Shown: positions 1 through 64,000, counted from the stretch's first letter. The stretch: DNA of 64,000 bases from an uncultured Ignavibacteriales bacterium (GCA_964464605.1 CAYXJN010000006.1:62001-126000), one strand, 5' to 3'. The notes: a model not told the origin generated them from the letters alone. Made by a program: numbers and translations.

Positions 1-1350
1 AAATCCTTTGACATAGGGAAAGGAGTCTGTTGCTGCTCCGATATACGTTTCTCCGAGGATGTATGCATACTCATTGGTATCAACGTCGATGCCATACGCG
101 TAATCGGCTCCAGCTCCGCCGATGAAAGTTGAGTAGAACAAATCGGTTCCGGTATTATCCAGTTTTGTGACGAACGCATCAGGGCGCTGCGAATTGGCAA
201 AGTCGCCCCGATCAGTGTCGTATGCGCCGACAGTTGTCGGATAGTCGTCAGATCGAGTGTCACCAGTAATGTAAATATCACCATCATCGTCTAACGCGAT
301 CCCATACCCTACATCAGAAGAGTCGCCACCGAGGAAAGTTGCGAAAACACGTGTTCCCGAACCGCTGTCGCGAGTGTTGAATTTGGCTACGAGCACATCA
401 TAGCTACCGCCAATACCAGTCTGATATGCGCCGCCACTGGTCGGGAATGAGGAAGAGTTGGTGTAGCCGACCACGTATGCGTTATTGCAATCATCAACAG
501 CGATATCCCAGCCAACATCAGTTCCCGAATGCCCGATATATGTTCCATACGATATTTGCGGGTCGATTACCAAAGCAAGCGCCGGATTGTAGGTGTCCGG
601 AAGGTCAAATGTTACGACGTTCGGTTCAGTCACTGCGTATTTCGCATCAAGCGGAATGCGAATTCCGTTTTGCTCCTGATACACAACTGGTTTATGCTGC
701 GTGATAGTTGACCATTCAGTTTCAATCAGCAAATCACCTGTCGCGGCTACGGCAAGTGACTTCACGCCTTCATATGCAATCTGTATGAGGGAAGGGTCTG
801 CGCCTGGAGCGAGTGAGAAATCATATTCAATTCTTCCGTTCGCGCCGTAGTAGTACAGGTCAGTGCCAGGATAGACATTATACAGGACAACTGAAGAATA
901 GCTGGGAACGTCGGTTACCCATTTGTTGGGATCGTTGCCAAGGAAATAGTTTGATGTTCCTTCCAACAATCCCTGTGCAGTAGCATACGGTGTTGGATTG
1001 CTGCCACGAAGCGTTGTTGCTACTATGAGTTGTTCAAATTGTGGTAGTTTAGAGGTCGGAGCGTCTGTGTTCACCAGCCGCTGATCGTCAATGTCACCGA
1101 CAGAACGTGTCAATTGATATTGCATGCCGGTTTTAGTCACCCAGAGAGTTGCGTTAGGAACCGATGCCTGATAGAGAATGTGATCGGGAAACTGCCCCTT
1201 GTTTTCTGTGAAAGAAAGAGAAGAATTCTGTAAGCGTTCAAGCAGAGCCGATGCTTCCGGGTTAGCGGCAGCAAAGCTTACACAAGTTGTCAGTACGGTA
1301 AGAACCGAAAAAACAAAATAATAACATACACGCGCAGTTTTATTGTTCAT
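1..1350 (-). CDS. Secreted SBBP-repeat beta-propeller protein; C-terminal part runs off the window edge (absent from the ORF track)
   Basis: Manual translation from ATG at 1350 (GGGAG RBS upstream): MNNKTARVCYYFVFSVLTVL signal peptide, FTENKGQF, SNYFLGNDPNKW, YPGTDLYYYG, IEYDFSLAPGADPSLI, LVIDP, then repeats of the type TF(L/I)GG..D.GYGIA(L/V)D...YITG.T.S..P. Frame stays open to position 1. Confidence 0.85.
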   Translation of the reverse strand, partial: MNNKTARVCYYFVFSVLTVLTTCVSFAAANPEASALLERLQNSSLSFTENKGQFPDHILYQASVPNATLWVTKTGMQYQLTRSVGDIDDQRLVNTDAPTSKLPQFEQLIVATTLRGSNPTPYATAQGLLEGTSNYFLGNDPNKWVTDVPSYSSVVLYNVYPGTDLYYYGANGRIEYDFSLAPGADPSLIQIAYEGVKSLAVAATGDLLIETEWSTITQHKPVVYQEQNGIRIPLDAKYAVTEPNVVTFDLPDTYNPALALVIDPQISYGTYIGHSGTDVGWDIAVDDCNNAYVVGYTNSSSFPTSGGAYQTGIGGSYDVLVAKFNTRDSGSGTRVFATFLGGDSSDVGYGIALDDDGDIYITGDTRSDDYPTTVGAYDTDRGDFANSQRPDAFVTKLDNTGTDLFYSTFIGGAGADYAYGIDVDTNEYAYILGETYIGAATDSFPYVKGF

Positions 1351-1610
1351 AACTCCCATTCCTTTAAGAAGGTTACGAGTACTGTGCAGTTGCACGAATG
1401 TCCGGCGATGCGCAATTATCACATACGCGCACGACAACATTCATGGGTTATCGTGAAAAAAGAGACGCACGGAGCTACGGTGATCGCATAGAACAACTCC
1501 CTCTGGTGTCATTGCACCGCAAAGTGTTTGCTTAGTCTGCCTCTAACAATTTTTGTACTACGAGAAAATTTCTGCCGGTCATTGTTTGCACAATGCCCTC
1601 TTACAGCACA

Positions 1611-1648
1611 AGTATATGACAGGAAGTGTCAGTGTCAAACACTTCCTG
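1611..1648 (-). promoter_or_regulatory. Sigma70-like promoter for the SBBP gene, overlapped by inverted repeats (probable operator)
   Basis: Minus strand TTGACA (1638-1633), 16 nt spacer, TATACT (1616-1611). Perfect 10-bp inverted repeat CAGGAAGTGT (1620-1629) / ACACTTCCTG (1639-1648) flanks the -35 box. TGACA-N5-TGTCA at 1617-1631. Confidence 0.55.
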
Positions 1649-1689
1649 ATAAATGTGAAACGGAAATTCTAAAAGGACAATAGCGGGCG

Positions 1690-4026
1690 CTATTGTTTCA
1701 CTTCAGCAAGAATCGATTCGAACACATTGAAGATAATCTTTTGCGGTTTTTGCGGGAGACCGGGAATGGTGAATTCGGTCTTCTTGCCGGAGACGGCGAC
1801 CCGGATATATGCTGAACGGTCTTTATCTATCTGAATCTGCACCGGAACGTCGGTAATGAATTTGTCGTTTACCCCTTCGCTAAGAACGGTGCACACCGCC
1901 TTGTACGTATTGTTAGAGTCGGGTTGGATTTCGTACGAGAATGTATATGTGGGAAGCTCAGTGCCGTACACCCATTGATCGAAAAACCAGCTCATGTCAA
2001 CGCCGACATATTTTTCGGTAAGACGTTTGAAGTCGATAGTAGTTGCAGGCTTCCCCTGGTACGTAGCATACCATTCTTTCATCATATCGAAGAAGGCATC
2101 TTCGCTCATAGTGTTCAAGTCGAGGAAGAGATTGCGGAGCATGTGCAGAACAATCGCTCCTTTTTTGTAGATGATTAAGCTGTGTGCACCACCGACCGCT
2201 TTGCTGCTTTGCGTACGATACCCCATGGCAATCGGTCCTTCCTCTTCAGCTTCACCGATTAGAAACTTGCGATTGCCGAAAATATCTTTGCGGTACTTTT
2301 TAAGTATGTCCAAAAATTGATCGTTACCCTCAACCGCTTGTACATACATGAGCGCGCTGTATTCGGCAAAACCTTCGCTCAACCATTGATCATGGTAGTT
2401 TGAATAGCTGACTCCGGTTCCCCACCATTGATGGGCAACTTCATGGGCGCGAAACAGACGTTGACGGCCATGCGAGTCTGTTGTCATCCAGGTTATAGCG
2501 CTCAAATGCAGGAATCCCGGGAATGACTGTCCGTGCCAGGCGGCAATTTCCGATGCCGACAGCGAGTTCACCGCTCTTTTGCCGAAACGGTGTGAGAACA
2601 GGCGAATAGCATTTACCAGATCCTCGCCAACCTGCTTTTCCATATGTGCGCCGATTTTGACGATTTCGTCATTTTGAGCGGCAAAATATTCGGCGAACAA
2701 TCGGCTGAGTTCTTCATCATAGTACACATCAACAGTGCCGGCAACCTCATCGGTAAACTGGTATTTTTTCATGAAACCGATACTAAAGGAGGCATCGGAA
2801 GCAGGTTCAGTGAGCTCCCACTTCGTGTGAAGTATATTATCTTTTTCTATCCGATCTGCCGGTGTTCCGGTAGCCACGAATTCGATACCCTTCGGTGAGT
2901 GAAAGTTCATCGTGTATGTCGCCCGCTGACGCCAGCCGTATTCCGGATACCAACCGTACATGGCAGATATGTAAAATATGTTGACGACCGATTCTGCTAT
3001 TTTCCCTGAATAGTAAAAGGTCAGTTTCAACGACCCGTTTACGGTTTGTTTGTCGTCGAGTAAGATGTAGACGTTGAGTCGTTGATAGTTTTTGTCTTTA
3101 GTGCGTCGATAACTGATCTGTTTACCCGGTTCAGTGGTAATGCTGTCTATCGACAATTCCGGATTCAGGTCGACTTTGAACATGCACAGCGAGTCTTTGG
3201 CGATCGTATATGAAGCGGTAACAATTCCGGTGAACATACCCTCACGGGTAATGGTGGCATCGATGTCAAAATGATTTTCAGTTACGTCATCTTTGCTTGC
3301 ACCGTTAAGCATGACTAACGTGCTATCGACGAGCTGAGAATAGGAGCAGACCATTTCCATCACATTTCCGGAAAGGTGTTTATACTCCTTATAGAAACGG
3401 ACTTCTTCCCGGTCAAACGGGTTGAAGTAATACCATATATATCCGACTTCCTTCGGACGCAAGGCGGCAAGTAGGAATGGTTCTTTGGCTGGTTCGGTGA
3501 ATGATTTTAACGCCGCAAAGATGAATTCTCTATTTTCATCTCTCGTGAAATCACCACGGTAGTCGTTCCCTCTGTCTGCAACAGTTTGTACAACGGGATC
3601 GGTGGACGTACTGTGAGCTTGAATGAGGTTGTAGATAGAATCAGAAAAAAGGAGTGCCGTTTCAGTAAACGTTCCGCTGAGGGAATCCTTTTTAAAGAAA
3701 CGTTGAAGTTGGTCTCGCTCCATTCTAATAGGAGGAGCAAACCGAAAATCTCCTTCACCGACAAAATAGCCGCCCCAGTATTGTTGCTTACCGTCGAGCG
3801 TTATCGGTTGAAAAAAGACAATCGTACCGTTTTTCAAATTGAATGTCGCACCGGTATGGTTAATCGTGAGATTTGTAACGGTTCGGGCGGTGGCAGGATC
3901 GATTTTCGCCGTGTACATTATGTCAAGGGCGTCGGTTAATTCATTCGCATTTGTTTGGCGGGAAAAACAAAACAGAGATAAGCAGCATATAAGGCTCATC
4001 ATCCATGGTGAGTTTTTTTTCGTCAT
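1690..4026 (-). CDS. Exported M1-family (gluzincin) zinc aminopeptidase-like protein
   Basis: HEVAHQWWG...WLSEGFAEY (HEXXH-18-E) and IYKKGAIVLHMLR. Signal peptide if the start is ATG 4026 (AAGGAG/GAGG upstream); the ORF-track start at 4110 is a TTG overlapping the upstream gene. Confidence 0.85.
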   Translation of the reverse strand: MTKKNSPWMMSLICCLSLFCFSRQTNANELTDALDIMYTAKIDPATARTVTNLTINHTGATFNLKNGTIVFFQPITLDGKQQYWGGYFVGEGDFRFAPPIRMERDQLQRFFKKDSLSGTFTETALLFSDSIYNLIQAHSTSTDPVVQTVADRGNDYRGDFTRDENREFIFAALKSFTEPAKEPFLLAALRPKEVGYIWYYFNPFDREEVRFYKEYKHLSGNVMEMVCSYSQLVDSTLVMLNGASKDDVTENHFDIDATITREGMFTGIVTASYTIAKDSLCMFKVDLNPELSIDSITTEPGKQISYRRTKDKNYQRLNVYILLDDKQTVNGSLKLTFYYSGKIAESVVNIFYISAMYGWYPEYGWRQRATYTMNFHSPKGIEFVATGTPADRIEKDNILHTKWELTEPASDASFSIGFMKKYQFTDEVAGTVDVYYDEELSRLFAEYFAAQNDEIVKIGAHMEKQVGEDLVNAIRLFSHRFGKRAVNSLSASEIAAWHGQSFPGFLHLSAITWMTTDSHGRQRLFRAHEVAHQWWGTGVSYSNYHDQWLSEGFAEYSALMYVQAVEGNDQFLDILKKYRKDIFGNRKFLIGEAEEEGPIAMGYRTQSSKAVGGAHSLIIYKKGAIVLHMLRNLFLDLNTMSEDAFFDMMKEWYATYQGKPATTIDFKRLTEKYVGVDMSWFFDQWVYGTELPTYTFSYEIQPDSNNTYKAVCTVLSEGVNDKFITDVPVQIQIDKDRSAYIRVAVSGKKTEFTIPGLPQKPQKIIFNVFESILAEVKQ

Positions 4027-4106
4027 TGGAAACCTCAGTCTCCTTTTAGTTTTTAGCAACCCTGCAGATAAAACTTCGACAGCAAATTGTTCGCTGCCGT
4101 CTATAA

Positions 4107-5228
4107 TCAACTTTCTATCATCTCGACGTTTGCGCGGGGGACAATCGCTTTGGAACCGTCATCAAACTGTACTTCCAGAATACGGGCCATTGATTCGGAC
4201 TCCAGTTTCTGCAGCGGAGAGGGGAGGTTTGTTACCGAACCAAGTTTGCCGAAGTGCGGATGGCGGATAACACGAATCGGTGAACCGATTCCTATTCCCT
4301 GAATTTCAGAGGGTTTATCATCAATTTGACCGCTCGAAGTTAATGGAATGACTACTTCCGGACGAATAACGCCGGCGCGAATCTGCGTAGCGCCATTGAT
4401 GCAAGCCATTTGTCCTTCCTGACGTTTCAACAGATCGAATGTCTTTTTAGCCATACTGATTTTGCCGAAGCCTTCGGTTACGACAAGAGTAAGGCCGATA
4501 TCTTCATTACCGGTGATTGCAACACCGATATCGTAGCCAAGAAAGTCGCGCAAATCTTTGTCGTCGAATCCGCCGACAACGATTCCTTTTACACCGACCT
4601 TAATCGCTTTTTTCATCGCAGCAGCAGTTACAAGAGAGCCGCCGACGATTACCAAGCCTTTGAGGGCATCGGTAATAAACTGTTCATCCAACACCGTGTG
4701 GTTATCAGGCGTGACGACTTTGAGCGTTCCGTAGGTTTCTCCGCCAATTCCGAAAATCCCCTGCATGAAGGCAGCCTCGGTTGCAACAACGACCCCTTCG
4801 TTCGGAATAACCTCGACAACTTTTCCCTTAACGTATGCTTTCACTTCAACAGGAACCGGATACCCGCGCTGGAGCACCTGACCGGTGATGTGAGAAATCG
4901 ATTCAATAGTGCCGTTGATAGTGGCGTGTGCCTCGCTTTTGAAGATGCTGATAAAACCCTTTTTGAGCGCAATCAGGTCACCTTCTTTAATCGCATCACC
5001 TTCTTTTTTGAGCATGCAATGCTCTAAATCTTCCGGGGGGAGGCCAAGCTTGTTCGCCACATTGAGCGGAACGACCGGGCCGGGGAGGTGCGTACGGGCG
5101 ACGGCATCATCCGGATTGACCATATCTCCCACTTTGACGAGTACATCCCCTTTAAGCGGAAGAATACGGGATTTTTTAACGAGTCGTTTGTCTGTAACTT
5201 TTAATCCGGGTGTATACGCGTGTGCCAT
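4107..5228 (-). CDS. Conserved hypothetical soluble protein with barrel-sandwich-hybrid-like motifs and a C-terminal KOW/SH3-like segment; in the GlmL-like operon
   Basis: 373 aa ORF. Motifs VLVKVGDMV, KKEGDAIKEGDLIA and ATINGTIESI resemble RnfC/NqrA N-terminal hybrid motifs. Gly-rich alpha/beta core. C-terminal GIGSPIRVIRHPHFGKLGSV. Confidence 0.7.
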   Translation of the reverse strand: MAHAYTPGLKVTDKRLVKKSRILPLKGDVLVKVGDMVNPDDAVARTHLPGPVVPLNVANKLGLPPEDLEHCMLKKEGDAIKEGDLIALKKGFISIFKSEAHATINGTIESISHITGQVLQRGYPVPVEVKAYVKGKVVEVIPNEGVVVATEAAFMQGIFGIGGETYGTLKVVTPDNHTVLDEQFITDALKGLVIVGGSLVTAAAMKKAIKVGVKGIVVGGFDDKDLRDFLGYDIGVAITGNEDIGLTLVVTEGFGKISMAKKTFDLLKRQEGQMACINGATQIRAGVIRPEVVIPLTSSGQIDDKPSEIQGIGIGSPIRVIRHPHFGKLGSVTNLPSPLQKLESESMARILEVQFDDGSKAIVPRANVEMIES

Positions 5229-5245
5229 TATTGTCCCTTATCTGA

Positions 5246-6031
5246 TTATTTTCTGGGTCGGTGCATGCGCTTGCGACGCATCCGCATTACTAAAATCAAA
5301 ATAATGATAAACAGCCCGCCGCCAAAGAAGGGAAGTGTGCGTTTGACGGTAGAGTCGTCACTCTTCGGCATTTCCCGGTTTTGGACATCTTCGGCAACTT
5401 TCAGTTCCTGTTTGGGGGCAGCCGTTTCGACATTATCCGTCGAAAGGGACTGGGCGATCTGCTCGAACGTGGGCAGGGTCACGCTGAACAGGGAATCAGG
5501 GGCGTAGAAAAAGAAATTGGCGATTCCGTGCTTATAGAATTTCATGATATACGCATGCTTTTTTATCAGCATGTTTTCTTCAACCACATCGCTGATGACT
5601 GTGACAATTTTTGAAGCAGCGTCATAAGCAGGTTCGTCGGTTTTTTGCTGTGCGTTCAAATCGGAAACGGGGAAGTAGCGAACATTTTTGCCGAATATCT
5701 GGCTCAAAGCATGCAGAACAGAATCGATCTGTTTGTCGGTGAGTTCACCGACTGAGTCGACAGTCAGAATGCCGTACACGCCGTCGAAAAAAGGAATAGT
5801 GCTGCTGTCGGCGAAGGCGGCATCGTAATCGAGCACCGATTCTCCGGCCTGATGCATTTGCAGAAAGGCGTCGACGGTCGTGTAATCGATCTGTTTCCAT
5901 CCGTCGGGATACGTAATATGAAATTTCCCTTTTGGAGAAACATACGTTCCGCAGAGCGCGGAGGAACCGGTAGCAAGTAAAGCCGCGAATACGGCAATGC
6001 AGAGCGTAGAAATACCTGTTTTTGTTTTCAT
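5246..6031 (-). CDS. Hypothetical exported protein with a C-terminal membrane anchor (PsbP/DUF1795-like N-terminal motif)
   Basis: Start ATG 6031 overlaps the upstream stop (TAATG). Signal peptide, YVSPKGKFHITYPDGWKQI motif, C-terminal TM helix followed by RMRRKRMHRPRK. Confidence 0.7.
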   Translation of the reverse strand: MKTKTGISTLCIAVFAALLATGSSALCGTYVSPKGKFHITYPDGWKQIDYTTVDAFLQMHQAGESVLDYDAAFADSSTIPFFDGVYGILTVDSVGELTDKQIDSVLHALSQIFGKNVRYFPVSDLNAQQKTDEPAYDAASKIVTVISDVVEENMLIKKHAYIMKFYKHGIANFFFYAPDSLFSVTLPTFEQIAQSLSTDNVETAAPKQELKVAEDVQNREMPKSDDSTVKRTLPFFGGGLFIIILILVMRMRRKRMHRPRK

Positions 6032-7884
6032 TAGGCTAACAAGGAATCCTGAGGATAAATATCCAATTCTTTCATCCATTTTTTCAAATGATTCACACGG
6101 TCTGCATCCGGCAATGAAGAGAGGTCAAACGGACGGCCGCGACCGTCAAGAATAATGCCGACTACACCGCCGTGCACTTCTTTGCTGACCGGATTACCTT
6201 TTCCGGCGCCCATGTCAAATTCTTTGGTCGGTTCAAACGTTGCTTTGGCAGTTACCGGTAATCCGTTCGACTGCAGACCAAGATCGAACTTTTTCATTTC
6301 CAGATAATTCAAATTGCCACTGACCGTGCCGCCCGGCAACTCGATCGTGTACTTCATAATCGGTCCCTGCTTTTTGGTCGTGCCAGTTGGGGCTACGCAG
6401 GTACCAAGATGAATGAGACAATCTTTTTCGAACACTTCCGTTGCCGCTTGCGGCTGAACTTCGGTGAGTACGCCTAATTGCGGCATCATGAAGATTGAAT
6501 CGACCGCCAAACGGGTGACGCCTTCCGGTAAGAAAGAGTCGATCATCATAAGCGCGGACTGCTGACGGCGCGGCGCGTGGGAGAGCACACCGCCGGAGCC
6601 GATGAGCATATTCAGCGACATCATATTGACGATCGTACCGCCGGAGGCTGTCTGTTCGAAGGCATCAGCAATCGTACGCTGCTGCTGAACACCTTTGAGT
6701 TCCGTGGCGAAGTTTTTGTGCTGAATAAAGGCAAGGCGAAGCGCCTCTTTGGCAATGGCCTGTTCAAAAATCAATTCTTCAAGTGACTGTGGAATGGTAG
6801 TAGGTCGAACCATTTTGTTTTTGACACGGTTGCGCAAGTCACGTTCATCCATGAGGAATGGAACCCAACGCATGACCATCGGCAAGGTCGCTTCTGCGAA
6901 TACATTTGAAATAGAGTACGACATTCCCAAGTTTGCTGACACGGTACGGTTGAAGACCGGCGTTTTGGCATCGGGGCGGAAAACAGAGAATACGTCGGTC
7001 GTAGCGCCGCCGATATCGACACCGACTGCCTCAATATTATAGCGGTCAGCAATAGTCTGGATAATTAATCCGACCGCGCCGGGGGTCGGCATGATCGGGG
7101 CATCGGTCCATGACATCAGTTTTTTATATCCGGGTGCCTGTGCCATCACGTGTTCCATGAACATTTCATGAATTTCATCGCGAGCGGGGCCAAGATTTTC
7201 CCGTTCCAGTACCGGACGAAGATTCGGTACGATTTTCAAATCGACTTTGCCGTCGAGCGTTTCTTTCACCATTGGAGCGGCATCCTTGTTGCCGGCAAAA
7301 ATAACCGGTAGTTCATATCCGGAACCCAAGCGCGGGCGAGGGTCGGCCGCCGAAACGAGTTCGGCAATTTCAACCACGTGCGTGGTGGTGCCGCCGTCGA
7401 TACCGCCGGATAATAAAATCATATCCGGGCGCAAGCGACGAATGCGTTCGATCTGCTGGTGAGGGAGGCGTTTGTCGTTTGAGGAAATTACGTCCATCAC
7501 GATCGCACCGGCGCCGAGGGCAGCACGTTCGGCTGATTCGGCGGTCATCGATTTGACCACTCCGGCGACCATCATTTGTAGTCCGCCACCGGCTGATGAG
7601 GTAGAAATATAAACATCGGTACCGACATTCCCCTGAGCCGGACGAATGAAGTTTCCTTTTTCATCCAAAAGCTTGCGGCCGGAAAGTTCTTCCAGTTCGG
7701 CGACGGCGTTCAGTACGCCCATGGTAACATCTTCAAACGGCGCTTCAACCGTGGTCGGCGCTTCGCCGCGATGGGTTTGGCGATATTCCCCGTTTACGTA
7801 TTGAATCATGATTGCTTTGGTCGTGGTCGAGCCGCAGTCTGTCGCGACGATAATCTTGATATCTTCAGGCTTTAGTTTTGTCAT
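6031..7884 (-). CDS. GlmL/MutL (glutamate mutase L)-family actin-like ASKHA ATPase
   Basis: Phosphate-1 motif DCGSTTTK, SSAGGGL, AERAALGAGA, PDMILLSGGIDGG, IMPTPGAV, phosphate-2 motif DIGGATTDVFS, NRTVSANLGMSYS, adenosine motif IGSGGVLSH. 617 aa. Confidence 0.85.
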   Translation of the reverse strand: MTKLKPEDIKIIVATDCGSTTTKAIMIQYVNGEYRQTHRGEAPTTVEAPFEDVTMGVLNAVAELEELSGRKLLDEKGNFIRPAQGNVGTDVYISTSSAGGGLQMMVAGVVKSMTAESAERAALGAGAIVMDVISSNDKRLPHQQIERIRRLRPDMILLSGGIDGGTTTHVVEIAELVSAADPRPRLGSGYELPVIFAGNKDAAPMVKETLDGKVDLKIVPNLRPVLERENLGPARDEIHEMFMEHVMAQAPGYKKLMSWTDAPIMPTPGAVGLIIQTIADRYNIEAVGVDIGGATTDVFSVFRPDAKTPVFNRTVSANLGMSYSISNVFAEATLPMVMRWVPFLMDERDLRNRVKNKMVRPTTIPQSLEELIFEQAIAKEALRLAFIQHKNFATELKGVQQQRTIADAFEQTASGGTIVNMMSLNMLIGSGGVLSHAPRRQQSALMMIDSFLPEGVTRLAVDSIFMMPQLGVLTEVQPQAATEVFEKDCLIHLGTCVAPTGTTKKQGPIMKYTIELPGGTVSGNLNYLEMKKFDLGLQSNGLPVTAKATFEPTKEFDMGAGKGNPVSKEVHGGVVGIILDGRGRPFDLSSLPDADRVNHLKKWMKELDIYPQDSLLA

Positions 7885-7939
7885 CGTTTTTTCCTATAGT
7901 GTTCCCAAAAATGGCGGTACAATTGCCGCTGAGTCGAGA

Positions 7940-7968
7940 ATTATACCAGCCGGTCGTGAAGTTGTAAA
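7940..7968 (-). promoter_or_regulatory. Sigma70 promoter of the GlmL-like operon
   Basis: Minus strand TTTACA (7968-7963), 17 nt spacer, TATAAT (7945-7940) with an extended -10 TG. Confidence 0.7.
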
Positions 7969-8050
7969 CAGGGAAATGATAGCGCTTTAATGACAATGCG
8001 TTACATAACGATATTTGCTTTGGTCGTATTTGCTGCGCTGAGTTTTCCGC

Positions 8051-8079
8051 TTGACCTGTTCTTTCGTCCGCTGTACATT
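8051..8079 (+). promoter_or_regulatory. Sigma70 promoter of the membrane-cassette array
   Basis: TTGACC (8051-8056), 17 nt spacer, TACATT (8074-8079); divergent from the promoter at 7940-7968. Confidence 0.55.
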
Positions 8080-8259
8080 CGCGCCGGTGCAAGTCAGTGG
8101 GAATGTGTAAGTTCTCACCGCGCAGGTGGATTGTGGACCCTTGCATCATCTTGATTAAACAAAATGAACGGCTTGTCCGTTTACCGGGAAGTGACACCTA
8201 CCAATGTATTGGCCGGTCGTGCCTCCCCGCCAATAGATGACTGAAGAGAGAGGACTGTT

Positions 8260-9288
8260 TTGACCCTCGAAAGACCGGCAAACATCGATGCTGCCCTCCG
8301 TACTCTCATGCTCGGGCTATTGGCATTGCTGTTTTCCCTCTTTTTTTCCGTTTCTCTTTCCGCACAAACTGATTCCGTACAAGACACACTTACTGCGACC
8401 GTGCAGTCGATAGTCGATTCTACAATGGCGGCCGACTCTGCTGTGGCGGCAACACAGGCCGCGCCGGAAACGACAATGACCGGCTCGCAGGCTGAGGCCG
8501 AGCGAGTTAAATCCTCCTGGTTCGATACTAAACGATTGAATGTGTTCATCTGGATTGTGCTGTTATCCGCCGTGATTATTTTCTACATCAATCACGCGAA
8601 ATCAGGAAAACCGATTTACATCCGTAAAATGGCGGGGCTGGAAGCTATCGACGAAGCGGTCGGCCGCGCGACAGAAATGGGAAGAAAAATTTATTTCGTT
8701 CCCGGTATTCAGGATATGAATGATGTGCAGACAATCGCCGCGATTGCTATTCTGGGACGGGTCTCATCGCTGGCCGCCGAGTACGAAACCTGGCTTGAAG
8801 TGCCGAACTCCAAGTCGCTCGTGATGATTACCGCGACAGAAACGATGAAAGAAGCATATTCCCGCGCCGGTCGGCCCGACTCATTTCAGGAATCACAAGT
8901 TTACTTTATTACCGATGAACAGTTCGCGTATGCGGCCGCGCTTGACGGGATGATCGTGCGTGAACGGCCGGCCACCATATTGTATATGGGGGCGTTTTAT
9001 GCCGAATCACTGATTCTTTCCGAAGTCGGTAACTCCACCGGAGCGATTCAGATTGCGGGAACAGCGGAAGCAACGCAGTTACCGTTCTTTGTCGCCGCCT
9101 GCGACTATGTGCTTTTGGGTGAAGAATTATTTGCTGCCTCTGCGTATCTGTCCAAAGAGCCGCGCCAGCTTGGTTCATTAAAAGGACAGGATATGGGGAA
9201 AGCATTTTTTATTGTCGCGATGGTTATCGGTGTCATCGGGGTAACCTTCGGCTTGTTTGACATCAGCGACTGGTTTAAGGCGAATTAA
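8260..9288 (+). CDS. Cassette 1 subunit A: DUF6754-like membrane protein
   Basis: TTG start with AGAGG RBS. Signal peptide, Thr/Ala/Ser linker, TM, motifs AGLEAIDEAVGRATEMG and QLPFFVAACDYVLLGEELFAASAYL, C-terminal TM. Paralog of 11550 and 15175. DUF assignment from memory. Confidence 0.75.
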   Translation: MTLERPANIDAALRTLMLGLLALLFSLFFSVSLSAQTDSVQDTLTATVQSIVDSTMAADSAVAATQAAPETTMTGSQAEAERVKSSWFDTKRLNVFIWIVLLSAVIIFYINHAKSGKPIYIRKMAGLEAIDEAVGRATEMGRKIYFVPGIQDMNDVQTIAAIAILGRVSSLAAEYETWLEVPNSKSLVMITATETMKEAYSRAGRPDSFQESQVYFITDEQFAYAAALDGMIVRERPATILYMGAFYAESLILSEVGNSTGAIQIAGTAEATQLPFFVAACDYVLLGEELFAASAYLSKEPRQLGSLKGQDMGKAFFIVAMVIGVIGVTFGLFDISDWFKAN

Positions 9289-9293
9289 GGAAT

Positions 9294-9968
9294 ATGAGAA
9301 GAGAAATACCGATATTAATTACGACCATTGCCGGGCTGGTGTTTGCGCTTTCGTATTTCATTCCGAAGCCGCCGTTCAGCAATGCGGAAACGATTTTTGG
9401 CGACTGGGTGTCGATTGTGCAGTCATTTGCCGTCTGGCTTGGCGTGTTGAATCTGTTTGTCGTATTGGGCGACCGGATTACCCGCCGCAAAGACCACTGG
9501 CAGTATGACATCATTATCCTCGGTTGTTTGGTGGCGACCTTAGTGGTCGGATTCTGGAGCGGATTCGCCGGAATGAATGCCGAACCGGCCTATTCCTTCC
9601 GTGATCCGGGAACCGCCTTCGACTGGATTTTTACCAATATTTTTACGCCGCTTGGTGCGACGATGTTTGCCATTCTTGCCTTTTATGTCGCATCGGCATC
9701 ATACCGCGCGTTCCGCGCTCGTAACACCGAAGCGACATTATTATTGATAGCATCAATGTTCGTTATGGGTGGCCGTGTGCCGCTTTTCGATACGATTTTC
9801 AGCCCGCTTTTAGGCTATCCATTCTTCAGTCAATTCGCAGGATGGATTATGCAGTATCCTGTTACCGGTGGTCAGCGCGCGATTGCTATCGGTATCGCGC
9901 TCGGTATTGTTTCCAGTTCACTCCGTGTGATTCTCGGTATTGAACGTTCCCACGTGGGAGGGAAATAA
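9294..9968 (+). CDS. Cassette 1 subunit B: uncharacterised polytopic membrane protein
   Basis: About 6 hydrophobic helices; MRREIP, LAFYVASASYRAFRA, QRAIAIGIALG...LRVILGIER. Paralog of 12777 and 16447. Confidence 0.75.
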   Translation: MRREIPILITTIAGLVFALSYFIPKPPFSNAETIFGDWVSIVQSFAVWLGVLNLFVVLGDRITRRKDHWQYDIIILGCLVATLVVGFWSGFAGMNAEPAYSFRDPGTAFDWIFTNIFTPLGATMFAILAFYVASASYRAFRARNTEATLLLIASMFVMGGRVPLFDTIFSPLLGYPFFSQFAGWIMQYPVTGGQRAIAIGIALGIVSSSLRVILGIERSHVGGK

Positions 9969-10873
9969 TGCTGTCGACGATTATGTTGGTAGTCATGGGG
10001 TTGGTTGGATTGTCGCTTATCTATGTCCTCTACCGCACGATTAACGGTCGCCCGGTCGAGCGGCGTATTGTGTTTGCTTACATCGGTGTCGCCGTTATCG
10101 GATCGTTCTTTGTCAAAATGCCCGCGCCGCTTCCGGAAACGCGGGAAGTCAGCCGGTTATATGAAACACTGAAAGGTGTGCCGGATGGCTCGAAGATTTT
10201 AATGTCATTTGATTATGACCCGCAGTCCGCGCCGGAATTACAGCCAATGGCGATTGCCTTTATTCGCTACGCGCTGAAACATGATTTCAAAATTATCATC
10301 ATGGGACTTTGGCCAGCCGGACCACAGCAGGCATATCAGGCCATAGAAGTAGCGAAAACAGATCCCGAAATCGCGGCGATGAATTTGGAATATGGGGTTG
10401 ATTATGTAAACCTCGGCTTCCAGTCCGGAAATGAATTCGTTATTCAGGCGATCGGGTCGAGTTTCAAGCAGATGTTCCCGCAGGATGACCGCCGTACCCC
10501 GTACGATCAGATTCCGATTTTACAAGGGGTAACCAATTTGCGCGATGTCGCGCTGGTGATGAACCTGAGTTCCGGTAAACCGGGTACCCGTGAATGGGTG
10601 CAAATCGGTGTCGACCGGTTTAATGTCAAGCTAATTGCCGGCAACACGGCAGTGCAGGCGCCGGAAATGTATCCGTTTTTGCGCGCAGGGCAGTTGCAGG
10701 GTTTGATGGGTGGTATGACCGGTGCGGCTGAATTTGAAAAGACAGTCAATCAGGCAGGTAAAGCGACAACGTTTGTATTGTCGCAGATGTTCGCCCACGC
10801 GACCGTGATTGCTTTTATCATTATCGGTAACGTCGCGTATTTTGTATCGAGAAGACGGGAGAAGAAAAAATGA
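9968..10873 (+). CDS. Cassette 1 subunit C: membrane-anchored protein with a large probable periplasmic domain
   Basis: N-terminal TMs, SFDYDP..PELQPM, GVDYVNLG, YPF..GQLQGLMGG..GAAEFE, C-terminal TM plus basic tail. TAATG coupling to subunit B. Paralog of 13444 and 17110. Confidence 0.75.
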   Translation: MLSTIMLVVMGLVGLSLIYVLYRTINGRPVERRIVFAYIGVAVIGSFFVKMPAPLPETREVSRLYETLKGVPDGSKILMSFDYDPQSAPELQPMAIAFIRYALKHDFKIIIMGLWPAGPQQAYQAIEVAKTDPEIAAMNLEYGVDYVNLGFQSGNEFVIQAIGSSFKQMFPQDDRRTPYDQIPILQGVTNLRDVALVMNLSSGKPGTREWVQIGVDRFNVKLIAGNTAVQAPEMYPFLRAGQLQGLMGGMTGAAEFEKTVNQAGKATTFVLSQMFAHATVIAFIIIGNVAYFVSRRREKKK

Positions 10874-11520
10874 GCGGCGACTTCGGCGTTTGGGTAGCGG
10901 CGCTTTTGACGGTTGGGATTCTCTCTTTCTTGTATAAGGATAATCCGTTCTATAAGATATGTGAGTCGATCTTTGTCGGCGTTTCAGCCGGCTATTGGGC
11001 GATTATCTATTTCTTCGACAGCCTGCAAAAGAAGATGTGGGAAGGAATTTTCCCGACAACCGGCGCTGCCGCGGACTACTGGCTTATCGGCGGCGCGATT
11101 TTGGGCATCATGATGTTGTTTAGACTATCCTCAAAAGCCGGATGGATAGCCCGTTGGCCGCTTTCGTTTATTGTCGGAGCGACCGCCGGTTTATATATGC
11201 TCCTCTTTTTCGTCTCCAACGCGCTTAATCAGGTTGCATCAACGATTGTACCGTTGATTGTTCACAATACTGAAGGTGCGATCGACTGGGTAGCTTCTAT
11301 CGGAACGACTATTATCGCCATCGCGACCATTTGTGGGTTGATTTATTTCTTCTTCTCGAAAGAACATAAAGGCTGGTTCGGACGCACCGCCCGGTTTGGT
11401 ACCTGGTTTTTGATGATTACCTTCGGAGCGGCGTTCGGCTATACGGTGATGAGCCGTATGTCGTTGTTGATCGGCCGTATGGATTTCTTATTCAGCGTCT
11501 GGCTCGGATTAACCCGATAA
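10870..11520 (+). CDS. Cassette 1 subunit D: uncharacterised polytopic membrane protein
   Basis: SFLYKDNPFY, RWPL, YFFFSKEHKG, FGAAFGYTVMSR. ATGA overlap with subunit C. Paralog of 14358 and 17986. Confidence 0.75.
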   Translation: MSGDFGVWVAALLTVGILSFLYKDNPFYKICESIFVGVSAGYWAIIYFFDSLQKKMWEGIFPTTGAAADYWLIGGAILGIMMLFRLSSKAGWIARWPLSFIVGATAGLYMLLFFVSNALNQVASTIVPLIVHNTEGAIDWVASIGTTIIAIATICGLIYFFFSKEHKGWFGRTARFGTWFLMITFGAAFGYTVMSRMSLLIGRMDFLFSVWLGLTR

Positions 11521-11549
11521 TGCGTTGTATCCGACCATAGGTAGCAGTT

Positions 11550-12773
11550 ATGCGGACACGTTGTTATACTGCCACCGCTGTTTTTGCTCTTCTGTCATAT
11601 TCTCTTTGTTTTTCCCAATCATCTGAACCGGTAACTGATAGCGTGCAAGCACCAATGCAGATTGTAGTAGCTGCACCGACATCTGTGTTGGCTGAAGATA
11701 TGAATTACGATGTCGGCAACCGGATACGCTTGACCTGGGTTCCTTCCATCGATGACCAACCGATGGATAGCCGGGTGACCGGATACAAAATTTACCGATA
11801 CGCGAATGGAAGCGATTCGGCGGTAACGGCGAATGTTCCGGCCGGCGTAGCAACCTATGTGGATGAAGGGCTCAATCGGGAATCATCATATACATATGTA
11901 GTCGCAACGCTTTCAAGCAATGCGGAGTTTCCCTCAATTCGTACGCAGGCAATTACGCCGGAACGGGAATGGATTAATTTTGATCGTACGTCGTTATTTA
12001 TTATCGCATTGATTTTAGGCGGTGCGATTATCTATTTCATCGAAAGCGCCCGAAAAGGGAAGAAGCTGTTCGTTCGTAAAATCGCCGGACTTGAGGCAAT
12101 CGATGATGCTATCGGCCGCGCTACCGAAATGGGGCGTCCGATTCTGTTCGTTCCCGGTATTCAGGATATGAATGAAGTAGAAACGGTCGCGGGGTTGACC
12201 ATTCTCGGCCGTGTTGCGCGAGTTGTGGCCGATTACGACACCAAAATTTTCGTACCGACCTCACGATCGCTCGTTATGACTGCCGCGCGGGAAACGATTA
12301 AGTCGGCGTATCAAACCGCAGGCAGGGCAGATGCATACAGTGATGAAATGTCCTCCTATATCACCGATGAACAATTCGGTTATGTGGCGGCAGTGAATGG
12401 ACGGATGATGCGTGAAAAGCCTGCCACCTGCTTTTATATGGGTGTGTTTTTTGCCGAATCATTGATGCTTGCCGAAACCGGACATTCAGTCGGCGCGATT
12501 CAGATTGCCGGAACCGCCAGACCGATTCAGATACCTTTTTTTGTCGCGGCTTGTGACTTCACGCTTATCGGTGAAGAATTGTTTGCGGCCTCGGCGTATC
12601 TGTCTGGCGAACCGAAGCAGCTTGGATCACTCAAAGGGCAGGATGTCGGCAAGGCGGTCGCGCTGGTCATTATCACCGTCGGCACGATTGCCGTCACTGC
12701 GACCACGCTGTGGGATGTCCCTTGGTTGAAAACGTTTCTTCACAATCTAACGTCTGTTTTTTCCTCACGGTAA
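11550..12773 (+). CDS. Cassette 2 subunit A: DUF6754-like membrane protein with an N-terminal fibronectin-III-like domain
   Basis: Signal peptide; APTSV..IRLTW..GYKIYR..YVDEGL..YTYVV (FN3 pattern); then the same core as 8260. Confidence 0.78.
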   Translation: MRTRCYTATAVFALLSYSLCFSQSSEPVTDSVQAPMQIVVAAPTSVLAEDMNYDVGNRIRLTWVPSIDDQPMDSRVTGYKIYRYANGSDSAVTANVPAGVATYVDEGLNRESSYTYVVATLSSNAEFPSIRTQAITPEREWINFDRTSLFIIALILGGAIIYFIESARKGKKLFVRKIAGLEAIDDAIGRATEMGRPILFVPGIQDMNEVETVAGLTILGRVARVVADYDTKIFVPTSRSLVMTAARETIKSAYQTAGRADAYSDEMSSYITDEQFGYVAAVNGRMMREKPATCFYMGVFFAESLMLAETGHSVGAIQIAGTARPIQIPFFVAACDFTLIGEELFAASAYLSGEPKQLGSLKGQDVGKAVALVIITVGTIAVTATTLWDVPWLKTFLHNLTSVFSSR

Positions 12774-12776
12774 ACC

Positions 12777-13451
12777 ATGCGAAGACAAATCCCGCTTCTT
12801 ATTACCTCTTGTATCGGAATTTTTTTGATTCTCGCGGTGTTTATTCCGCCATGGGAAGGGGCGGGGGAAACCTCGACGGTATTCTTCGACATTATTGCTG
12901 TTTTCGCTTTCTTTTTAGGCGGCGGCAATCTTGTGCGTATTCATGGTGCAAAATTGTTTGAGCGCAAAGAGGGATGGCTATTTTCGGTTGTTACGTTAGC
13001 CGGATTTGCTGTCATGTTATTCGCCGGCCTGTTTAAAATCGGCAGCACTGGAATAGCCGCGCCGGTCGATGAGGCTGGTTCTCTTTTCGCCATGATGTAT
13101 ACCTCTGTTTTTTCGCCGTTAGGTGCGACGATGTATTCACTATTGGCTTTCTTTGTTGCGTCGGCCTCGTATCGCGCCTTTCGTGCAAAAAATCGCGAAG
13201 CGACCATTCTATTGTTAGCTGCGGTAATTATTCTTTTAGGTCGCACACCTTTCGGAACGGTACTAACTGCATGGATACCGGAAAGTTTTTCGATATTTGA
13301 ACTGCCGAATTTGGCCGTCTGGATTATGAAATCGCCGAACCTTGCCGGACAACGAGCAATCTTAGTTGGTATCGGTCTCGGTGTGATTGCAATGTCGTTA
13401 CGCATTATTCTCGGCATCGAGCGTGGGTATTTGGGGGATGACCGTGGATAA
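12777..13451 (+). CDS. Cassette 2 subunit B: polytopic membrane protein
   Basis: MRRQIP, LAFFVASASYRAFRA, QRAILVGIGLG..LRIILGIER. Confidence 0.75.
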   Translation: MRRQIPLLITSCIGIFLILAVFIPPWEGAGETSTVFFDIIAVFAFFLGGGNLVRIHGAKLFERKEGWLFSVVTLAGFAVMLFAGLFKIGSTGIAAPVDEAGSLFAMMYTSVFSPLGATMYSLLAFFVASASYRAFRAKNREATILLLAAVIILLGRTPFGTVLTAWIPESFSIFELPNLAVWIMKSPNLAGQRAILVGIGLGVIAMSLRIILGIERGYLGDDRG

Positions 13452-14361
13452 CATCGGCATCATTCTCTCCGTTGTCGGCATTGTTGCCGGACTCAGTTTT
13501 CTGGCATATCGCTCTTTCAAAGGAAAAGAGGTCGACCGCCGAGTTATTTTCCTGTTTATCTTCTGCGCCGTTGCTTTGCCGGTGTTGTTTAAGAAAACGG
13601 TTCCGGAAATGGCGAGCGATATCGTGAAGAATGTCTACGACAAAGTTGAATCACTTCCGCCCGGCTCCAAGATTTTGATTTCATTTGATTATGATCCGGC
13701 TATGGCGCCTGAGGTGCAGCCGATGGCGGATATGTTCGTTCGTCATGCCTTCACCAAGGGACACAAAGTTGTGTTCATGTCGCTCTGGGCGACGGGACAA
13801 TCATTGTTGCATCCGACTATCGAGCGGATAGTCACCGGCGAGTTTCCGAATATGAAATACGGCGTCGACTATGTAACCCTCGGTTACAAAGCGGGGAATG
13901 AGGGTGTGCTCAATGTTATCGTGAGCAATATGCGCAAAATGTTTCCTACCGATATTAACGGTACAACGCTTGATGCTTTACCGCTAATGACAGGTATCAA
14001 ATCCTGCGCCGACTTCGATTGCGTGTTAACGGTCGGTGGTGGTAATCCCGGCACCAAAGAATGGGTGCTGTTCGTCGGTGATGTTGCCCATGTGCCTATT
14101 GCTACCGGTGTCGCGGCGGTCGTTGCGCCTGCCATGTATCCGTATTATCCGCAACAGCTGGTCGGTATTTTGGGCGGAGTGAAGGGAGCATCGGAGTACG
14201 AATCACAGTTCAAACAGCAATATCGCCCGGAAGCCGATATGCCGACTCCGGCGATGAAAACGATGTGGCCGCAAACGTGGGCGCATATGGTCATTATCGC
14301 CTTTATCATTATTGGTAATATTTCTTACTTTGCCAGCCGGAAAAAAGGGAACCAGTCGTGA
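13444..14361 (+). CDS. Cassette 2 subunit C: membrane-anchored periplasmic-domain protein
   Basis: Likely GTG start at 13444 after GGGGGA (alternative ATG 13438). SFDYDP..PEVQPM, GVDYVTLG, QLVGILGG..GASEYE, AH..IIAFIIIGN. Confidence 0.72.
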   Translation: MDNIGIILSVVGIVAGLSFLAYRSFKGKEVDRRVIFLFIFCAVALPVLFKKTVPEMASDIVKNVYDKVESLPPGSKILISFDYDPAMAPEVQPMADMFVRHAFTKGHKVVFMSLWATGQSLLHPTIERIVTGEFPNMKYGVDYVTLGYKAGNEGVLNVIVSNMRKMFPTDINGTTLDALPLMTGIKSCADFDCVLTVGGGNPGTKEWVLFVGDVAHVPIATGVAAVVAPAMYPYYPQQLVGILGGVKGASEYESQFKQQYRPEADMPTPAMKTMWPQTWAHMVIIAFIIIGNISYFASRKKGNQS

Positions 14362-15170
14362 GCCGGTCATTACTTTTTACCAGCATCGGTATCGGTGTGC
14401 TGTTCATTGTCAGCATGTTCGCAAGTGCGAGTTCCGCTTTGGAAGGAACATCGCCGATAGTGCAGGGCTTTCTGGTTACGCTTGCTGCATTTTTGACGCT
14501 CTGTATTTTCTCGTTCCTCTATAAAGACAATCCGTTCTACAAGTTTGCCGAACATCTGTTTGTCGGTGTGTCGGCTGCATATTGGATGTGTCAGGGATTC
14601 TGGTCGACCATTGTCGGTAATCTGATTCCGCGCGTTTCTGAAAGTCTTTCCTCATTTTTTCAGGTGCCGTATCAGGGGGGAGATGTTGAAAGCTATGCGT
14701 ACTTCATTCCGATTATCCTCGGCATTCTTCTGTTAATGCGACTGACCAACAAGCATGGCTGGCTCGGTCGCTGGCCGTTGGCATTTGTAGTCGGGACAAC
14801 TGCCGGGTTGAATTTTGTTCGTTATCTTCGTTCTGATTTTATCGAGCAGATCTCTGCAACATTCGTGCCGCTCGTGGTCAGTTGGAACGGGTACGGTGAT
14901 TTTTTCTCGAATCTCTCACTCAATGCCGGCGGACAGTTTGCGATGATGCTGACCAACTGGGTTATTTTCGCCGGGGTCTTTTGCGGAATCATTTATTTCT
15001 TCTTCTCGAAGGAACACACCGGCTGGTTTGGCCGCGCCTCGCAGTTCGGGATATGGATAATGATGCTGACCTTCGGTGCATCGTTCGGTTATACGGTTAT
15101 GGGGCGAATATCGCTCTTGGTCGGCCGGATAACTTTTTTGTTTCGCGATTGGCTCGGATTGATTAACTAA
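14358..15170 (+). CDS. Cassette 2 subunit D: polytopic membrane protein
   Basis: SFLYKDNPFY, RWPL, YFFFSKEHTG, FGASFGYTVMGR; GTGA overlap with subunit C. Confidence 0.75.
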   Translation: MSRSLLFTSIGIGVLFIVSMFASASSALEGTSPIVQGFLVTLAAFLTLCIFSFLYKDNPFYKFAEHLFVGVSAAYWMCQGFWSTIVGNLIPRVSESLSSFFQVPYQGGDVESYAYFIPIILGILLLMRLTNKHGWLGRWPLAFVVGTTAGLNFVRYLRSDFIEQISATFVPLVVSWNGYGDFFSNLSLNAGGQFAMMLTNWVIFAGVFCGIIYFFFSKEHTGWFGRASQFGIWIMMLTFGASFGYTVMGRISLLVGRITFLFRDWLGLIN

Positions 15171-15174
15171 GGGA

Positions 15175-16434
15175 ATGCGAATGACCCGTCAATTCAGATT
15201 TGCAGCAGTTTTGTTCAGTTTTTTCATTAGTGCTGCGTTGGTCTTTGCGCAGGATTCCCCCGATACAACTGCTATCATTGCTGATACTACTGTTGTTACT
15301 CCGCAATCTACGGTCGCCACTCCGCAGCCGGTGACAAGCGTAGCGGTGAATGACAGTCCAGATGATGAAGGACATTCCATAACCATTACTTGGACTAAAT
15401 CAGCAGATGATGGCTCGGGTGCCGCGAGCGTTCTTATGTATGAAGTGTTTCGCTCAGACTCGCCAAATGGACCGTTTGAAAAAGTGGGCGCGTCTCCTTC
15501 AGGTGAGCAGCGTTTCGTTAATTCATCGGGACGTGACTCCAGCAATGCACTGTATGTAGCCAATGAACGCGCATATTATTATCGGGTAGATGCTGTCACG
15601 GCACAAACTGATATCCGTTCTGAATCGCAAATAGTCGGCCCAGCCGAAGCTTCCGGACAATGGTTTAATGTGGGAAGAGCGACGGTGTTTACCTCTGTTC
15701 TAATTTTTACGTTGTTTACGCTGATCTTTATAGCAAAAGCAAAAAAGGGACATGAGTTGTATGTGCGGCCATTGGCAGGAATCGAAGCCGTCGATGAAGC
15801 TATCGGTCGTGCCACCGAAATGGGGAAGCCGATTTTATATGTCATGGGATTGGGGACAGCACAGGATATCGCAACGATTGCGTCATTTACTATTCTTTCC
15901 CGTGTCGCCAAAAAAGTTGCTGAATACCAGACTGATTTGATTGTTCCTTGCTATGACCCAATTGTGTTTACGGTTGCGCAAGAAATTGTGCAGTCTTCTT
16001 TCTTGGATGCTGGTCGTCCGGACGCCTATAGATCGGATATGGTGTATTTTGTCACACAGGCGCAGTTTGCCTATGTCGCCGCGGTTAACGGCACGATGGT
16101 ACGCGTGAAACCGGCGACGAATTTGTATCTTGGTAAGTTCTATGCCGAGTCACTCATGCTTGCTGAAACCGGTTCGGTAACCGGCTCGATTCAGATTTCC
16201 GGAACGGATGAAGTCGCGCAGATACCATTTTTCGTAGTTGCCTGCGATTATACGCTGATCGGTGAAGAATTGTATGCCGCCTCCGCTTATCTTGGACGTG
16301 AACCGGTATTGCTCGGCTCGCTAAAAGGACAAGATTGGGCGAAAGGGCTGCTTATTCTTTGTGCAATTGCCGGGATCATCGCTGCCGAACTGCAGTTCGG
16401 TTGGTTTGTTGACCTGTTTAGGGTATTGAATTAA
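15175..16434 (+). CDS. Cassette 3 subunit A: DUF6754-like membrane protein with an FN3-like domain
   Basis: Signal peptide; ITITWTKS..YEVFRS..YYYRVDAV (FN3 pattern); AGIEAVDEAIGRATEMG; QIPFFVVACDYTLIGEELYAASAYL. Confidence 0.78.
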   Translation: MRMTRQFRFAAVLFSFFISAALVFAQDSPDTTAIIADTTVVTPQSTVATPQPVTSVAVNDSPDDEGHSITITWTKSADDGSGAASVLMYEVFRSDSPNGPFEKVGASPSGEQRFVNSSGRDSSNALYVANERAYYYRVDAVTAQTDIRSESQIVGPAEASGQWFNVGRATVFTSVLIFTLFTLIFIAKAKKGHELYVRPLAGIEAVDEAIGRATEMGKPILYVMGLGTAQDIATIASFTILSRVAKKVAEYQTDLIVPCYDPIVFTVAQEIVQSSFLDAGRPDAYRSDMVYFVTQAQFAYVAAVNGTMVRVKPATNLYLGKFYAESLMLAETGSVTGSIQISGTDEVAQIPFFVVACDYTLIGEELYAASAYLGREPVLLGSLKGQDWAKGLLILCAIAGIIAAELQFGWFVDLFRVLN

Positions 16435-16446
16435 GGTAATGATAGC

Positions 16447-17106
16447 ATGAGAAGGCAAATACCGCTCGCACTAGTAACGTTCTTCGGAGTCTTGATGGCT
16501 CTGCAGTACTTTGTTCCACATACCGCCTCGCAATTGCTGAACGAGCGTTTGCTCGATTGGGTGGTGATTATCGGTATTTTTGCATTGGCTGTTGGTATTG
16601 GTTCGCTCATCAGCGTTTCAATCGATAAGATAAAATTGAAGCAGCCGAACTGGCAGTATTCATATATCACGCTTGCCGGTCTGGCGGCAATGATAGTTGC
16701 AGGATTTATCGGTCAGAAAGATGGTGAATGGGGCGTGTACTTCATGTCACCGGAAGGGCTACAAAACCCGGTGTTCGACGGTATTTTCCGTTATGTCATT
16801 ACGCCGATTCAATCGTCTACGTTTGCACTTTTGGCTTTCTTTATCGCTTCTGCTGCATATCGCGCATTTCGCGCACGTAATGTACTGGCGACGCTGCTGT
16901 TGATTTCGGCATTGCTTGTGATGCTTCGTTTTAATCCGTTTTTGGGGCCGCTTACCGGCTTTATGGATCAAGCCGCGAACTGGCTTTTGAACGTTCCGAA
17001 TCTGGCGGCTAAGCGGGCGATCATTATCGGTATCGGTCTTGGTATGGTAGCGACATCGCTGAAAGTCGTGCTCGGTATAGAACGCGGCTTTATGGGGAAG
17101 AGTTAA
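16447..17106 (+). CDS. Cassette 3 subunit B: polytopic membrane protein
   Basis: MRRQIP, LAFFIASAAYRAFRA, KRAIIIGIGLG..LKVVLGIER. Confidence 0.75.
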   Translation: MRRQIPLALVTFFGVLMALQYFVPHTASQLLNERLLDWVVIIGIFALAVGIGSLISVSIDKIKLKQPNWQYSYITLAGLAAMIVAGFIGQKDGEWGVYFMSPEGLQNPVFDGIFRYVITPIQSSTFALLAFFIASAAYRAFRARNVLATLLLISALLVMLRFNPFLGPLTGFMDQAANWLLNVPNLAAKRAIIIGIGLGMVATSLKVVLGIERGFMGKS

Positions 17107-17109
17107 GCT

Positions 17110-17973
17110 ATGAATATCTTTGAACGGATGATGTCACTTGACCGGCGCTGGATTTTTCTTTTTGTCGCGGTGGTATGTATAGCGACCTACTATGCGAAAT
17201 TTGCAGTCCCGCTTTTCGTATCACCGGAAGTAAAAAGTATCTACGATAAGGTAGAGTCGTTACGAGAAGGGGATCTGATGCTCCTTTCGATCGACTATGA
17301 TCCGAACGCGCTGGCAGAATTACATCCGATGACCTATGCGATTTTGGAACAGGCGTTTCGCAGAGGTGCCCGAGTTATAACGCTCACGCTCTCACAGAAT
17401 GGCGCCGGTATGGCGGAGCAGGCAGTGAAAGATGTCGTCGATTCGGTCAAAGTAGCGAAGATATATAACGGTGTTGAATATCCCGGCAGAGAATTAGTCA
17501 AGGGAATTGATTATACCTTCTTAGGATATAAACCGTATCCGGCATTGGTAATTTTAGGTATGGGGCAGAATTTTAGAATTCAGTATCCGACCGACTATTA
17601 CGGTACCCCATTAGATTCTATTCCGATCATGCGTGGCGTTGCTAACTATGATCAACTGAGAACTGTCATTAGTATCACCGGCTCAAACGTTGCTGATTAT
17701 TGGATTTCTTACGGTCAAGGGCGGTACAATTTCCCGCTGGCACTGGGATTGACCGGCGTAAGTGCATCTGATTTTTATCCGTTCTTGAACTCTGGTCAGT
17801 TGTATGGACTCATGGGCGGGTTGCTCGGTGCTGCGCAGTACGAACAGCTTGCCGATAATCCGGGACCGGCAAAAGATGGTATGCGTATACAGGTGTTCGC
17901 GCACCTGGTAATAATCGGATTTATCGTGCTCGGCAATATTGGATTTTTCCTGTCGAGACGGCGGAACCAATAA
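17110..17973 (+). CDS. Cassette 3 subunit C: membrane-anchored periplasmic-domain protein
   Basis: DRRWIF TM, SIDYDP..ELHPM, GIDYTFLG, YPF..GQLYGLMGG..GAAQYE, AH..IIGFIVLGN, basic tail. Confidence 0.75.
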   Translation: MNIFERMMSLDRRWIFLFVAVVCIATYYAKFAVPLFVSPEVKSIYDKVESLREGDLMLLSIDYDPNALAELHPMTYAILEQAFRRGARVITLTLSQNGAGMAEQAVKDVVDSVKVAKIYNGVEYPGRELVKGIDYTFLGYKPYPALVILGMGQNFRIQYPTDYYGTPLDSIPIMRGVANYDQLRTVISITGSNVADYWISYGQGRYNFPLALGLTGVSASDFYPFLNSGQLYGLMGGLLGAAQYEQLADNPGPAKDGMRIQVFAHLVIIGFIVLGNIGFFLSRRRNQ

Positions 17974-17985
17974 GGAAGCAGGCAG

Positions 17986-18750
17986 ATGGAGTTTACTACC
18001 TTTCTTTGGACAACTCTCAGCGCGTTTCTCACGCTGGCTACATTTTCCTTTTTGTATCGTGACAATCCGTTTTATCGCATAGCGGAACATCTGGTGGTAG
18101 GAACGTCCGCCGGATACTTCGTCCTTATTCTCTGGCATAATAGTTTAGTGCCGAATATGCTCAACCGTATTCTGGAAGGGTCATGGTTGTATATCATCCC
18201 CGGTATTCTTGGTGCGATGATGTGGACTCGGTTTTCAAAGAACTATGCATGGATTTCCCGCTGGCCGCTGGGGATTTATGTCGGTATTGCCGCTGGTGTT
18301 GCCATACCGCTTGAAATGGCAAACCGTGTAAACAAACAGTTGGTGGCTGCGATGGTACCGATAAGCTGGGATAACTTTCTTTCATTCTTACCTACATCCG
18401 GTCTGTCGGATCTTATTGTTTTTACGGGAGCAATTGCTGCTCTTTGTTATTTCTTCTTTTCCAAAGCGCACACTGGTGCTTTCGGAGCCGTTGCTAAATA
18501 CGGTATCTGGATTTTGATGATCGGATTCGGAACATCGTTCGGATTTACCGTCATGGCTCGTATCTCCCTGTTCATTAATCGTATTCAATCGGTCGATCGG
18601 TGGGGGCAGGCAGCGTTTGATACCGCTAATCCGAATTATTCGTCGTTGTTTCCACTACTCTTCTGGATCGTTACCGCGTTGGTGGTAGGGTTTATTGTCG
18701 TTGAGATATACAAACATCTCAATGGCAAGAAGACCGTTGCTAATCAGTAA
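17986..18750 (+). CDS. Cassette 3 subunit D: polytopic membrane protein
   Basis: SFLYRDNPFY, RWPL, YFFFSKAHTG, FGTSFGFTVMAR; one extra C-terminal TM. Confidence 0.75.
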   Translation: MEFTTFLWTTLSAFLTLATFSFLYRDNPFYRIAEHLVVGTSAGYFVLILWHNSLVPNMLNRILEGSWLYIIPGILGAMMWTRFSKNYAWISRWPLGIYVGIAAGVAIPLEMANRVNKQLVAAMVPISWDNFLSFLPTSGLSDLIVFTGAIAALCYFFFSKAHTGAFGAVAKYGIWILMIGFGTSFGFTVMARISLFINRIQSVDRWGQAAFDTANPNYSSLFPLLFWIVTALVVGFIVVEIYKHLNGKKTVANQ

Positions 18751-19063
18751 TCGCATCGCACAGTTAAATCTGCTCTTATTTGCTTTAGTGTAGTTTATAC
18801 CGCCAATTTTTTCGAAAAATTTTAGTTGATTCAATTTTTCAATCAGAGAGTTTGCTAATACAGGTGGAGGGAAACGCCCGCGAAATCAGGCCGGATACCT
18901 GAATCGACGGGTCACCGGAAGTGGTTGATGGATATCGCGTTACGCGATCCGCGTAAGCCATTGAAAGGAAAGAAATTCATGGTGAATTAATTTTCCTGTT
19001 TCGACAAGTCAAAATCTATCAAGTTTTTGCGAGGATATTTTTTGCCTACCGGACATTTTTCGC

Positions 19064-19093
19064 TTGACATACAGGCAAATATTTCCGTAACAT
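19064..19093 (+). promoter_or_regulatory. Sigma70-like promoter for the small basic protein gene
   Basis: TTGACA (19064-19069), 18 nt spacer, TAACAT (19088-19093). Confidence 0.5.
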
Positions 19094-19181
19094 TCACGCG
19101 AGGAATCAACAATAAACCGGATAACCAGTTAACTGAGAAAGGGTAGCCACTTGAGAACACACGGAAAGTGAGGACCGCGAC

Positions 19182-19523
19182 ATGGCGTGGACTAGGAAGT
19201 CCGAATTGGGGAAAACCCCGGCCACATTCGTACCCGACTCAGAGGAATCTGAGGAACAATTTAAACTTTCGGCTGCTGAAAGGCGGCGAGAGTACCAACG
19301 GCGCTATTACCAAATGCACAAAGAAAAGGCAAAAGAATATCAGCGTCAGTACAACCTGACCCACAAGAAGAAGCTTCGTGGTGGTCGGGGAAAGAACGGT
19401 ATGTTGTCTCGCGATGCCGTTCGTTCCACATTCAATATGGCCGATATCATGCACTCTCCGGTTGAAAAGACCATTTGGATGCTCCAAAAGATCATTAACG
19501 GTGAACGCTTTTTCACGATGTAA
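19182..19523 (+). CDS. Small basic hypothetical protein, possibly nucleic-acid binding
   Basis: 113 aa, GAGG RBS, own promoter and terminator. Charged helix RRREYQRRYYQMHKEKAKEYQRQY and KKKLRGGRGK. Confidence 0.65.
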   Translation: MAWTRKSELGKTPATFVPDSEESEEQFKLSAAERRREYQRRYYQMHKEKAKEYQRQYNLTHKKKLRGGRGKNGMLSRDAVRSTFNMADIMHSPVEKTIWMLQKIINGERFFTM

Positions 19524-19546
19524 GGCTGCTAAGAACAAAGTAATTC

Positions 19547-19586
19547 AAGGCGATTAGCGCGAGTTTTTGCTCTAATCGCCTTTTCT
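19547..19586 (+). terminator. Rho-independent terminator
   Basis: 11-bp stem AAGGCGATTAG / CTAATCGCCTT followed by a T-rich tract. Confidence 0.7.
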
Positions 19587-19587
19587 A

Positions 19588-19616
19588 TTGCCAAGCACCG
19601 GTCTTTCCTGTACATT
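19588..19616 (+). promoter_or_regulatory. Sigma70-like promoter of ppdK
   Basis: TTGCCA, 17 nt spacer, TACATT. Its position argues against the ORF-track TTG start at 19588. Confidence 0.5.
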
Positions 19617-19662
19617 CCCCAAAAAATTCCTTAACTCATTAATAGGACAGAGGATATCCCAT

Positions 19663-22455
19663 ATGTCCGCCAAAACGGCGACAACTCCGAAAAAGGATGA
19701 GGTGAAAGCTGAAAAGAAGGCCCCAAAGGAGCCCCGCAAAAAAGCTAACCCCTCGTTTGACCCAAAAAACTTAACCGGAAAATACTTTTACTTCTTCGGC
19801 AACGGCAAAGCCGAGGGAGCGGCCAATATGCGTGACTTGTTGGGCGGCAAGGGAGCCAATTTGGCAGAAATGACCAATGCCGGCCTACCTGTACCTCCCG
19901 GGTTTACGATCACGACCGAGGTTTGCCGGATTTATTATGACGGTTCTCTTGATGTACCGAAGCCGATCGACAAAGAGATGCTCAAATACGTCGAAATGCT
20001 CGAACAGGCAACCAAGCGGAAATTCGGCGATCCGACCAATCCGCTTTTGCTGTCTGTCCGGTCAGGCTCAAAATTCTCAATGCCGGGCATGATGGATACG
20101 ATTTTGAATCTTGGGCTCAATGATGAAACCTGCGAAGGGTTAGCGACTGCAACCGGCGACGCCCGTTTTGCCTATGACAATTATCGCCGTTTTATCGCCA
20201 TGTTCTCAAACGTCGTTTTGGGGATCGACAAGGAATTGTTCGAGGAGGTCGTTACCAAGCGAAAACAGGAACGACGTGTTCGTCAGGACAGTTCACTGCA
20301 GGCGGCAGACTTAAAAGAGATCGTCAAAAAATTCAAACAGATTATCAAGCGGAAATCAGGGGATGTGTTTCCCGATGACGCTTTGGCACAGCTTCGTTTG
20401 GCGCGGGATGCCGTATTTCGCAGTTGGAATAATCCGCGGGCAATTTCCTATCGTCGCCAGTTTAACATCCCGTCTGAAATCGGCACGGCAGTCAATATCC
20501 AGGCTATGGTATTCGGTAATCGAGGGAATTCCTCAGGTACGGGAGTTGGTTTTACCCGTAACCCGTCGACCGGAGTAAAAGAATTTTACGGCGAGTTCCT
20601 GGTGAATGCGCAGGGAGAGGATGTTGTCGCCGGTGTGCGCACTCCGCTTCCGATCAGCAAAATGGCGGATGAACTTCCGCAGGCGTTCAAGCAGCTGAAA
20701 GAAATTACTACCCGTTTAGAAAAGCACTATCGGGATGTTCAGGATTTTGAGTTTACGGTCGAAGGCGGCAAGCTCTACATGCTGCAAACCCGCAATGCCA
20801 AACGAACGACGGCGGCTGCGATTCATATTGCCGTTGATATGGTAAAAGAAAAACTGATTACCAAAGAAGAAGCGCTGATGCGCATCGAGCCGCAACAGCT
20901 CGATCAATTGCTGCATCCGACTCTGGATCCGAAAGCGAACTACGAAGTCATAGCGAAAGGATTGCCGGCATCACCCGGTGCGGCATCCGGAAAAGTCTAT
21001 TTCCATTCCGATGATGTGGTAAAATACGGATCGAAACATCCGGTTATCCTGGTTCGCGATGAAACGAACCCTGATGATATCGACGGTATGCTGACCGCTG
21101 TCGGTATTCTTACTGCCCGCGGCGGAATGACTTCGCATGCCGCGGTCGTTACCCGTCAGATGGGTAAGTGCTGTGTTGCCGGAGCGGAAGCGGTTCGCGT
21201 GAACACAATTAAAAAGCAATTCCAGGTCGGTAAGCTGACGATTAAAGAAGGGGAAATTATCACCCTCAACGGTTCGACCGGTGAAGTAATTCTCGGAGAA
21301 GTCCCCCGTATTGAACCGCAGTTGTCCGGCGAATTTTCGGAATTTATGTCTTGGGCTGACGAGATTCGTACGCTCAAAATTCGCGCCAATGCCGATACCC
21401 CGCGCGATGCCAATCAGGCGCTTCAGTTTGGCGCTGAGGGGATTGGGCTCTGTCGCACCGAACATATGTTTTTTGCCGACGACCGTATTCCAATCGTGCA
21501 AAAAATGATTCTTGCCGATACGCCGGAAGGGCGTCAGGCCGCGCTGAATCAGTTGTTGCCGATGCAGCGGAAAGACTTCAAAGAAATCTTCAACGTCATG
21601 CACGGACTGCCGGTAACTATACGGACACTCGATCCGCCGCTTCATGAATTTTTGCCCCGTAAACATGAGGTGCAGGACAAACTGGCGAAGCTTGATCCGA
21701 AATCGGATGATTTTGAAGAAGAGCAGATTCGCCTGCGTACGATTATCCGCCGCATCGAAGAACTTTCGGAAATGAACCCGATGCTCGGTCATCGCGGCTG
21801 CCGCCTCGGCATTGTCTTTCCGGAAATTACCGAAATGCAGGTACGCGCGATTATTGAAGCGGCCTGTGATTTGATTAAGGATAAAAAGCCGGTACAGCCG
21901 GAAATTATGATTCCGCTGGTCGGTCATGTGAATGAATTGAAAAACCAGAAAGTGATTGTCGAGCGAATTGCCCTTGAAGTGGCCACCAAAACGAAAGTGA
22001 AGGATGCACTCAAGTACAGTATAGGAACGATGATCGAAATCCCGCGCGCGGCGTTAACAGCCGATGAAATCGCGCAGGAAGCGGAATTTTTCAGCTTTGG
22101 CACTAATGATCTCACTCAAATGGGAATGGGGTTCTCCCGCGATGATGCCGGAAAGTTCCTGACCTATTACGTCAACAACGGTATTCTTCCGAAAGACCCG
22201 TTCGTTTCCATTGACCGGGATGGCGTTGGCCAGCTTGTTCGTATGGGAACTGAAAAGGGACGTTCGGTTCGTACTGGATTGAAAGTTGGCGTTTGCGGCG
22301 AACATGGTGGTGATCCGGAATCTATCGACTTCTTCAACGATGCCGGTTTGGATTACGTCTCCTGTTCACCGTACCGCGTACCGATTGCTCGCCTGGCGGC
22401 AGCGCAAGTCGTGCTTCGTTCAGGTGACGACAAAAAAGGGAAGAAGGGCAAATAA
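19663..22455 (+). CDS. ppdK: Pyruvate, phosphate dikinase
   Basis: LLGGKGANLAEM, SMPGMMDTILNLG, GGMTSHAAVV (phospho-His), GIGLCRTEHMF, FSFGTNDLTQ, VCGEHGGDP. ATG 19663 with GAGG RBS. Confidence 0.97.
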   Translation: MSAKTATTPKKDEVKAEKKAPKEPRKKANPSFDPKNLTGKYFYFFGNGKAEGAANMRDLLGGKGANLAEMTNAGLPVPPGFTITTEVCRIYYDGSLDVPKPIDKEMLKYVEMLEQATKRKFGDPTNPLLLSVRSGSKFSMPGMMDTILNLGLNDETCEGLATATGDARFAYDNYRRFIAMFSNVVLGIDKELFEEVVTKRKQERRVRQDSSLQAADLKEIVKKFKQIIKRKSGDVFPDDALAQLRLARDAVFRSWNNPRAISYRRQFNIPSEIGTAVNIQAMVFGNRGNSSGTGVGFTRNPSTGVKEFYGEFLVNAQGEDVVAGVRTPLPISKMADELPQAFKQLKEITTRLEKHYRDVQDFEFTVEGGKLYMLQTRNAKRTTAAAIHIAVDMVKEKLITKEEALMRIEPQQLDQLLHPTLDPKANYEVIAKGLPASPGAASGKVYFHSDDVVKYGSKHPVILVRDETNPDDIDGMLTAVGILTARGGMTSHAAVVTRQMGKCCVAGAEAVRVNTIKKQFQVGKLTIKEGEIITLNGSTGEVILGEVPRIEPQLSGEFSEFMSWADEIRTLKIRANADTPRDANQALQFGAEGIGLCRTEHMFFADDRIPIVQKMILADTPEGRQAALNQLLPMQRKDFKEIFNVMHGLPVTIRTLDPPLHEFLPRKHEVQDKLAKLDPKSDDFEEEQIRLRTIIRRIEELSEMNPMLGHRGCRLGIVFPEITEMQVRAIIEAACDLIKDKKPVQPEIMIPLVGHVNELKNQKVIVERIALEVATKTKVKDALKYSIGTMIEIPRAALTADEIAQEAEFFSFGTNDLTQMGMGFSRDDAGKFLTYYVNNGILPKDPFVSIDRDGVGQLVRMGTEKGRSVRTGLKVGVCGEHGGDPESIDFFNDAGLDYVSCSPYRVPIARLAAAQVVLRSGDDKKGKKGK

Positions 22456-22494
22456 GCGTCCGTTTCTTTCCCGGTACAACAATCAGACTCATTT

Positions 22495-22530
22495 CGGTGC
22501 TGGTCGGTAGCTTGGTCAGCACCGTTTTTT
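22495..22530 (+). terminator. Rho-independent terminator after ppdK
   Basis: Stem CGGTGCTG.../...CAGCACCG followed by TTTTTT. Confidence 0.75.
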
Positions 22531-22613
22531 ATTCCTGTTTCTTTCATATTGTCTTTTCTCGTTAGGATACTATCTTCCCTGCCAGATACCCCGAACAGGA
22601 GGTGGAGTATACG

Positions 22614-23093
22614 ATGAAGCTTGAACTGAAGACGATTTCGCTCTGGCCGTTTATTAAAGTGGCTGTCTTGTTGAATACGGCTATTGGATTCATCCTCGGT
22701 ATTTTCTACGCGCTGTTTCTTGATGTTTTTATCAATGTTATGAGTTCAATGCCGGGGTTGTGGCCGCAAGATTTGAGTGATGCAGATTTACCGCTGGGAG
22801 CGATGATTATTATGTTTCCAATTATGTTCGCGCTTATGGGCGGAATTGTGTATACGATTCTCGGTGTCATTTTAGTGACACTCTATAATCTCGCGGCATC
22901 GATTGCCGGCGGGCTTGAATTTGAGTTTGCGCAAGTGGGTCAATTCACGCCCGTCAATCAGCCGCAGACACCTTCGTATTATTCATCCTATCCCGGCTAT
23001 TCACCACCGACTTCATCGACGGCTATTCCGGCGCCACCCAAGCCTTCTCCACAGCAGCCGCCGAGCAATCCTCCGACACAGGGATTCGAATGA
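22614..23093 (+). CDS. DUF3566-like two-TM membrane protein with a Pro-rich C-terminal tail
   Basis: ELKTISLWPFIKV, TM, TM, LYNLAASIAGGLEFE pattern; GGAG RBS before ATG 22614. Confidence 0.6.
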   Translation: MKLELKTISLWPFIKVAVLLNTAIGFILGIFYALFLDVFINVMSSMPGLWPQDLSDADLPLGAMIIMFPIMFALMGGIVYTILGVILVTLYNLAASIAGGLEFEFAQVGQFTPVNQPQTPSYYSSYPGYSPPTSSTAIPAPPKPSPQQPPSNPPTQGFE

Positions 23094-24538
23094 GCCAGCT
23101 ACCAGTTGTTCGCATTGCCCCGTCACCGTCAGGATACCTCCACGTTGGTACCGCCCGCACGGCTATTTTCAATTATCTGTTCGCACGGCACAATAACGGA
23201 AAGTTTTTGGTTCGTATCGAAGATACCGATAAAGAACGCTCCAACGCCGCTTTGGTTGAACCGATTCTGGATGCCTTGCGCTGGCTCGGTATCAAGTGGG
23301 ATGCGGATATTGTGTACCAATCGCAGCGAATCGACATTCACGGCAAATACGCGAAACTGATTTTGAATTCTGACTATGCGTATCCTTGTTTCTGTACAGC
23401 GGAAGAATTGGAAAGGAAACGCACCGAAGCGATGGCGAATAAACGTCCGCCCCGTTACGACCGGAAATGTCTGAGTCTGCCGAAAACTGAAGTCGAAAAA
23501 CGAATTGCCGCTGGTGAATCATACGCCATTCGCTTGCGTATCCCTGAAGGGGAGACCGGGTTTCATGATATGGTGTCGGGTGAGCTGAAACTCAAGAATG
23601 AAGATATCGAGGATTTTATTATAGCCCGCTCGGACGGAACAGCTGTGTATAATTTAGCCGTTGTTGTCGACGACCATGAAATGGGCGTAACGCATGTGAT
23701 TCGCGGGAATGACCATATCACGAATACCTTCAAACAGATTCATATTTACCGGGCGCTCAATTGGCAGGTTCCGGAGTTCGGCCATGTGCCGCTGATTTTG
23801 CGGCCGGATAAAAAGAAAGTCTCAAAACGACTCGGTGACAAAGATGTGAATGAGTACGCACTGGAAGGGATATTGCCGGAGGCAATGTTCAATTACCTTT
23901 GCCTGTTGGGCTGGTCCCCGAAAACGGATAGAGAGATTTACTCATTCGATGAGTTGGTGCATATTTTTACGCCGGATAACTTGAATCCTGCCAATGCGGT
24001 GTTCGATGAAGAAAAGCTTATTGCCTTTAACAAAGAACACATCCAGTTGAAACCGCTTCCTGATTTAGCCAAAGTCGTCGCGCCGCTGATGATTGCGGCC
24101 GGAGCAGTGACCGAACAGGACGTGAAGCAAAGATGGAGTTATTTTGAAGCGATGGTCGCGTTGCTGCGTGAACGGGTGCGCCGTTTGACCGACTATGTGA
24201 ATTTAGGGAAGTTTTTCTTTCATTTCGATGGTGAATATGATCCAGCGGCTAAAGAGAAGCAGTTTACTCCGGAACGGGCGATACTGATGGGTGCATTCGC
24301 CGACCGGCTGGAGCAATTGTCGAGTTTCGACCAGACATCGCTGGAGCAAGCCCTTGAACTGCTTGCCACAGAACGGGGTGTCAAGAAAGCTGAACTGATT
24401 CATCCGACCCGACTGGCAGTTTCCGGTATTTCCGTCGGACCGGGGCTGTATGCAATGCTGGAATTACTGGGCAAGGAAATCGTTGTTGCGCGGCTTCGGC
24501 AGGCCGTGAAATATATTGGCGCGCTGAAACCGGCATAA
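23090..24538 (+). CDS. gltX: Glutamate--tRNA ligase
   Basis: RIAPSPSGYLHVG (HIGH), RIEDTD, THVIRGNDH, KKVSKR (KMSKS), anticodon-domain PTRLAVSG..GPGL. Confidence 0.96.
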   Translation: MSQLPVVRIAPSPSGYLHVGTARTAIFNYLFARHNNGKFLVRIEDTDKERSNAALVEPILDALRWLGIKWDADIVYQSQRIDIHGKYAKLILNSDYAYPCFCTAEELERKRTEAMANKRPPRYDRKCLSLPKTEVEKRIAAGESYAIRLRIPEGETGFHDMVSGELKLKNEDIEDFIIARSDGTAVYNLAVVVDDHEMGVTHVIRGNDHITNTFKQIHIYRALNWQVPEFGHVPLILRPDKKKVSKRLGDKDVNEYALEGILPEAMFNYLCLLGWSPKTDREIYSFDELVHIFTPDNLNPANAVFDEEKLIAFNKEHIQLKPLPDLAKVVAPLMIAAGAVTEQDVKQRWSYFEAMVALLRERVRRLTDYVNLGKFFFHFDGEYDPAAKEKQFTPERAILMGAFADRLEQLSSFDQTSLEQALELLATERGVKKAELIHPTRLAVSGISVGPGLYAMLELLGKEIVVARLRQAVKYIGALKPA

Positions 24539-24624
24539 TATATATTTGCCGGTACGGAACAGAATAGACTGGGCGGCGCGAATGCGTCGAACAAGGAAAT
24601 AGATCTCAAGCAGAGGTTTGTGTT

Positions 24625-24837
24625 GTGGAAGAAGAAATGATTCAATGGGCCTGCGGTATTTGCGGATACCTTCATGATGATGAAGAACCGCCGGATACCT
24701 GTCCGGTATGCGGAGCTCCCAAAAACAAATTCTCCGAATACAACGGTGAGCCGACCGACGAGGATTTGGAAAAAGAGGGTGGAACCGGTGATATGGATGA
24801 TTTCGATCGGGATTTGTACGGCGACTACGACGAGTAA
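24625..24837 (+). CDS. Rubredoxin-like small protein with an acidic tail
   Basis: WACGICGYLH...PPDTCPVCGAPKNKF (two CxxC motifs). Confidence 0.8.
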   Translation: MEEEMIQWACGICGYLHDDEEPPDTCPVCGAPKNKFSEYNGEPTDEDLEKEGGTGDMDDFDRDLYGDYDE

Positions 24838-24957
24838 TCAGCTTTATTCACGCGTGGCCTGTTTCGTGAACGCTGATCAGGTCGCGTTTGCTATGATTTC
24901 ATATACCGCGAACGAATTCTCCGGAAACTTGTCCCCTCTGAATCGGTTATATCAGGT

Positions 24958-26034
24958 ATGACAGAAACAGGTCCAACGCTCAGCTCGCCGGTTACGCAAA
25001 GCGCAGCCGGTTTTGAACGGGATATTTTCGATGTCACTTTTATAGGTGCCGGGCCGGTTGCCATGTACGGAATGTACTATGCCGGTTTGCGCATGATGCG
25101 CTACAAAACGATCGAAATGCTCGAAGAAGTCGGTGGCGGGCTGATGGCTTTGTACCCGGAAAAGTATATCTACGATGTCGGCGGATTCCCCAAAGTTTTA
25201 GCCAAAGACTTAGTGCGGATGCTCGAAGAGCAGGCCACGCAATACCCGCATGAGTTATGCCTGAATGAGCGCGTTGACAATGTCCAGCGCGGCGATGACG
25301 GCATATTCACCCTGACAACTTCCAAAGGTGTTCACAGCTCCCGTTCAATTGTAATCTGCGCCGGAATGGGAGCCTATGTTCCCAAGCGGCTCGATATTCC
25401 GAAACTGAAAGAACTCGAAGGACGGGGTGTGTATTATTTCATCCGGCGCTTGCAGGATTTCCGCGATAAACGGATACTGGTTGTCGGCGGTGGCGATTCA
25501 GCTTTCGATTATTCGATGATGCTTGAACCGATTGCGAAATCGATCACCCATATTCATCGGAACGATTTCTTTTCAGCGAATGAAGATTCAGTGCATAAGG
25601 TTCGCAATTCCCGTGTACGGATGAAGTTTCCATTCTGGGAAATCAAGCGTATCGACGGAGAAGATCGCGTTACCGGAGCAACGATAGTACAGACGAAAAC
25701 CGGGGAAGAAGAAACGCTCGAACTCGATGCAATCGTGCTCAATATCGGGTTTCTTACCAATATCGGTCCGCTTGAACAGTGGGGACTGACGCTTGAAAAA
25801 AACGGCATCGCTGTCGATATCCGCATGCGAACTAATATCGAGGGAGTTTTTGCCGCCGGAGATATTGTCAATTACGACGGGAAACTGAAACTGATTTCGG
25901 TTGGATTCGGTGAAGTCGCTATTGCCGTCAATAACGCCAAGAGTTTTATCGACCCGAAAGCGAAAGTAAGTCCGGGTCATTCGACAGAAAAACATGATGT
26001 TGTCATGCGTAAAATAGCTAAAGGACAAAAGTAG
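24958..26034 (+). CDS. Thioredoxin-reductase-type ferredoxin--NADP(+) reductase (YumC-like)
   Basis: IGAGP, GG.LMALYPEKYIYDVGGFP, VGGGDSA, GVFAAGDI..Y.GKLKLI, PGHST. No redox CxxC. Confidence 0.85.
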   Translation: MTETGPTLSSPVTQSAAGFERDIFDVTFIGAGPVAMYGMYYAGLRMMRYKTIEMLEEVGGGLMALYPEKYIYDVGGFPKVLAKDLVRMLEEQATQYPHELCLNERVDNVQRGDDGIFTLTTSKGVHSSRSIVICAGMGAYVPKRLDIPKLKELEGRGVYYFIRRLQDFRDKRILVVGGGDSAFDYSMMLEPIAKSITHIHRNDFFSANEDSVHKVRNSRVRMKFPFWEIKRIDGEDRVTGATIVQTKTGEEETLELDAIVLNIGFLTNIGPLEQWGLTLEKNGIAVDIRMRTNIEGVFAAGDIVNYDGKLKLISVGFGEVAIAVNNAKSFIDPKAKVSPGHSTEKHDVVMRKIAKGQK

Positions 26035-26038
26035 ACAG

Positions 26039-27118
26039 ATGTATTTCGCACTGCCCAAAGAATACCGCGAAGCGCCGATTGATGATCTCAAAGCGCGTAT
26101 TCAGGCGGCTCGTGAGCGGTATGGAAAACGGTTGGTGATATTGGCGCATCATTACCAGCGTTTGGAAGTCGTCGCATTTGGCGATCATGTCGGGGATTCT
26201 TACGGTCTTTCCAAAATTGCAGCCGCGCAGAAAGAGGCGGAGTTTATTGTTTTCTGTGGCGTACATTTTATGGCGGAGTCGGCGGATATTTTAACCGATG
26301 CCAGCAAACAGGTTTACTTGCCGAATCCGCTTGCCGGATGTCCGATGGCTGATATGGCGGAGATGGCGGATGTGATGGAAGCGTGGGAATATCTTAAAGA
26401 CTTCGGCGGGGAAGAGCGGATCATGCCGATTTCGTACATGAACACTGCCGCGGGACTCAAAGCATTCACTGGAAAATATGGTGGCTTGATTTGTACCTCA
26501 TCGAATGCCCCCGGTGCCCTTAAATACGCATTCAGCAAACGGGAGAAAGCCTTTTTCTTTCCGGATGAAAACCTCGGCTACAACACCGGATTGCGATATG
26601 GATTACAGCCGGATGAAATGGTTATCTGGGATTTTGCACGTAACGGCGGCGGATTAACCGAAGCACAGATCAGCAAAGCGAAAATTATTTTGTGGAAAGG
26701 GCATTGCCACGTTCACACGAATTTTACGGCGAAGCATGTCGAGCAAACACGCACACAGCATCCCGGTGTGAAAGTAGTCGTGCATCCGGAATGTCCGCCC
26801 GATGTGGTGAAAGCAGCTGATGCCGACGGTTCGACCAGTTTCATCGTCGACTATTGCAAAAAAGCTCCGGCCGGGTCGATTATCGCGATAGGAACGGAAA
26901 TTAACCTGATTCACCGCATGGCGCATGAACATCCGGACAAAACGATTTTTGAACTTTCCGGCCAGACCTGCCCGGTCTGCGCGAACATGTACAGAACGAC
27001 CGTCAACGATTTGGCCTATTGCCTTGAACACCTTGAAGATATCAAACCGATCACGGTTCCTGAACCGAACCGTAGTCAGGCCCTTTTAGCCCTTGAAAAA
27101 ATGCTCGAAATTGCCTGA
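26039..27118 (+). CDS. nadA: Quinolinate synthase
   Basis: ILAHHYQR, GDS, FCGVHFMAES, AGCPMADM, YMNT, CTSSNA, GHCHVH, HPEC, GST. Confidence 0.95.
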   Translation: MYFALPKEYREAPIDDLKARIQAARERYGKRLVILAHHYQRLEVVAFGDHVGDSYGLSKIAAAQKEAEFIVFCGVHFMAESADILTDASKQVYLPNPLAGCPMADMAEMADVMEAWEYLKDFGGEERIMPISYMNTAAGLKAFTGKYGGLICTSSNAPGALKYAFSKREKAFFFPDENLGYNTGLRYGLQPDEMVIWDFARNGGGLTEAQISKAKIILWKGHCHVHTNFTAKHVEQTRTQHPGVKVVVHPECPPDVVKAADADGSTSFIVDYCKKAPAGSIIAIGTEINLIHRMAHEHPDKTIFELSGQTCPVCANMYRTTVNDLAYCLEHLEDIKPITVPEPNRSQALLALEKMLEIA

Positions 27119-27138
27119 TTTTCACTGTTTCCGTTTTG

Positions 27139-27167
27139 TTGACCACTCGCCTACCCCGACATATATT
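27139..27167 (+). promoter_or_regulatory. Sigma70-like promoter of the E2-lipB-fabL unit
   Basis: TTGACC, 17 nt spacer, TATATT. Confidence 0.55.
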
Positions 27168-27218
27168 CCAGTTCCCTTTTGAAGATGAAAATTATTTGGA
27201 GATAAAGGATTAAATCGT

Positions 27219-28583
27219 ATGGCACTCGATGTACTCGTCCCCCAGATGGGTGAGTCGGTTCTTGAAGGAACCATCTTAGAATGGAAAGTCAAAATCGGCG
27301 ATAAAGTGAGCCTCAACCAGCCGTTGGTTGAACTCATGACCGATAAAGTAAACGTCGAAATTCCCGCCGAAGGGGAAGGGGTTATTACCAGCATTCTGGC
27401 ACAGACCGGCCAGGTTGTTCCGGTAGGAACCAAGATCGCCACCATCGATGATGGTAAAGGTGGAGCCGTTGCTGCATCTGCACCGGCACCGGCTGCGAAA
27501 GCATCCGCACCGCAAGCAGCCGCAGCACCGGCACAAGCAGCTTCCATTCCAGCCGCACCTGCTGTTTCCGTTAAAGGAACTGCGCCGATCGGTAAAGGGA
27601 AGATGTCTCCCAAAGTTAAAATGCTCGTTCGTGAATACGCGCTCGATAGCGGATCAATTACCCCAACCGGTAAAGATGGTTTAGTCACGGTTGAAGATGT
27701 CATGCGCGCTGTTGAAGGCCGCTCATCTTCCGCCGGTTTCACTGCTGGCCCAATTCCGTCGCCTGTTACTCCTGTATTGCCGATGATGACCGGCTCAGGC
27801 GGTCATGGCGCTGCACCGGCTGCTTCGCGAGAACCGAAAGTCAGAGTTTCTATTCCGGTATTCCAGCCGCTTCCGCAAGCGCAGCGTGAAACACGCAAAC
27901 CGCTTGCCGGTGTGCGTAAGCTGGTTGCGGATCACATGGTCAAGTCGAAACATACTTCGCCGCACGTTTCTACGTTCGAAGATATCGACATGACGGATCT
28001 GGTAACGTACCGCAACAGCATCAAGGATGATTTCCGCGCGACCTACGGTGTGAATATCACCTATATGCCGTTTATTGCTAAAGCTGTTGCCTTGGGACTC
28101 AAAGAATTCCCGGCGATGAATGCTTCGCTTACCGATACGGAAATCATCTACAAGAATTTCTATAACATCGGTATTGCCGTAGCGCGTGAAGATGGTCTTA
28201 TCGTTCCGGTTATTAAAGATGCCGATAAGAAATCGATCGTCGAAATGGCGGTCGAAATCGCGATGCTCGGTGAAAAAGCGCGTACCAACAAGCTTGTGCC
28301 GGATGATATCAGCGGCGGGACGTTCTCGTTGACCAACGCCGGTATGTACGGCGCGATGGCCTCTACGCCGATTATTAACCAGCCGCAGGTAGCGATCTTA
28401 GGCGTTCATGCGATCATGAAAAAGCCGTGGGTAGTTAATAATCAGATACTGATTCGGGATATTTCGACCTTTGTGGTTTCCTTCGACCATCGCCTGATCG
28501 ACGGACACACAGCGGTTCAGTTCCTGCATCGCATAAACGAATATCTGTCAGACAGCAAACGGCTTCTGTTACAGCTTCGCTGA
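27219..28583 (+). CDS. Dihydrolipoamide acyltransferase (E2) of a 2-oxoacid dehydrogenase complex
   Basis: Lipoyl domain ELMTDKVNVEIP, Ala/Pro linker, E3-binding domain, catalytic SFDHRLIDG. Confidence 0.93.
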   Translation: MALDVLVPQMGESVLEGTILEWKVKIGDKVSLNQPLVELMTDKVNVEIPAEGEGVITSILAQTGQVVPVGTKIATIDDGKGGAVAASAPAPAAKASAPQAAAAPAQAASIPAAPAVSVKGTAPIGKGKMSPKVKMLVREYALDSGSITPTGKDGLVTVEDVMRAVEGRSSSAGFTAGPIPSPVTPVLPMMTGSGGHGAAPAASREPKVRVSIPVFQPLPQAQRETRKPLAGVRKLVADHMVKSKHTSPHVSTFEDIDMTDLVTYRNSIKDDFRATYGVNITYMPFIAKAVALGLKEFPAMNASLTDTEIIYKNFYNIGIAVAREDGLIVPVIKDADKKSIVEMAVEIAMLGEKARTNKLVPDDISGGTFSLTNAGMYGAMASTPIINQPQVAILGVHAIMKKPWVVNNQILIRDISTFVVSFDHRLIDGHTAVQFLHRINEYLSDSKRLLLQLR

Positions 28584-28585
28584 TA

Positions 28586-29287
28586 ATGTCACCGGCTAAG
28601 GAACCGCTATACGGCTGGCGTTTGGAGCTGGGGACAGTCGATTTTGAGAAGGTGTGGCGTTGGCAGCAGGGACTGGTGAAAATGCGCCGGGACGGCATGG
28701 CGCGGGATACGATTATTTTAGTCGAACACCCGCCTGTGTTTACTGTCGGCAAAGATGCTCACCGGGAAAACTACTCCAATCTTGAAAAGCCGCCGGTCGC
28801 TATTGAACGGGGTGGTGATGTTACCTATCACGGCCCGGGTCAGTTAGTCGCCTATTTCATTTTCAATCTGGCGCGGCGCGGCCGGAATATCCATCGGTTC
28901 ATGGAACAGATTCAGGATGGGGTCAGTATCGCGCTGATGAAATACAACGTCATCAGCCGGAAAGACAACGAACATACCGGTGTCTGGGTCGGGAACAAGA
29001 AATTAGCCTCTATCGGCATCGCGGTGAAACACTGGATCAGTTTTCACGGCGTCGCAATTAATCTGAACATAGATTCACGACAGTTCGAAAATATCAATCC
29101 GTGTGGACTTGAAGCCGGGGTGATGACCTCTTTACGGGAGTTAACCGGCAAGGAAGTCGACATGCGGGAGTTCAGCGCGCATTTGTGCGAGGCATACGGA
29201 CAATTGTTCGATACGCAGTTCGATGTCGTACAGCTCGATGATTTGGCCGAGATAATTCAATCGCAAAAAGCAGGCGGCCACGTCTAA
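28586..29287 (+). CDS. lipB: Lipoyl(octanoyl) transferase
   Basis: EHPPVFTVG, RGGDVTYHGPGQLVAY, KLASIG, FHGVAIN, INPCG. Confidence 0.94.
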   Translation: MSPAKEPLYGWRLELGTVDFEKVWRWQQGLVKMRRDGMARDTIILVEHPPVFTVGKDAHRENYSNLEKPPVAIERGGDVTYHGPGQLVAYFIFNLARRGRNIHRFMEQIQDGVSIALMKYNVISRKDNEHTGVWVGNKKLASIGIAVKHWISFHGVAINLNIDSRQFENINPCGLEAGVMTSLRELTGKEVDMREFSAHLCEAYGQLFDTQFDVVQLDDLAEIIQSQKAGGHV

Positions 29288-29319
29288 GATTTTTTTCGCT
29301 AACTAAGGAGAGTGGTTAT

Positions 29320-30066
29320 ATGGATTTCAAAGGGAAAACAGCATTTGTTACCGGTGGAACGCGCGGTATCGGTCTTTGTGTAGCTGAACGCTTGGCACAG
29401 GGTGGCGCGAATGTAGTCATCAATTATTTTCGCAGCCGTCAGTCGGCCAATGATGCGGTCGAGAAAATCAAGTCGTACGGCGTCGATTGCTACGCCCATC
29501 GTGCCAATATCGGCAACATGGAGCAGCTTCCCGGCATCTACGAAGGGATTAAAGAACGCTTTGGCAAACTCGATATCTTTATTTCCAATGCCGCCCTTGG
29601 TTCGTATACCTCAATGCTTGAAGTCGATGACAAAGCCTGGAATCTGGCGATGGATACCAATGCCAAATCGTTTCTGTTCTCGATGAAATACGCCGTACCG
29701 CTTATGCCTTCAGGTGGTCGTATTGTCGTTCTCTCGTCACTCGGTTCGATTCGCTATATCCCCGGTTACGCATCAATTGCCGTCTCCAAAGCAGCAATTG
29801 AAAATATCACCAAGTTTGCCGCGGTTGAACTCGCCCCCAAGGGCATCACAGTTAACTGTGTGTCCGGCGGGTTTATTGATACCGATTCACTGAAAGTATT
29901 TCCGAATCGCGCGGAGATGCTTGCGGATTCATCCGCTCGCACACCGTTCGGACGTCCGGGGACGCCGGAAGAAGTAGCCGATGTGGTGGTGTTTATGGCG
30001 AGTCAAAAATCGAGTTGGATAACCGGTCAGACAATTATCGTCGATGGTGGCTATTCGCTTACTTAG
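29320..30066 (+). CDS. fabL: SDR enoyl-ACP reductase, FabL-like
   Basis: TGGTRGIG, FISNAA.G, SSLGSIRYIPGYASIAVSKAA (YxxxxxxK), VSGGFIDTDSL. Confidence 0.75.
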   Translation: MDFKGKTAFVTGGTRGIGLCVAERLAQGGANVVINYFRSRQSANDAVEKIKSYGVDCYAHRANIGNMEQLPGIYEGIKERFGKLDIFISNAALGSYTSMLEVDDKAWNLAMDTNAKSFLFSMKYAVPLMPSGGRIVVLSSLGSIRYIPGYASIAVSKAAIENITKFAAVELAPKGITVNCVSGGFIDTDSLKVFPNRAEMLADSSARTPFGRPGTPEEVADVVVFMASQKSSWITGQTIIVDGGYSLT

Positions 30067-30081
30067 GCCACGTCGTGGCTT

Positions 30082-31248
30082 TTATTTAGTCCGTAACGCG
30101 TTAATGATTTTAAAACGGGCGGCGCGTACGGCCGGAAGGAAGCCGCCGACAACTCCCATGATGACGGCGAATAGCAGCGCGCCGATAGCAATGCCGGGGG
30201 TTAGGTGAAAGCCGAAGGCGAGTTCGGCGAAGGTATCGAAGTTCGACGTTGAAATCTCGACAAGCTGCAAAAGTGATGCTCCCAAAAGTCCCAGAGATCC
30301 CCCTAAAAGAGCGATAGTAAGCGACTCCACTAAAAATGAAAGCATGACGGCCGAGCGGGAAAATCCAAGAGCGCGCAAGGTACCAATTTCCCGTGTCCGG
30401 TTTGAAACTGATGCATACATGGTAATCATAGCGCCGATAATCGCGCCGACAGAGAAGAAGACCGATACCATAATACCCAGCACATTGATAAACAGGCTGA
30501 ATGACTCAGACTGCTTTTCGTAGTACTCCTTTTCTTTGAGCACGTCGATAGTTAAACGGGGGTCCGATTCCAGTCGCCGTTTGAGCGCGTCAAATTCGGC
30601 GTTGCTGGTGACTTGAAGCGTAAGGGATGAATAGACCGGTCGGTCGAACGCGTCCATCAGTTGTTCTACATTTCCCCAGATTTCCGATTCGAATCCGCCG
30701 CCGCCCATTTCGAATATGCCGACCACTGTCCAGTCACGCATACCGAAACGAACTGATTCACCGATACCGCATCCGACGAAATTTTTAGAAACCGATGTGC
30801 CGGTGATAATTTCTGATGTCCCCGGATTCGGCAGCCGCCCGGCAACAAGCCGGAAACTTGGACGGAGCGCCATTGATACTGAATCCATGCCGCGAACGGG
30901 GATATTGCTCGGTTCATTTGTCGAGCGTTTCAAAAGGCTAATGAGTACGAGAATCTCGCCGGTAAATTTCGGGCGGCCATCCGGCATGCGCGTTATCCCT
31001 GGGTCGGCTTTGACGATATCAGCCATCTCACAAGGAATAATCGAAACGATTTCCGTGGTGGCTGCTTTGCGCACGACTACCGCGTTGTCATCGGAGCCGG
31101 TATCGACAAGCGTTTTCACCAGACCGTCGGATAACATCAAAACGCCGGTGAAAACGAATACAACTAAGGCCACACCGAACACGGTAAGTGAAAACGTCAA
31201 TTTTCGTTTGAGACTGTTACGTATGGAATAGGTTAAGGGAAGTGCCAT
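30082..31248 (-). CDS. ABC transporter permease (MacB/FtsX family)
   Basis: N-terminal TM, periplasmic domain, RTREIGTLRALGF, three C-terminal TMs. Confidence 0.9.
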   Translation of the reverse strand: MALPLTYSIRNSLKRKLTFSLTVFGVALVVFVFTGVLMLSDGLVKTLVDTGSDDNAVVVRKAATTEIVSIIPCEMADIVKADPGITRMPDGRPKFTGEILVLISLLKRSTNEPSNIPVRGMDSVSMALRPSFRLVAGRLPNPGTSEIITGTSVSKNFVGCGIGESVRFGMRDWTVVGIFEMGGGGFESEIWGNVEQLMDAFDRPVYSSLTLQVTSNAEFDALKRRLESDPRLTIDVLKEKEYYEKQSESFSLFINVLGIMVSVFFSVGAIIGAMITMYASVSNRTREIGTLRALGFSRSAVMLSFLVESLTIALLGGSLGLLGASLLQLVEISTSNFDTFAELAFGFHLTPGIAIGALLFAVIMGVVGGFLPAVRAARFKIINALRTK

Positions 31249-31252
31249 AGTT

Positions 31253-32407
31253 TTACTCAACAACTCTCAGTCCATCCACGATTTTCGTTCGCAATGCTTT
31301 AGCAATCGGGAAGACTGCGGATAATAATCCGACAGCAACGGCAGATGATGCCGCAAGCGTTATGGTCAGCGGCGTTACCGGGATGGTCGGAAGGAAATTC
31401 GACATGACTATTTCCAGCATCGGTACGGCTAACATGGTCAATCCAAATCCCAGCAGGCCGCCGATCAATGCGATACACATGGACTCACCTATAATAAGTG
31501 AGACAATCTTGCCGCGTTGGAAGCCGAGCGTTTTCAGTACGGCATATTCATTGATTCGTTCACGGGCGGTCATTGCCATTGTGTTTCCCAGCACTAAAAG
31601 AATAATACCGATAACCAAATATGAAATGATACGCATGCCGGTAATAATCGTTGCCGACATAGCGATGAAGCTGAGGCCGAATGCTTCTTCTGTTTCCGTT
31701 TTCGTTTCGGCGAGCGAATTTTTGAATAGTTCATCGACTTTCGCTGAAATCTGTGCAGCCTGAGTCGGATCGGCGATCTGAATAATCAGCCAGCCAATTT
31801 GCCCAGCTCGACCGGGTGACTCCTCGCGCATCCGTTCGTCTAAATAATCGAACCGGAATACCATCGCTGATTCATCTGTATTCGATTTCGCTCCGGTGTA
31901 AATACCGGCGATAATGAAATCCCACCCGCCGGGGTAAATATCCCCTTCAATATGCACTGCGTCACCCGCTTTCCAGCCAAAGCGGTCGGCGAGTTTTCTG
32001 CCGATAAGCGCGGCGTTTCTGTCTCGTTTAAACGCAGTCATAGTTGTTGAGTCGATCAAAAATTCAGGGAACAACTGAAAATAAGAGTCCTTATCGACGG
32101 CGAATTTTGCGAAGAAATTCTTTTTGTCGATATAGACTCCGCCAAACCAGTTTCCATGCGATACCCCGGTTACTCCCGGTACTTTGGCCACTCGGTCGAC
32201 ATACGCAACTGGTAGCGGAAAGACCAGTGAAACCGCATTGCGGGCAACAAGGCGGTTAGGCGAGGCGGCCTGTGCACCGAGATACCAGGCATCAATTGCG
32301 CTGCGAATCATGCAAAACGCCGTGACCGCGATAGCCATACCCAAAATAGTCAGGCCGGTACGCAGCGGATGACGTTTCAAGTTTTTCAGCGCGAACGTAA
32401 AAATCAT
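31253..32407 (-). CDS. ABC transporter permease (MacB/FtsX family)
   Basis: RHPLRTGLT; RERINEYAVLKTLGF. Confidence 0.9.
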   Translation of the reverse strand: MIFTFALKNLKRHPLRTGLTILGMAIAVTAFCMIRSAIDAWYLGAQAASPNRLVARNAVSLVFPLPVAYVDRVAKVPGVTGVSHGNWFGGVYIDKKNFFAKFAVDKDSYFQLFPEFLIDSTTMTAFKRDRNAALIGRKLADRFGWKAGDAVHIEGDIYPGGWDFIIAGIYTGAKSNTDESAMVFRFDYLDERMREESPGRAGQIGWLIIQIADPTQAAQISAKVDELFKNSLAETKTETEEAFGLSFIAMSATIITGMRIISYLVIGIILLVLGNTMAMTARERINEYAVLKTLGFQRGKIVSLIIGESMCIALIGGLLGFGLTMLAVPMLEIVMSNFLPTIPVTPLTITLAASSAVAVGLLSAVFPIAKALRTKIVDGLRVVE

Positions 32408-33090
32408 GCCGAAACCTTCTCAAGTTCCCCTTTTTGCAAATGGCGGATAATGTGTGCTTTTTCAGCTGCGCGCGGGTCGTGCGTTACCATCACGATTGTT
32501 TTTTTGAATTCGGTATTTAATCGTGACAGTAATTCCATAATGTCTTCTGCTGATTTCTTATCCAAATCACCGGTCGGTTCATCGCCTAAGAGCAAATTTG
32601 GATCAGTCACAATAGCGCGGGCGATAGCCACACGCTGCTCCTGACCACCGGAAAGTTGGTTCGGGTAATGTTTCATTCTATCCTGCAAGCCGACAATCGT
32701 AAGCGCCGTCTCGACCTGACGCTTCCGTTCTGCTTTATTTAATTTTGTAAGCAGAAGGGGGAGTTCGACATTTTCAAATGCGGTCAAAACCGGTATCAGA
32801 TTATAAAATTGGAATATAAAACCGATATTGGCTGCCCGCCATTTCGCCAATGCACCTTCTGAAAGAGTGGCGATATCCGTGCCGCCGATACTCACTTTCC
32901 CCTGTGAAGGACGATCAATGCCGGCAAGCAGGTTGAGCAATGTTGTTTTTCCGGAGCCGGAAGGACCCATAAGAGCTAAAAATTCCCCTTCCGGAATATC
33001 GAAACTGATATTGCGAAGCACCGGTACTTCAAACTGGTCACGCCAGTACGATTTGGAAACCGCTTCTATTCTTACCATCGTTTGAGCCAT
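32404..33090 (-). CDS. ABC transporter ATP-binding protein (LolD/MacB-like)
   Basis: GPSGSGKT, LSGGQEQR, LLGDEPTG, VTHD. Confidence 0.95.
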   Translation of the reverse strand: MAQTMVRIEAVSKSYWRDQFEVPVLRNISFDIPEGEFLALMGPSGSGKTTLLNLLAGIDRPSQGKVSIGGTDIATLSEGALAKWRAANIGFIFQFYNLIPVLTAFENVELPLLLTKLNKAERKRQVETALTIVGLQDRMKHYPNQLSGGQEQRVAIARAIVTDPNLLLGDEPTGDLDKKSAEDIMELLSRLNTEFKKTIVMVTHDPRAAEKAHIIRHLQKGELEKVSA

Positions 33091-33105
33091 AACTAATCCG
33101 TATCG

Positions 33106-34305
33106 CTAAAGTGAAATTTCTACTTTTTGTCCGCTCTGCATTTTGCCGGGCGGTGATAATACGACCCGATCCCCCTGCGAAATGCCGGAGAGAATTTCCG
33201 TCGAGCTGCCGAACTCCCGTCCGGTCGTAACCGGTACGGCAGTGACCAGCTCACCGTCAATGCGAAAGACAATTTTCTGATTGTCGCGGGTGGTGATAGC
33301 ATCTTTGGGAACGGCAACGAACGGCGGCGCATTATTTTGCGAACTGACTGAGGAATCCATAAAGAAATTTACCCGTGCTGACATTTCGGGCAGCACTTTG
33401 TCATCGATTTCGGTGAAGGCAACTTTCGTTAGCACTGTTGCTCGAGAACGGTCAGCCGTCGGAACGATTTTTTTCACCGCGCCGGGATACCGAACACTCG
33501 GGTAGGCGTCTAAAATAATTTCGCATGGCTGTCCCAGCCGTACTTTGTTGATATTCGATTCAGAAACATCCGCTTCGACTTCAAGCGAAGTCATATCGGC
33601 TAAGGTTACCACCGAGCCTTTGGATGAGGCAGAAGAGGCAAACGGCGCGACAATTTCACCGACATCGGCATTCTTGGTCAGTACGGTGCCGTCAAACGGT
33701 GCGCGAATATAGGTGTTTTCTAAACTTACTTCAGCCGCTTTGACCACTGCATTTGCCGAGGCAACGGCAGCGACCGACATTTGGTAGCCGGTTTCAGCAT
33801 TTTCCAATTCTGTCTTGGTAATTGAGCCGGATTTCATCAGATCCTGTGCCCGTCGCCAGATACGTCCTGCGTTCAGCGAGTCCGCCTGCGAAACGCGCAG
33901 ATTTGCTTTGGCCTGTTCTAATTGCGCGCTCATATCGGCGTTATCGAGTGAGGCAATCACTTGTCCTTTTTTCACCTGATCACCCTCCTCAAAACCGAGG
34001 TATTCAAGGCGACCGGTACCTTTCGAGGCGACTTCCGCTTTGCGCTGTGCCACGACATAGCCGGTTGCAACCAATGCCGCACCGGCATCCGACCCGGTAA
34101 TCAGCGATGCAGTTGCGGTCTGAACTTTGGTGGCGGGGGCGAAATCATCTTTCAGCCAGAAATAGCCGAAAACGAGCACAACAAGAATGATGACCCACGC
34201 GATATATTTCCATGCTTTGCTTTTCGGGCGGTCATCGAATTTTTTTTCACGATTAATCCGCAGAGCGGAGAGATCGAGATTCGGCTTTTGTTCTTCTGTG
34301 CTCAT
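33106..34305 (-). CDS. Efflux periplasmic adaptor (MacA/HlyD-like membrane fusion protein)
   Basis: N-terminal TM, EGDQVKKGQVIA, coiled coil, IRAPFDGTV, VEADVSESNI. Confidence 0.9.
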   Translation of the reverse strand: MSTEEQKPNLDLSALRINREKKFDDRPKSKAWKYIAWVIILVVLVFGYFWLKDDFAPATKVQTATASLITGSDAGAALVATGYVVAQRKAEVASKGTGRLEYLGFEEGDQVKKGQVIASLDNADMSAQLEQAKANLRVSQADSLNAGRIWRRAQDLMKSGSITKTELENAETGYQMSVAAVASANAVVKAAEVSLENTYIRAPFDGTVLTKNADVGEIVAPFASSASSKGSVVTLADMTSLEVEADVSESNINKVRLGQPCEIILDAYPSVRYPGAVKKIVPTADRSRATVLTKVAFTEIDDKVLPEMSARVNFFMDSSVSSQNNAPPFVAVPKDAITTRDNQKIVFRIDGELVTAVPVTTGREFGSSTEILSGISQGDRVVLSPPGKMQSGQKVEISL

Positions 34306-34427
34306 ACCGGTTCGGTAAATTGCAGAATTTCCTCAAATAGCGCAAGCAGGCAATAGCGTTATGAAGATTTTGTGAGCTTAATAAATACGGATAAGTATAG
34401 TTAAGAAAAGAAAAGCAGCGATGCGGA

Positions 34428-34739
34428 CTACCAGATTCCGAGCATGTCCTTAGCTAAATCGGAAGCCATTTCTTTCGGGTCCCACACCGGTTCCCAAACA
34501 AGCGCGATTTCAACCGACGTGACCCCTTCCATACTTTCTACTTCCCGATGCACCATCGACAACAGCATGTCACCATACGGACAAGCCGGTGTGGTGAGGG
34601 TCATTTTGACTAATACTTTGCCATCCGGTTCAACAACCGCGTCATACACTAACCCGAGGTCAACGATACCGATTCGTATTTCCGGATCATGAATTGGACG
34701 AAGCGCATCGATAACTTCTTCTTTAGTAGGTAACGGCAT
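34428..34739 (-). CDS. sufT: Fe-S cluster assembly factor SufT (DUF59)
   Basis: DPEIRIGIVDLGLVY, MTLTTPACP, VWEPVW. Confidence 0.9.
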   Translation of the reverse strand: MPLPTKEEVIDALRPIHDPEIRIGIVDLGLVYDAVVEPDGKVLVKMTLTTPACPYGDMLLSMVHREVESMEGVTSVEIALVWEPVWDPKEMASDLAKDMLGIW

Positions 34740-34741
34740 AG

Positions 34742-35221
34742 TTAGTCCATATTCTCCGTGGAGGCAACGACGCTGCCATTTTTGTTTCCATTCTCATAAC
34801 TGCTTATTCCTGAGATAAGCGTGACCCAGGCTAACAGAGCGCATTTGACACGGACAGGAAACTGTTTCACACCCTGAAGCGCATCGAGGTCGCCGAAGTT
34901 TTTCGGTAATGTTACCGGTTCACCCTTTAGCATTTTTTTAACAATAGCGGCAAGCTCTTTGAGCTCTTCTATCGTTTTCCCTTTGGAGATTTCAGCAAGC
35001 ATTGACCCGGATGCCACCGAGATAGCACAGCCGCGGCAATCAACATGCAGGTCGACGACCTTTTTATCCTCTACTGCAACTTGCAGGCTGATTTCATCAC
35101 CGCAGGCCGGATTCATTCCTTCGGCCTGAATATCGAAACGGGCAAGCACTTTTTTGCCGCGCGGAAAACGGTAGTGATCAAGAATCACATCCCTGTACAT
35201 GTCATCTAATTGCGTATTCAT
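34742..35221 (-). CDS. sufU: SUF system sulfur-transfer protein SufU
   Basis: YRDVILDHY, NPACGD, GCAISVASGS, RVKCALL. Confidence 0.92.
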   Translation of the reverse strand: MNTQLDDMYRDVILDHYRFPRGKKVLARFDIQAEGMNPACGDEISLQVAVEDKKVVDLHVDCRGCAISVASGSMLAEISKGKTIEELKELAAIVKKMLKGEPVTLPKNFGDLDALQGVKQFPVRVKCALLAWVTLISGISSYENGNKNGSVVASTENMD

Positions 35222-36498
35222 ACACCAAAGTAAGTCCGCATTTCTTTTAAGGCGGCGATAAGGGCGTCGACATCCTGTTCATCATTGTAGATATAAAACG
35301 AAGCCCGTGCAGTTGCCACTTTACCGAGAATACGGACAAGCGGCTGTGCGCAGTGATGTCCGGCGCGAATGGCTATCCCTTTTGAATCCAAAAACTGGCC
35401 GATATCGTGCGGGTGAACATTCGGATCAGTAAATGATACCGCACCGCCGCGATGCTCGGCATCGAGTGGCCCCTGAATTTCCATTCCCGGCAAACCGGCA
35501 ATCTGTTCAAGCGCGTATTTGGTAAGCTGATATTCATGCTGGCGGATACGATCCATGCCGATCTCTTCGAGATAGGTAAGAGCGGCATCGAAAGCGACCA
35601 CGTCGCCGATATTCGGCGTGCCGGCTTCGAATTTATGCGGGAGCTCGTTCCAGGTTACTTTGTCGAAACGGACTTCCCGAATCATTTCGCCGCCGAATTG
35701 GGATGGGGGCATCGATTCGAGTATTGCTTTCTTCCCGTACAACACGCCGACACCGGTTGGACCAAGCATTTTGTGTGCGGAAAAGGTGTAGAAATCGGCA
35801 TCCAGTGTTTTCACGTTGACGGGCATATGCGGAATCGCCTGCGCGCCGTCGATGACGACAACCGCACCGACTTCATGGGCCCGTTTGATAATCGTCTCGA
35901 TTGGGTTAATCGTCCCGAGTACATTGGAGCAGTGGGTGAGCGCGACGAGTTTAGTCCGCGGCGTAATCAGATTATCTAAATCGCTTATATCAAGATGACC
36001 GCAGACCGTTATCGGAATTCGCTTTAATATCGCCTGTTTTTTTTGCGCGAGCATTATCCACGGAACAAGATTAGCGTGGTGTTCCATTTCGGTGATAAGA
36101 ATCTCATCTGCCGCGCTGATATTCGACTCGCCCCAGCTTTGCGCAACCAGATTGACGCTCGCCGTCGTACCACTGGTGAAAATGATTTCGTGCGGATCAA
36201 CGCCGCCGATAAAATTAGCGACATGAGTACGGGTTTGTTCGAACTGGCCAGTTGCCCGTTCGGCAAGGGTATGCAGTCCGCGATGGATATTCGCGTTATT
36301 CTTGCGATAATATTCGATAAGTGCGTTGATAACCGAGCGGGGTTTTTGCGTAGTAGCCGCGTTATCCAAATAAATTAAGCGGTGGTCGCCGATCTTCTGG
36401 TCGAGAATTGGGAAGTCCGCTTTAATCCGCTCGACATCCAGTGGGGGATGAGTCATCGTTGCGGAGGACGGTTTGGTGGTGTTTTGTTCCGTCGCCAT
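35218..36498 (-). CDS. sufS: Cysteine desulfurase SufS
   Basis: YLDNAATTQKP, EHHAN, SAHKMLGPTG, RAGHHCAQP. Confidence 0.95.
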   Translation of the reverse strand: MATEQNTTKPSSATMTHPPLDVERIKADFPILDQKIGDHRLIYLDNAATTQKPRSVINALIEYYRKNNANIHRGLHTLAERATGQFEQTRTHVANFIGGVDPHEIIFTSGTTASVNLVAQSWGESNISAADEILITEMEHHANLVPWIMLAQKKQAILKRIPITVCGHLDISDLDNLITPRTKLVALTHCSNVLGTINPIETIIKRAHEVGAVVVIDGAQAIPHMPVNVKTLDADFYTFSAHKMLGPTGVGVLYGKKAILESMPPSQFGGEMIREVRFDKVTWNELPHKFEAGTPNIGDVVAFDAALTYLEEIGMDRIRQHEYQLTKYALEQIAGLPGMEIQGPLDAEHRGGAVSFTDPNVHPHDIGQFLDSKGIAIRAGHHCAQPLVRILGKVATARASFYIYNDEQDVDALIAALKEMRTYFGV

Positions 36499-36503
36499 AC
36501 TAA

Positions 36504-36812
36504 TTATACCCGCACATAGATTTCATCGTTTTCAACTTTGACTTCATAGGCATCAAGCGGTACCACGGCAGGAGGGCCTTGGACTGAGCCGTCGCGAACG
36601 TCGAATTTCGCTCCGTGACGCGCGCACATGATGGTGTGGCCGAACAACCGTCCCGTATGAATCGGTGCGCCGTCATGTGTGCATTCATCAGCGATGGCAT
36701 AAAACCTATCGCCGCTGTTACAGACGACAATTGCCGTCCGGTTTATCGTAAACGCTTTGAATGCACCGGGGGCAATCTCACTGACTGCGGCGACCCGGAC
36801 AAACTCCGCCAT
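36504..36812 (-). CDS. Rieske-type ferredoxin
   Basis: CTH...CARHGAKFD (CxH...CxxH). Confidence 0.9.
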   Translation of the reverse strand: MAEFVRVAAVSEIAPGAFKAFTINRTAIVVCNSGDRFYAIADECTHDGAPIHTGRLFGHTIMCARHGAKFDVRDGSVQGPPAVVPLDAYEVKVENDEIYVRV

Positions 36813-36815
36813 TAG

Positions 36816-38117
36816 TTACAAACGCTCCAACTTAGCTGCCAATATGCCGCCGATTAACGGGTGCAAATCCGCCGGAATCAGTTTCAAGGTCGATTCCACA
36901 AAACCGGCAACAACCATCCGCACCGCTTCGGTCTGCTCAATACCGCGTGATTTCAGGTAATAGACCTGCATCGGATCAATCGGTCCGATCGCGGCGCCGT
37001 GTGTGCATTTAACGTCTTCATTCAAAATTTCAAGCTCAGGAATCGTTTCCGCCTTTGTACCAGGGTTGAGCAGGAGATTCCGGTTTTCCTGGTATGCTTC
37101 GCAGGTACGGGCGCCTTTTTCTATACGAATCAAACCGGTATAGGCCGACAATGCCTTGTCCCGAAGCACGACTTTGAAATCGATGTTCGACTTCGTTTGG
37201 CCCGCCGTGTGGTGGTGCAAAGTATGATTGTCAAAGTGCTGGTTATCAGCGCCGAACAACAGACCGAACATATTGCTTTCAGCACCGTTGCCGTTCAGCG
37301 TAACACCGAAGTTCTGTTTGGAAATCGCAGCGCCAAATGAGAACGGGATCGTCAGCATAGTGGCGTTTCGCTCGATTTTGCCGCGATGAGTCAGATAGAG
37401 ATTCGCATTCTCCTGCTGATTCTGCAATTGCACATAGCGGATACGGCTATCCTGTCCGCCGAAAATTTCGACGGCAGAGTTAGTCTGCGAAGGGGGGCCG
37501 GTTTTTGCCCCGCCGACATATTCATCGATAATCGTGCATTCGACATTCTGTTCTGCAACGACTAACAAGCGCGGGTAGGCATTGACAGTCGGAGAGGCTA
37601 TGCGCAAAAGCTCAATCGGTTTTTCTATCGTTTTCCCTTTAGGGATATAGATAAAAATACCATCCTGCCAGTGCGCACCGTTCATCGATTCGAACTTGCC
37701 GGTGTGGGAATTGATCAGGGAATACAGATGCGGTTCGACCAATGAACGATGGTCATTCACGGCGTCCGACAAAGAAGAAACAATAATGACTTCCTTACGG
37801 AGTTCATCGGAAAGAAATATCTGAATCTCTTTTCCAGCGTTGTCGATGACTGCCGCTGAGATCAGATTGTTTTTCAGCCGCGCCAGAATGTCTTTAGCCA
37901 GCGTTTCGACTTCCGGCTTTGGAGCGGCAAGAATTTCGTTCGATGCGGCCATAAATTTGTTGGGGTCGGTGTAGCGCCAGAGATGCAGCCCACGCGGAGG
38001 TACTGGAGCTTCGTTAAAAGCATCCTGTGCCGCTTGACGGCTTACCAAAAGCCAGTCAGGATACGTCAACGTGGGGCTGCCACCCATATCGGCAGGGGAG
38101 AAATGTCGTTTGCTCAT
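36816..38117 (-). CDS. sufD: Fe-S cluster assembly protein SufD
   Basis: WRYTD, PELEILNEDVKCTHGA, YYLKSRGI. Confidence 0.93.
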   Translation of the reverse strand: MSKRHFSPADMGGSPTLTYPDWLLVSRQAAQDAFNEAPVPPRGLHLWRYTDPNKFMAASNEILAAPKPEVETLAKDILARLKNNLISAAVIDNAGKEIQIFLSDELRKEVIIVSSLSDAVNDHRSLVEPHLYSLINSHTGKFESMNGAHWQDGIFIYIPKGKTIEKPIELLRIASPTVNAYPRLLVVAEQNVECTIIDEYVGGAKTGPPSQTNSAVEIFGGQDSRIRYVQLQNQQENANLYLTHRGKIERNATMLTIPFSFGAAISKQNFGVTLNGNGAESNMFGLLFGADNQHFDNHTLHHHTAGQTKSNIDFKVVLRDKALSAYTGLIRIEKGARTCEAYQENRNLLLNPGTKAETIPELEILNEDVKCTHGAAIGPIDPMQVYYLKSRGIEQTEAVRMVVAGFVESTLKLIPADLHPLIGGILAAKLERL

Positions 38118-38122
38118 GTTGC

Positions 38123-39556
38123 TTACCCGATTGATCCTTCCATCTCAAGCTCGATAAGGCGGTTTAGTTCGACCGCGTATTCCATCGGCAGTTCTTTGGT
38201 GAATGGTTCCATGAACCCGTTCACAATCAATAAGCGGGCTTCATCTTCATTCAATCCGCGGCTGCAGAGATAGAACAGTTGTTCTTCGGCAACCTTGGAG
38301 ACACGAGCTTCATGTTCCACGCGTACCTGTTCGTTGTCGATTTCCATCGTCGGATATGTATCGGAACGGGCGGCGTCGCCGATCAACAGCGCGTCGCACT
38401 CGACTGAGACTTTCGAGTTAACTGCATTTTTATGAATCTTCACCAAGCCACGATAGGAAGCGCGACCGGTTTCTTTGGAAATCGATTTCGAGGTAATGCG
38501 GGAAGAGGTGTTCGGTGCAGCGTGAATTACTTTCGCGCCGGCATCCTGATGCTGGTCTATTCCGGCAAACGCCACTGATAATATCTCACCGCGGGCACCT
38601 TCACCGAGCAATTGGACGCAGGGGTACTTCATGGTTAGCCGTGAGCCGATGTTGCCGTCCACCCATTCAACCGTCGCGTTTCGGTGCGCGTTAGCGCGTT
38701 TGGTGACGAGGTTGTAAATGTTGCGCGACCAGTTCTGAATCGTGGTGTAGCGAACGTAGGCATCATCAAGCGCGACGAGTTCAACCACTGCTGAGTGCAA
38801 TGAGTCGGTCGAATAGACCGGCGCAGTGCAGCCTTCAATATAGTGAACACGGGAGCCTTTGTCGGCAATGATAAGCGTCCGTTCAAACTGTCCCATATTT
38901 TCGGCGTTGATGCGGAAATAGGCTTGCAGCGGCACTTTTACGTCTACTCCCGGCGGGACATAGATAAATGATCCTCCTGACCAGACGGCAGTATTCAACG
39001 CGGCGAATTTGTTATCGGCAGAGGGAATAACCGAACCGAAATACTTCTGGACGATTTCGGGGTAGAGGCGCAAGCCTTCATCCATGCCAAAGAACAACAC
39101 GCCAAGCTGCTTTAAGTCTTCGCGCATCGAGTGATAAACAACTTCTGATTCATACTGCGCAGAGACACCGCCCAAAAACTTCTTTTCCGCCTCCGGAATA
39201 CCGAGTTTGTCGAAGGTATTTTTGATATAGGCGGGGACATCATCCCAGCTCGACTGGCTGTTCTCGATCGGCTTCATGAAATAATAGATATTCTGGAAGT
39301 CGATTTCATTCAGCAGGTCAGTGTTTCCCCATTTCGGCATCGGTTTCGATTCGAAAATGTCGAGCGCTTCGTGGCGAATATCCCGCATCCACTGCGGCTC
39401 TTTTTTCATTCGCGAGATCATTTCGACTACTTCATGATTGATTCCGCGGGCACCCTTGTGGAAATAATCCACCGGATCATGGAAGCCATACTTGGCAGCG
39501 TAGTCGTTATTGAGCTGCGATAACTGTTCGTTTTGTTCCTTCAGTGATTCCGACAT
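38123..39556 (-). CDS. sufB: Fe-S cluster assembly protein SufB
   Basis: [41 protein letters not shown]. Confidence 0.96.
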
Positions 39557-39558
39557 AC

Positions 39559-40329
39559 TCAGACTCCTGCCGGCTGTACGGCATCTTTTTCAACCCAGTC
39601 ATAGCCAAGCTCTTCCAGTTTGAGCGCAAGTTCCGGCCCGCCGGAGTGAACGAATTTACCGTTCATCATAACGTGGACATAGGTTGGCTTAACATAATTG
39701 AGCAGACGCTGATAGTGCGTGACTAACAGTACGCCGTTTTCTTTGGAATGGAACTTGTTGATTCCTTCGGCGACGGTTTTTAAGGCATCGATATCAAGAC
39801 CGGAATCTGTTTCATCGAGCATCGCCATTTTCGGCCTGAGCATTGCCATCTGTAAAATCTCCACGCGCTTCTTTTCGCCGCCGGAGAAACCATCGTTCAA
39901 ATAGCGGGTTGCGAAACTGTGATCGATAGAGAGGGAGTCCATCTCCTGTTTGAACAGGCCGCGGAAATCACTCATGTCAGCGTCTTTGCCGCGGTGTGAT
40001 TTGAGGGCGGCGCGCATAAAGTTGGCGACCGTTACACCGGGAATAGCGAGTGGATACTGGAAAGCAAGGAACAATCCGGCGCGGGAACGTTCATCGGCTT
40101 CCATTTCCAAGATATTTTCACCGTTTATCAGTGCTTCACCTTTGGTGATCGTGTAGTTCGGATGTCCCATCAGTGCGTTGGAGAGGGAGGACTTGCCCGA
40201 ACCGTTGGGTCCCATAATCGCGTGGATCTCACCGGGATTGATATTCAGTGAAACACCGGAAACGACTTCTTTCCCTTCTACTTCAACATGGATGTCTTTG
40301 AAAGCAAAGACCGGTTGTTTTGTGTTCAT
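39559..40329 (-). CDS. sufC: Fe-S cluster assembly ATPase SufC
   Basis: [40 protein letters not shown]. Confidence 0.96.
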
Positions 40330-40362
40330 CTTCTGTCTGTCCTTATATGTTCAAAATACTTT

Positions 40363-40851
40363 TCAAGAACCGGAGGCGGTATCCATTCCGGATACCGTCG
40401 TCGAGGGGATAGGGCGCGCCATAGGCGTGACCATCCCATCTTTTTCAATCATATCTTTCAGCGTGATTTTTCTCAGCATTACTTCCATATAGCCGGTTAA
40501 ACCGTCCAGAATATTGTGGACGCTGCAATTCTCTATGTGTACGCAGGATTCCCGGTTACCGGCGAAGCGCTGACAATGGTCGGGGTCGATTAACGGCCCG
40601 CCCAAGGCAGTAACGACATCATAGAGATTGATCTGATCCGGAGGATGGGCGATGGCGAACCCACCAGTACGTCCGCGCACAGCGGAAACGAATCCGGCCT
40701 TGCGCAGAATTGCCAGAAGCTTGGATGCGTATGGGACAGAGAGTCCCTCGAGTTGGGCAATCTCCGGAATAGTCAGATGACCACCCGGACCTTTTCGGGC
40801 TAACGCCAAAAGGCAGCGGAGTCCATATTCTTCAACGGCGGTGATTCTCAT
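40363..40851 (-). CDS. Rrf2-family transcriptional regulator (IscR-like) heading the suf operon
   Basis: YGLRCLLALA, wHTH SVPYASKLL..RGRTGGF, three Cys (DHC..SC..NC). Confidence 0.9.
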   Translation of the reverse strand: MRITAVEEYGLRCLLALARKGPGGHLTIPEIAQLEGLSVPYASKLLAILRKAGFVSAVRGRTGGFAIAHPPDQINLYDVVTALGGPLIDPDHCQRFAGNRESCVHIENCSVHNILDGLTGYMEVMLRKITLKDMIEKDGMVTPMARPIPSTTVSGMDTASGS

Positions 40852-41115
40852 TTTGTTAACCTAATTGAAAGTACATAATTCCATCCGGAAAAACAATACC
40901 TCAAAGTACAGTTATATGAAGTAATAACCTATTTGGTGTGAATTGGTTCCAAAGGGAATAGGAAGAAGATGATAAAAAATGGCCTGAAAATCGACTGAGA
41001 TAATAAGAGGTATCCTGTTGATTTGCAATGGATTGTACTGATACGCCAAAGCGTTTGTTGTGTAGAGGCTTAGAAAAGAAAGTGGCGTCGCCACATTGTG
41101 CCGGAAATGTACAAG

Positions 41116-41742
41116 CTAACTGACCGGGCGGGCTTCCCACGGAGTTACGGTTCCGACTACAAATTGGGGCTTATTGATTGCAACTGCTTCGAGCACTCCG
41201 CCGCAGATTTCCTCATGAGTCAGCCAGCGGGAGCCGTTCTGTTCTAGATGAAAACCGAGAATAATGCGCCTATGCTGCACCATATCGAAGCGAACTAAGC
41301 GAGCTTCGTCGCTGATCGCATCCAACCGAATCTTACCGGTCGCAGAAAGGGTGTATTGCTGTTTTTGCGGAGATAAATACTCAGAACTGCAGATTTGAAA
41401 GAGACGGCAGGGAGCAGTCGTTTTATTCAGCACGTCGGCAACGACTTCAAGGGCGCGGGGTGCGTAAGAATGAATCCAGGTAATTGCTAAATCGAATTTG
41501 CCATATTTTTCGATCGCCATTTCCAAACGGGTGCGTAAAGATGCATCCTCAGTATAATCTACCCGGATAGTGTTCATCGTGCCGACCGCACCTTCCGAAG
41601 CTGCGCGTAGAGAAAGCAATTTTCCCCGGTCGCGGCCGATCACCGAAACAGTGTGTCCCTGTGAGACAAGATAGTGCGATACTGAGCGGAGCATACCGGT
41701 TCCGCCGACAATAAGGGTATGGTGGCGTTCAAGTACTGGCAT
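41116..41742 (-). CDS. Short-chain dehydrogenase-like Rossmann protein
   Basis: LIVGGTGML, VDY, AITWIH, ILGF..SRWLTHEEI. Confidence 0.7.
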   Translation of the reverse strand: MPVLERHHTLIVGGTGMLRSVSHYLVSQGHTVSVIGRDRGKLLSLRAASEGAVGTMNTIRVDYTEDASLRTRLEMAIEKYGKFDLAITWIHSYAPRALEVVADVLNKTTAPCRLFQICSSEYLSPQKQQYTLSATGKIRLDAISDEARLVRFDMVQHRRIILGFHLEQNGSRWLTHEEICGGVLEAVAINKPQFVVGTVTPWEARPVS

Positions 41743-41808
41743 ACAATTACGTGCAAGTAAACGTGGGCTTATCCTTAGAATCGGAATTTGAAAGCGGAAA
41801 TCTTAACG

Positions 41809-42147
41809 TTATTTTTCTTTTCGTTCCGGGTCGGGGAAATCACGGTAAAGGGCAGAGGTGAAATTTATAACCGAGCGGTAAACATCGGCGTGTAATCGTT
41901 CCACTTCACCGGTTCTGGTCGCGACAACACCGAATGCCTGTTCCAACTGGGTGAGATCTTTAACACTGATGACAATATGAAATTCACCGAGCGTAGAGGG
42001 GCCGAAGCCGAGTTTGCGGCGGCTGATTGACCAGCCAGCTATTTTGTTCTCGGATTTCAAATAGCCCATATAGGCATCGACATGTTTACAAAATTCGATG
42101 TCCTTATGTGAATCCTTTAAGTCGCACCAGATATGGTAATAGTTCAT
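41809..42147 (-). CDS. Conserved hypothetical protein (DUF6614-like)
   Basis: YHIWCDLK, RRKLGFG..LGEFHI, ALYRDFPD; family recalled from memory. Confidence 0.6.
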   Translation of the reverse strand: MNYYHIWCDLKDSHKDIEFCKHVDAYMGYLKSENKIAGWSISRRKLGFGPSTLGEFHIVISVKDLTQLEQAFGVVATRTGEVERLHADVYRSVINFTSALYRDFPDPERKEK

Positions 42148-44816
42148 TCGGTCTTTCCCTGTTTATTATTGCCGTTCGCGTGTGTCAGCAAATAATTGTT
42201 TACCGCGTTTCCTTCCCGCTTGCGCAGATTCAGACAATCAGTGGTAGCGTCGGCAACTCGTTTGAGTGTTTGTTCGATGCCAGGGATAGTGTGGTCATCT
42301 TTAGCGAAAAAAGCCTGCGCCGCATCGACCCGCTCCTGTGAACATCCACCGATATACCGCCAGATACTACTGAAACGTTCAGCCGGAACTTTCGCTTTCA
42401 GGTGGTCGAAGTTGTCGATTAAGGATTTGAAGACAACATCAGTGCTTTTATCGGACTGTTCGCTGATAGTTGCCGGAATATACCAGATTTCCTGCGGGCG
42501 AAGCTGCGCGTTGTAGGCATAGGTAAGCGCCTGCTGCATGAGGGCAGAATCACGGAAACTGCCTAACATTTCCAAATACAATCCGCGTTCTTCATTGCTC
42601 TTTGCTTTTTCTAAACGTGTGCGAACATCATCGAAAAATGTCTGATCCCCGCGCGTTGCTGTTGAAATACAGGCGGTACGTTTCATGGTCGGATTGCTGT
42701 AGGTGGAATCAGTAAAGAAGAGGTTGGTGATAGAATCCAAGGTATGCTGGATAGCGGGATCATCACCGACATCTGCCAGCGTTGCTATCAATTCTGTGCG
42801 CAGCGAGACGAGGGTGGGGGATTCGTTATCTTTCGGCAGTGCGCCAAACCGTTTGTAGGCAGGAGCCAAAACGGTGCGGATATACTGCTCATACGCCGGT
42901 TTGATATCTTCGGTCACAAAGGAATTGCGAATTCTGTTAAGAGCAGTGAGCATGCTGCTGATAACGAGCGGTTCATCATCGTCGGCAAAACCACTCATCA
43001 ATGACAAGTACGTGTCGCCACTGATTGTACCGGCATCAAACAGCGCGCTGCTGTTTTGCAAAAAGCCGATCCGCTCTTTTGCGGAGAGCAGTTCTTTTGA
43101 TTTTTGCGAAAGCAATGTCAACTGTGTAGCCGGAATGTTCCAGCGGTAATAGCCGCCGGCATCCGCATTCGGGTAGAGCCATTGCACCTGATGCGCCGCG
43201 GGCAGTTCGATAACCTCGCTGGTATCGGTGAGTAGGAACGTTTTCCGTTCTGAGGTTGTGCCATCGCCGTAGGTAATACTGAGTGGAATCTGCCATGTTG
43301 GCCATTCTTTTAGTTCTGCACCGTAGTTGTGGAACCGTTTCTGAGAAACGCGGAATTTGTTTTCTCCGAGTTCCGTAAACGTTACAATCGGCAGACCCGG
43401 TTTGGTGATAAAGGATTCAATCGCTTTATCGATCGGTATTCCGGCGGCCTCGGCAAGTGAACCCCAAAGGTCTTCGGCGCGGGCGTTTTTCCAGGCGTGA
43501 GTGTTGATGTATTCGATGACGCCCTTCTGGAATGTTTCTTCCCCTAAATAGGTTTCGAACATTTCTAAAATCGCTTGTCCTTTGTTATAGACTAAGAAAT
43601 TGGCGTTTTCGGAGAGGTCGCCGACCGAAACAATTTCCCGTCTTACCGGTTGGGTGGTAACGCGGGCATCGCTTACCATCGCCCGGTTAGCCGACCCGAC
43701 TCGATCAATCGATCGAACTAATTCCGGATACACTTTGGCGGAGGTTTTTTCTTCCATCCATGAAGCGAATGATTCATTGAGCCATAAATCATCCCACCAC
43801 TCCATCGTTACTAAATCACCAAACCACATATGCGCGATTTCATGCGCCATAACCGTCACGAGCCGCCGCTGTTGCTGCGGGGTGTGATCGACCGGGTCTA
43901 AAAGCAGATGGCTTTCCCGAAATACTATCGCTCCGGCGTTTTCCATTGCGCCGTAGAGAAACTCCGGCGCGCCGATAACATCTAACTTCTGGTACGGATA
44001 CGGCCGACCGAAATATCGCTCCAGTTCTTCCATGATTGGCGCAACAATTTTGGCGGCGTTGCCTGCTTTGGCGGAGCCACCCTTTACCGTTACGATATTT
44101 CCGGGTACCGATAAACCGACAATCGGCGTTTTTTCAAGTGGTCCGGCTGCGAGGGCAACGATGTAGGAGGGCATCGGCGGCGTTGTGTCAAACACCACGG
44201 TTGTCCAGTCACCATTGGGAGTCTCAGAAAGTATCGGCGTGTTGGAGACCGCAATATGCTGTTTCGGAATGCTGACAATCATCTGAAACGGAATTTTCCA
44301 TTCCGGTTCATCCCAGCAGGGGAAAGCCTTGCGCGCTTCATCATCTTCGAATTGCGTGAACAGATACCCGACGCTGTCGGTCACAACTTTATAGAGTGAA
44401 TTTGCGTGCCGGTTATAGTCGTTTTCGAATGTGCAGTTAAGCTGGTATTGGCCGGGCTTAAGCTCTTTTTCAGTTTTGATTTCAAGCAAGAACGTATCTT
44501 TACAGACGTATTTGATCGGAATGTTTTTATCCTCTTTCATCAGCGTGACCGTTTTTATCACGAGTGATTCCGCGTGCAGATGAAACAGTTTGGTCGCTTC
44601 GTTGACCGTGAGCGCGATCATCACTTCACCCGAGTAATCATCCTTTTCCGCATCGACTTTGAGCACGATTTTTTCGAAGGTCGGAACGACGGTATGATTG
44701 AGGCGATGTAGTGGATTATATACCGGGTTGGAATACGCAGAAGCAGAAAGCAGGATAGTCGAAACGATAGCAAATTTGAGCGATCTAAGATGATGATACG
44801 CGGCGCTGAACTTCAT
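42144..44816 (-). CDS. M1-family aminopeptidase (PepN-like, ERAP1-like C-terminus), probably exported
   Basis: TQFE..ARKAFPCWDEP, GAMEN, HEIAHMWFGDLVT..WW..LWLNESFA, VYNKG. Likely ATG 44816 (GGAG RBS, signal peptide). Confidence 0.93.
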   Translation of the reverse strand: MKFSAAYHHLRSLKFAIVSTILLSASAYSNPVYNPLHRLNHTVVPTFEKIVLKVDAEKDDYSGEVMIALTVNEATKLFHLHAESLVIKTVTLMKEDKNIPIKYVCKDTFLLEIKTEKELKPGQYQLNCTFENDYNRHANSLYKVVTDSVGYLFTQFEDDEARKAFPCWDEPEWKIPFQMIVSIPKQHIAVSNTPILSETPNGDWTTVVFDTTPPMPSYIVALAAGPLEKTPIVGLSVPGNIVTVKGGSAKAGNAAKIVAPIMEELERYFGRPYPYQKLDVIGAPEFLYGAMENAGAIVFRESHLLLDPVDHTPQQQRRLVTVMAHEIAHMWFGDLVTMEWWDDLWLNESFASWMEEKTSAKVYPELVRSIDRVGSANRAMVSDARVTTQPVRREIVSVGDLSENANFLVYNKGQAILEMFETYLGEETFQKGVIEYINTHAWKNARAEDLWGSLAEAAGIPIDKAIESFITKPGLPIVTFTELGENKFRVSQKRFHNYGAELKEWPTWQIPLSITYGDGTTSERKTFLLTDTSEVIELPAAHQVQWLYPNADAGGYYRWNIPATQLTLLSQKSKELLSAKERIGFLQNSSALFDAGTISGDTYLSLMSGFADDDEPLVISSMLTALNRIRNSFVTEDIKPAYEQYIRTVLAPAYKRFGALPKDNESPTLVSLRTELIATLADVGDDPAIQHTLDSITNLFFTDSTYSNPTMKRTACISTATRGDQTFFDDVRTRLEKAKSNEERGLYLEMLGSFRDSALMQQALTYAYNAQLRPQEIWYIPATISEQSDKSTDVVFKSLIDNFDHLKAKVPAERFSSIWRYIGGCSQERVDAAQAFFAKDDHTIPGIEQTLKRVADATTDCLNLRKREGNAVNNYLLTHANGNNKQGKTE

Positions 44817-44931
44817 GTGAGGCACTCCATCTCGTTCGGTGTATCGGTATGCAATTTGAGGTGTTAGCATAGAAGGAAGCCTGGATTTCAACAAGGGATT
44901 TCTTCTTCGTAAGGTCGCGCGAGCAAAGGGC

Positions 44932-44960
44932 TTGACTGGTCTGTTGAACACCGGTATCAT
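44932..44960 (+). promoter_or_regulatory. Sigma70-like promoter of the manC operon
   Basis: TTGACT, 17 nt spacer, TATCAT. Confidence 0.6.
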
Positions 44961-45002
44961 CGGTATTACTGTATAAACGACAATCAATTGGAGTTGTATA
45001 TA

Positions 45003-46082
45003 ATGGTGTACGGAATCATTCTTGCGGGCGGCAAAGGGGAACGGTTTTGGCCGCTGTCCCGCGCCGAGCGGCCGAAGCAGTTTTTACGGCTGACTTCTGA
45101 CAAGATGATGCTCGAAGAGACAATTGACCGGGTGCTGCCGATCATTTCGATGGACAATATCCGCATCGTTACCGGCGACCAGATGGCCGGATTCATTTTA
45201 AAAACTGTTCCGACGATCAAAGACAAGCATATCATCGCCGAACCGTTCGGACGGAACACCTGTATCGCTATCGGTATTGCGGCGGCGCATATCGTGAAAG
45301 AAAATCCGAACGGAGTGATGGTTGTCCTTTCCGCCGATCATCTCATTCGTCCGCCGGAACGGCTGCGCCAGATAATTCAGGCAGCTATCAATATCGCCAA
45401 ATCCGAAGATAAACTGCTTACGATCGGTGTTGTACCGACCCGTCCGGAAACGGCCTACGGCTATATCAAATTAGGCGGATTGTACAAACAGGATAATGAA
45501 ACATTTGTGCACTCCGTCGATTCCTTCGTCGAAAAACCGAAACAGGTCGTCGCGCAGGAATACTATTATAGTCGGAATTATCTGTGGAACAGCGGGATGT
45601 TCATTTGGTCGGCGGCATCGATCTTAAAAGCGATTCATGCCTTCGAACCGGAGATGGGCGCGTTGTTAGATGCATACAGCAAGAAGATCGGAACGCCCGA
45701 TGAGCAGGCGGCTCGTGCGGAATTGTATAAGCAGGTGAAGTCGGTTTCAATCGATGTCGGTATTTTGGAGCGTGCCGGCAATGTTCTGACAGTGAAGGGG
45801 GATATTGTTTGGGATGATGTCGGCGGATGGAAGGCGCTCGAAAGATACAAAGAGCGGGACAGCGACAACAATGTCGTTATCGGCGAAGCGCTGGCGATGG
45901 AGACCTATGAAACGACGATCTACAACAACGCGGACGGACTCATCGCCTGTTTCGGCTTATCCGACATGGTGGTAGTACGCACCGATAACATCACGTTAGT
46001 CGCCCACAAAACAAAAGCGGATGAAATCAAAAAAATTCTGGAATTGTTGTCGGCCGATGAGAAAATGCGCAGTTATCTCTAA
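45003..46082 (+). CDS. manC: Mannose-1-phosphate guanylyltransferase
   Basis: ILAGGKGERFWPLSR..PKQFL, EPFGRNT, ADH, PETAYGYI, FVEKP, WNSGMF, WDDVGGW. Confidence 0.93.
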   Translation: MVYGIILAGGKGERFWPLSRAERPKQFLRLTSDKMMLEETIDRVLPIISMDNIRIVTGDQMAGFILKTVPTIKDKHIIAEPFGRNTCIAIGIAAAHIVKENPNGVMVVLSADHLIRPPERLRQIIQAAINIAKSEDKLLTIGVVPTRPETAYGYIKLGGLYKQDNETFVHSVDSFVEKPKQVVAQEYYYSRNYLWNSGMFIWSAASILKAIHAFEPEMGALLDAYSKKIGTPDEQAARAELYKQVKSVSIDVGILERAGNVLTVKGDIVWDDVGGWKALERYKERDSDNNVVIGEALAMETYETTIYNNADGLIACFGLSDMVVVRTDNITLVAHKTKADEIKKILELLSADEKMRSYL

Positions 46083-46551
46083 ATTCATTTGTGCTTTTCT
46101 GTTTGTAACCGGGGCAGCATTCTCGCAGCAGGTAAAGCCTGCCTTTTCTCCGTTATTGCCGCAGGATACGGTGATAGTTCCTGCGCGTGTTGCGATTACC
46201 GGATCAATCGGAACCGTACCGGAAGTCAAAAGCGGAAAAGAGAACACCCCGCAGCAGGTGTTTCGGATTCAGCTGTTGACCAGCAATCAGTATTCGGAGG
46301 CCTCCTTCGCTCGGAAAGTCGCCGAAGAGTTATTCAAAGACACTATCGAAGTAGCCTATGATGCCCCGTATTACAAATTGCGGGTTGGGCAGTTTGTAAC
46401 CCGTCAGGAAGCCGAGCGGCAGTTACCCCGCATCCAATCGTTCGGATATCCGAACGCCATTGTCGTGGCGGCAATTATCGGAATCCAAAAGTCTCTGCCT
46501 ACGTATGATATATCAGATACTACGGCGATCCCTGCTGAGGGAAAGAGATAA
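46057..46551 (+). CDS. SPOR domain-containing exported protein
   Basis: Signal peptide; FRIQL..YYKLRVGQF.TRQEAE..GYPNAIVV. Start position uncertain. Confidence 0.75.
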   Translation: MRKCAVISKFICAFLFVTGAAFSQQVKPAFSPLLPQDTVIVPARVAITGSIGTVPEVKSGKENTPQQVFRIQLLTSNQYSEASFARKVAEELFKDTIEVAYDAPYYKLRVGQFVTRQEAERQLPRIQSFGYPNAIVVAAIIGIQKSLPTYDISDTTAIPAEGKR

Positions 46552-47198
46552 TGTTAGAGGGATGTGTGGCTGAACAAGGCAGAATCCTGAAAATCGATCC
46601 GGTAACTCCATCGGCAAATACTATTGCCGAAGCCGTCGATGAGTTAAACAAAGGAGGTTTGGTGGTCGCGCCAACCGAGACAAGGTATGGATTGTTAGCC
46701 CGTGGGGATGACCCGCAGGCGTTAGCCAGAATGTTCACGGTCAAACGTCGTCCCGACGGCCATCCAACGGCCGTTTTTTTACCTTCGGTTCATATGATCC
46801 CCCGATTTGCCGAATACCCCCCCTCGGCCCAACGGCTGGCCGAACGGTTTTTGCCGGGACCATTAACTTTGATTCTGAAAGCGAAATCCGGAACGCCTTG
46901 GCCGGTGGTATACCAGGGGACGATAGGAATTCGGATATCCTCATCGCCGGTTATTGCCGCTTTAATCCAGCAGGTCGAGTTTCCGGTGACGGCGACCTCG
47001 GCCAATTTGTCTGGCCAGGGGGAACCGGCGGTTGTTGCAGAAATATGGGAGAGCTTTGGCGACCAGATTGGGGTCTATTTAGATGCCGGGGCGGTCGAAT
47101 TTCCTCCATCAACTATTGTTGATTGTTCGAAAGAAACTGCCCAGATTGTCAGAGCTGGGGTATTGGCCAGCGAAATTACAAAGGAAATACAAGCTTAA
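46551..47198 (+). CDS. tsaC: L-threonylcarbamoyladenylate synthase (TsaC/Sua5 YrdC domain)
   Basis: PTETRYGL, KRR, PGPLTLIL, IGIR, TATSANLSG, PSTIVD. Confidence 0.88.
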   Translation: MLEGCVAEQGRILKIDPVTPSANTIAEAVDELNKGGLVVAPTETRYGLLARGDDPQALARMFTVKRRPDGHPTAVFLPSVHMIPRFAEYPPSAQRLAERFLPGPLTLILKAKSGTPWPVVYQGTIGIRISSSPVIAALIQQVEFPVTATSANLSGQGEPAVVAEIWESFGDQIGVYLDAGAVEFPPSTIVDCSKETAQIVRAGVLASEITKEIQA

Positions 47199-47202
47199 TC
47201 AG

Positions 47203-47697
47203 ATGAACGATAAATACTCTATTCTCATAGTCTGCACCGGCAACACCTGCCGCTCCCCCATGGCGGAGGGCGCATTGCGCGTTCTCTTGGAAAAGGAACG
47301 CCCAGGCAAATTTGTGGTCAAATCAGCCGGAACCTCAGCGGTGGTTGGCGCATCGCCGACCGACTATGCGATCGAAGCCTCGAAAATTTGGGATGCGGAT
47401 ATCTCTGACCATGAATCACAGCAGTTGACTCAGGAGTTAGTAGATGAAGCGGATCTGATTTTAACCATGACGCCGAAACATCTGTCGATTGTTCGTGATT
47501 TGATAACAGACAGTCCCGAAAAATCATTTCTGCTCAAAAAATTCCCTGATCCCGATCCGGAAGGGGAACCCGTTGATGATCCGATCGGTCAATCGCTTGA
47601 CCGGTACAACGAAACCTTTTTAGAGATCGGCGAATATCTCGGATCGTATTTGAAAGAGATTATCAGGCGTATCGATGCCAAACCAGTTGCGCGCTAA
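47203..47697 (+). CDS. Low-molecular-weight phosphatase, YwlE-like protein-arginine phosphatase
   Basis: P-loop VCTGNTCRSPMAE, SAG, DLILTM, DDPIG. Confidence 0.85.
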   Translation: MNDKYSILIVCTGNTCRSPMAEGALRVLLEKERPGKFVVKSAGTSAVVGASPTDYAIEASKIWDADISDHESQQLTQELVDEADLILTMTPKHLSIVRDLITDSPEKSFLLKKFPDPDPEGEPVDDPIGQSLDRYNETFLEIGEYLGSYLKEIIRRIDAKPVAR

Positions 47698-48529
47698 ATC
47701 AAAAAAGCGACCGCTTGTTGTATTGACCGTCGGCCTCGTTGTTTTGGTCGCTGGATTTATCCTTTTGTCATTTCCGCCGGCACTTTTGTTTTCCTCCTCC
47801 AATCAGGTTTCTGCCGGTTCACTCGTTACTGACATAGAAAAGCGGGAAGTCGACAATGTTGCTTTCGGCGTTGGTGAGAAGCTGACCTTCGAAATCGGCT
47901 ATGGCTTTATCAGTGCCGGAACGGCAACGATGGAAGTGGAAGAGATTATCGACTACGAAGGTCGTCCGGCATATCGGTTGGTGAGCAAAGCATTTTCGAA
48001 TAGTTTCTTTAACAGCTTTTACCGAGTGGAAGACCGGGTCGAGTCGATCTGCGATGCGGTCGGCCTGTTCAGCTGGCGGTTTCAGAAAAAGCTGCAGGAA
48101 GGGAACTACAAAGCGGATGTTTCCTACACATTCGATCAAAAGCAAAACTTCGTGTATTACAAAAAAGATACGATAGCGATTCCGCCGTTCACGCAGGATG
48201 CGCTTTCAGTGATGTATTACGTGCGTACGCAAAATCTGGAAGTTGGGAAATCATTGTATATCGACAATTTCACCGACGGCAAATTGTACCCGCTTGAAGT
48301 TCGCGTACTGCGCAAAGAGCAGATAACGGTTTCGGCCGGAACGTTCAATTGTCTGGTCGTTGAGCCGCTGTTGCAGGGCGTCGGAGTATTCAAGCATGAG
48401 GGGAAGCTGACCGTCTGGTTAACGGATGACCGGCTCAAAATGCCGGTGCTCATGAAGTCCAAAGTCTTAGTTGGCGCTATTTCCGCAGAGTTGACTGATT
48501 ACAAGTTCGGAGATATTGACGCATTCTGA
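47675..48529 (+). CDS. DUF3108-like exported protein
   Basis: N-terminal TM; GEKLTF..AGTATM, DALS..YYVR, VSAGTFNC, WLTDD..MPV. Confidence 0.7.
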   Translation: MPNQLRAKSKKRPLVVLTVGLVVLVAGFILLSFPPALLFSSSNQVSAGSLVTDIEKREVDNVAFGVGEKLTFEIGYGFISAGTATMEVEEIIDYEGRPAYRLVSKAFSNSFFNSFYRVEDRVESICDAVGLFSWRFQKKLQEGNYKADVSYTFDQKQNFVYYKKDTIAIPPFTQDALSVMYYVRTQNLEVGKSLYIDNFTDGKLYPLEVRVLRKEQITVSAGTFNCLVVEPLLQGVGVFKHEGKLTVWLTDDRLKMPVLMKSKVLVGAISAELTDYKFGDIDAF

Positions 48530-48615
48530 GCTTGTGTAGATCTGATTTGTCTTTGATTTTTAGTGAGAGAAAATCGGGCGCCATGCGCCATAGCAAAAGA
48601 AAGCAATCCTGAGTT

Positions 48616-50148
48616 ATGCCCAGACTTGTTGAATGTGTACCTAATTTTTCAGAAGGACGCCGTCCCGAAGTGCTCAATGCGATTTGCGCCGCTATTACCT
48701 CGGTCAAAGGAGTCGTCCTGCTCGATACGGAGATGGACCCTGACCATAACCGCGCAGTCGTTACGTTTGTTTGCCACCCTGATCTGGCTGTCGAAGCCGC
48801 TTTTCTCGGTTATCAAAAAGCAGCGGAATTGATCGATATGCGTACGCATTCCGGAGCGCATCCGCGTATGGGGGCCTGCGATGTTTGTCCGTTCATTCCG
48901 CTTTCGGATATGACGATGGAAGATGCTGTCGAGCTCGCCAACAAACTCGGCAAACGGGTAGGGGAAGAATTGCAGATTCCTGTTTATCTCTATGAAGAAG
49001 CAGCATCCAGCGCCAAACGCAAAAACTTAGCCAATGTGCGAAGCGGGGAATATGAAGGGATTCGTGACAGCATTGCAACTGACCCTGCGCGCAAACCGGA
49101 TTATGGTCCATCGGCGATGAACCTCAAAGCAGGTTCAACGGCAATCGGCGCACGGTTTCCGTTAGTTGCATTCAATGTCTATCTCGATACCAACAAAAAA
49201 TGGATTGCCGATAAAATAGCAGACGCCGTCCGTCATCTGCGCGGCGGATATCGGTATGTCAAAGCGCTCGGCTTTGAAATCAAAGAGCGGGATCAAGTAC
49301 AAATCTCCATGAATCTGGTGAACTACACCGGTACGCCGATTTTCCGGGTGTTCGAAACGATTAAAGCGGAAGCGGCGCGCTATGGGGTCAATGTAACCTC
49401 ATCGGAAATTATCGGCCTTGTCCCGAACGATGCGCTTTTGGCGAGTTCGGATTATTATTTGCGCCTTGAAAATTTCTCTAAAGCGCAGGTATTGGAAGAA
49501 AAACTCCGCACGGCATTTGAAGGGGATAGCGGAGGGGAATCATTTTATGATCAAGTCGCCTCGTCATCTCCTGCTCCCGGCGGCGGTTCGGTAGCGGCGT
49601 CAGCCGGTGCGTTAGCGGCGGCGTTGACGGCGATGGTTTGCCGGTTAACCGTCGGAAAAAAACAGTATGTGGAAGTGAAGGATGAATTGTCTGATGTCCG
49701 CGATAAAGCGGATGAACTTCGCCACACCCTTACCAAACTCATCGACACTGATACTGAAGCATTCAATAAAGTAATGGTCGCATTCAAAATGCCGAAGAGC
49801 ACCGACGAGGAAATTAAACTTCGTACCGATGCGATTCAGGCTGCCACGAAAGAAGCTGCTGTTGTGCCGCTTTCAGTGATGAAAGCATCACGAGATGTAT
49901 TAAAACTGGCCGTTGTAGTAGCTGAAAAAGGGAATGTAAATTCGGTCAGCGATGCCGGTGTTGCCGGATTGATGGGACAGGCTGGTTTGGAGGGCGCGGC
50001 ATATAATGTTAAAATCAATTGCGGCAGTTTGGAAGATCGGGCCTTTGTCGGAACACTCCTTGAAGAGGTAAAACAGCTTCAAGAGGAAAGCGGGCGTTTG
50101 GCCGCGCAAATTCGCATCACAGTCGAAAGCAAACTGGCGCAGTCGTAA
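48616..50148 (+). CDS. ftcD: Bifunctional glutamate formimidoyltransferase / formiminotetrahydrofolate cyclodeaminase
   Basis: ECVPNFSEGR, DHNRAVVT, HPRMGACDVCPF, QISMNL; C-terminal cyclodeaminase APGGGS, SDAGVA, NVKIN. Confidence 0.92.
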   Translation: MPRLVECVPNFSEGRRPEVLNAICAAITSVKGVVLLDTEMDPDHNRAVVTFVCHPDLAVEAAFLGYQKAAELIDMRTHSGAHPRMGACDVCPFIPLSDMTMEDAVELANKLGKRVGEELQIPVYLYEEAASSAKRKNLANVRSGEYEGIRDSIATDPARKPDYGPSAMNLKAGSTAIGARFPLVAFNVYLDTNKKWIADKIADAVRHLRGGYRYVKALGFEIKERDQVQISMNLVNYTGTPIFRVFETIKAEAARYGVNVTSSEIIGLVPNDALLASSDYYLRLENFSKAQVLEEKLRTAFEGDSGGESFYDQVASSSPAPGGGSVAASAGALAAALTAMVCRLTVGKKQYVEVKDELSDVRDKADELRHTLTKLIDTDTEAFNKVMVAFKMPKSTDEEIKLRTDAIQAATKEAAVVPLSVMKASRDVLKLAVVVAEKGNVNSVSDAGVAGLMGQAGLEGAAYNVKINCGSLEDRAFVGTLLEEVKQLQEESGRLAAQIRITVESKLAQS

Positions 50149-50152
50149 TTAT

Positions 50153-50989
50153 ATGGGATCCTATGTCGATTTGCATATGCACACGACTCATTCTGACGGC
50201 GCCGCTACCCCCGAACAGCTGCTTGAACTGGTTAAACAGAAAAATATCTCCACGTTTGCTGTTACCGACCATGACACCGTTTCTGCGTATGCAGAACTGA
50301 AACCAATATTAGGTAAATCGGATCCTGAACTCTTGTCCGGTGTAGAACTGTCAACCTCGACCGGCGGCCGGGATATTCATTTACTGGCCTACCTGTTCGA
50401 TGTACAAAACGATCATTTGCTTTCCGAGTTACATAATTTTCAAACCGCCCGTATCGATCGGGGGAAGAAGATAGTCGAAAAACTGAACAAACTCGGCGTA
50501 CCGATTGTCTATGAAGAGGTAACTGCGATCGCGGGAAAAGGGGTAATCGGAAGGCCGCATATTGCTGAAGCGCTGGTGCGGCGAAAAGCGGTAAAGAGTT
50601 ATGACGAAGCCTTTTTTCGCTATATAGGAAGTCAGGCGGAGGCATTCGTTCCCAAAAAGCTGTTTCATCCGGTAAACGCCATTAAAATGGTTCATGAAGC
50701 CGGTGGCATAGTGTCGATGGCACACCCCGGGCTTGAAGAGGCGTATTCATTTCTTGATGAATTAGTCGCAGCCGGTTTAGATGGAATAGAAGTCTTTCAT
50801 CCGACTTTATCAGCCGGCGACAGTCAGAAATATCAGCATTTAGCGAAACGACATAACTTGATTATGACCGGTGGTTCTGATTATCATGGGAGAAACGACC
50901 ACCATGGTCCGGTCGGATCACAGCCGGTGCCCGAGTCCTTTATACCGGCAATGAAAGAACGTGCGCAAAAAATACGAGGCAAAGCATGA
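50153..50989 (+). CDS. PHP-domain phosphoesterase (TrpH/YciV-like)
   Basis: DLHMHTTHSDG, TDHDT, GRPHIA, AHP, GGSDYHG. Confidence 0.9.
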   Translation: MGSYVDLHMHTTHSDGAATPEQLLELVKQKNISTFAVTDHDTVSAYAELKPILGKSDPELLSGVELSTSTGGRDIHLLAYLFDVQNDHLLSELHNFQTARIDRGKKIVEKLNKLGVPIVYEEVTAIAGKGVIGRPHIAEALVRRKAVKSYDEAFFRYIGSQAEAFVPKKLFHPVNAIKMVHEAGGIVSMAHPGLEEAYSFLDELVAAGLDGIEVFHPTLSAGDSQKYQHLAKRHNLIMTGGSDYHGRNDHHGPVGSQPVPESFIPAMKERAQKIRGKA

Positions 50990-53052
50990 AACGGCAGTTT
51001 CGATCTCTTCTCATTTTCTTCACGCTTGCAGTATTCCCATTTTCTTTGTGTGTAGCTGACACACTTTCCCGCGACGAACAAAAGCAGATCATCGAATCAT
51101 ACTTATACGCGACCGGTCGGTTAAAAGAACGCCCTGCCGGTATGGCGCAGACCGAAACAATAAACGGAGAACACGTTCCGGACAAATGCGGAATGTCGGC
51201 CGCCGCAGATTTCGTGTTGAACCGGGCGAAATTCGATGCCGATTTGATCGCGTCGTACGGTTTAGCTACTCTTGCCGATCGTCCCACCGGTCTGCCGTCG
51301 GTGTTGGCATCAACATCCGGTCGATTCAAAGTCCATTACACGACAACCGGACCGGATGCGGTGTATCAAGCGGGTGTCGATAATGCTCCGGCTAACGGCG
51401 TACCTGATTATGTCGATGTTGTCGCTCGAATTTTAGATTCCGTGTATAATCATACTATTATAACGCTTGGCTATCCTGCTCCGCCGAGCGACGGCTTTTA
51501 CGCTGCCGGTGTCGACAGCGCGTTCGATGTTTACCTGCATGATTTGGGCGGCAGTTATTACGGGCTTTCCTATATAGATTCATTGTCAATCGACGGGCCC
51601 GGAACGTTGCGTGCGACGTCATTCATGGAGCTCGACAATGATTACGCGGATATTCCGCAATATTCGAACCGCCCGCTTGATGCCGTGCGGGTAACCGCCG
51701 CGCATGAGTATTTCCATAGCGTGCAATTCGGCATTGATTTTACGGAAGCGGAAGCATACGCCAGCTCGCAGCCAAGACGGTACTGGATGGAAATGTCGGC
51801 TGTCTGGATGGAGGAAGAACAATACGACAATATCAATGACTATTATTTATACATTCCGTACTTCTTCAATCGGCCGGGTCGATCGATTCAGCAGTTTTCA
51901 TCCTTTGTAGATTTGCATCCGTATGCCTCGGCGGTCTTTCCGATTTTTCTAACTGAGTTGTTCGGAGACAATGTTGTCAAATCGATTTGGCTTCGCTGCG
52001 GCACATTGGGCGTCGGACCAAGTTTTCTGGATGCTTCCGAAGCTGTTTTCGATTCGATCCTTACGCTTCCTGATGGAGATAAAACATGGCCGCTGGTATT
52101 CCGTCAGTTCACCTTCTGGAACTATTTCACCGGCTCACGGGCAACACTGTCGCCAAACAATATCGGCTATTCAGAACGGGCAGCCTATCCGGAGATACCG
52201 CGTGATTCTATGATTACTATAACTGATTCGCTTTTCCTTTTAGGAAATCAGAACAGATGGAATCCGGATCATAACGGCGCTACTTATATTGTCTGGGAAA
52301 ATCCAAAATGTCTTTTGACCGATACCGTTACGCTGTACGGCCGTTGTTCGCCGTCGGCCGACAGCTGTTTCGATACTACCTTCGTGCGGCAAGTTGATCC
52401 GCATGATTTCACGTTTACTGACACGTTTGTAACGCTGCAACTCGGTTTGGACCCGACGTATGAAGATCTATGGGGATTGCTTTCGATTTTTGAACTGGAA
52501 GGTTTCACTGACAGCTTTGAAGTTGCCGTGAATGTTATTGCCGGAGACCAGGTGCAGTATCTGTTCATTCCGCATCAGGAACAGTATACCTCTATCGTGT
52601 TTATTGTCACACCTGCCTCTATTGAAGAGGGATATTATGCCGCCGGTGCGCCGATTCGACTCGGTGTTATTGCCGACGAGGCGATTGATACGATTGTCTG
52701 TGCGCTGCCAGTACCGCCGAACATTCCGCTCGCAGAGTTGATTTCATATCCGAACCCGGCGGTTGTTCCGGAAATGGAAGGGCAAAGCATCGGCTTTGCG
52801 GTCAAGCATGCCATAGATGGAACACACTTATTTGAAGTCGATATTTTCTCGGAAGCCGGCGAGTATCTGCAAACCGTATCCGAACAAGTCAGTGCGGTGG
52901 ATAATACCTTCGCTATGACCTGGGATATGAAGAGCGCGAAGGGGTCGAATGTTTCTTCCGGCGTTTATTTACTCTATGGCCGACTCTATGGCGGTACCGA
53001 CCGGGGATCTGTAATTTTTGAAGATCGTTCCAAGCTTTTGATCGTTCGTTAG
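50986..53052 (+). CDS. Secreted zinc metalloprotease (MXAN_6640-like) with a C-terminal YPNP / FlgD-Ig-like domain
   Basis: Signal peptide; FKVHY, VTAAHEYFHSVQFG (HEXXH), WMEMSAVWMEE; C-terminal SYPNP..IFSEAGE..WDMK..VSSGVY. Confidence 0.72.
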   Translation: MKRQFRSLLIFFTLAVFPFSLCVADTLSRDEQKQIIESYLYATGRLKERPAGMAQTETINGEHVPDKCGMSAAADFVLNRAKFDADLIASYGLATLADRPTGLPSVLASTSGRFKVHYTTTGPDAVYQAGVDNAPANGVPDYVDVVARILDSVYNHTIITLGYPAPPSDGFYAAGVDSAFDVYLHDLGGSYYGLSYIDSLSIDGPGTLRATSFMELDNDYADIPQYSNRPLDAVRVTAAHEYFHSVQFGIDFTEAEAYASSQPRRYWMEMSAVWMEEEQYDNINDYYLYIPYFFNRPGRSIQQFSSFVDLHPYASAVFPIFLTELFGDNVVKSIWLRCGTLGVGPSFLDASEAVFDSILTLPDGDKTWPLVFRQFTFWNYFTGSRATLSPNNIGYSERAAYPEIPRDSMITITDSLFLLGNQNRWNPDHNGATYIVWENPKCLLTDTVTLYGRCSPSADSCFDTTFVRQVDPHDFTFTDTFVTLQLGLDPTYEDLWGLLSIFELEGFTDSFEVAVNVIAGDQVQYLFIPHQEQYTSIVFIVTPASIEEGYYAAGAPIRLGVIADEAIDTIVCALPVPPNIPLAELISYPNPAVVPEMEGQSIGFAVKHAIDGTHLFEVDIFSEAGEYLQTVSEQVSAVDNTFAMTWDMKSAKGSNVSSGVYLLYGRLYGGTDRGSVIFEDRSKLLIVR

Positions 53053-53058
53053 TCTCAC

Positions 53059-53601
53059 ATGGCGATTCGTCCGACCCTTGACCGCGTGCGGTTATTGACG
53101 AGAATCGCTTTATTTGCCGCTCTTTGTTATGTCACTTCACTGGCAACATTGGCGCTTCCCAATGTCAAATTGCTTTTCTTTGTCGTGTTCGCCGCCGGTT
53201 TTTTGTGGGGAATCGTTCCCGGCATGCTGGTTGGTATCATCGGCGTCGGACTCTGGACCTTTTTCAATCCGTTCGGTCCGGCCGGATTGCCGATATCGCT
53301 GGCGCAAATGGGCGGCGGGGCGCTGTGCGGATTAGTCGGTGCGCTGTTTTTTTATCTGCCCTGGGAAAAAATGTCGCGATTGGTCTTGAGTCTGCTACTT
53401 ATTGCTGCATCGCTGACGGTGACGTTACTGTTCTTTGTGCCGGTGAATTTGCTTGATGCCTGGCTGTTCGGGCCGTTTTGGCCACGGTTTTGGATGAGTA
53501 TGTCATGGTCACTTTTTTCTATCGGCGCCAATGCGCTCATTTTCCCGTTGCTCTTTCCCGCCGTAAAACTGTTATATGAACGTGAATGTTCACACGGTTA
53601 A
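53059..53601 (+). CDS. ECF transporter S-component-like membrane protein
   Basis: 180 aa, about 6 TMs, N-terminal IALFAAL (AxxxA), LPNVK. Confidence 0.65.
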   Translation: MAIRPTLDRVRLLTRIALFAALCYVTSLATLALPNVKLLFFVVFAAGFLWGIVPGMLVGIIGVGLWTFFNPFGPAGLPISLAQMGGGALCGLVGALFFYLPWEKMSRLVLSLLLIAASLTVTLLFFVPVNLLDAWLFGPFWPRFWMSMSWSLFSIGANALIFPLLFPAVKLLYERECSHG

Positions 53602-55526
53602 CCACACTCGGTAGTTTCATCGCTTGTGTCCTGTTTGTCCTGCCGGTCAGGGCGGATGAGACACTCGTTGATTCCTTGATGCGCGCTCATGATTCAGTCA
53701 TGGCGGCATCGAAATCCGTTATCGAAACCAAACCGCGTGCACCGCAGTTTTCTTTTTTTGATTCACTGGCCAATCGTTTTTTGTCATCGCGTTTGAACCT
53801 GCGTGATAATGCGACCGCCGGAATACAGAAAAATCCCGGCGACTATCTGCGTACTGACCCCGCGCAAATTGTATTTACCACGAATCTGACTCCGGTTCGC
53901 ACGACGGTTTCCCCGTTCGGGCTTTCTGGCAATCGCATGAGTTCGGTAGTGAATGGTTTTGAAATCAATCCGTTCGAACATTTGGTACAGCCGGATGGGG
54001 CTATAGATATGAACGATGTTCCGCGTTTGGTGGATGACAATATCTATCTCTTGCCGGGACAGGCAGGACGGTTTTTCGGCGGAACGCACGGTGTTGCGAC
54101 GGTTTTGACGCTACCGGACATGTTAGCCGACAATCGCGCTCATACCGCCATGCTGGTTAACAGCGGTTCGTACGGCTATTCAAATATCAGAGGGAGATTT
54201 CATAAGCAGTTTACCGATGGGCGCAGCATTTTGTTGGGAATCGGGTATCGGGATGCAGACGGGGATTATCAAGATAATCAGGATGATTCGTATCACTATC
54301 TGGCATCGGTGAACTGGCCGGTGTCGCACAGTTGGTCATTCGCGGGGCGCGGTCAAATCTACAGCCGGGAAGGGGCATATCGAATCGCGCCGGAACTTAG
54401 CACTGAATATGTTAACAGAGATCGCTTTGATCGAAGCCTCCAAGCCGGGTTAAGTACGCAAAACGAAGCCGGTACGCGAAAAATGGAGTTTGGTTATACC
54501 CACCGCCGTCAGGGAGCATACCTGAGTAATTTTTACACAGCGAAATTCGATGAAATCGCGCATGGAGGATATGCCGCAGTGGAAGGGAACAATACATCGT
54601 GGTTGTATCGCATCGCTGCCAATGCTGAAGCGGAAACATGGAAAGATCAGGCGCAGTCGAAAGAGCAAATCACCGGGTCATTGTTAGCGTCAGTTTCAAC
54701 TACACGATCAGGTTTCAATTTCGGCTTACAGGCCGGAAGTGGATACGCCGAAGATTTCGAACTGCTGCCGACAGCAACGGCGATAGTGTCCAGTGAAACG
54801 GGTAAACTCTATTTGCTAGCCTCGGCCGGATATAGTCAGCGAGCGCCATCGCAGCATGAGCGATTTCTTCGTTACCGGAGCGTTCCGTTCACCTGGACCG
54901 GTGTCGACACCTACGCCGATTCCGGAAATGCTGATTTGCGTAAGGAAAAACAGACGATCGCATCATTGCTTGTCGATTACGGCTCGTTGACATCGGGAAT
55001 TCAGGTTAACCTCACCGGCGGTTCACTCTCTGACGCTATCGACTGGCAGAGATCAGTTGATACTGCAAATGCAGGCGCTGATACAGTTGCGCTCTTTTCA
55101 CCGATTAATCATGCTCTCACGTTCGCATCGGCATCAGTGAATCTTCGCCAGCAGCTATTCAAACTTATTACGCTTTCAGCCGGAGCGGCAAAATTTTGGT
55201 ATGACAGTGATTCATTACCGGAGCGGTTGTACCGTCCCGAATACAATCTGTTTACGGGAGGGGAATTGCATGTGCATTGGAAACAAACCGGCGTCGATCT
55301 GTTTGCGTATGGTGAATTTATCTATCGCGGCGCATACCAAGGATACACAGCCGAAGATTTAGGGGAGGCGGGGATTGTTAATACTAAAGTATCGCTCGGT
55401 ATACGCCGGTTTCGTTTATTCTTTGTGACGGAGAATCTTTTGTTGTCTGAATATACTGACCGTGAGTTTAGCGAGTATTTAGGGCGTGCTACTCACTGGG
55501 GTTTTACCTGGCAGTTTACGGATTAG
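53586..55526 (+). CDS. Outer-membrane beta-barrel, TonB-dependent receptor-like
   Basis: Signal peptide, plug-like N-terminal region, amphipathic beta-strands, C-terminal WGFTWQFTD. Overlaps the S-component gene. Confidence 0.55.
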   Translation: MFTRLTTLGSFIACVLFVLPVRADETLVDSLMRAHDSVMAASKSVIETKPRAPQFSFFDSLANRFLSSRLNLRDNATAGIQKNPGDYLRTDPAQIVFTTNLTPVRTTVSPFGLSGNRMSSVVNGFEINPFEHLVQPDGAIDMNDVPRLVDDNIYLLPGQAGRFFGGTHGVATVLTLPDMLADNRAHTAMLVNSGSYGYSNIRGRFHKQFTDGRSILLGIGYRDADGDYQDNQDDSYHYLASVNWPVSHSWSFAGRGQIYSREGAYRIAPELSTEYVNRDRFDRSLQAGLSTQNEAGTRKMEFGYTHRRQGAYLSNFYTAKFDEIAHGGYAAVEGNNTSWLYRIAANAEAETWKDQAQSKEQITGSLLASVSTTRSGFNFGLQAGSGYAEDFELLPTATAIVSSETGKLYLLASAGYSQRAPSQHERFLRYRSVPFTWTGVDTYADSGNADLRKEKQTIASLLVDYGSLTSGIQVNLTGGSLSDAIDWQRSVDTANAGADTVALFSPINHALTFASASVNLRQQLFKLITLSAGAAKFWYDSDSLPERLYRPEYNLFTGGELHVHWKQTGVDLFAYGEFIYRGAYQGYTAEDLGEAGIVNTKVSLGIRRFRLFFVTENLLLSEYTDREFSEYLGRATHWGFTWQFTD

Positions 55527-55586
55527 TATTTCGTTCGATTGCATGGTCCAGCTTGACCTGAATACACGCAGACTGTTTATTCCTTC

Positions 55587-56147
55587 ATGCCAACGCTGTT
55601 GCTTGATCGCCCCGCTGCATATGACTTAGTCGTATCAAAGATCGGCGTTAACAATCTGCTAAAACATATTCTTGCCGTCGAAGCCGGTATGCGGCAGTTA
55701 GCCATTCATTTCAATGAAGATGTTGACTATTGGGGAATGACCGGCCTTTTGCATGATCTTGATTACAACGAAACGAAAGATGATGAACCGCGTCATACCT
55801 ATTTGACCCGCGAATGGTTAGAGCCGTATCATTTGCCGGAAGATATGCTACATGCGATTCATGCTCACCCCGGACATGTCCCTTGTGAAACGAAACTCGA
55901 TTGGGCGTTGTACTGCGTTGACCCGACAACCGGTTTTTTAACAGCCTGCGCGTTGATGCATCCGCAAAAAAGTTTAGCCGTTTTAGAAACTGAGTTTTTG
56001 CTGAAACGCTTCAAAGAAAAACGATTCGCTGCCGGTGCCACGCGAGAGAATATGGCAGCCTGCTCTAACCTCGGATTAGAACTCGATCAGTTTTTGCATC
56101 TGGTACGAACCGGTATGATGACGATTTCCGATCAACTGGGAATTTAG
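55587..56147 (+). CDS. HD/HDIG-domain hydrolase
   Basis: KHILAVEAGM, GLLHDLDY, HAIHAH, KRFKEKRFAAG. Confidence 0.85.
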   Translation: MPTLLLDRPAAYDLVVSKIGVNNLLKHILAVEAGMRQLAIHFNEDVDYWGMTGLLHDLDYNETKDDEPRHTYLTREWLEPYHLPEDMLHAIHAHPGHVPCETKLDWALYCVDPTTGFLTACALMHPQKSLAVLETEFLLKRFKEKRFAAGATRENMAACSNLGLELDQFLHLVRTGMMTISDQLGI

Positions 56148-56148
56148 C

Positions 56149-57468
56149 ATGAAAAAAGAAACCCTTTGGCGCAGAGATGTTATCGGCTGGTCGCTGTATG
56201 ACTTGGCCAACACGATATTCTCGATGAATATCCTGTCGCTCTATCTCAAGCGGTACATCGTCGAAGATTTAGGCAAAAAAGATTACTGGTACGATATTCC
56301 GTACTCACTTTCTATGTTAGCAGCAGCCATATTGCTGCCCGCACTGGGAGCGATGTCTGATCACGTGACCAAGAAAAAGCTTTTTCTCGGCCTGTTTACT
56401 ATCACCTGTTGTATCTGCACGGCAGGGATGGGTTTTTTCGATGCTGAACTGCTGATATTCTCCATTCTCTTATTTATGATCGCCAATTTTGCCTACGAAG
56501 CGGCGATGCCATTTTACAATACGTTGTTGTACTCCGTTACAGAAGGCGCCCATGCCCGTTTGGTTTCCGGATTCGGCGTTGGGATAGGGTATATCGGTTC
56601 TATCCTCGGTATTATGATGGTCGCGCCGTTCGTATCCGGCAGTCTGTTCGGATGGGATGTGCCGATGATCGACGGTTCCGGCAAGATAGGAGCATTTTTA
56701 CCGACCGCCGCGCTGTTTGCCTTCTTCGCGATTCCATTGTTTCTCTGGGTAAAAGAACGTCCGGTAGCGCATGCCAAGCCGGAAGGATTCAAAGCAGCAT
56801 ACAAAGAAGTATGGACCGGATTGCGGGAAACCAAAAAATATCCGGGCGTGCTTCGGTTTCTAATTTCCGATTATTTTTTCGAAGATGCTGCTGTGACAGT
56901 CATCATCAATATCGGTTTGTATTGTTCGCTCGTGCTGCGTATGCCGGATGAACAGATAACTTCGTTTTTGATTATCTCAACCGCATCGGCAGTTATCGGT
57001 TCATTTATCATTGGGAAAATAGCACAGAGGTGGTCACTCAAATATCTGATAACTGGTATTGTCAGCTGTTGGATACTTGCACTCATCGCATTCGTGTTTA
57101 CCGAAAGTATCGGTGTCGTTTGGCTGCTCGGTTCAGCGGTCGGCGTTTTGCTCGGCGGATTATGGACTACTACCCGTCCGATGCTTGCCGAATTAGTACC
57201 GCAGGAAAGTCTCGGACGGTTCTTCGGGCTTTTCTCCTTATCCGGCCGCTCTGCGGCGGTTGTCGGACCATTAGTTTGGACGGCAATTGTCTGGTTGTTT
57301 CATCGGGATCAGGCCTTGGGGCGTATAACGAGCGATGCATTCAACCTTACCACAGAGCAAGCTGATGCCCTTCCGTATAAAGTCGGGGTACTCTCGCTCG
57401 CGCTTATGATGTTCATCGGGCTCATTCTCTTTCAGGGCGTACCGCATACGAGGAAGAAGCCGGTATGA
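56149..57468 (+). CDS. MFS transporter (UMF1/Atg22-like)
   Basis: WSLYDLANT, about 12 TMs, RPMLAELVP..GRFFGLF. Confidence 0.88.
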   Translation: MKKETLWRRDVIGWSLYDLANTIFSMNILSLYLKRYIVEDLGKKDYWYDIPYSLSMLAAAILLPALGAMSDHVTKKKLFLGLFTITCCICTAGMGFFDAELLIFSILLFMIANFAYEAAMPFYNTLLYSVTEGAHARLVSGFGVGIGYIGSILGIMMVAPFVSGSLFGWDVPMIDGSGKIGAFLPTAALFAFFAIPLFLWVKERPVAHAKPEGFKAAYKEVWTGLRETKKYPGVLRFLISDYFFEDAAVTVIINIGLYCSLVLRMPDEQITSFLIISTASAVIGSFIIGKIAQRWSLKYLITGIVSCWILALIAFVFTESIGVVWLLGSAVGVLLGGLWTTTRPMLAELVPQESLGRFFGLFSLSGRSAAVVGPLVWTAIVWLFHRDQALGRITSDAFNLTTEQADALPYKVGVLSLALMMFIGLILFQGVPHTRKKPV

Positions 57469-58514
57469 GTATCGAACGTGACGGCTATCACATCATAACC
57501 GGCGCGATTCATATGCATACCACCGAATCGGACGGCTCCTTACCGCTTGAAGAAGTCGTCACCATCGGCCAGGAAGCTGGACTCGACTTTCTGGTATTCA
57601 CCGACCATATGACTATCAGCAATCGGGAAAACGGAAAAGAGAAAATGTACGGCAAGCTGCTTGTTGTTGTCGGGTATGAACACAACGATCAACTCGACCA
57701 CCATCATTATCTGCTTTTGGATTCACCAAAAGTCTACGATGCCCGATTAAGCGCCAAAGAATATGTCGCGGCCGGAGCGAAGGATAACGCAATAGGGATA
57801 TTGGCGCATCCCGATGAAATACGAAACAAACTGAAACAGTTTCCGCCGTATCCGTGGGATGACTGGACAGTCGAAGGATTTACCGGCATTGAATTATGGA
57901 ATCAGATGTCGGAATGGATGGAGAAGCTGACTTGGTGGAACAAGCTGCCGATGGCGCTCTGGCCAAAGCGAACTTGGATCGGACCGACCGATCGCATTCT
58001 AAAAAAATGGGATGAATTAAGCCAAGCGCGAAAAGTATTGGGGATGTTCGGTGTTGATGCCCACAGTTTTCCGCGCAATTTAGGGCCGATTAAATTCCGG
58101 CTGTTTTCGTATAAGCTGCATTTTCAGTCGTTGCGAAATCATATCATTCTGGACTCGCCGTTAGCGAAAGGCTATGCGACGGCTAAAAAGCAATTTCTCG
58201 ATGCGCTCCGTGACTGCCGGGTTTTTTGTTCGAATCATTTGCTGGGGGATGCTTCCTCTTTTGCGTTTTCTGCCATATCGGGCGCAGATAAAGTGACCTG
58301 TGGCGGCAGTATCGCCGATTCGAAACAAGTCCGTCTGCAAATTGCTCTGCCGAAAGCGGCAGACCTGCGCATTCTACATAATGGGGCTGTGATCTACCGC
58401 AATTCCGTTACCTCAATTGAGCTGCCGGTAAAAGAGCCGGGGTTGTACCGGGTCGAGGCATGGCAGGGGGAACGAATGTGGATTTTATCTAACCATATTC
58501 GTATCGGCGTGTAA
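57465..58514 (+). CDS. PHP-fold metallohydrolase (CehA/McbA-like)
   Basis: HMHTTESDG, TDH, AHP, GIELWN, DAH, YRVEA..WILSNHI. Confidence 0.75.
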   Translation: MSIERDGYHIITGAIHMHTTESDGSLPLEEVVTIGQEAGLDFLVFTDHMTISNRENGKEKMYGKLLVVVGYEHNDQLDHHHYLLLDSPKVYDARLSAKEYVAAGAKDNAIGILAHPDEIRNKLKQFPPYPWDDWTVEGFTGIELWNQMSEWMEKLTWWNKLPMALWPKRTWIGPTDRILKKWDELSQARKVLGMFGVDAHSFPRNLGPIKFRLFSYKLHFQSLRNHIILDSPLAKGYATAKKQFLDALRDCRVFCSNHLLGDASSFAFSAISGADKVTCGGSIADSKQVRLQIALPKAADLRILHNGAVIYRNSVTSIELPVKEPGLYRVEAWQGERMWILSNHIRIGV

Positions 58515-58524
58515 ATTAGGGCTC

Positions 58525-58917
58525 ATGCCGGTTGAGTTAGTTAGTTACATCACGATTGAGCCGTCGAAAATCACGCAGTGTAAGTTCGTTATCCTTTCCC
58601 ATTCCACGGGAACGCAATTCGTTCTCTTCGGACCCTATGAACAGTTTCCCTTTCATGCCCATTTGGTCGCCCAGTTCTGTCGTGATCGCGCAATACCGAC
58701 CGAATCGAAAGAAGGGGGAGAAGTGTTCGATATTATCGATCCATCATATACGATTTCCGGCGGAGGCTGGATGGAAGTTAATCCAATGACCAAACAGATT
58801 CGCTGTTACGGCGCATCGAAAGCGTATGGAAAGTATGCTGAAGCGGTCATTGAAAGTGTACGCCTGATGAACACGCTTTGGTCGCATTACCGGCTTCAAA
58901 TTGTACCTGACCGGTAA
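58525..58917 (+). CDS. Janus/Ocnus (PHPT1)-like protein, putative phosphohistidine phosphatase
   Basis: Ordered motifs KFVIL, FH.AHL (FHAHL), GGGW, KQIRCYGASKAYG follow human PHPT1 KYVLI, YHADI, GGGR, KKIHVYGYSMAYG (recalled); similar length. Confidence 0.62.
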   Translation: MPVELVSYITIEPSKITQCKFVILSHSTGTQFVLFGPYEQFPFHAHLVAQFCRDRAIPTESKEGGEVFDIIDPSYTISGGGWMEVNPMTKQIRCYGASKAYGKYAEAVIESVRLMNTLWSHYRLQIVPDR

Positions 58918-58984
58918 AAATACTATACCTTCCCGTAAAGATTTGTCCCGCAATGAATTATCAGACGCATTTGCCAATAATTTC

Positions 58985-59013
58985 TTGACATCATCTCGTA
59001 TAACAAATACCCT
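58985..59013 (+). promoter_or_regulatory. Possible sigma70 promoter of the nuo operon
   Basis: TTGACA, 17 nt spacer, TACCCT (weak -10). Confidence 0.35.
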
Positions 59014-59059
59014 GTTTACGCCTACATGATGAGAGGTATTCAAAACAGAGTAATACGAT

Positions 59060-59416
59060 ATGTTTGATACGTTTATACCGATTTTCCTTCTGTTCGCCGT
59101 CGCCTGTATTTTGGCGGGCGTGTTGGTGGGTGTTTCCGTTTTGCTGGGACGCCGTACTAGGATGCCGCACAAAGGGGAGCCGTACGAATGCGGTATTCCG
59201 CCGACCGGAACGACCAAAGACCCGGTGCCGGTGAAATTCTACATGGTTGCGATCCTGTTTATCATCTTCGATATCGAAGTCATCTTCTTTTATCCATGGG
59301 CGGTGGTTGCCAGAGATCTGGCCGGCCCCGGATTTTGGGCGATGCTGATTTTCGTCACCGTCCTGTTTGTCGGCTTTTTCTATGAACTTGGCCGAGGAGC
59401 GCTGAAGTGGGATTAG
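59060..59416 (+). CDS. nuoA: NADH-quinone oxidoreductase subunit A
   Basis: [26 protein letters not shown]. Confidence 0.96.
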
Positions 59417-59916
59417 AAGAACATATACCCGATTCGATAATGCTGACCTCGCTGGATAAGATGGTCAACTGGGCGCGTACGCGTTCCATGTGGCCGCTCG
59501 GATTCGGTTTGGCTTGCTGTGCGATTGAGATGATCTCAACCTTCGCATCGCACTTCGATCTTTCCCGTTACGGGATGGAGGTTATGCGCCCGTCCCCCCG
59601 TCAGGCGGACTTGATGATTATTGCCGGTCGTGTCTCTATGAAGATGGCGCCGGTGGTGAAGACATTATATGAACAGATGCCGAACCCGAAATGGGTTGTT
59701 TCCATGGGGGCCTGTGCTTCCTGCGGCGGGGTGTTTAACAACTACGCAATTTTACAGGGTGTCGACCGGATTATCCCGGTGGATATTTATGTTCCCGGTT
59801 GTCCGCCCCGGCCTGAGCAGTTGATGGACGGCATTTTGAAACTCCATGAAAAAATTAAGGCGACAGATTCGCTGAAGAAACCCCATGCGGAATGGGGTCC
59901 GAAACTCAACGCGTAA
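59407..59916 (+). CDS. nuoB: NADH-quinone oxidoreductase subunit B
   Basis: [31 protein letters not shown]. Confidence 0.97.
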
Positions 59917-59977
59917 TGACGGACGAGATAAACGCAAGGTTGCTGACGTTTTTGTGAAAATTTGAACAAACGGATTT

Positions 59978-60493
59978 ATGCGCGAAAAGATTCGACAATT
60001 CATCACTGCAAAGTTTCCCGATGCGATAGTCGGCGAGTCCGATTTTCGTAATCAGATTATCTTTCGCGTCAAACCGGAATATTTGTTCGATATCTGCCGT
60101 GCCTTCACTGAGGATGACACCCTCGGCGTTAATATGCTCGCCGATGTAACCTGCGTCGATTGGCTGGGACATCCGCAGGAGAGCGAAGGGCGTTTTGAAG
60201 TCGTTTATAATCTTTATGCCGTCTATAACAAGTTTCGCTTTTTCCTTTTGGTTCGTCTGCCCGAATCAAACCCGACTATTCCGAGCCTGACACCGATTTG
60301 GAACGGCGCGAACTGGCTTGAGCGGGAAGTGTGGGATCTGTTCGGCATCAATTTCGAAGGGCACCCGGAGCAAACCAAGATTCTTACGCCGGATGAACTC
60401 GAAGGACACCCGCTTCGCAAAGACTTTCCGCTTACGTGGGAGCAGCCAGTATTCTCCTGGAATAAAAACGATCCGCCGGAGGTCATTAAGTAA
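59978..60493 (+). CDS. nuoC: NADH-quinone oxidoreductase subunit C
   Basis: RFEVVYNL, WLEREVWDLFGI.F.GHP, GHPLRKDFP. Confidence 0.96.
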   Translation: MREKIRQFITAKFPDAIVGESDFRNQIIFRVKPEYLFDICRAFTEDDTLGVNMLADVTCVDWLGHPQESEGRFEVVYNLYAVYNKFRFFLLVRLPESNPTIPSLTPIWNGANWLEREVWDLFGINFEGHPEQTKILTPDELEGHPLRKDFPLTWEQPVFSWNKNDPPEVIK

Positions 60494-61665
60494 TGGCCGA
60501 AGCAAAAACGCTTACCCTGAACATGGGGCCGCAGCACCCGTCAACGCACGGCGTGTTGCGCGTGGTGCTTGAACTGGATGGTGAACGGGTAGTATCAGCC
60601 AAGCCGGTAATCGGGTATCTGCATACCGGTATCGAAAAGACCATGGAATCGAAACTGTATTACAAAGCGATTCCCTGTACCGACCGTATGGATTACCTCG
60701 CGCCGATGAACAACAACCTCGGCTTCAGTTTGGCAGTCGAGAAGTTGATGGATATCGACGTTCCGGAAAAAGTAAAATATGCCCGCTGCTGCCTTGCAGA
60801 ATTGACTCGCATCAATTCGCATTTGGTTTGGCTCGGTACGCACGCGCTCGATTTGGGTGCGATGTCGATGCTCTTGTACGCCTTCCGCGAACGGGAAATG
60901 ATTATCGACATTTATGAAGCATGCGGCGGTCAGCGCATGATGACCAGCTACATTCGTATTGGCGGTCTCGCGCAGGACTTACCGAAAGATTTCGATAAAA
61001 AAGTTCGCAATATCATCAAAGTGCTGACAGAGCGTTTGAAGACCTACGAAACGCTGTTGACCAATAATGAAATTTTCATCAACCGGACCAAAGGGGTAGC
61101 GGTGATTTCCGCCGAAGATGCTATTAACTGGTCATTAACCGGCCCGATGCTTCGTGGTTCAGGCGTGAAACATGACACGCGCAAAGATGAACCCTACAGC
61201 GGTTACGACAAATTCGATTTCGATATTCCCGTCGGGCAGAATGGTGACGCGTACGATCGATATAAACTTCGCTTGGAAGAGATTCGTCAGTCACTTCGCA
61301 TTTGCCAACAGGCAATCGATGGTATGCCGGAAGGCCCGTTTCGTGCTCATGTTCCCGGCGTCGTATTGCCGCCGAAAGAGGACGTTCTTTATAAAATGGA
61401 ATCGATGATTTTCCACTTTAAGATTATCACCGAAGGGTTCCCGGCGCCGGAAGGTTCAGTCTATCAGGCGCTTGAATCGCCGAAAGGGGAGATCGGGTTT
61501 TATATCGCCGGTGACGGTTCCAACCGCCCACGTCGCGTGCGGGTACGGCCGCCCTCATTTGTGAATTTGCAATCGCTTGACCGGTTGACACGCGGTGGAC
61601 TGTTGTCCGATGTTATCTGCGCAATCGGCTCTATTGATATTGTATTGGGAGAAGTTGACCGATGA
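60493..61665 (+). CDS. nuoD: NADH-quinone oxidoreductase subunit D
   Basis: GPQHPSTHGVLR, DRMDY, ESPKGE, DIVLGEVDR. Confidence 0.97.
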   Translation: MAEAKTLTLNMGPQHPSTHGVLRVVLELDGERVVSAKPVIGYLHTGIEKTMESKLYYKAIPCTDRMDYLAPMNNNLGFSLAVEKLMDIDVPEKVKYARCCLAELTRINSHLVWLGTHALDLGAMSMLLYAFREREMIIDIYEACGGQRMMTSYIRIGGLAQDLPKDFDKKVRNIIKVLTERLKTYETLLTNNEIFINRTKGVAVISAEDAINWSLTGPMLRGSGVKHDTRKDEPYSGYDKFDFDIPVGQNGDAYDRYKLRLEEIRQSLRICQQAIDGMPEGPFRAHVPGVVLPPKEDVLYKMESMIFHFKIITEGFPAPEGSVYQALESPKGEIGFYIAGDGSNRPRRVRVRPPSFVNLQSLDRLTRGGLLSDVICAIGSIDIVLGEVDR

Positions 61666-62141
61666 TGCTGTTGAACGAACAATCGGTTCAGGAAATTAAA
61701 GAAAAAGCTGCCCGCTATCCGAAGCGAAAATCCGCCATTTTACCGGCATTGACGGTTGCATACCGCCAGCTTGGCTATGTGAACGATGAAATCTACGCGG
61801 AGATTTCGAATGTTATCGATGTTCCGTATGTTGAAATCGCCGAAGCAGCCACGTTCTACACCATGTTCCCGAAACGGCCGGTCGGTAAATATCTGATTCA
61901 AATTTGTCACAATATCTCCTGTGCCTTAGTTGCTGCCGATTCGATGACTGAATACATCGAGCAGAAACTCGGCATCAAAAAAGGGGAGACTACGCCTGAC
62001 AATATGTTCACCTTGATTACGGTGGAATGTCTCGGCTCCTGCGCGACCGCCCCGATGATGCAGATTAACGATGATTTTCATGAAAATCTGACCCGCGCGA
62101 AAGTCGATCAGATTTTGGATGAGTTACGGAGAAAAGGATGA
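61662..62141 (+). CDS. nuoE: NADH-quinone oxidoreductase subunit E
   Basis: ATFYTMF, CHNISC, ECLGSC..AP. Confidence 0.95.
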   Translation: MMLLNEQSVQEIKEKAARYPKRKSAILPALTVAYRQLGYVNDEIYAEISNVIDVPYVEIAEAATFYTMFPKRPVGKYLIQICHNISCALVAADSMTEYIEQKLGIKKGETTPDNMFTLITVECLGSCATAPMMQINDDFHENLTRAKVDQILDELRRKG

Positions 62142-63478
62142 GTTTTTATTCTCCCGTCATAACGAACGCGAATGAAGTAACCGCAAGCAATAAGCTGCAT
62201 CTGTTCAAATATGTCGAAGATCCGAAGCAGCATGAAGTTGACACCTTTGTCGCCCATGGCGGGTACAAAGCCTGGCGCAAAGTGCTCACCGGCGGCATGA
62301 CGCCCGATGCGGTTATCGACGAAGTGAAAAAATCAGGTCTGCGCGGACGCGGCGGCGCCGGATTCCCGACCGGTATGAAATGGAGTTTTGTCCCGAAAGG
62401 TTCTCCCAAGGCACGCTACTTGTGCTGTAACGCCGATGAAAGCGAACCGGGAACCTGCAAAGACCGCGTACTGATGGAACGTGACCCGCATTCGATGATC
62501 GAAGGAATGGCGATAGCTTCGTACGCTATCGGCTCACATCTCATGTTCTGCTATATCCGTGGTGAGTTCGGCCATTCGATCAAACGGGTAGAAGCTGCCA
62601 TGCGGGAAGCATACGCCAAAGGACATCTTGGTAAAAATATCTACGGCTCCGGTTACGATCTGGACATGATCGTTCATACCGGCGGCGGTGCCTATATCTG
62701 CGGTGAAGAGACCGGGCTTATCAATTCTATTGAAGGTGAAAAAGGGATGGCGCGTATTCGTCCGCCGTTCCCGGCTATCGAAGGTCTGTACGCCAGCCCG
62801 ACAATCGTCAACAATGTTGAAAGTCTCGCTGCCGTCCCGTTCATTATCAACAACGGTGCCGACTGGTACAAATCGATGGGGACGGAAAAATCAGCCGGTA
62901 CAAAATTGTTTTCACTCTCCGGCCATGTGAACCGTCCCGGTAACTTTGAAGTCGAACTCGGCTTCTCGCTGAAAAAAATGATTTATGATCCGGGATACGG
63001 CAACGGCATCCTCGGCGGCAAAAAACTGAAAGGTGTTATTCCGGGTGGCGCATCCACGCCGTTTTTGACGCCTGACATGATCGATGTCAAACTCGATTAT
63101 GAATCTCTCGCCGCCGCCGGTTCGATGCTCGGCTCAGGCGCGATTATCGTGTTCCATGAAGAGACCTGTATCGTCTGGACTATTTATAAGCTGATTCATT
63201 TCTTCCGTCATGAATCATGTGGTAAATGCACTCCCTGCCGTGAAGGTACCGGTTGGCTGGAGCAGATTGTAAAACGTATCGAACATGGACAAGGGAAGCC
63301 GGGAGATATTGAAACGATGGAAGAGGTCTGCGCCAATATTCTCGGCCGCACGATTTGTCCACTTGGTGATGCCGCGGTAATGCCGATTCAGTCTGCTATC
63401 AAACATTGGCGGGATGAATGGCAGTACCATATTGACCACAAACAATGTAAAGTGCGTTCACACTATCATTTTAATTAA
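62138..63478 (+). CDS. nuoF: NADH-quinone oxidoreductase subunit F
   Basis: GLRGRGGAGFPTG.KW, NADESEPG, YICGEET, ESCGKCTPCREG, ICPLGD. Confidence 0.97.
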   Translation: MSFYSPVITNANEVTASNKLHLFKYVEDPKQHEVDTFVAHGGYKAWRKVLTGGMTPDAVIDEVKKSGLRGRGGAGFPTGMKWSFVPKGSPKARYLCCNADESEPGTCKDRVLMERDPHSMIEGMAIASYAIGSHLMFCYIRGEFGHSIKRVEAAMREAYAKGHLGKNIYGSGYDLDMIVHTGGGAYICGEETGLINSIEGEKGMARIRPPFPAIEGLYASPTIVNNVESLAAVPFIINNGADWYKSMGTEKSAGTKLFSLSGHVNRPGNFEVELGFSLKKMIYDPGYGNGILGGKKLKGVIPGGASTPFLTPDMIDVKLDYESLAAAGSMLGSGAIIVFHEETCIVWTIYKLIHFFRHESCGKCTPCREGTGWLEQIVKRIEHGQGKPGDIETMEEVCANILGRTICPLGDAAVMPIQSAIKHWRDEWQYHIDHKQCKVRSHYHFN

Positions 63479-63481
63479 ACT

Positions 63482-64000
63482 ATGGCACAGGAAACGAAAA
63501 TAGATTTCCCGATTCCGCCGCAAACGACGGAAATGATTACGTTCACGCTGGATGGCCGTCAGTTGACCGTTCCGAAAGGAACGACTGTTTTACAGGCGGC
63601 AATCGCGAGCGGTATCACCGTCCCCTTTTTCTGCTGGCATCCGAAGTTGAAACCGGTCGGTGCCTGCCGTATGTGCTATGTCGAAATCGAGAAGATGAAC
63701 AAACTGCAGGTTTCTTGCGCGACCGAAGTGTCTAATGGGATGGTCGTGCATTCCTCATCCGATATGGTCAAGCAGGGTCGCAAAGCGGTTATCGAGTTTA
63801 CACTCATCAACCACCCCCTTGACTGCCCGACCTGCGACAAAGGCGGCGAATGTGATTTACAGAATCTGACCTTCGCGCACGGATTCGATGACAGCCGGTT
63901 CGCCTTTTCCAAAATGCGGAAAAATCTCGGTGCTGAACGTTCGACCTTCGATGACAAACGTATCGGTCCGGAAATCGTGCTCAACCGGAATCGTTGTATT
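63482..64000 (+). CDS. nuoG: NADH-quinone oxidoreductase subunit G, N-terminal part (runs off the window)
   Basis: Manual translation from ATG 63482: FCWHPKL..VGACRMC, QVSCAT, NHPLDCPTCDKGGECDLQ, NRCI. Confidence 0.93.
   Translation, partial: MAQETKIDFPIPPQTTEMITFTLDGRQLTVPKGTTVLQAAIASGITVPFFCWHPKLKPVGACRMCYVEIEKMNKLQVSCATEVSNGMVVHSSSDMVKQGRKAVIEFTLINHPLDCPTCDKGGECDLQNLTFAHGFDDSRFAFSKMRKNLGAERSTFDDKRIGPEIVLNRNRCI

Follow-up and report, generated by a model that had tools for sequence, protein, structure and literature searches.

The reactivases of B12-dependent enzymes are actin-fold ATPases that pry open a Rossmann-type subunit and swap the spent cofactor. In DdrAB, the diol/glycerol dehydratase reactivase, an actin-fold ATPase and a swiveling beta/beta/alpha domain act together on a Rossmann-type subunit, and the large subunit of the diol dehydratase reactivase also contains a swiveling domain. 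At the membrane, FtsEX and the MacB-type ABC systems work by mechanotransmission. This study analyzed a window of 64,000 nucleotides from an uncultured Ignavibacteriales bacterium, in which a GlmL-like ATPase is encoded back to back with cassettes of four membrane proteins, A, B, C, and D. The results revealed that this gene set is a widespread bacterial membrane system without a published description; our literature search found no paper on the system and none mentioning DUF6754, the domain of its A proteins.

The open reading frames formed two divergent groups, 4107-7884 on the minus strand and 8260-18750 on the plus strand (Table 1), and their coordinates matched the three ABCD cassettes (12 genes) that an earlier note had described as diverging from an ATPase unit. 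Neighboring genes among the 12 from A1 to D3 were spaced by -14 to +29 nt. The count of three stands for the window, whereas the genome total is five. Pfam profile searches of 4107-18750 detected neither ABC ATPases nor TRAP or PTS families, and the window yielded no mutase subunit, both as previously claimed. Directly downstream of the cassettes lies a gene for an M1 peptidase whose N-terminus resembles a signal peptide.

Table 1. Genes and control region of the locus, with the remaining system genes of the genome (prefixes C2: and C3: mark positions elsewhere in that genome, not the genes C2 and C3).
Feature	Position	Strand	Basis
GlmL-like ASKHA (actin/Hsp70-fold) ATPase, 617 aa	6031..7884	-	PF13941 match
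Anchored exported protein	5246..6031 (ORF to 6079)	-	hydrophobic segments, residues 26-44 and 249-267
373-aa partner of ATPase	4107..5228	-	AF2 model, fold matches
Divergent control region	7885..8307		opposed sigma-70-like sites, 7940-7968 (-) and 8051-8079 (+)
A1: signal peptide, short ectodomain, TM, cytoplasmic Rossmann-like DUF6754, TM	8308..9288 (ORF open from TTG 8260)	+	PF20539 E 3.8e-118
B1: ~6-TM, conserved SYRAFRA(R/K)N motif	9294..9968	+	no family
C1: TM(s), ~230-aa soluble domain, TM, basic tail	9968..10873	+	no family
D1: ~6-TM, conserved LYKDNPFYK and FFSKEHxGxFG motifs	10870..11520	+	no family
A2: signal peptide, Fn3-like ectodomain, TM, DUF6754, TM	11550..12773	+	PF20539 E 1.8e-121; Fn3 matches
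B2	12777..13451	+	phmmer vs B1 E 3.6e-45
C2	13438..14361 (ORF open from 13387; likely start ATG 13438)	+	phmmer vs C1 E 9.5e-66
D2	14358..15170	+	phmmer vs D1 E 1.3e-54
A3: signal peptide, Fn3-like ectodomain, TM, DUF6754, TM	15175..16434	+	PF20539 E 6.2e-115
B3	16447..17106	+	phmmer vs B1 E 2.2e-43
C3	17110..17973	+	phmmer vs C1 E 1.3e-53
D3	17986..18750	+	phmmer vs D1 E 5.4e-39
Cassette 4	C3:13087-16112		profile and phmmer searches of genome
Cassette 5	C2:37910-40774		profile and phmmer searches of genome
n4 and n2, two further conserved system genes	C3:158736-159670

The intergenic region spans 375 bp (7885-8259) if A1 starts at TTG 8260; an alternative start at ATG 8308, just upstream of the signal peptide, is equally likely. 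The region contains a minus-strand sigma-70-like site, TTTACA-17-TATAAT (7968..7940; 11/12 consensus, with TG), and a plus-strand site, TTGACC-17-TACATT (8051..8079; 9/12 consensus). Both are consensus matches only, two being observed against 0.7 +/- 0.8 in shuffled sequences. The earlier description of a 375-bp region with opposed sigma70 promoters is therefore retained for two opposed consensus-match sites, whereas its length depends on the TTG start. An Rfam search of the control region gave no match, and the ORFs at 7865-8197 and 8181-8549, which matched no Pfam family, are probably not genes.

PF13941 matched residues 12-489 of the ATPase with an E value of 1.1e-127, covering all 450 profile positions. 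Over residues 9-488 the protein runs collinear with GlmL, and this core is followed by a conserved C-terminal extension of 128 aa. The protein is 62-86% identical to 20 orthologues from several phyla, and these 21 sequences do not vary in the motifs DCGSTTTK, DIGGATTD, and GSGGVLSH (D16-K23, D290-D297, and G431-G432); we take them to be the phosphate-1, phosphate-2, and adenosine motifs of ASKHA ATPases. The match over the whole core and the invariant nucleotide-binding motifs support the proposed intact actin-like ATPase. Nevertheless, its NCBIfam scores all fell below the cut-offs (NF040745, 234.4 against 475 bits; NF040744, 217.9 against 600; TIGR01319, 170.1 against 204), and its identity to true GlmL is 29%, compared with 44% between two true GlmLs from different phyla. 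True glmL was located between glmS and glmE (loci L091 and L092), a context that the window gene lacks. These findings place the ATPase outside the mutase-linked GlmL clade. The earlier note had proposed checking carrier genomes for glmS and glmE, and Met_asp_mut_E, the glutamate mutase E subunit, is absent from this genome, which is rated 100% complete. Public records widely mislabel relatives of the ATPase as "glutamate mutase L" or "methylaspartate mutase".

The AF2 model of the 373-aa partner (pLDDT 84) comprised three parts, an N-terminal barrel-sandwich hybrid, a central swiveling beta/beta/alpha domain, and a C-terminal KOW/SH3-like barrel; the barrel-sandwich assignment made previously thus holds for the N-terminal domain, and two further domains have to be added. 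In VIA-align, residues 49-123 matched the RnfC/NqrA N-domain at a middling Z of 7.3-7.8, and the RnfC_N Pfam match was weak and below the cut-off (E 0.0024). Residues 152-296 best matched the Enzyme I His-domain (2wqd; Z 9.7, rmsd 2.5 over 105 residues), the swiveling domain also matched rifampin phosphotransferase (Z 8.7), and the C-terminal barrel matched KOW domains (Z 7-8.4). The partner is 49-76% identical across phyla. No invariant His or Cys was found in 25 aligned partners, and the phospho-His position in the motif alignment is occupied by Thr, Ser, or once His. The lack of a conserved His or Cys in the swiveling domain makes a classical phosphorelay or a group-translocation system less likely. 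The ATPase and the partner are fused in many lineages, with examples in two loci (L035 and L045) and 47 protein clusters, and one 707-aa protein (P0043) runs from partner into A.

The anchored exported protein encoded between the two genes was borne out by its two hydrophobic segments. It has an N-terminal signal or anchor, a C-terminal TM, and a basic tail. Translation more likely begins at Met17 (position 6031), where the start codon shares one base with the stop codon of the ATPase. Searches of Pfam and NCBIfam gave no family for this protein. Homologues were found in 6 of 76 related loci (L009, L013, L049, L053, L064, and L072), all among the closest relatives; the protein is a lineage-specific insert between ATPase and partner.

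A1-A3 belong to PF20539 (DUF6754), with E values of 1e-115 to 1e-121 and 383-405 bits against a cut-off of 27; over the five A proteins of the genome, E values were 1e-100 to 1e-122. The Pfam family carries a name only, with no function attached. In the AF2 model of A1 (pLDDT 84.5), six parallel strands lie between two TM helices, and the fold matches were generic, with Z 9-10.6 over sirtuins, GT-B, PGK, and RCK domains. The invariant residues directly follow strands 1, 4, 5, and 6, which in this model would place them at the usual ligand-binding edge of a Rossmann-like fold. No Pfam family, NCBIfam family, or solved protein sequence matched B, C, or D; of 40 B proteins, 13 gave a weak TMD0_ABC match, the best with E 8.7e-5. 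The D family comprises 2763 clusters in a 50% identity library. By the positive-inside rule, the ~230-aa soluble domain of C1 is predicted to be periplasmic. In B and D, most invariant positions fall in loops and few in the membrane core, and hydropathy and charge suggest that these loops are cytoplasmic.

The relatives of the window proteins were most strongly conserved in the two soluble proteins and the DUF6754 domain of A; identity to the window protein was 40-56% for A, 37-61% for D, 34-58% for B, and 27-64% for C. Variation was concentrated in the N-terminal domain of A, in insertions in B and D, and in C as a whole. The N-terminal domain of A ranges from none through Fn3, coiled-coil, and CBM-like forms up to ~1000 aa (Fn3 matches fell on the N-terminal part of the A profile), and the B proteins of some relatives carry FG-GAP or FHA insertions. 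Within the window, paralogues are 43-58% (A), 38-41% (B), 33-39% (C), and 40-46% (D) identical, values that mark the cassettes as old duplicates rather than recent repeats.

Genome-wide searches revealed one ATPase, one partner, and five cassettes in 2.8 Mb. DUF6754 was present in 121 of 121 sampled genomes of the window's phylum (probably Zixibacteriota), mostly in five copies (4-6), and the partner in 60 of 61, as a single match in 57 of the 60. The proposal that one soluble module is shared by several membrane modules is therefore upheld, at a ratio of 1:5 here as well as phylum-wide. Throughout the phylum, cassette positions 1, 2, and 3 each group in a clade of their own, which indicates ancient paralogues that have been retained. 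The gene set occurs in at least 620 stretches from species-representative genomes, which span many phyla. An anti-phage defense system was rejected, since PADLOC protein models gave 0 families for nine proteins; its occurrence in 121 of 121 genomes of the phylum is a further point against defense.

Among 151 Planctomycetota genomes, DUF6754 was found in 40, the partner in 38, and the ATPase in 38; the latter two sets were the identical 38 genomes, all within the 40, and 0 of the 111 others had either protein. The genes lie on separate contigs or hundreds of kb apart in several of these genomes, and in a WOR-3 genome the partner lies ~70 kb from ABCD. The A-B-C-D order was kept in 76/76 related loci, seven apparent departures being cut contigs or a matter of ORF choice. 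The ATPase and/or the partner was present in 37 of the 76, and in 21 of the 44 loci whose sequence extends 5 kb or more upstream of the first A. Close relatives share the divergent layout, and the co-directional order n4-n2-ATPase-partner-A-B-C-D occurs in Acidobacteriota, Planctomycetota, Fermentibacteria, and others; in two loci (L026 and L078), the partner stop overlaps the A start. Synteny in several phyla, with near-perfect co-occurrence even where the genes are unlinked, strongly suggests that the ATPase operon and ABCD belong together. We are highly confident that all parts form one system, of which the small proteins n2 and n4 probably belong to the cytoplasmic module. The earlier note had named three outcomes that would tell against it; we found co-occurrence instead of its absence, an ATPase outside the mutase-linked clade, and, in sequence searches of A, B, C, and D, no match to a characterized complex.

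In WOR-3, Fermentibacteria, and close relatives, the system has ExbB, ExbD, TonB, and a TonB-dependent receptor as neighbors; of the 76 related loci, 12 contain ExbB, and M28 and C1 peptidases occur in 4 each. Such TonB-system and peptidase neighbors are hints at uptake; they are lineage-limited and could be local synteny.

We regard it as possible, somewhat short of probable, that the system is an uptake transporter. A single cytoplasmic module, consisting of the GlmL-like ATPase and its three-domain partner, would serve several paralogous A-B-C-D modules. According to our topology reading, the conserved parts (DUF6754 and the loop motifs of B and D) would face the cytoplasm and the variable parts outward. 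The ATPase pair may dock on the conserved cytoplasmic face of A, B, and D, where ATP binding and hydrolysis would drive or gate a conformational change in the engaged module, and the modules would differ in what is handled outside the membrane. The likeliest job would be modular ATP-coupled uptake at the inner membrane, with peptides or other polymer breakdown products as substrates; in its mode of action the system would resemble an ECF importer or an ABC importer with a shared ATPase, yet consist of unrelated proteins.

Several points count against uptake. Apart from the weak TMD0_ABC match in B, sequence searches linked no component to a known family of transporters, channels, or energy-coupling proteins, and no actin-fold ATPase is known to power transport. 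Most invariant positions in B and D would sit in cytoplasmic loops instead of the membrane core, and outer domains of the Fn3, FG-GAP, coiled-coil, and CBM-like kinds are commoner in adhesion or large-molecule binding than in small-solute importers. The conservation of the ATPase is comparable to that of MreB or DnaK, a level that fits a many-contact machine or filament equally with a transporter motor. A broader proposal, which we hold to be doubtful, is a new class of ATP-driven membrane energization distinct from ABC, P-type, and rotary ATPases, in which an actin/Hsp70-fold ATPase with a swiveling-domain adaptor would act on the Rossmann-like domain of a four-subunit complex and power transport or transmembrane force, one motor serving up to five or six interchangeable modules.

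Alternatively, the ATPase may move the outer domains of A and C via the membrane helices and thereby activate extracytoplasmic enzymes or envelope components or bring them into position, with nothing crossing the membrane. The bitopic A, whose cytoplasmic domain is conserved while its outer domains vary strongly, the few invariant residues of B and D in the membrane core, and the recurrence of candidate secreted peptidases (M1 here; M28 and C1 in four loci each) are consistent with such mechanotransmission. However, no hydrolase partner conserved across phyla was found in the related loci, two 6-TM proteins per module are more membrane than a lever requires, and the likeness to FtsEX and MacB is an analogy. 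We consider this explanation unlikely.

It is also rather improbable that the ATPase pair acts as a reactivase-like chaperone, opening the DUF6754 domain of A to load, exchange, or release a ligand and thereby switching a membrane enzyme or channel. The partner supplies a swiveling domain, and DUF6754 is Rossmann-like, with invariant residues that the model would place at the ligand-binding edge. Nevertheless, no cofactor or ligand was identified, the fold matches of DUF6754 are generic, the glutamate mutase E subunit is missing from the genome, and no reactivase is known to serve a membrane complex.

Filaments of the actin-fold protein, linked by ABCD to adhesive outer domains and serving in shape, motility, or attachment, would accord with Fn3, FG-GAP, and long outer domains and with the 62-86% identity of the ATPase across phyla, which falls in the MreB range. 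This explanation is very improbable: the nearest relatives of the ATPase are GlmL and, weakly, the hydantoinase A family, which are not known to form filaments; the ATPase always occurs with a dedicated, often fused, three-domain partner; and five paralogous modules in a 2.8-Mb genome suit substrates better than tracks. An ordinary GlmL, assisting a B12-dependent glutamate or ornithine mutase beside unrelated membrane genes, would fit the PF13941 match across the core and the mutase names in public records, but this helper role is ruled out by the three sub-cut-off scores, the 29% identity, the missing glmS/glmE context and mutase E subunit, and the 38/38 co-occurrence with DUF6754.

If the ATPase drives the membrane modules, the system would represent a new way of coupling ATP to a membrane process and would explain a large block of genes of unknown function in poorly studied phyla common in sludge, sediments, and soils. 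At minimum, the "glutamate mutase L" and "methylaspartate mutase" labels need correction. The ATPase shares with GlmL/MutL the collinear actin-fold core and intact nucleotide-binding motifs, whereas it differs in its C-terminal extension, its dedicated partner, and its association with DUF6754 cassettes instead of glmS and glmE.

The partner shares its N-terminal barrel-sandwich hybrid with NqrA and RnfC, which are peripheral subunits of membrane complexes, a position likewise attributed to the partner. An Rnf/Nqr complex was rejected, the likeness being limited to that barrel; Pfam detected no Rnf/Nqr family in A-D and no Rnf/Nqr membrane subunit, Fe-S, or flavin domain in the unit. With PTS Enzyme I and the PEP-utilizing enzymes, the partner shares the swiveling fold but not the conserved phospho-His. 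Such a phosphorelay was rejected on the lack of an invariant His or Cys in the partners, and a Pfam search of the unit did not detect an HPr, EIIA/B/C, or PEP-binding domain. An ABC transporter was likewise rejected: no ABC_tran, ABC permease, EcfT, or S-component family was detected among the locus proteins (16 searched for ABC), the only trace being the weak TMD0_ABC match in B. The ECF and ABC importers that share one ATPase resemble this system in having one conserved cytoplasmic module for several divergent membrane modules, here at 1:5; they differ in that the ATPase here has the actin fold and transport is a prediction. Among the reactivases (DdrAB, PduGH, and EutA), no chain appeared in the fold matches listed, and no B12 client is encoded nearby. 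Nevertheless, both module types of DdrAB are present, split over ATPase and partner or fused; the differences are that the partner here also has barrel-sandwich and KOW domains and that the presumed client is not a B12 enzyme but a domain of a membrane protein.

The gene layout claimed in the earlier note, a minus-strand ATPase operon and three plus-strand A-B-C-D membrane cassettes sharing a spacer with opposed sigma-70-like sites, was confirmed by the ORF positions, the Pfam and NCBIfam matches, and a site count: the 375-bp spacer carried two opposed sites, versus 0.7 +/- 0.8 expected. The three minus-strand genes, which encode the GlmL-like ATPase, an anchored protein, and a 373-aa partner, were closely packed, and the anchored protein likely starts at 6031 with a one-base overlap with the upstream stop. 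A1, A2, and A3 matched DUF6754 (PF20539; E 1e-115 to 1e-121), B, C, and D had zero matches in Pfam or NCBIfam, and the cassette paralogues shared 33-58% identity. Because the two small intergenic ORFs match no family and cover the promoter-like sites, they are probably not genes. The spacer had no Rfam match; an Rfam search of positions 1-24000 of the window (E up to 1) revealed no riboswitch or leader, and searches upstream of the system in seven related loci returned no match. In one planctomycete locus, a cobalamin riboswitch was found approximately 6 kb downstream of D; neither the other six loci searched nor the window had one adjoining the system.

Features of the system and its surroundings (plain coordinates, window; C2, C3, and C6, other contigs of the same genome; L024, L039, and L090, related loci)
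Feature	Location	Strand	Remark
M1-family peptidase gene	1690-4026		~80 nt downstream of partner gene; Met before signal-peptide-like N-terminus taken as start
Partner, 373 aa	4107-5228	-	RnfC_N match sub-threshold only
Anchored protein (ORF)	5246-6079	-	hydrophobic segment at each end
ATPase, 617 aa	6031-7884	-	Pfam MutL (PF13941), E 1.1e-127, residues 12-489
Two ORFs, 110 and 122 aa	7865-8549	-	fill intergenic region
Three A-B-C-D sets, 12 genes	8260/8308 to 18750	+	neighbour gaps/overlaps -14 to +29 nt
113-aa gene and pyruvate phosphate dikinase gene	19182-22455		after third cassette; 430-nt gap with promoter-like site
Fourth cassette	C3:13087-16112
n2-n4 gene pair	C3:158736-159670
Fifth cassette	C2:37910-40774		surrounding region C2:35410-43748
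ExbB-ExbD-TonB genes	C6:13406-15226
B with FHA domain	L090:4594-5856
B with FG-GAP repeats	L024:14938-16716
Cobalamin riboswitch	L039:19527-19756		96 bits

Searched against species-representative genomes, a profile of the five A proteins picked out at least 620 encoding stretches, and the best 76 loci were examined. The closest relatives among the matches listed were metagenome-assembled genomes labelled Zixibacteriota, with some labelled Ignavibacteriales; ATPase fragments recorded under 'candidate division Zixibacteria' were 80-88% identical to the window ATPase. Further loci among the best 76 belonged to Acidobacteriota, Planctomycetota (including Gimesia and Singulisphaera), WOR-3, Fermentibacteria/Aegiribacteria, Stahlbacteria, Neomarinimicrobiota, and 'Deltaproteobacteria'. 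The A-B-C-D order was kept in all 76 of these best loci, seven seeming departures being cut contigs or a matter of ORF choice. The ATPase, the partner, or both were present in 37 of the 76, and in 21 of the 44 loci whose sequence reaches 5 kb or more upstream of the first A. Six close relatives (L009, L013, L049, L053, L064, and L072) had the divergent layout and the anchored protein in common; in other phyla, the order was n4-n2-ATPase-partner-A-B-C-D, all co-directional. The small protein n2 and the two-TM protein n4, both upstream of the ATPase in those phyla and both without a Pfam family, occurred in 14 and 7 of the best 76 loci, respectively.

ExbB-ExbD-TonB genes occupied the position of the M1 peptidase gene in L009, L013, and L049, the closest relatives among the best 76 loci. 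In three Fermentibacteria/Aegiribacteria loci (L048, L074, and L079), genes for the glycine cleavage T and P proteins lay upstream on the strand of n4-n2-ATPase-partner-ABCD, and genes for a TonB-dependent receptor and ExbB/ExbD/TonB followed the system. Downstream of the array, the dikinase gene was present in 16 of the best 76 loci and the small gene in 14; this pair is probably a phylum-local synteny.

The window's own genome (2.8 Mb, completeness rating 100%) contained five full A-B-C-D cassettes, three of them in the window, and one copy each of the MutL-family gene and the partner gene. Directly downstream of the fifth cassette, on the same strand, were genes for an ABC ATPase and a membrane protein, and the cassette diverged from genes resembling a sugar-type ABC importer, all labelled from N-terminal sequence only. 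Throughout its phylum, probably Zixibacteriota, DUF6754 was present in all 121 sampled genomes, mostly in 4-6 copies, and the partner in 60 of 61, with a single match in 57 of those 60. In a midpoint-rooted FastTree phylogeny of 131 DUF6754 domains (no support values shown; matches under 200 profile positions excluded), the first, second, and third cassette positions across the phylum formed three separate clades holding A1, A2, and A3. Judged from this tree, the cassette array is old, with every paralogue retained.

Co-occurrence was determined in 151 Planctomycetota genomes taken evenly across the phylum. DUF6754 was found in 40, and the partner and ATPase profiles each matched 38; these were the same 38 genomes, all among the 40, and neither profile matched any of the 111 DUF6754-negative genomes. 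The soluble pair was missing from two DUF6754-positive genomes, G186 and G212, the latter with its A genes on a short contig. In at least 8 of the 38, the soluble genes were on a different contig from A or hundreds of kb away, and the association therefore exceeds operon sharing. In complete genomes such as G193 and G215, by contrast, the ATPase, partner, and A genes were adjacent. The pattern is clear, though kinship inflates the counts. Weaker pairs of partner-like and ATPase-like proteins were observed in five Planctomycetota genomes.

The earlier note had seen no mutase subunit in the window. The ATPase is homologous to GlmL over the entire core but scored under all three NCBIfam cut-offs, and a conserved C-terminal extension of 128 aa sets it apart from GlmL. 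It was 29% identical to the product of the Peptoclostridium glmL gene, which sits between glmS and glmE, whereas two true GlmLs from different phyla shared 44%; the true GlmL sequences were taken from plasmid records. The genome yielded no glutamate mutase E subunit, and its only B12-binding domain was unlinked. By these comparisons, the ATPase is not GlmL. Identity within its family was 62-86% across phyla with invariant nucleotide-binding motifs, a level of conservation that points to a machine part under many constraints.

The AF2 model of the partner (pLDDT 84) comprised three parts. The N-terminal part was predicted to be a barrel-sandwich hybrid, with RnfC and NqrA matches at Z 7.3-7.8; the lipoyl/biotinyl carrier reading of this barrel was rejected because the hairpin Lys is not conserved. 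The centre was a swivelling beta/beta/alpha domain that matched PTS Enzyme I (Z 9.7, rmsd 2.5 over 105 residues), rifampin phosphotransferase (Z 8.7), RraA (8.4), and aconitase X (7.8), and the C-terminus was a KOW/SH3-like barrel matching NusG, Spt5, PsaE, NdhS, and PetP at Z 7-8.4. No invariant His or Cys was found across 25 partners; what we take to be the phospho-His position of Enzyme I, in a motif alignment that serves as a lead only, is mostly Thr, occasionally Ser, and His in a single partner. The partner was joined to the ATPase C-terminus in loci L035 and L045, as well as in 47 clusters of proteins approximately 990-1005 aa long, and the two almost certainly act as a single unit. A distant second clade of such fusions (P0049-P0100), 26-36% identical to the partner, was found in Cloacimonadota, Delongbacteria, Fermentibacteria, and others, some bearing additional HTH or biotin/lipoyl-type Pfam matches. 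In the single-member protein P0043 (707 aa), the partner runs directly into the signal peptide, Fn3, TM, and DUF6754 of A; this could perhaps be a true fusion, or a stop lost at the overlapping junction, and the protein carries little weight as evidence.

In the A model (pLDDT 84.5), a six-stranded Rossmann-like domain sits between two TM helices. Foldseek and VIA-align returned generic Rossmann matches only, tied at Z 9-10.6; a sirtuin or transhydrogenase dIII reading was dropped because such rows tie with unrelated folds and no sirtuin motifs were seen. The invariant residues of A come after strands 1, 4, 5, and 6, which in the model would be the usual ligand-binding edge of such folds. The positive-inside rule suggests that DUF6754 is cytoplasmic. 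The N-terminal part of A, placed outside, is absent, Fn3, coiled-coil-rich, or approximately 1000 aa of beta-rich repeats. B and D have approximately six TM segments each, with invariant motifs that by our placement would lie in cytoplasmic loops. C, the least conserved component, has a soluble domain of approximately 230 aa flanked by TM anchors, which its charge suggests is periplasmic. In one locus, a B loop placed in the cytoplasm carried an inserted FHA domain, a hint that Ser/Thr phosphorylation may exert control in that lineage; in another B, FG-GAP repeats were inserted in an outer loop. The D insertions and long A proteins were mostly without a Pfam family. PDB sequence-profile searches yielded nothing under E 0.05 with the partner, B, C, D, or ATPase and only Fn3 matches with A, and the ESM Atlas returned unnamed clusters only. 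Among A, B, C, D, the partner, the ATPase, and the anchored protein, hhalign probabilities were at most 3.8%, and the idea that the A and C soluble domains are paralogues was dropped on this value. Complex prediction of the partner with A1 domain 100-284, B1, and D1 gave no answer (score 0.00), which carries no weight either way.

Literature searches found no relevant paper mentioning DUF6754, PF20539, or PF13941, and those on GlmL/actin-like/membrane and on glutamate mutase reactivase had nothing on the system among the papers listed; the system as a whole is without a described counterpart. The window contributes the three-cassette array, the 5:1 ratio held phylum-wide, the positional orthology of the cassettes, and the Planctomycetota co-occurrence table.

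A single soluble ATPase pair accompanies between one and six ABCD modules; the two soluble proteins and DUF6754 are the most strongly conserved, and diversity is concentrated in the parts that our topology places outside the membrane. We propose that the pair docks onto the cytoplasmic face of A/B/D and, once docked, may drive or gate the module with ATP. Our first-ranked, still tentative reading is that ABCD and the ATPase pair form an uptake system, because the shared-motor-like pattern and the TonB and peptidase neighbours hint at uptake: in WOR-3, Fermentibacteria, and close relatives, the system adjoins ExbB, ExbD, TonB, and a TonB-dependent receptor, and in several lineages M28, C1, and M1 peptidases lie near it. 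A second, unlikely reading is a mechanotransmission device with outer partners as its targets. That the pair serves DUF6754 as a reactivase-like ligand-exchange chaperone seems rather improbable, and this comparison draws partly on the structure of diol dehydratase reactivase. The GlmL side of the comparison follows the legend of Fig 4 in PMC4682846. A cytoskeletal or adhesion role appears very improbable. An uptake system built from ABCD and the ATPase pair would resemble the ECF-type shared-motor importers, which likewise combine a constant motor with variable outer parts.
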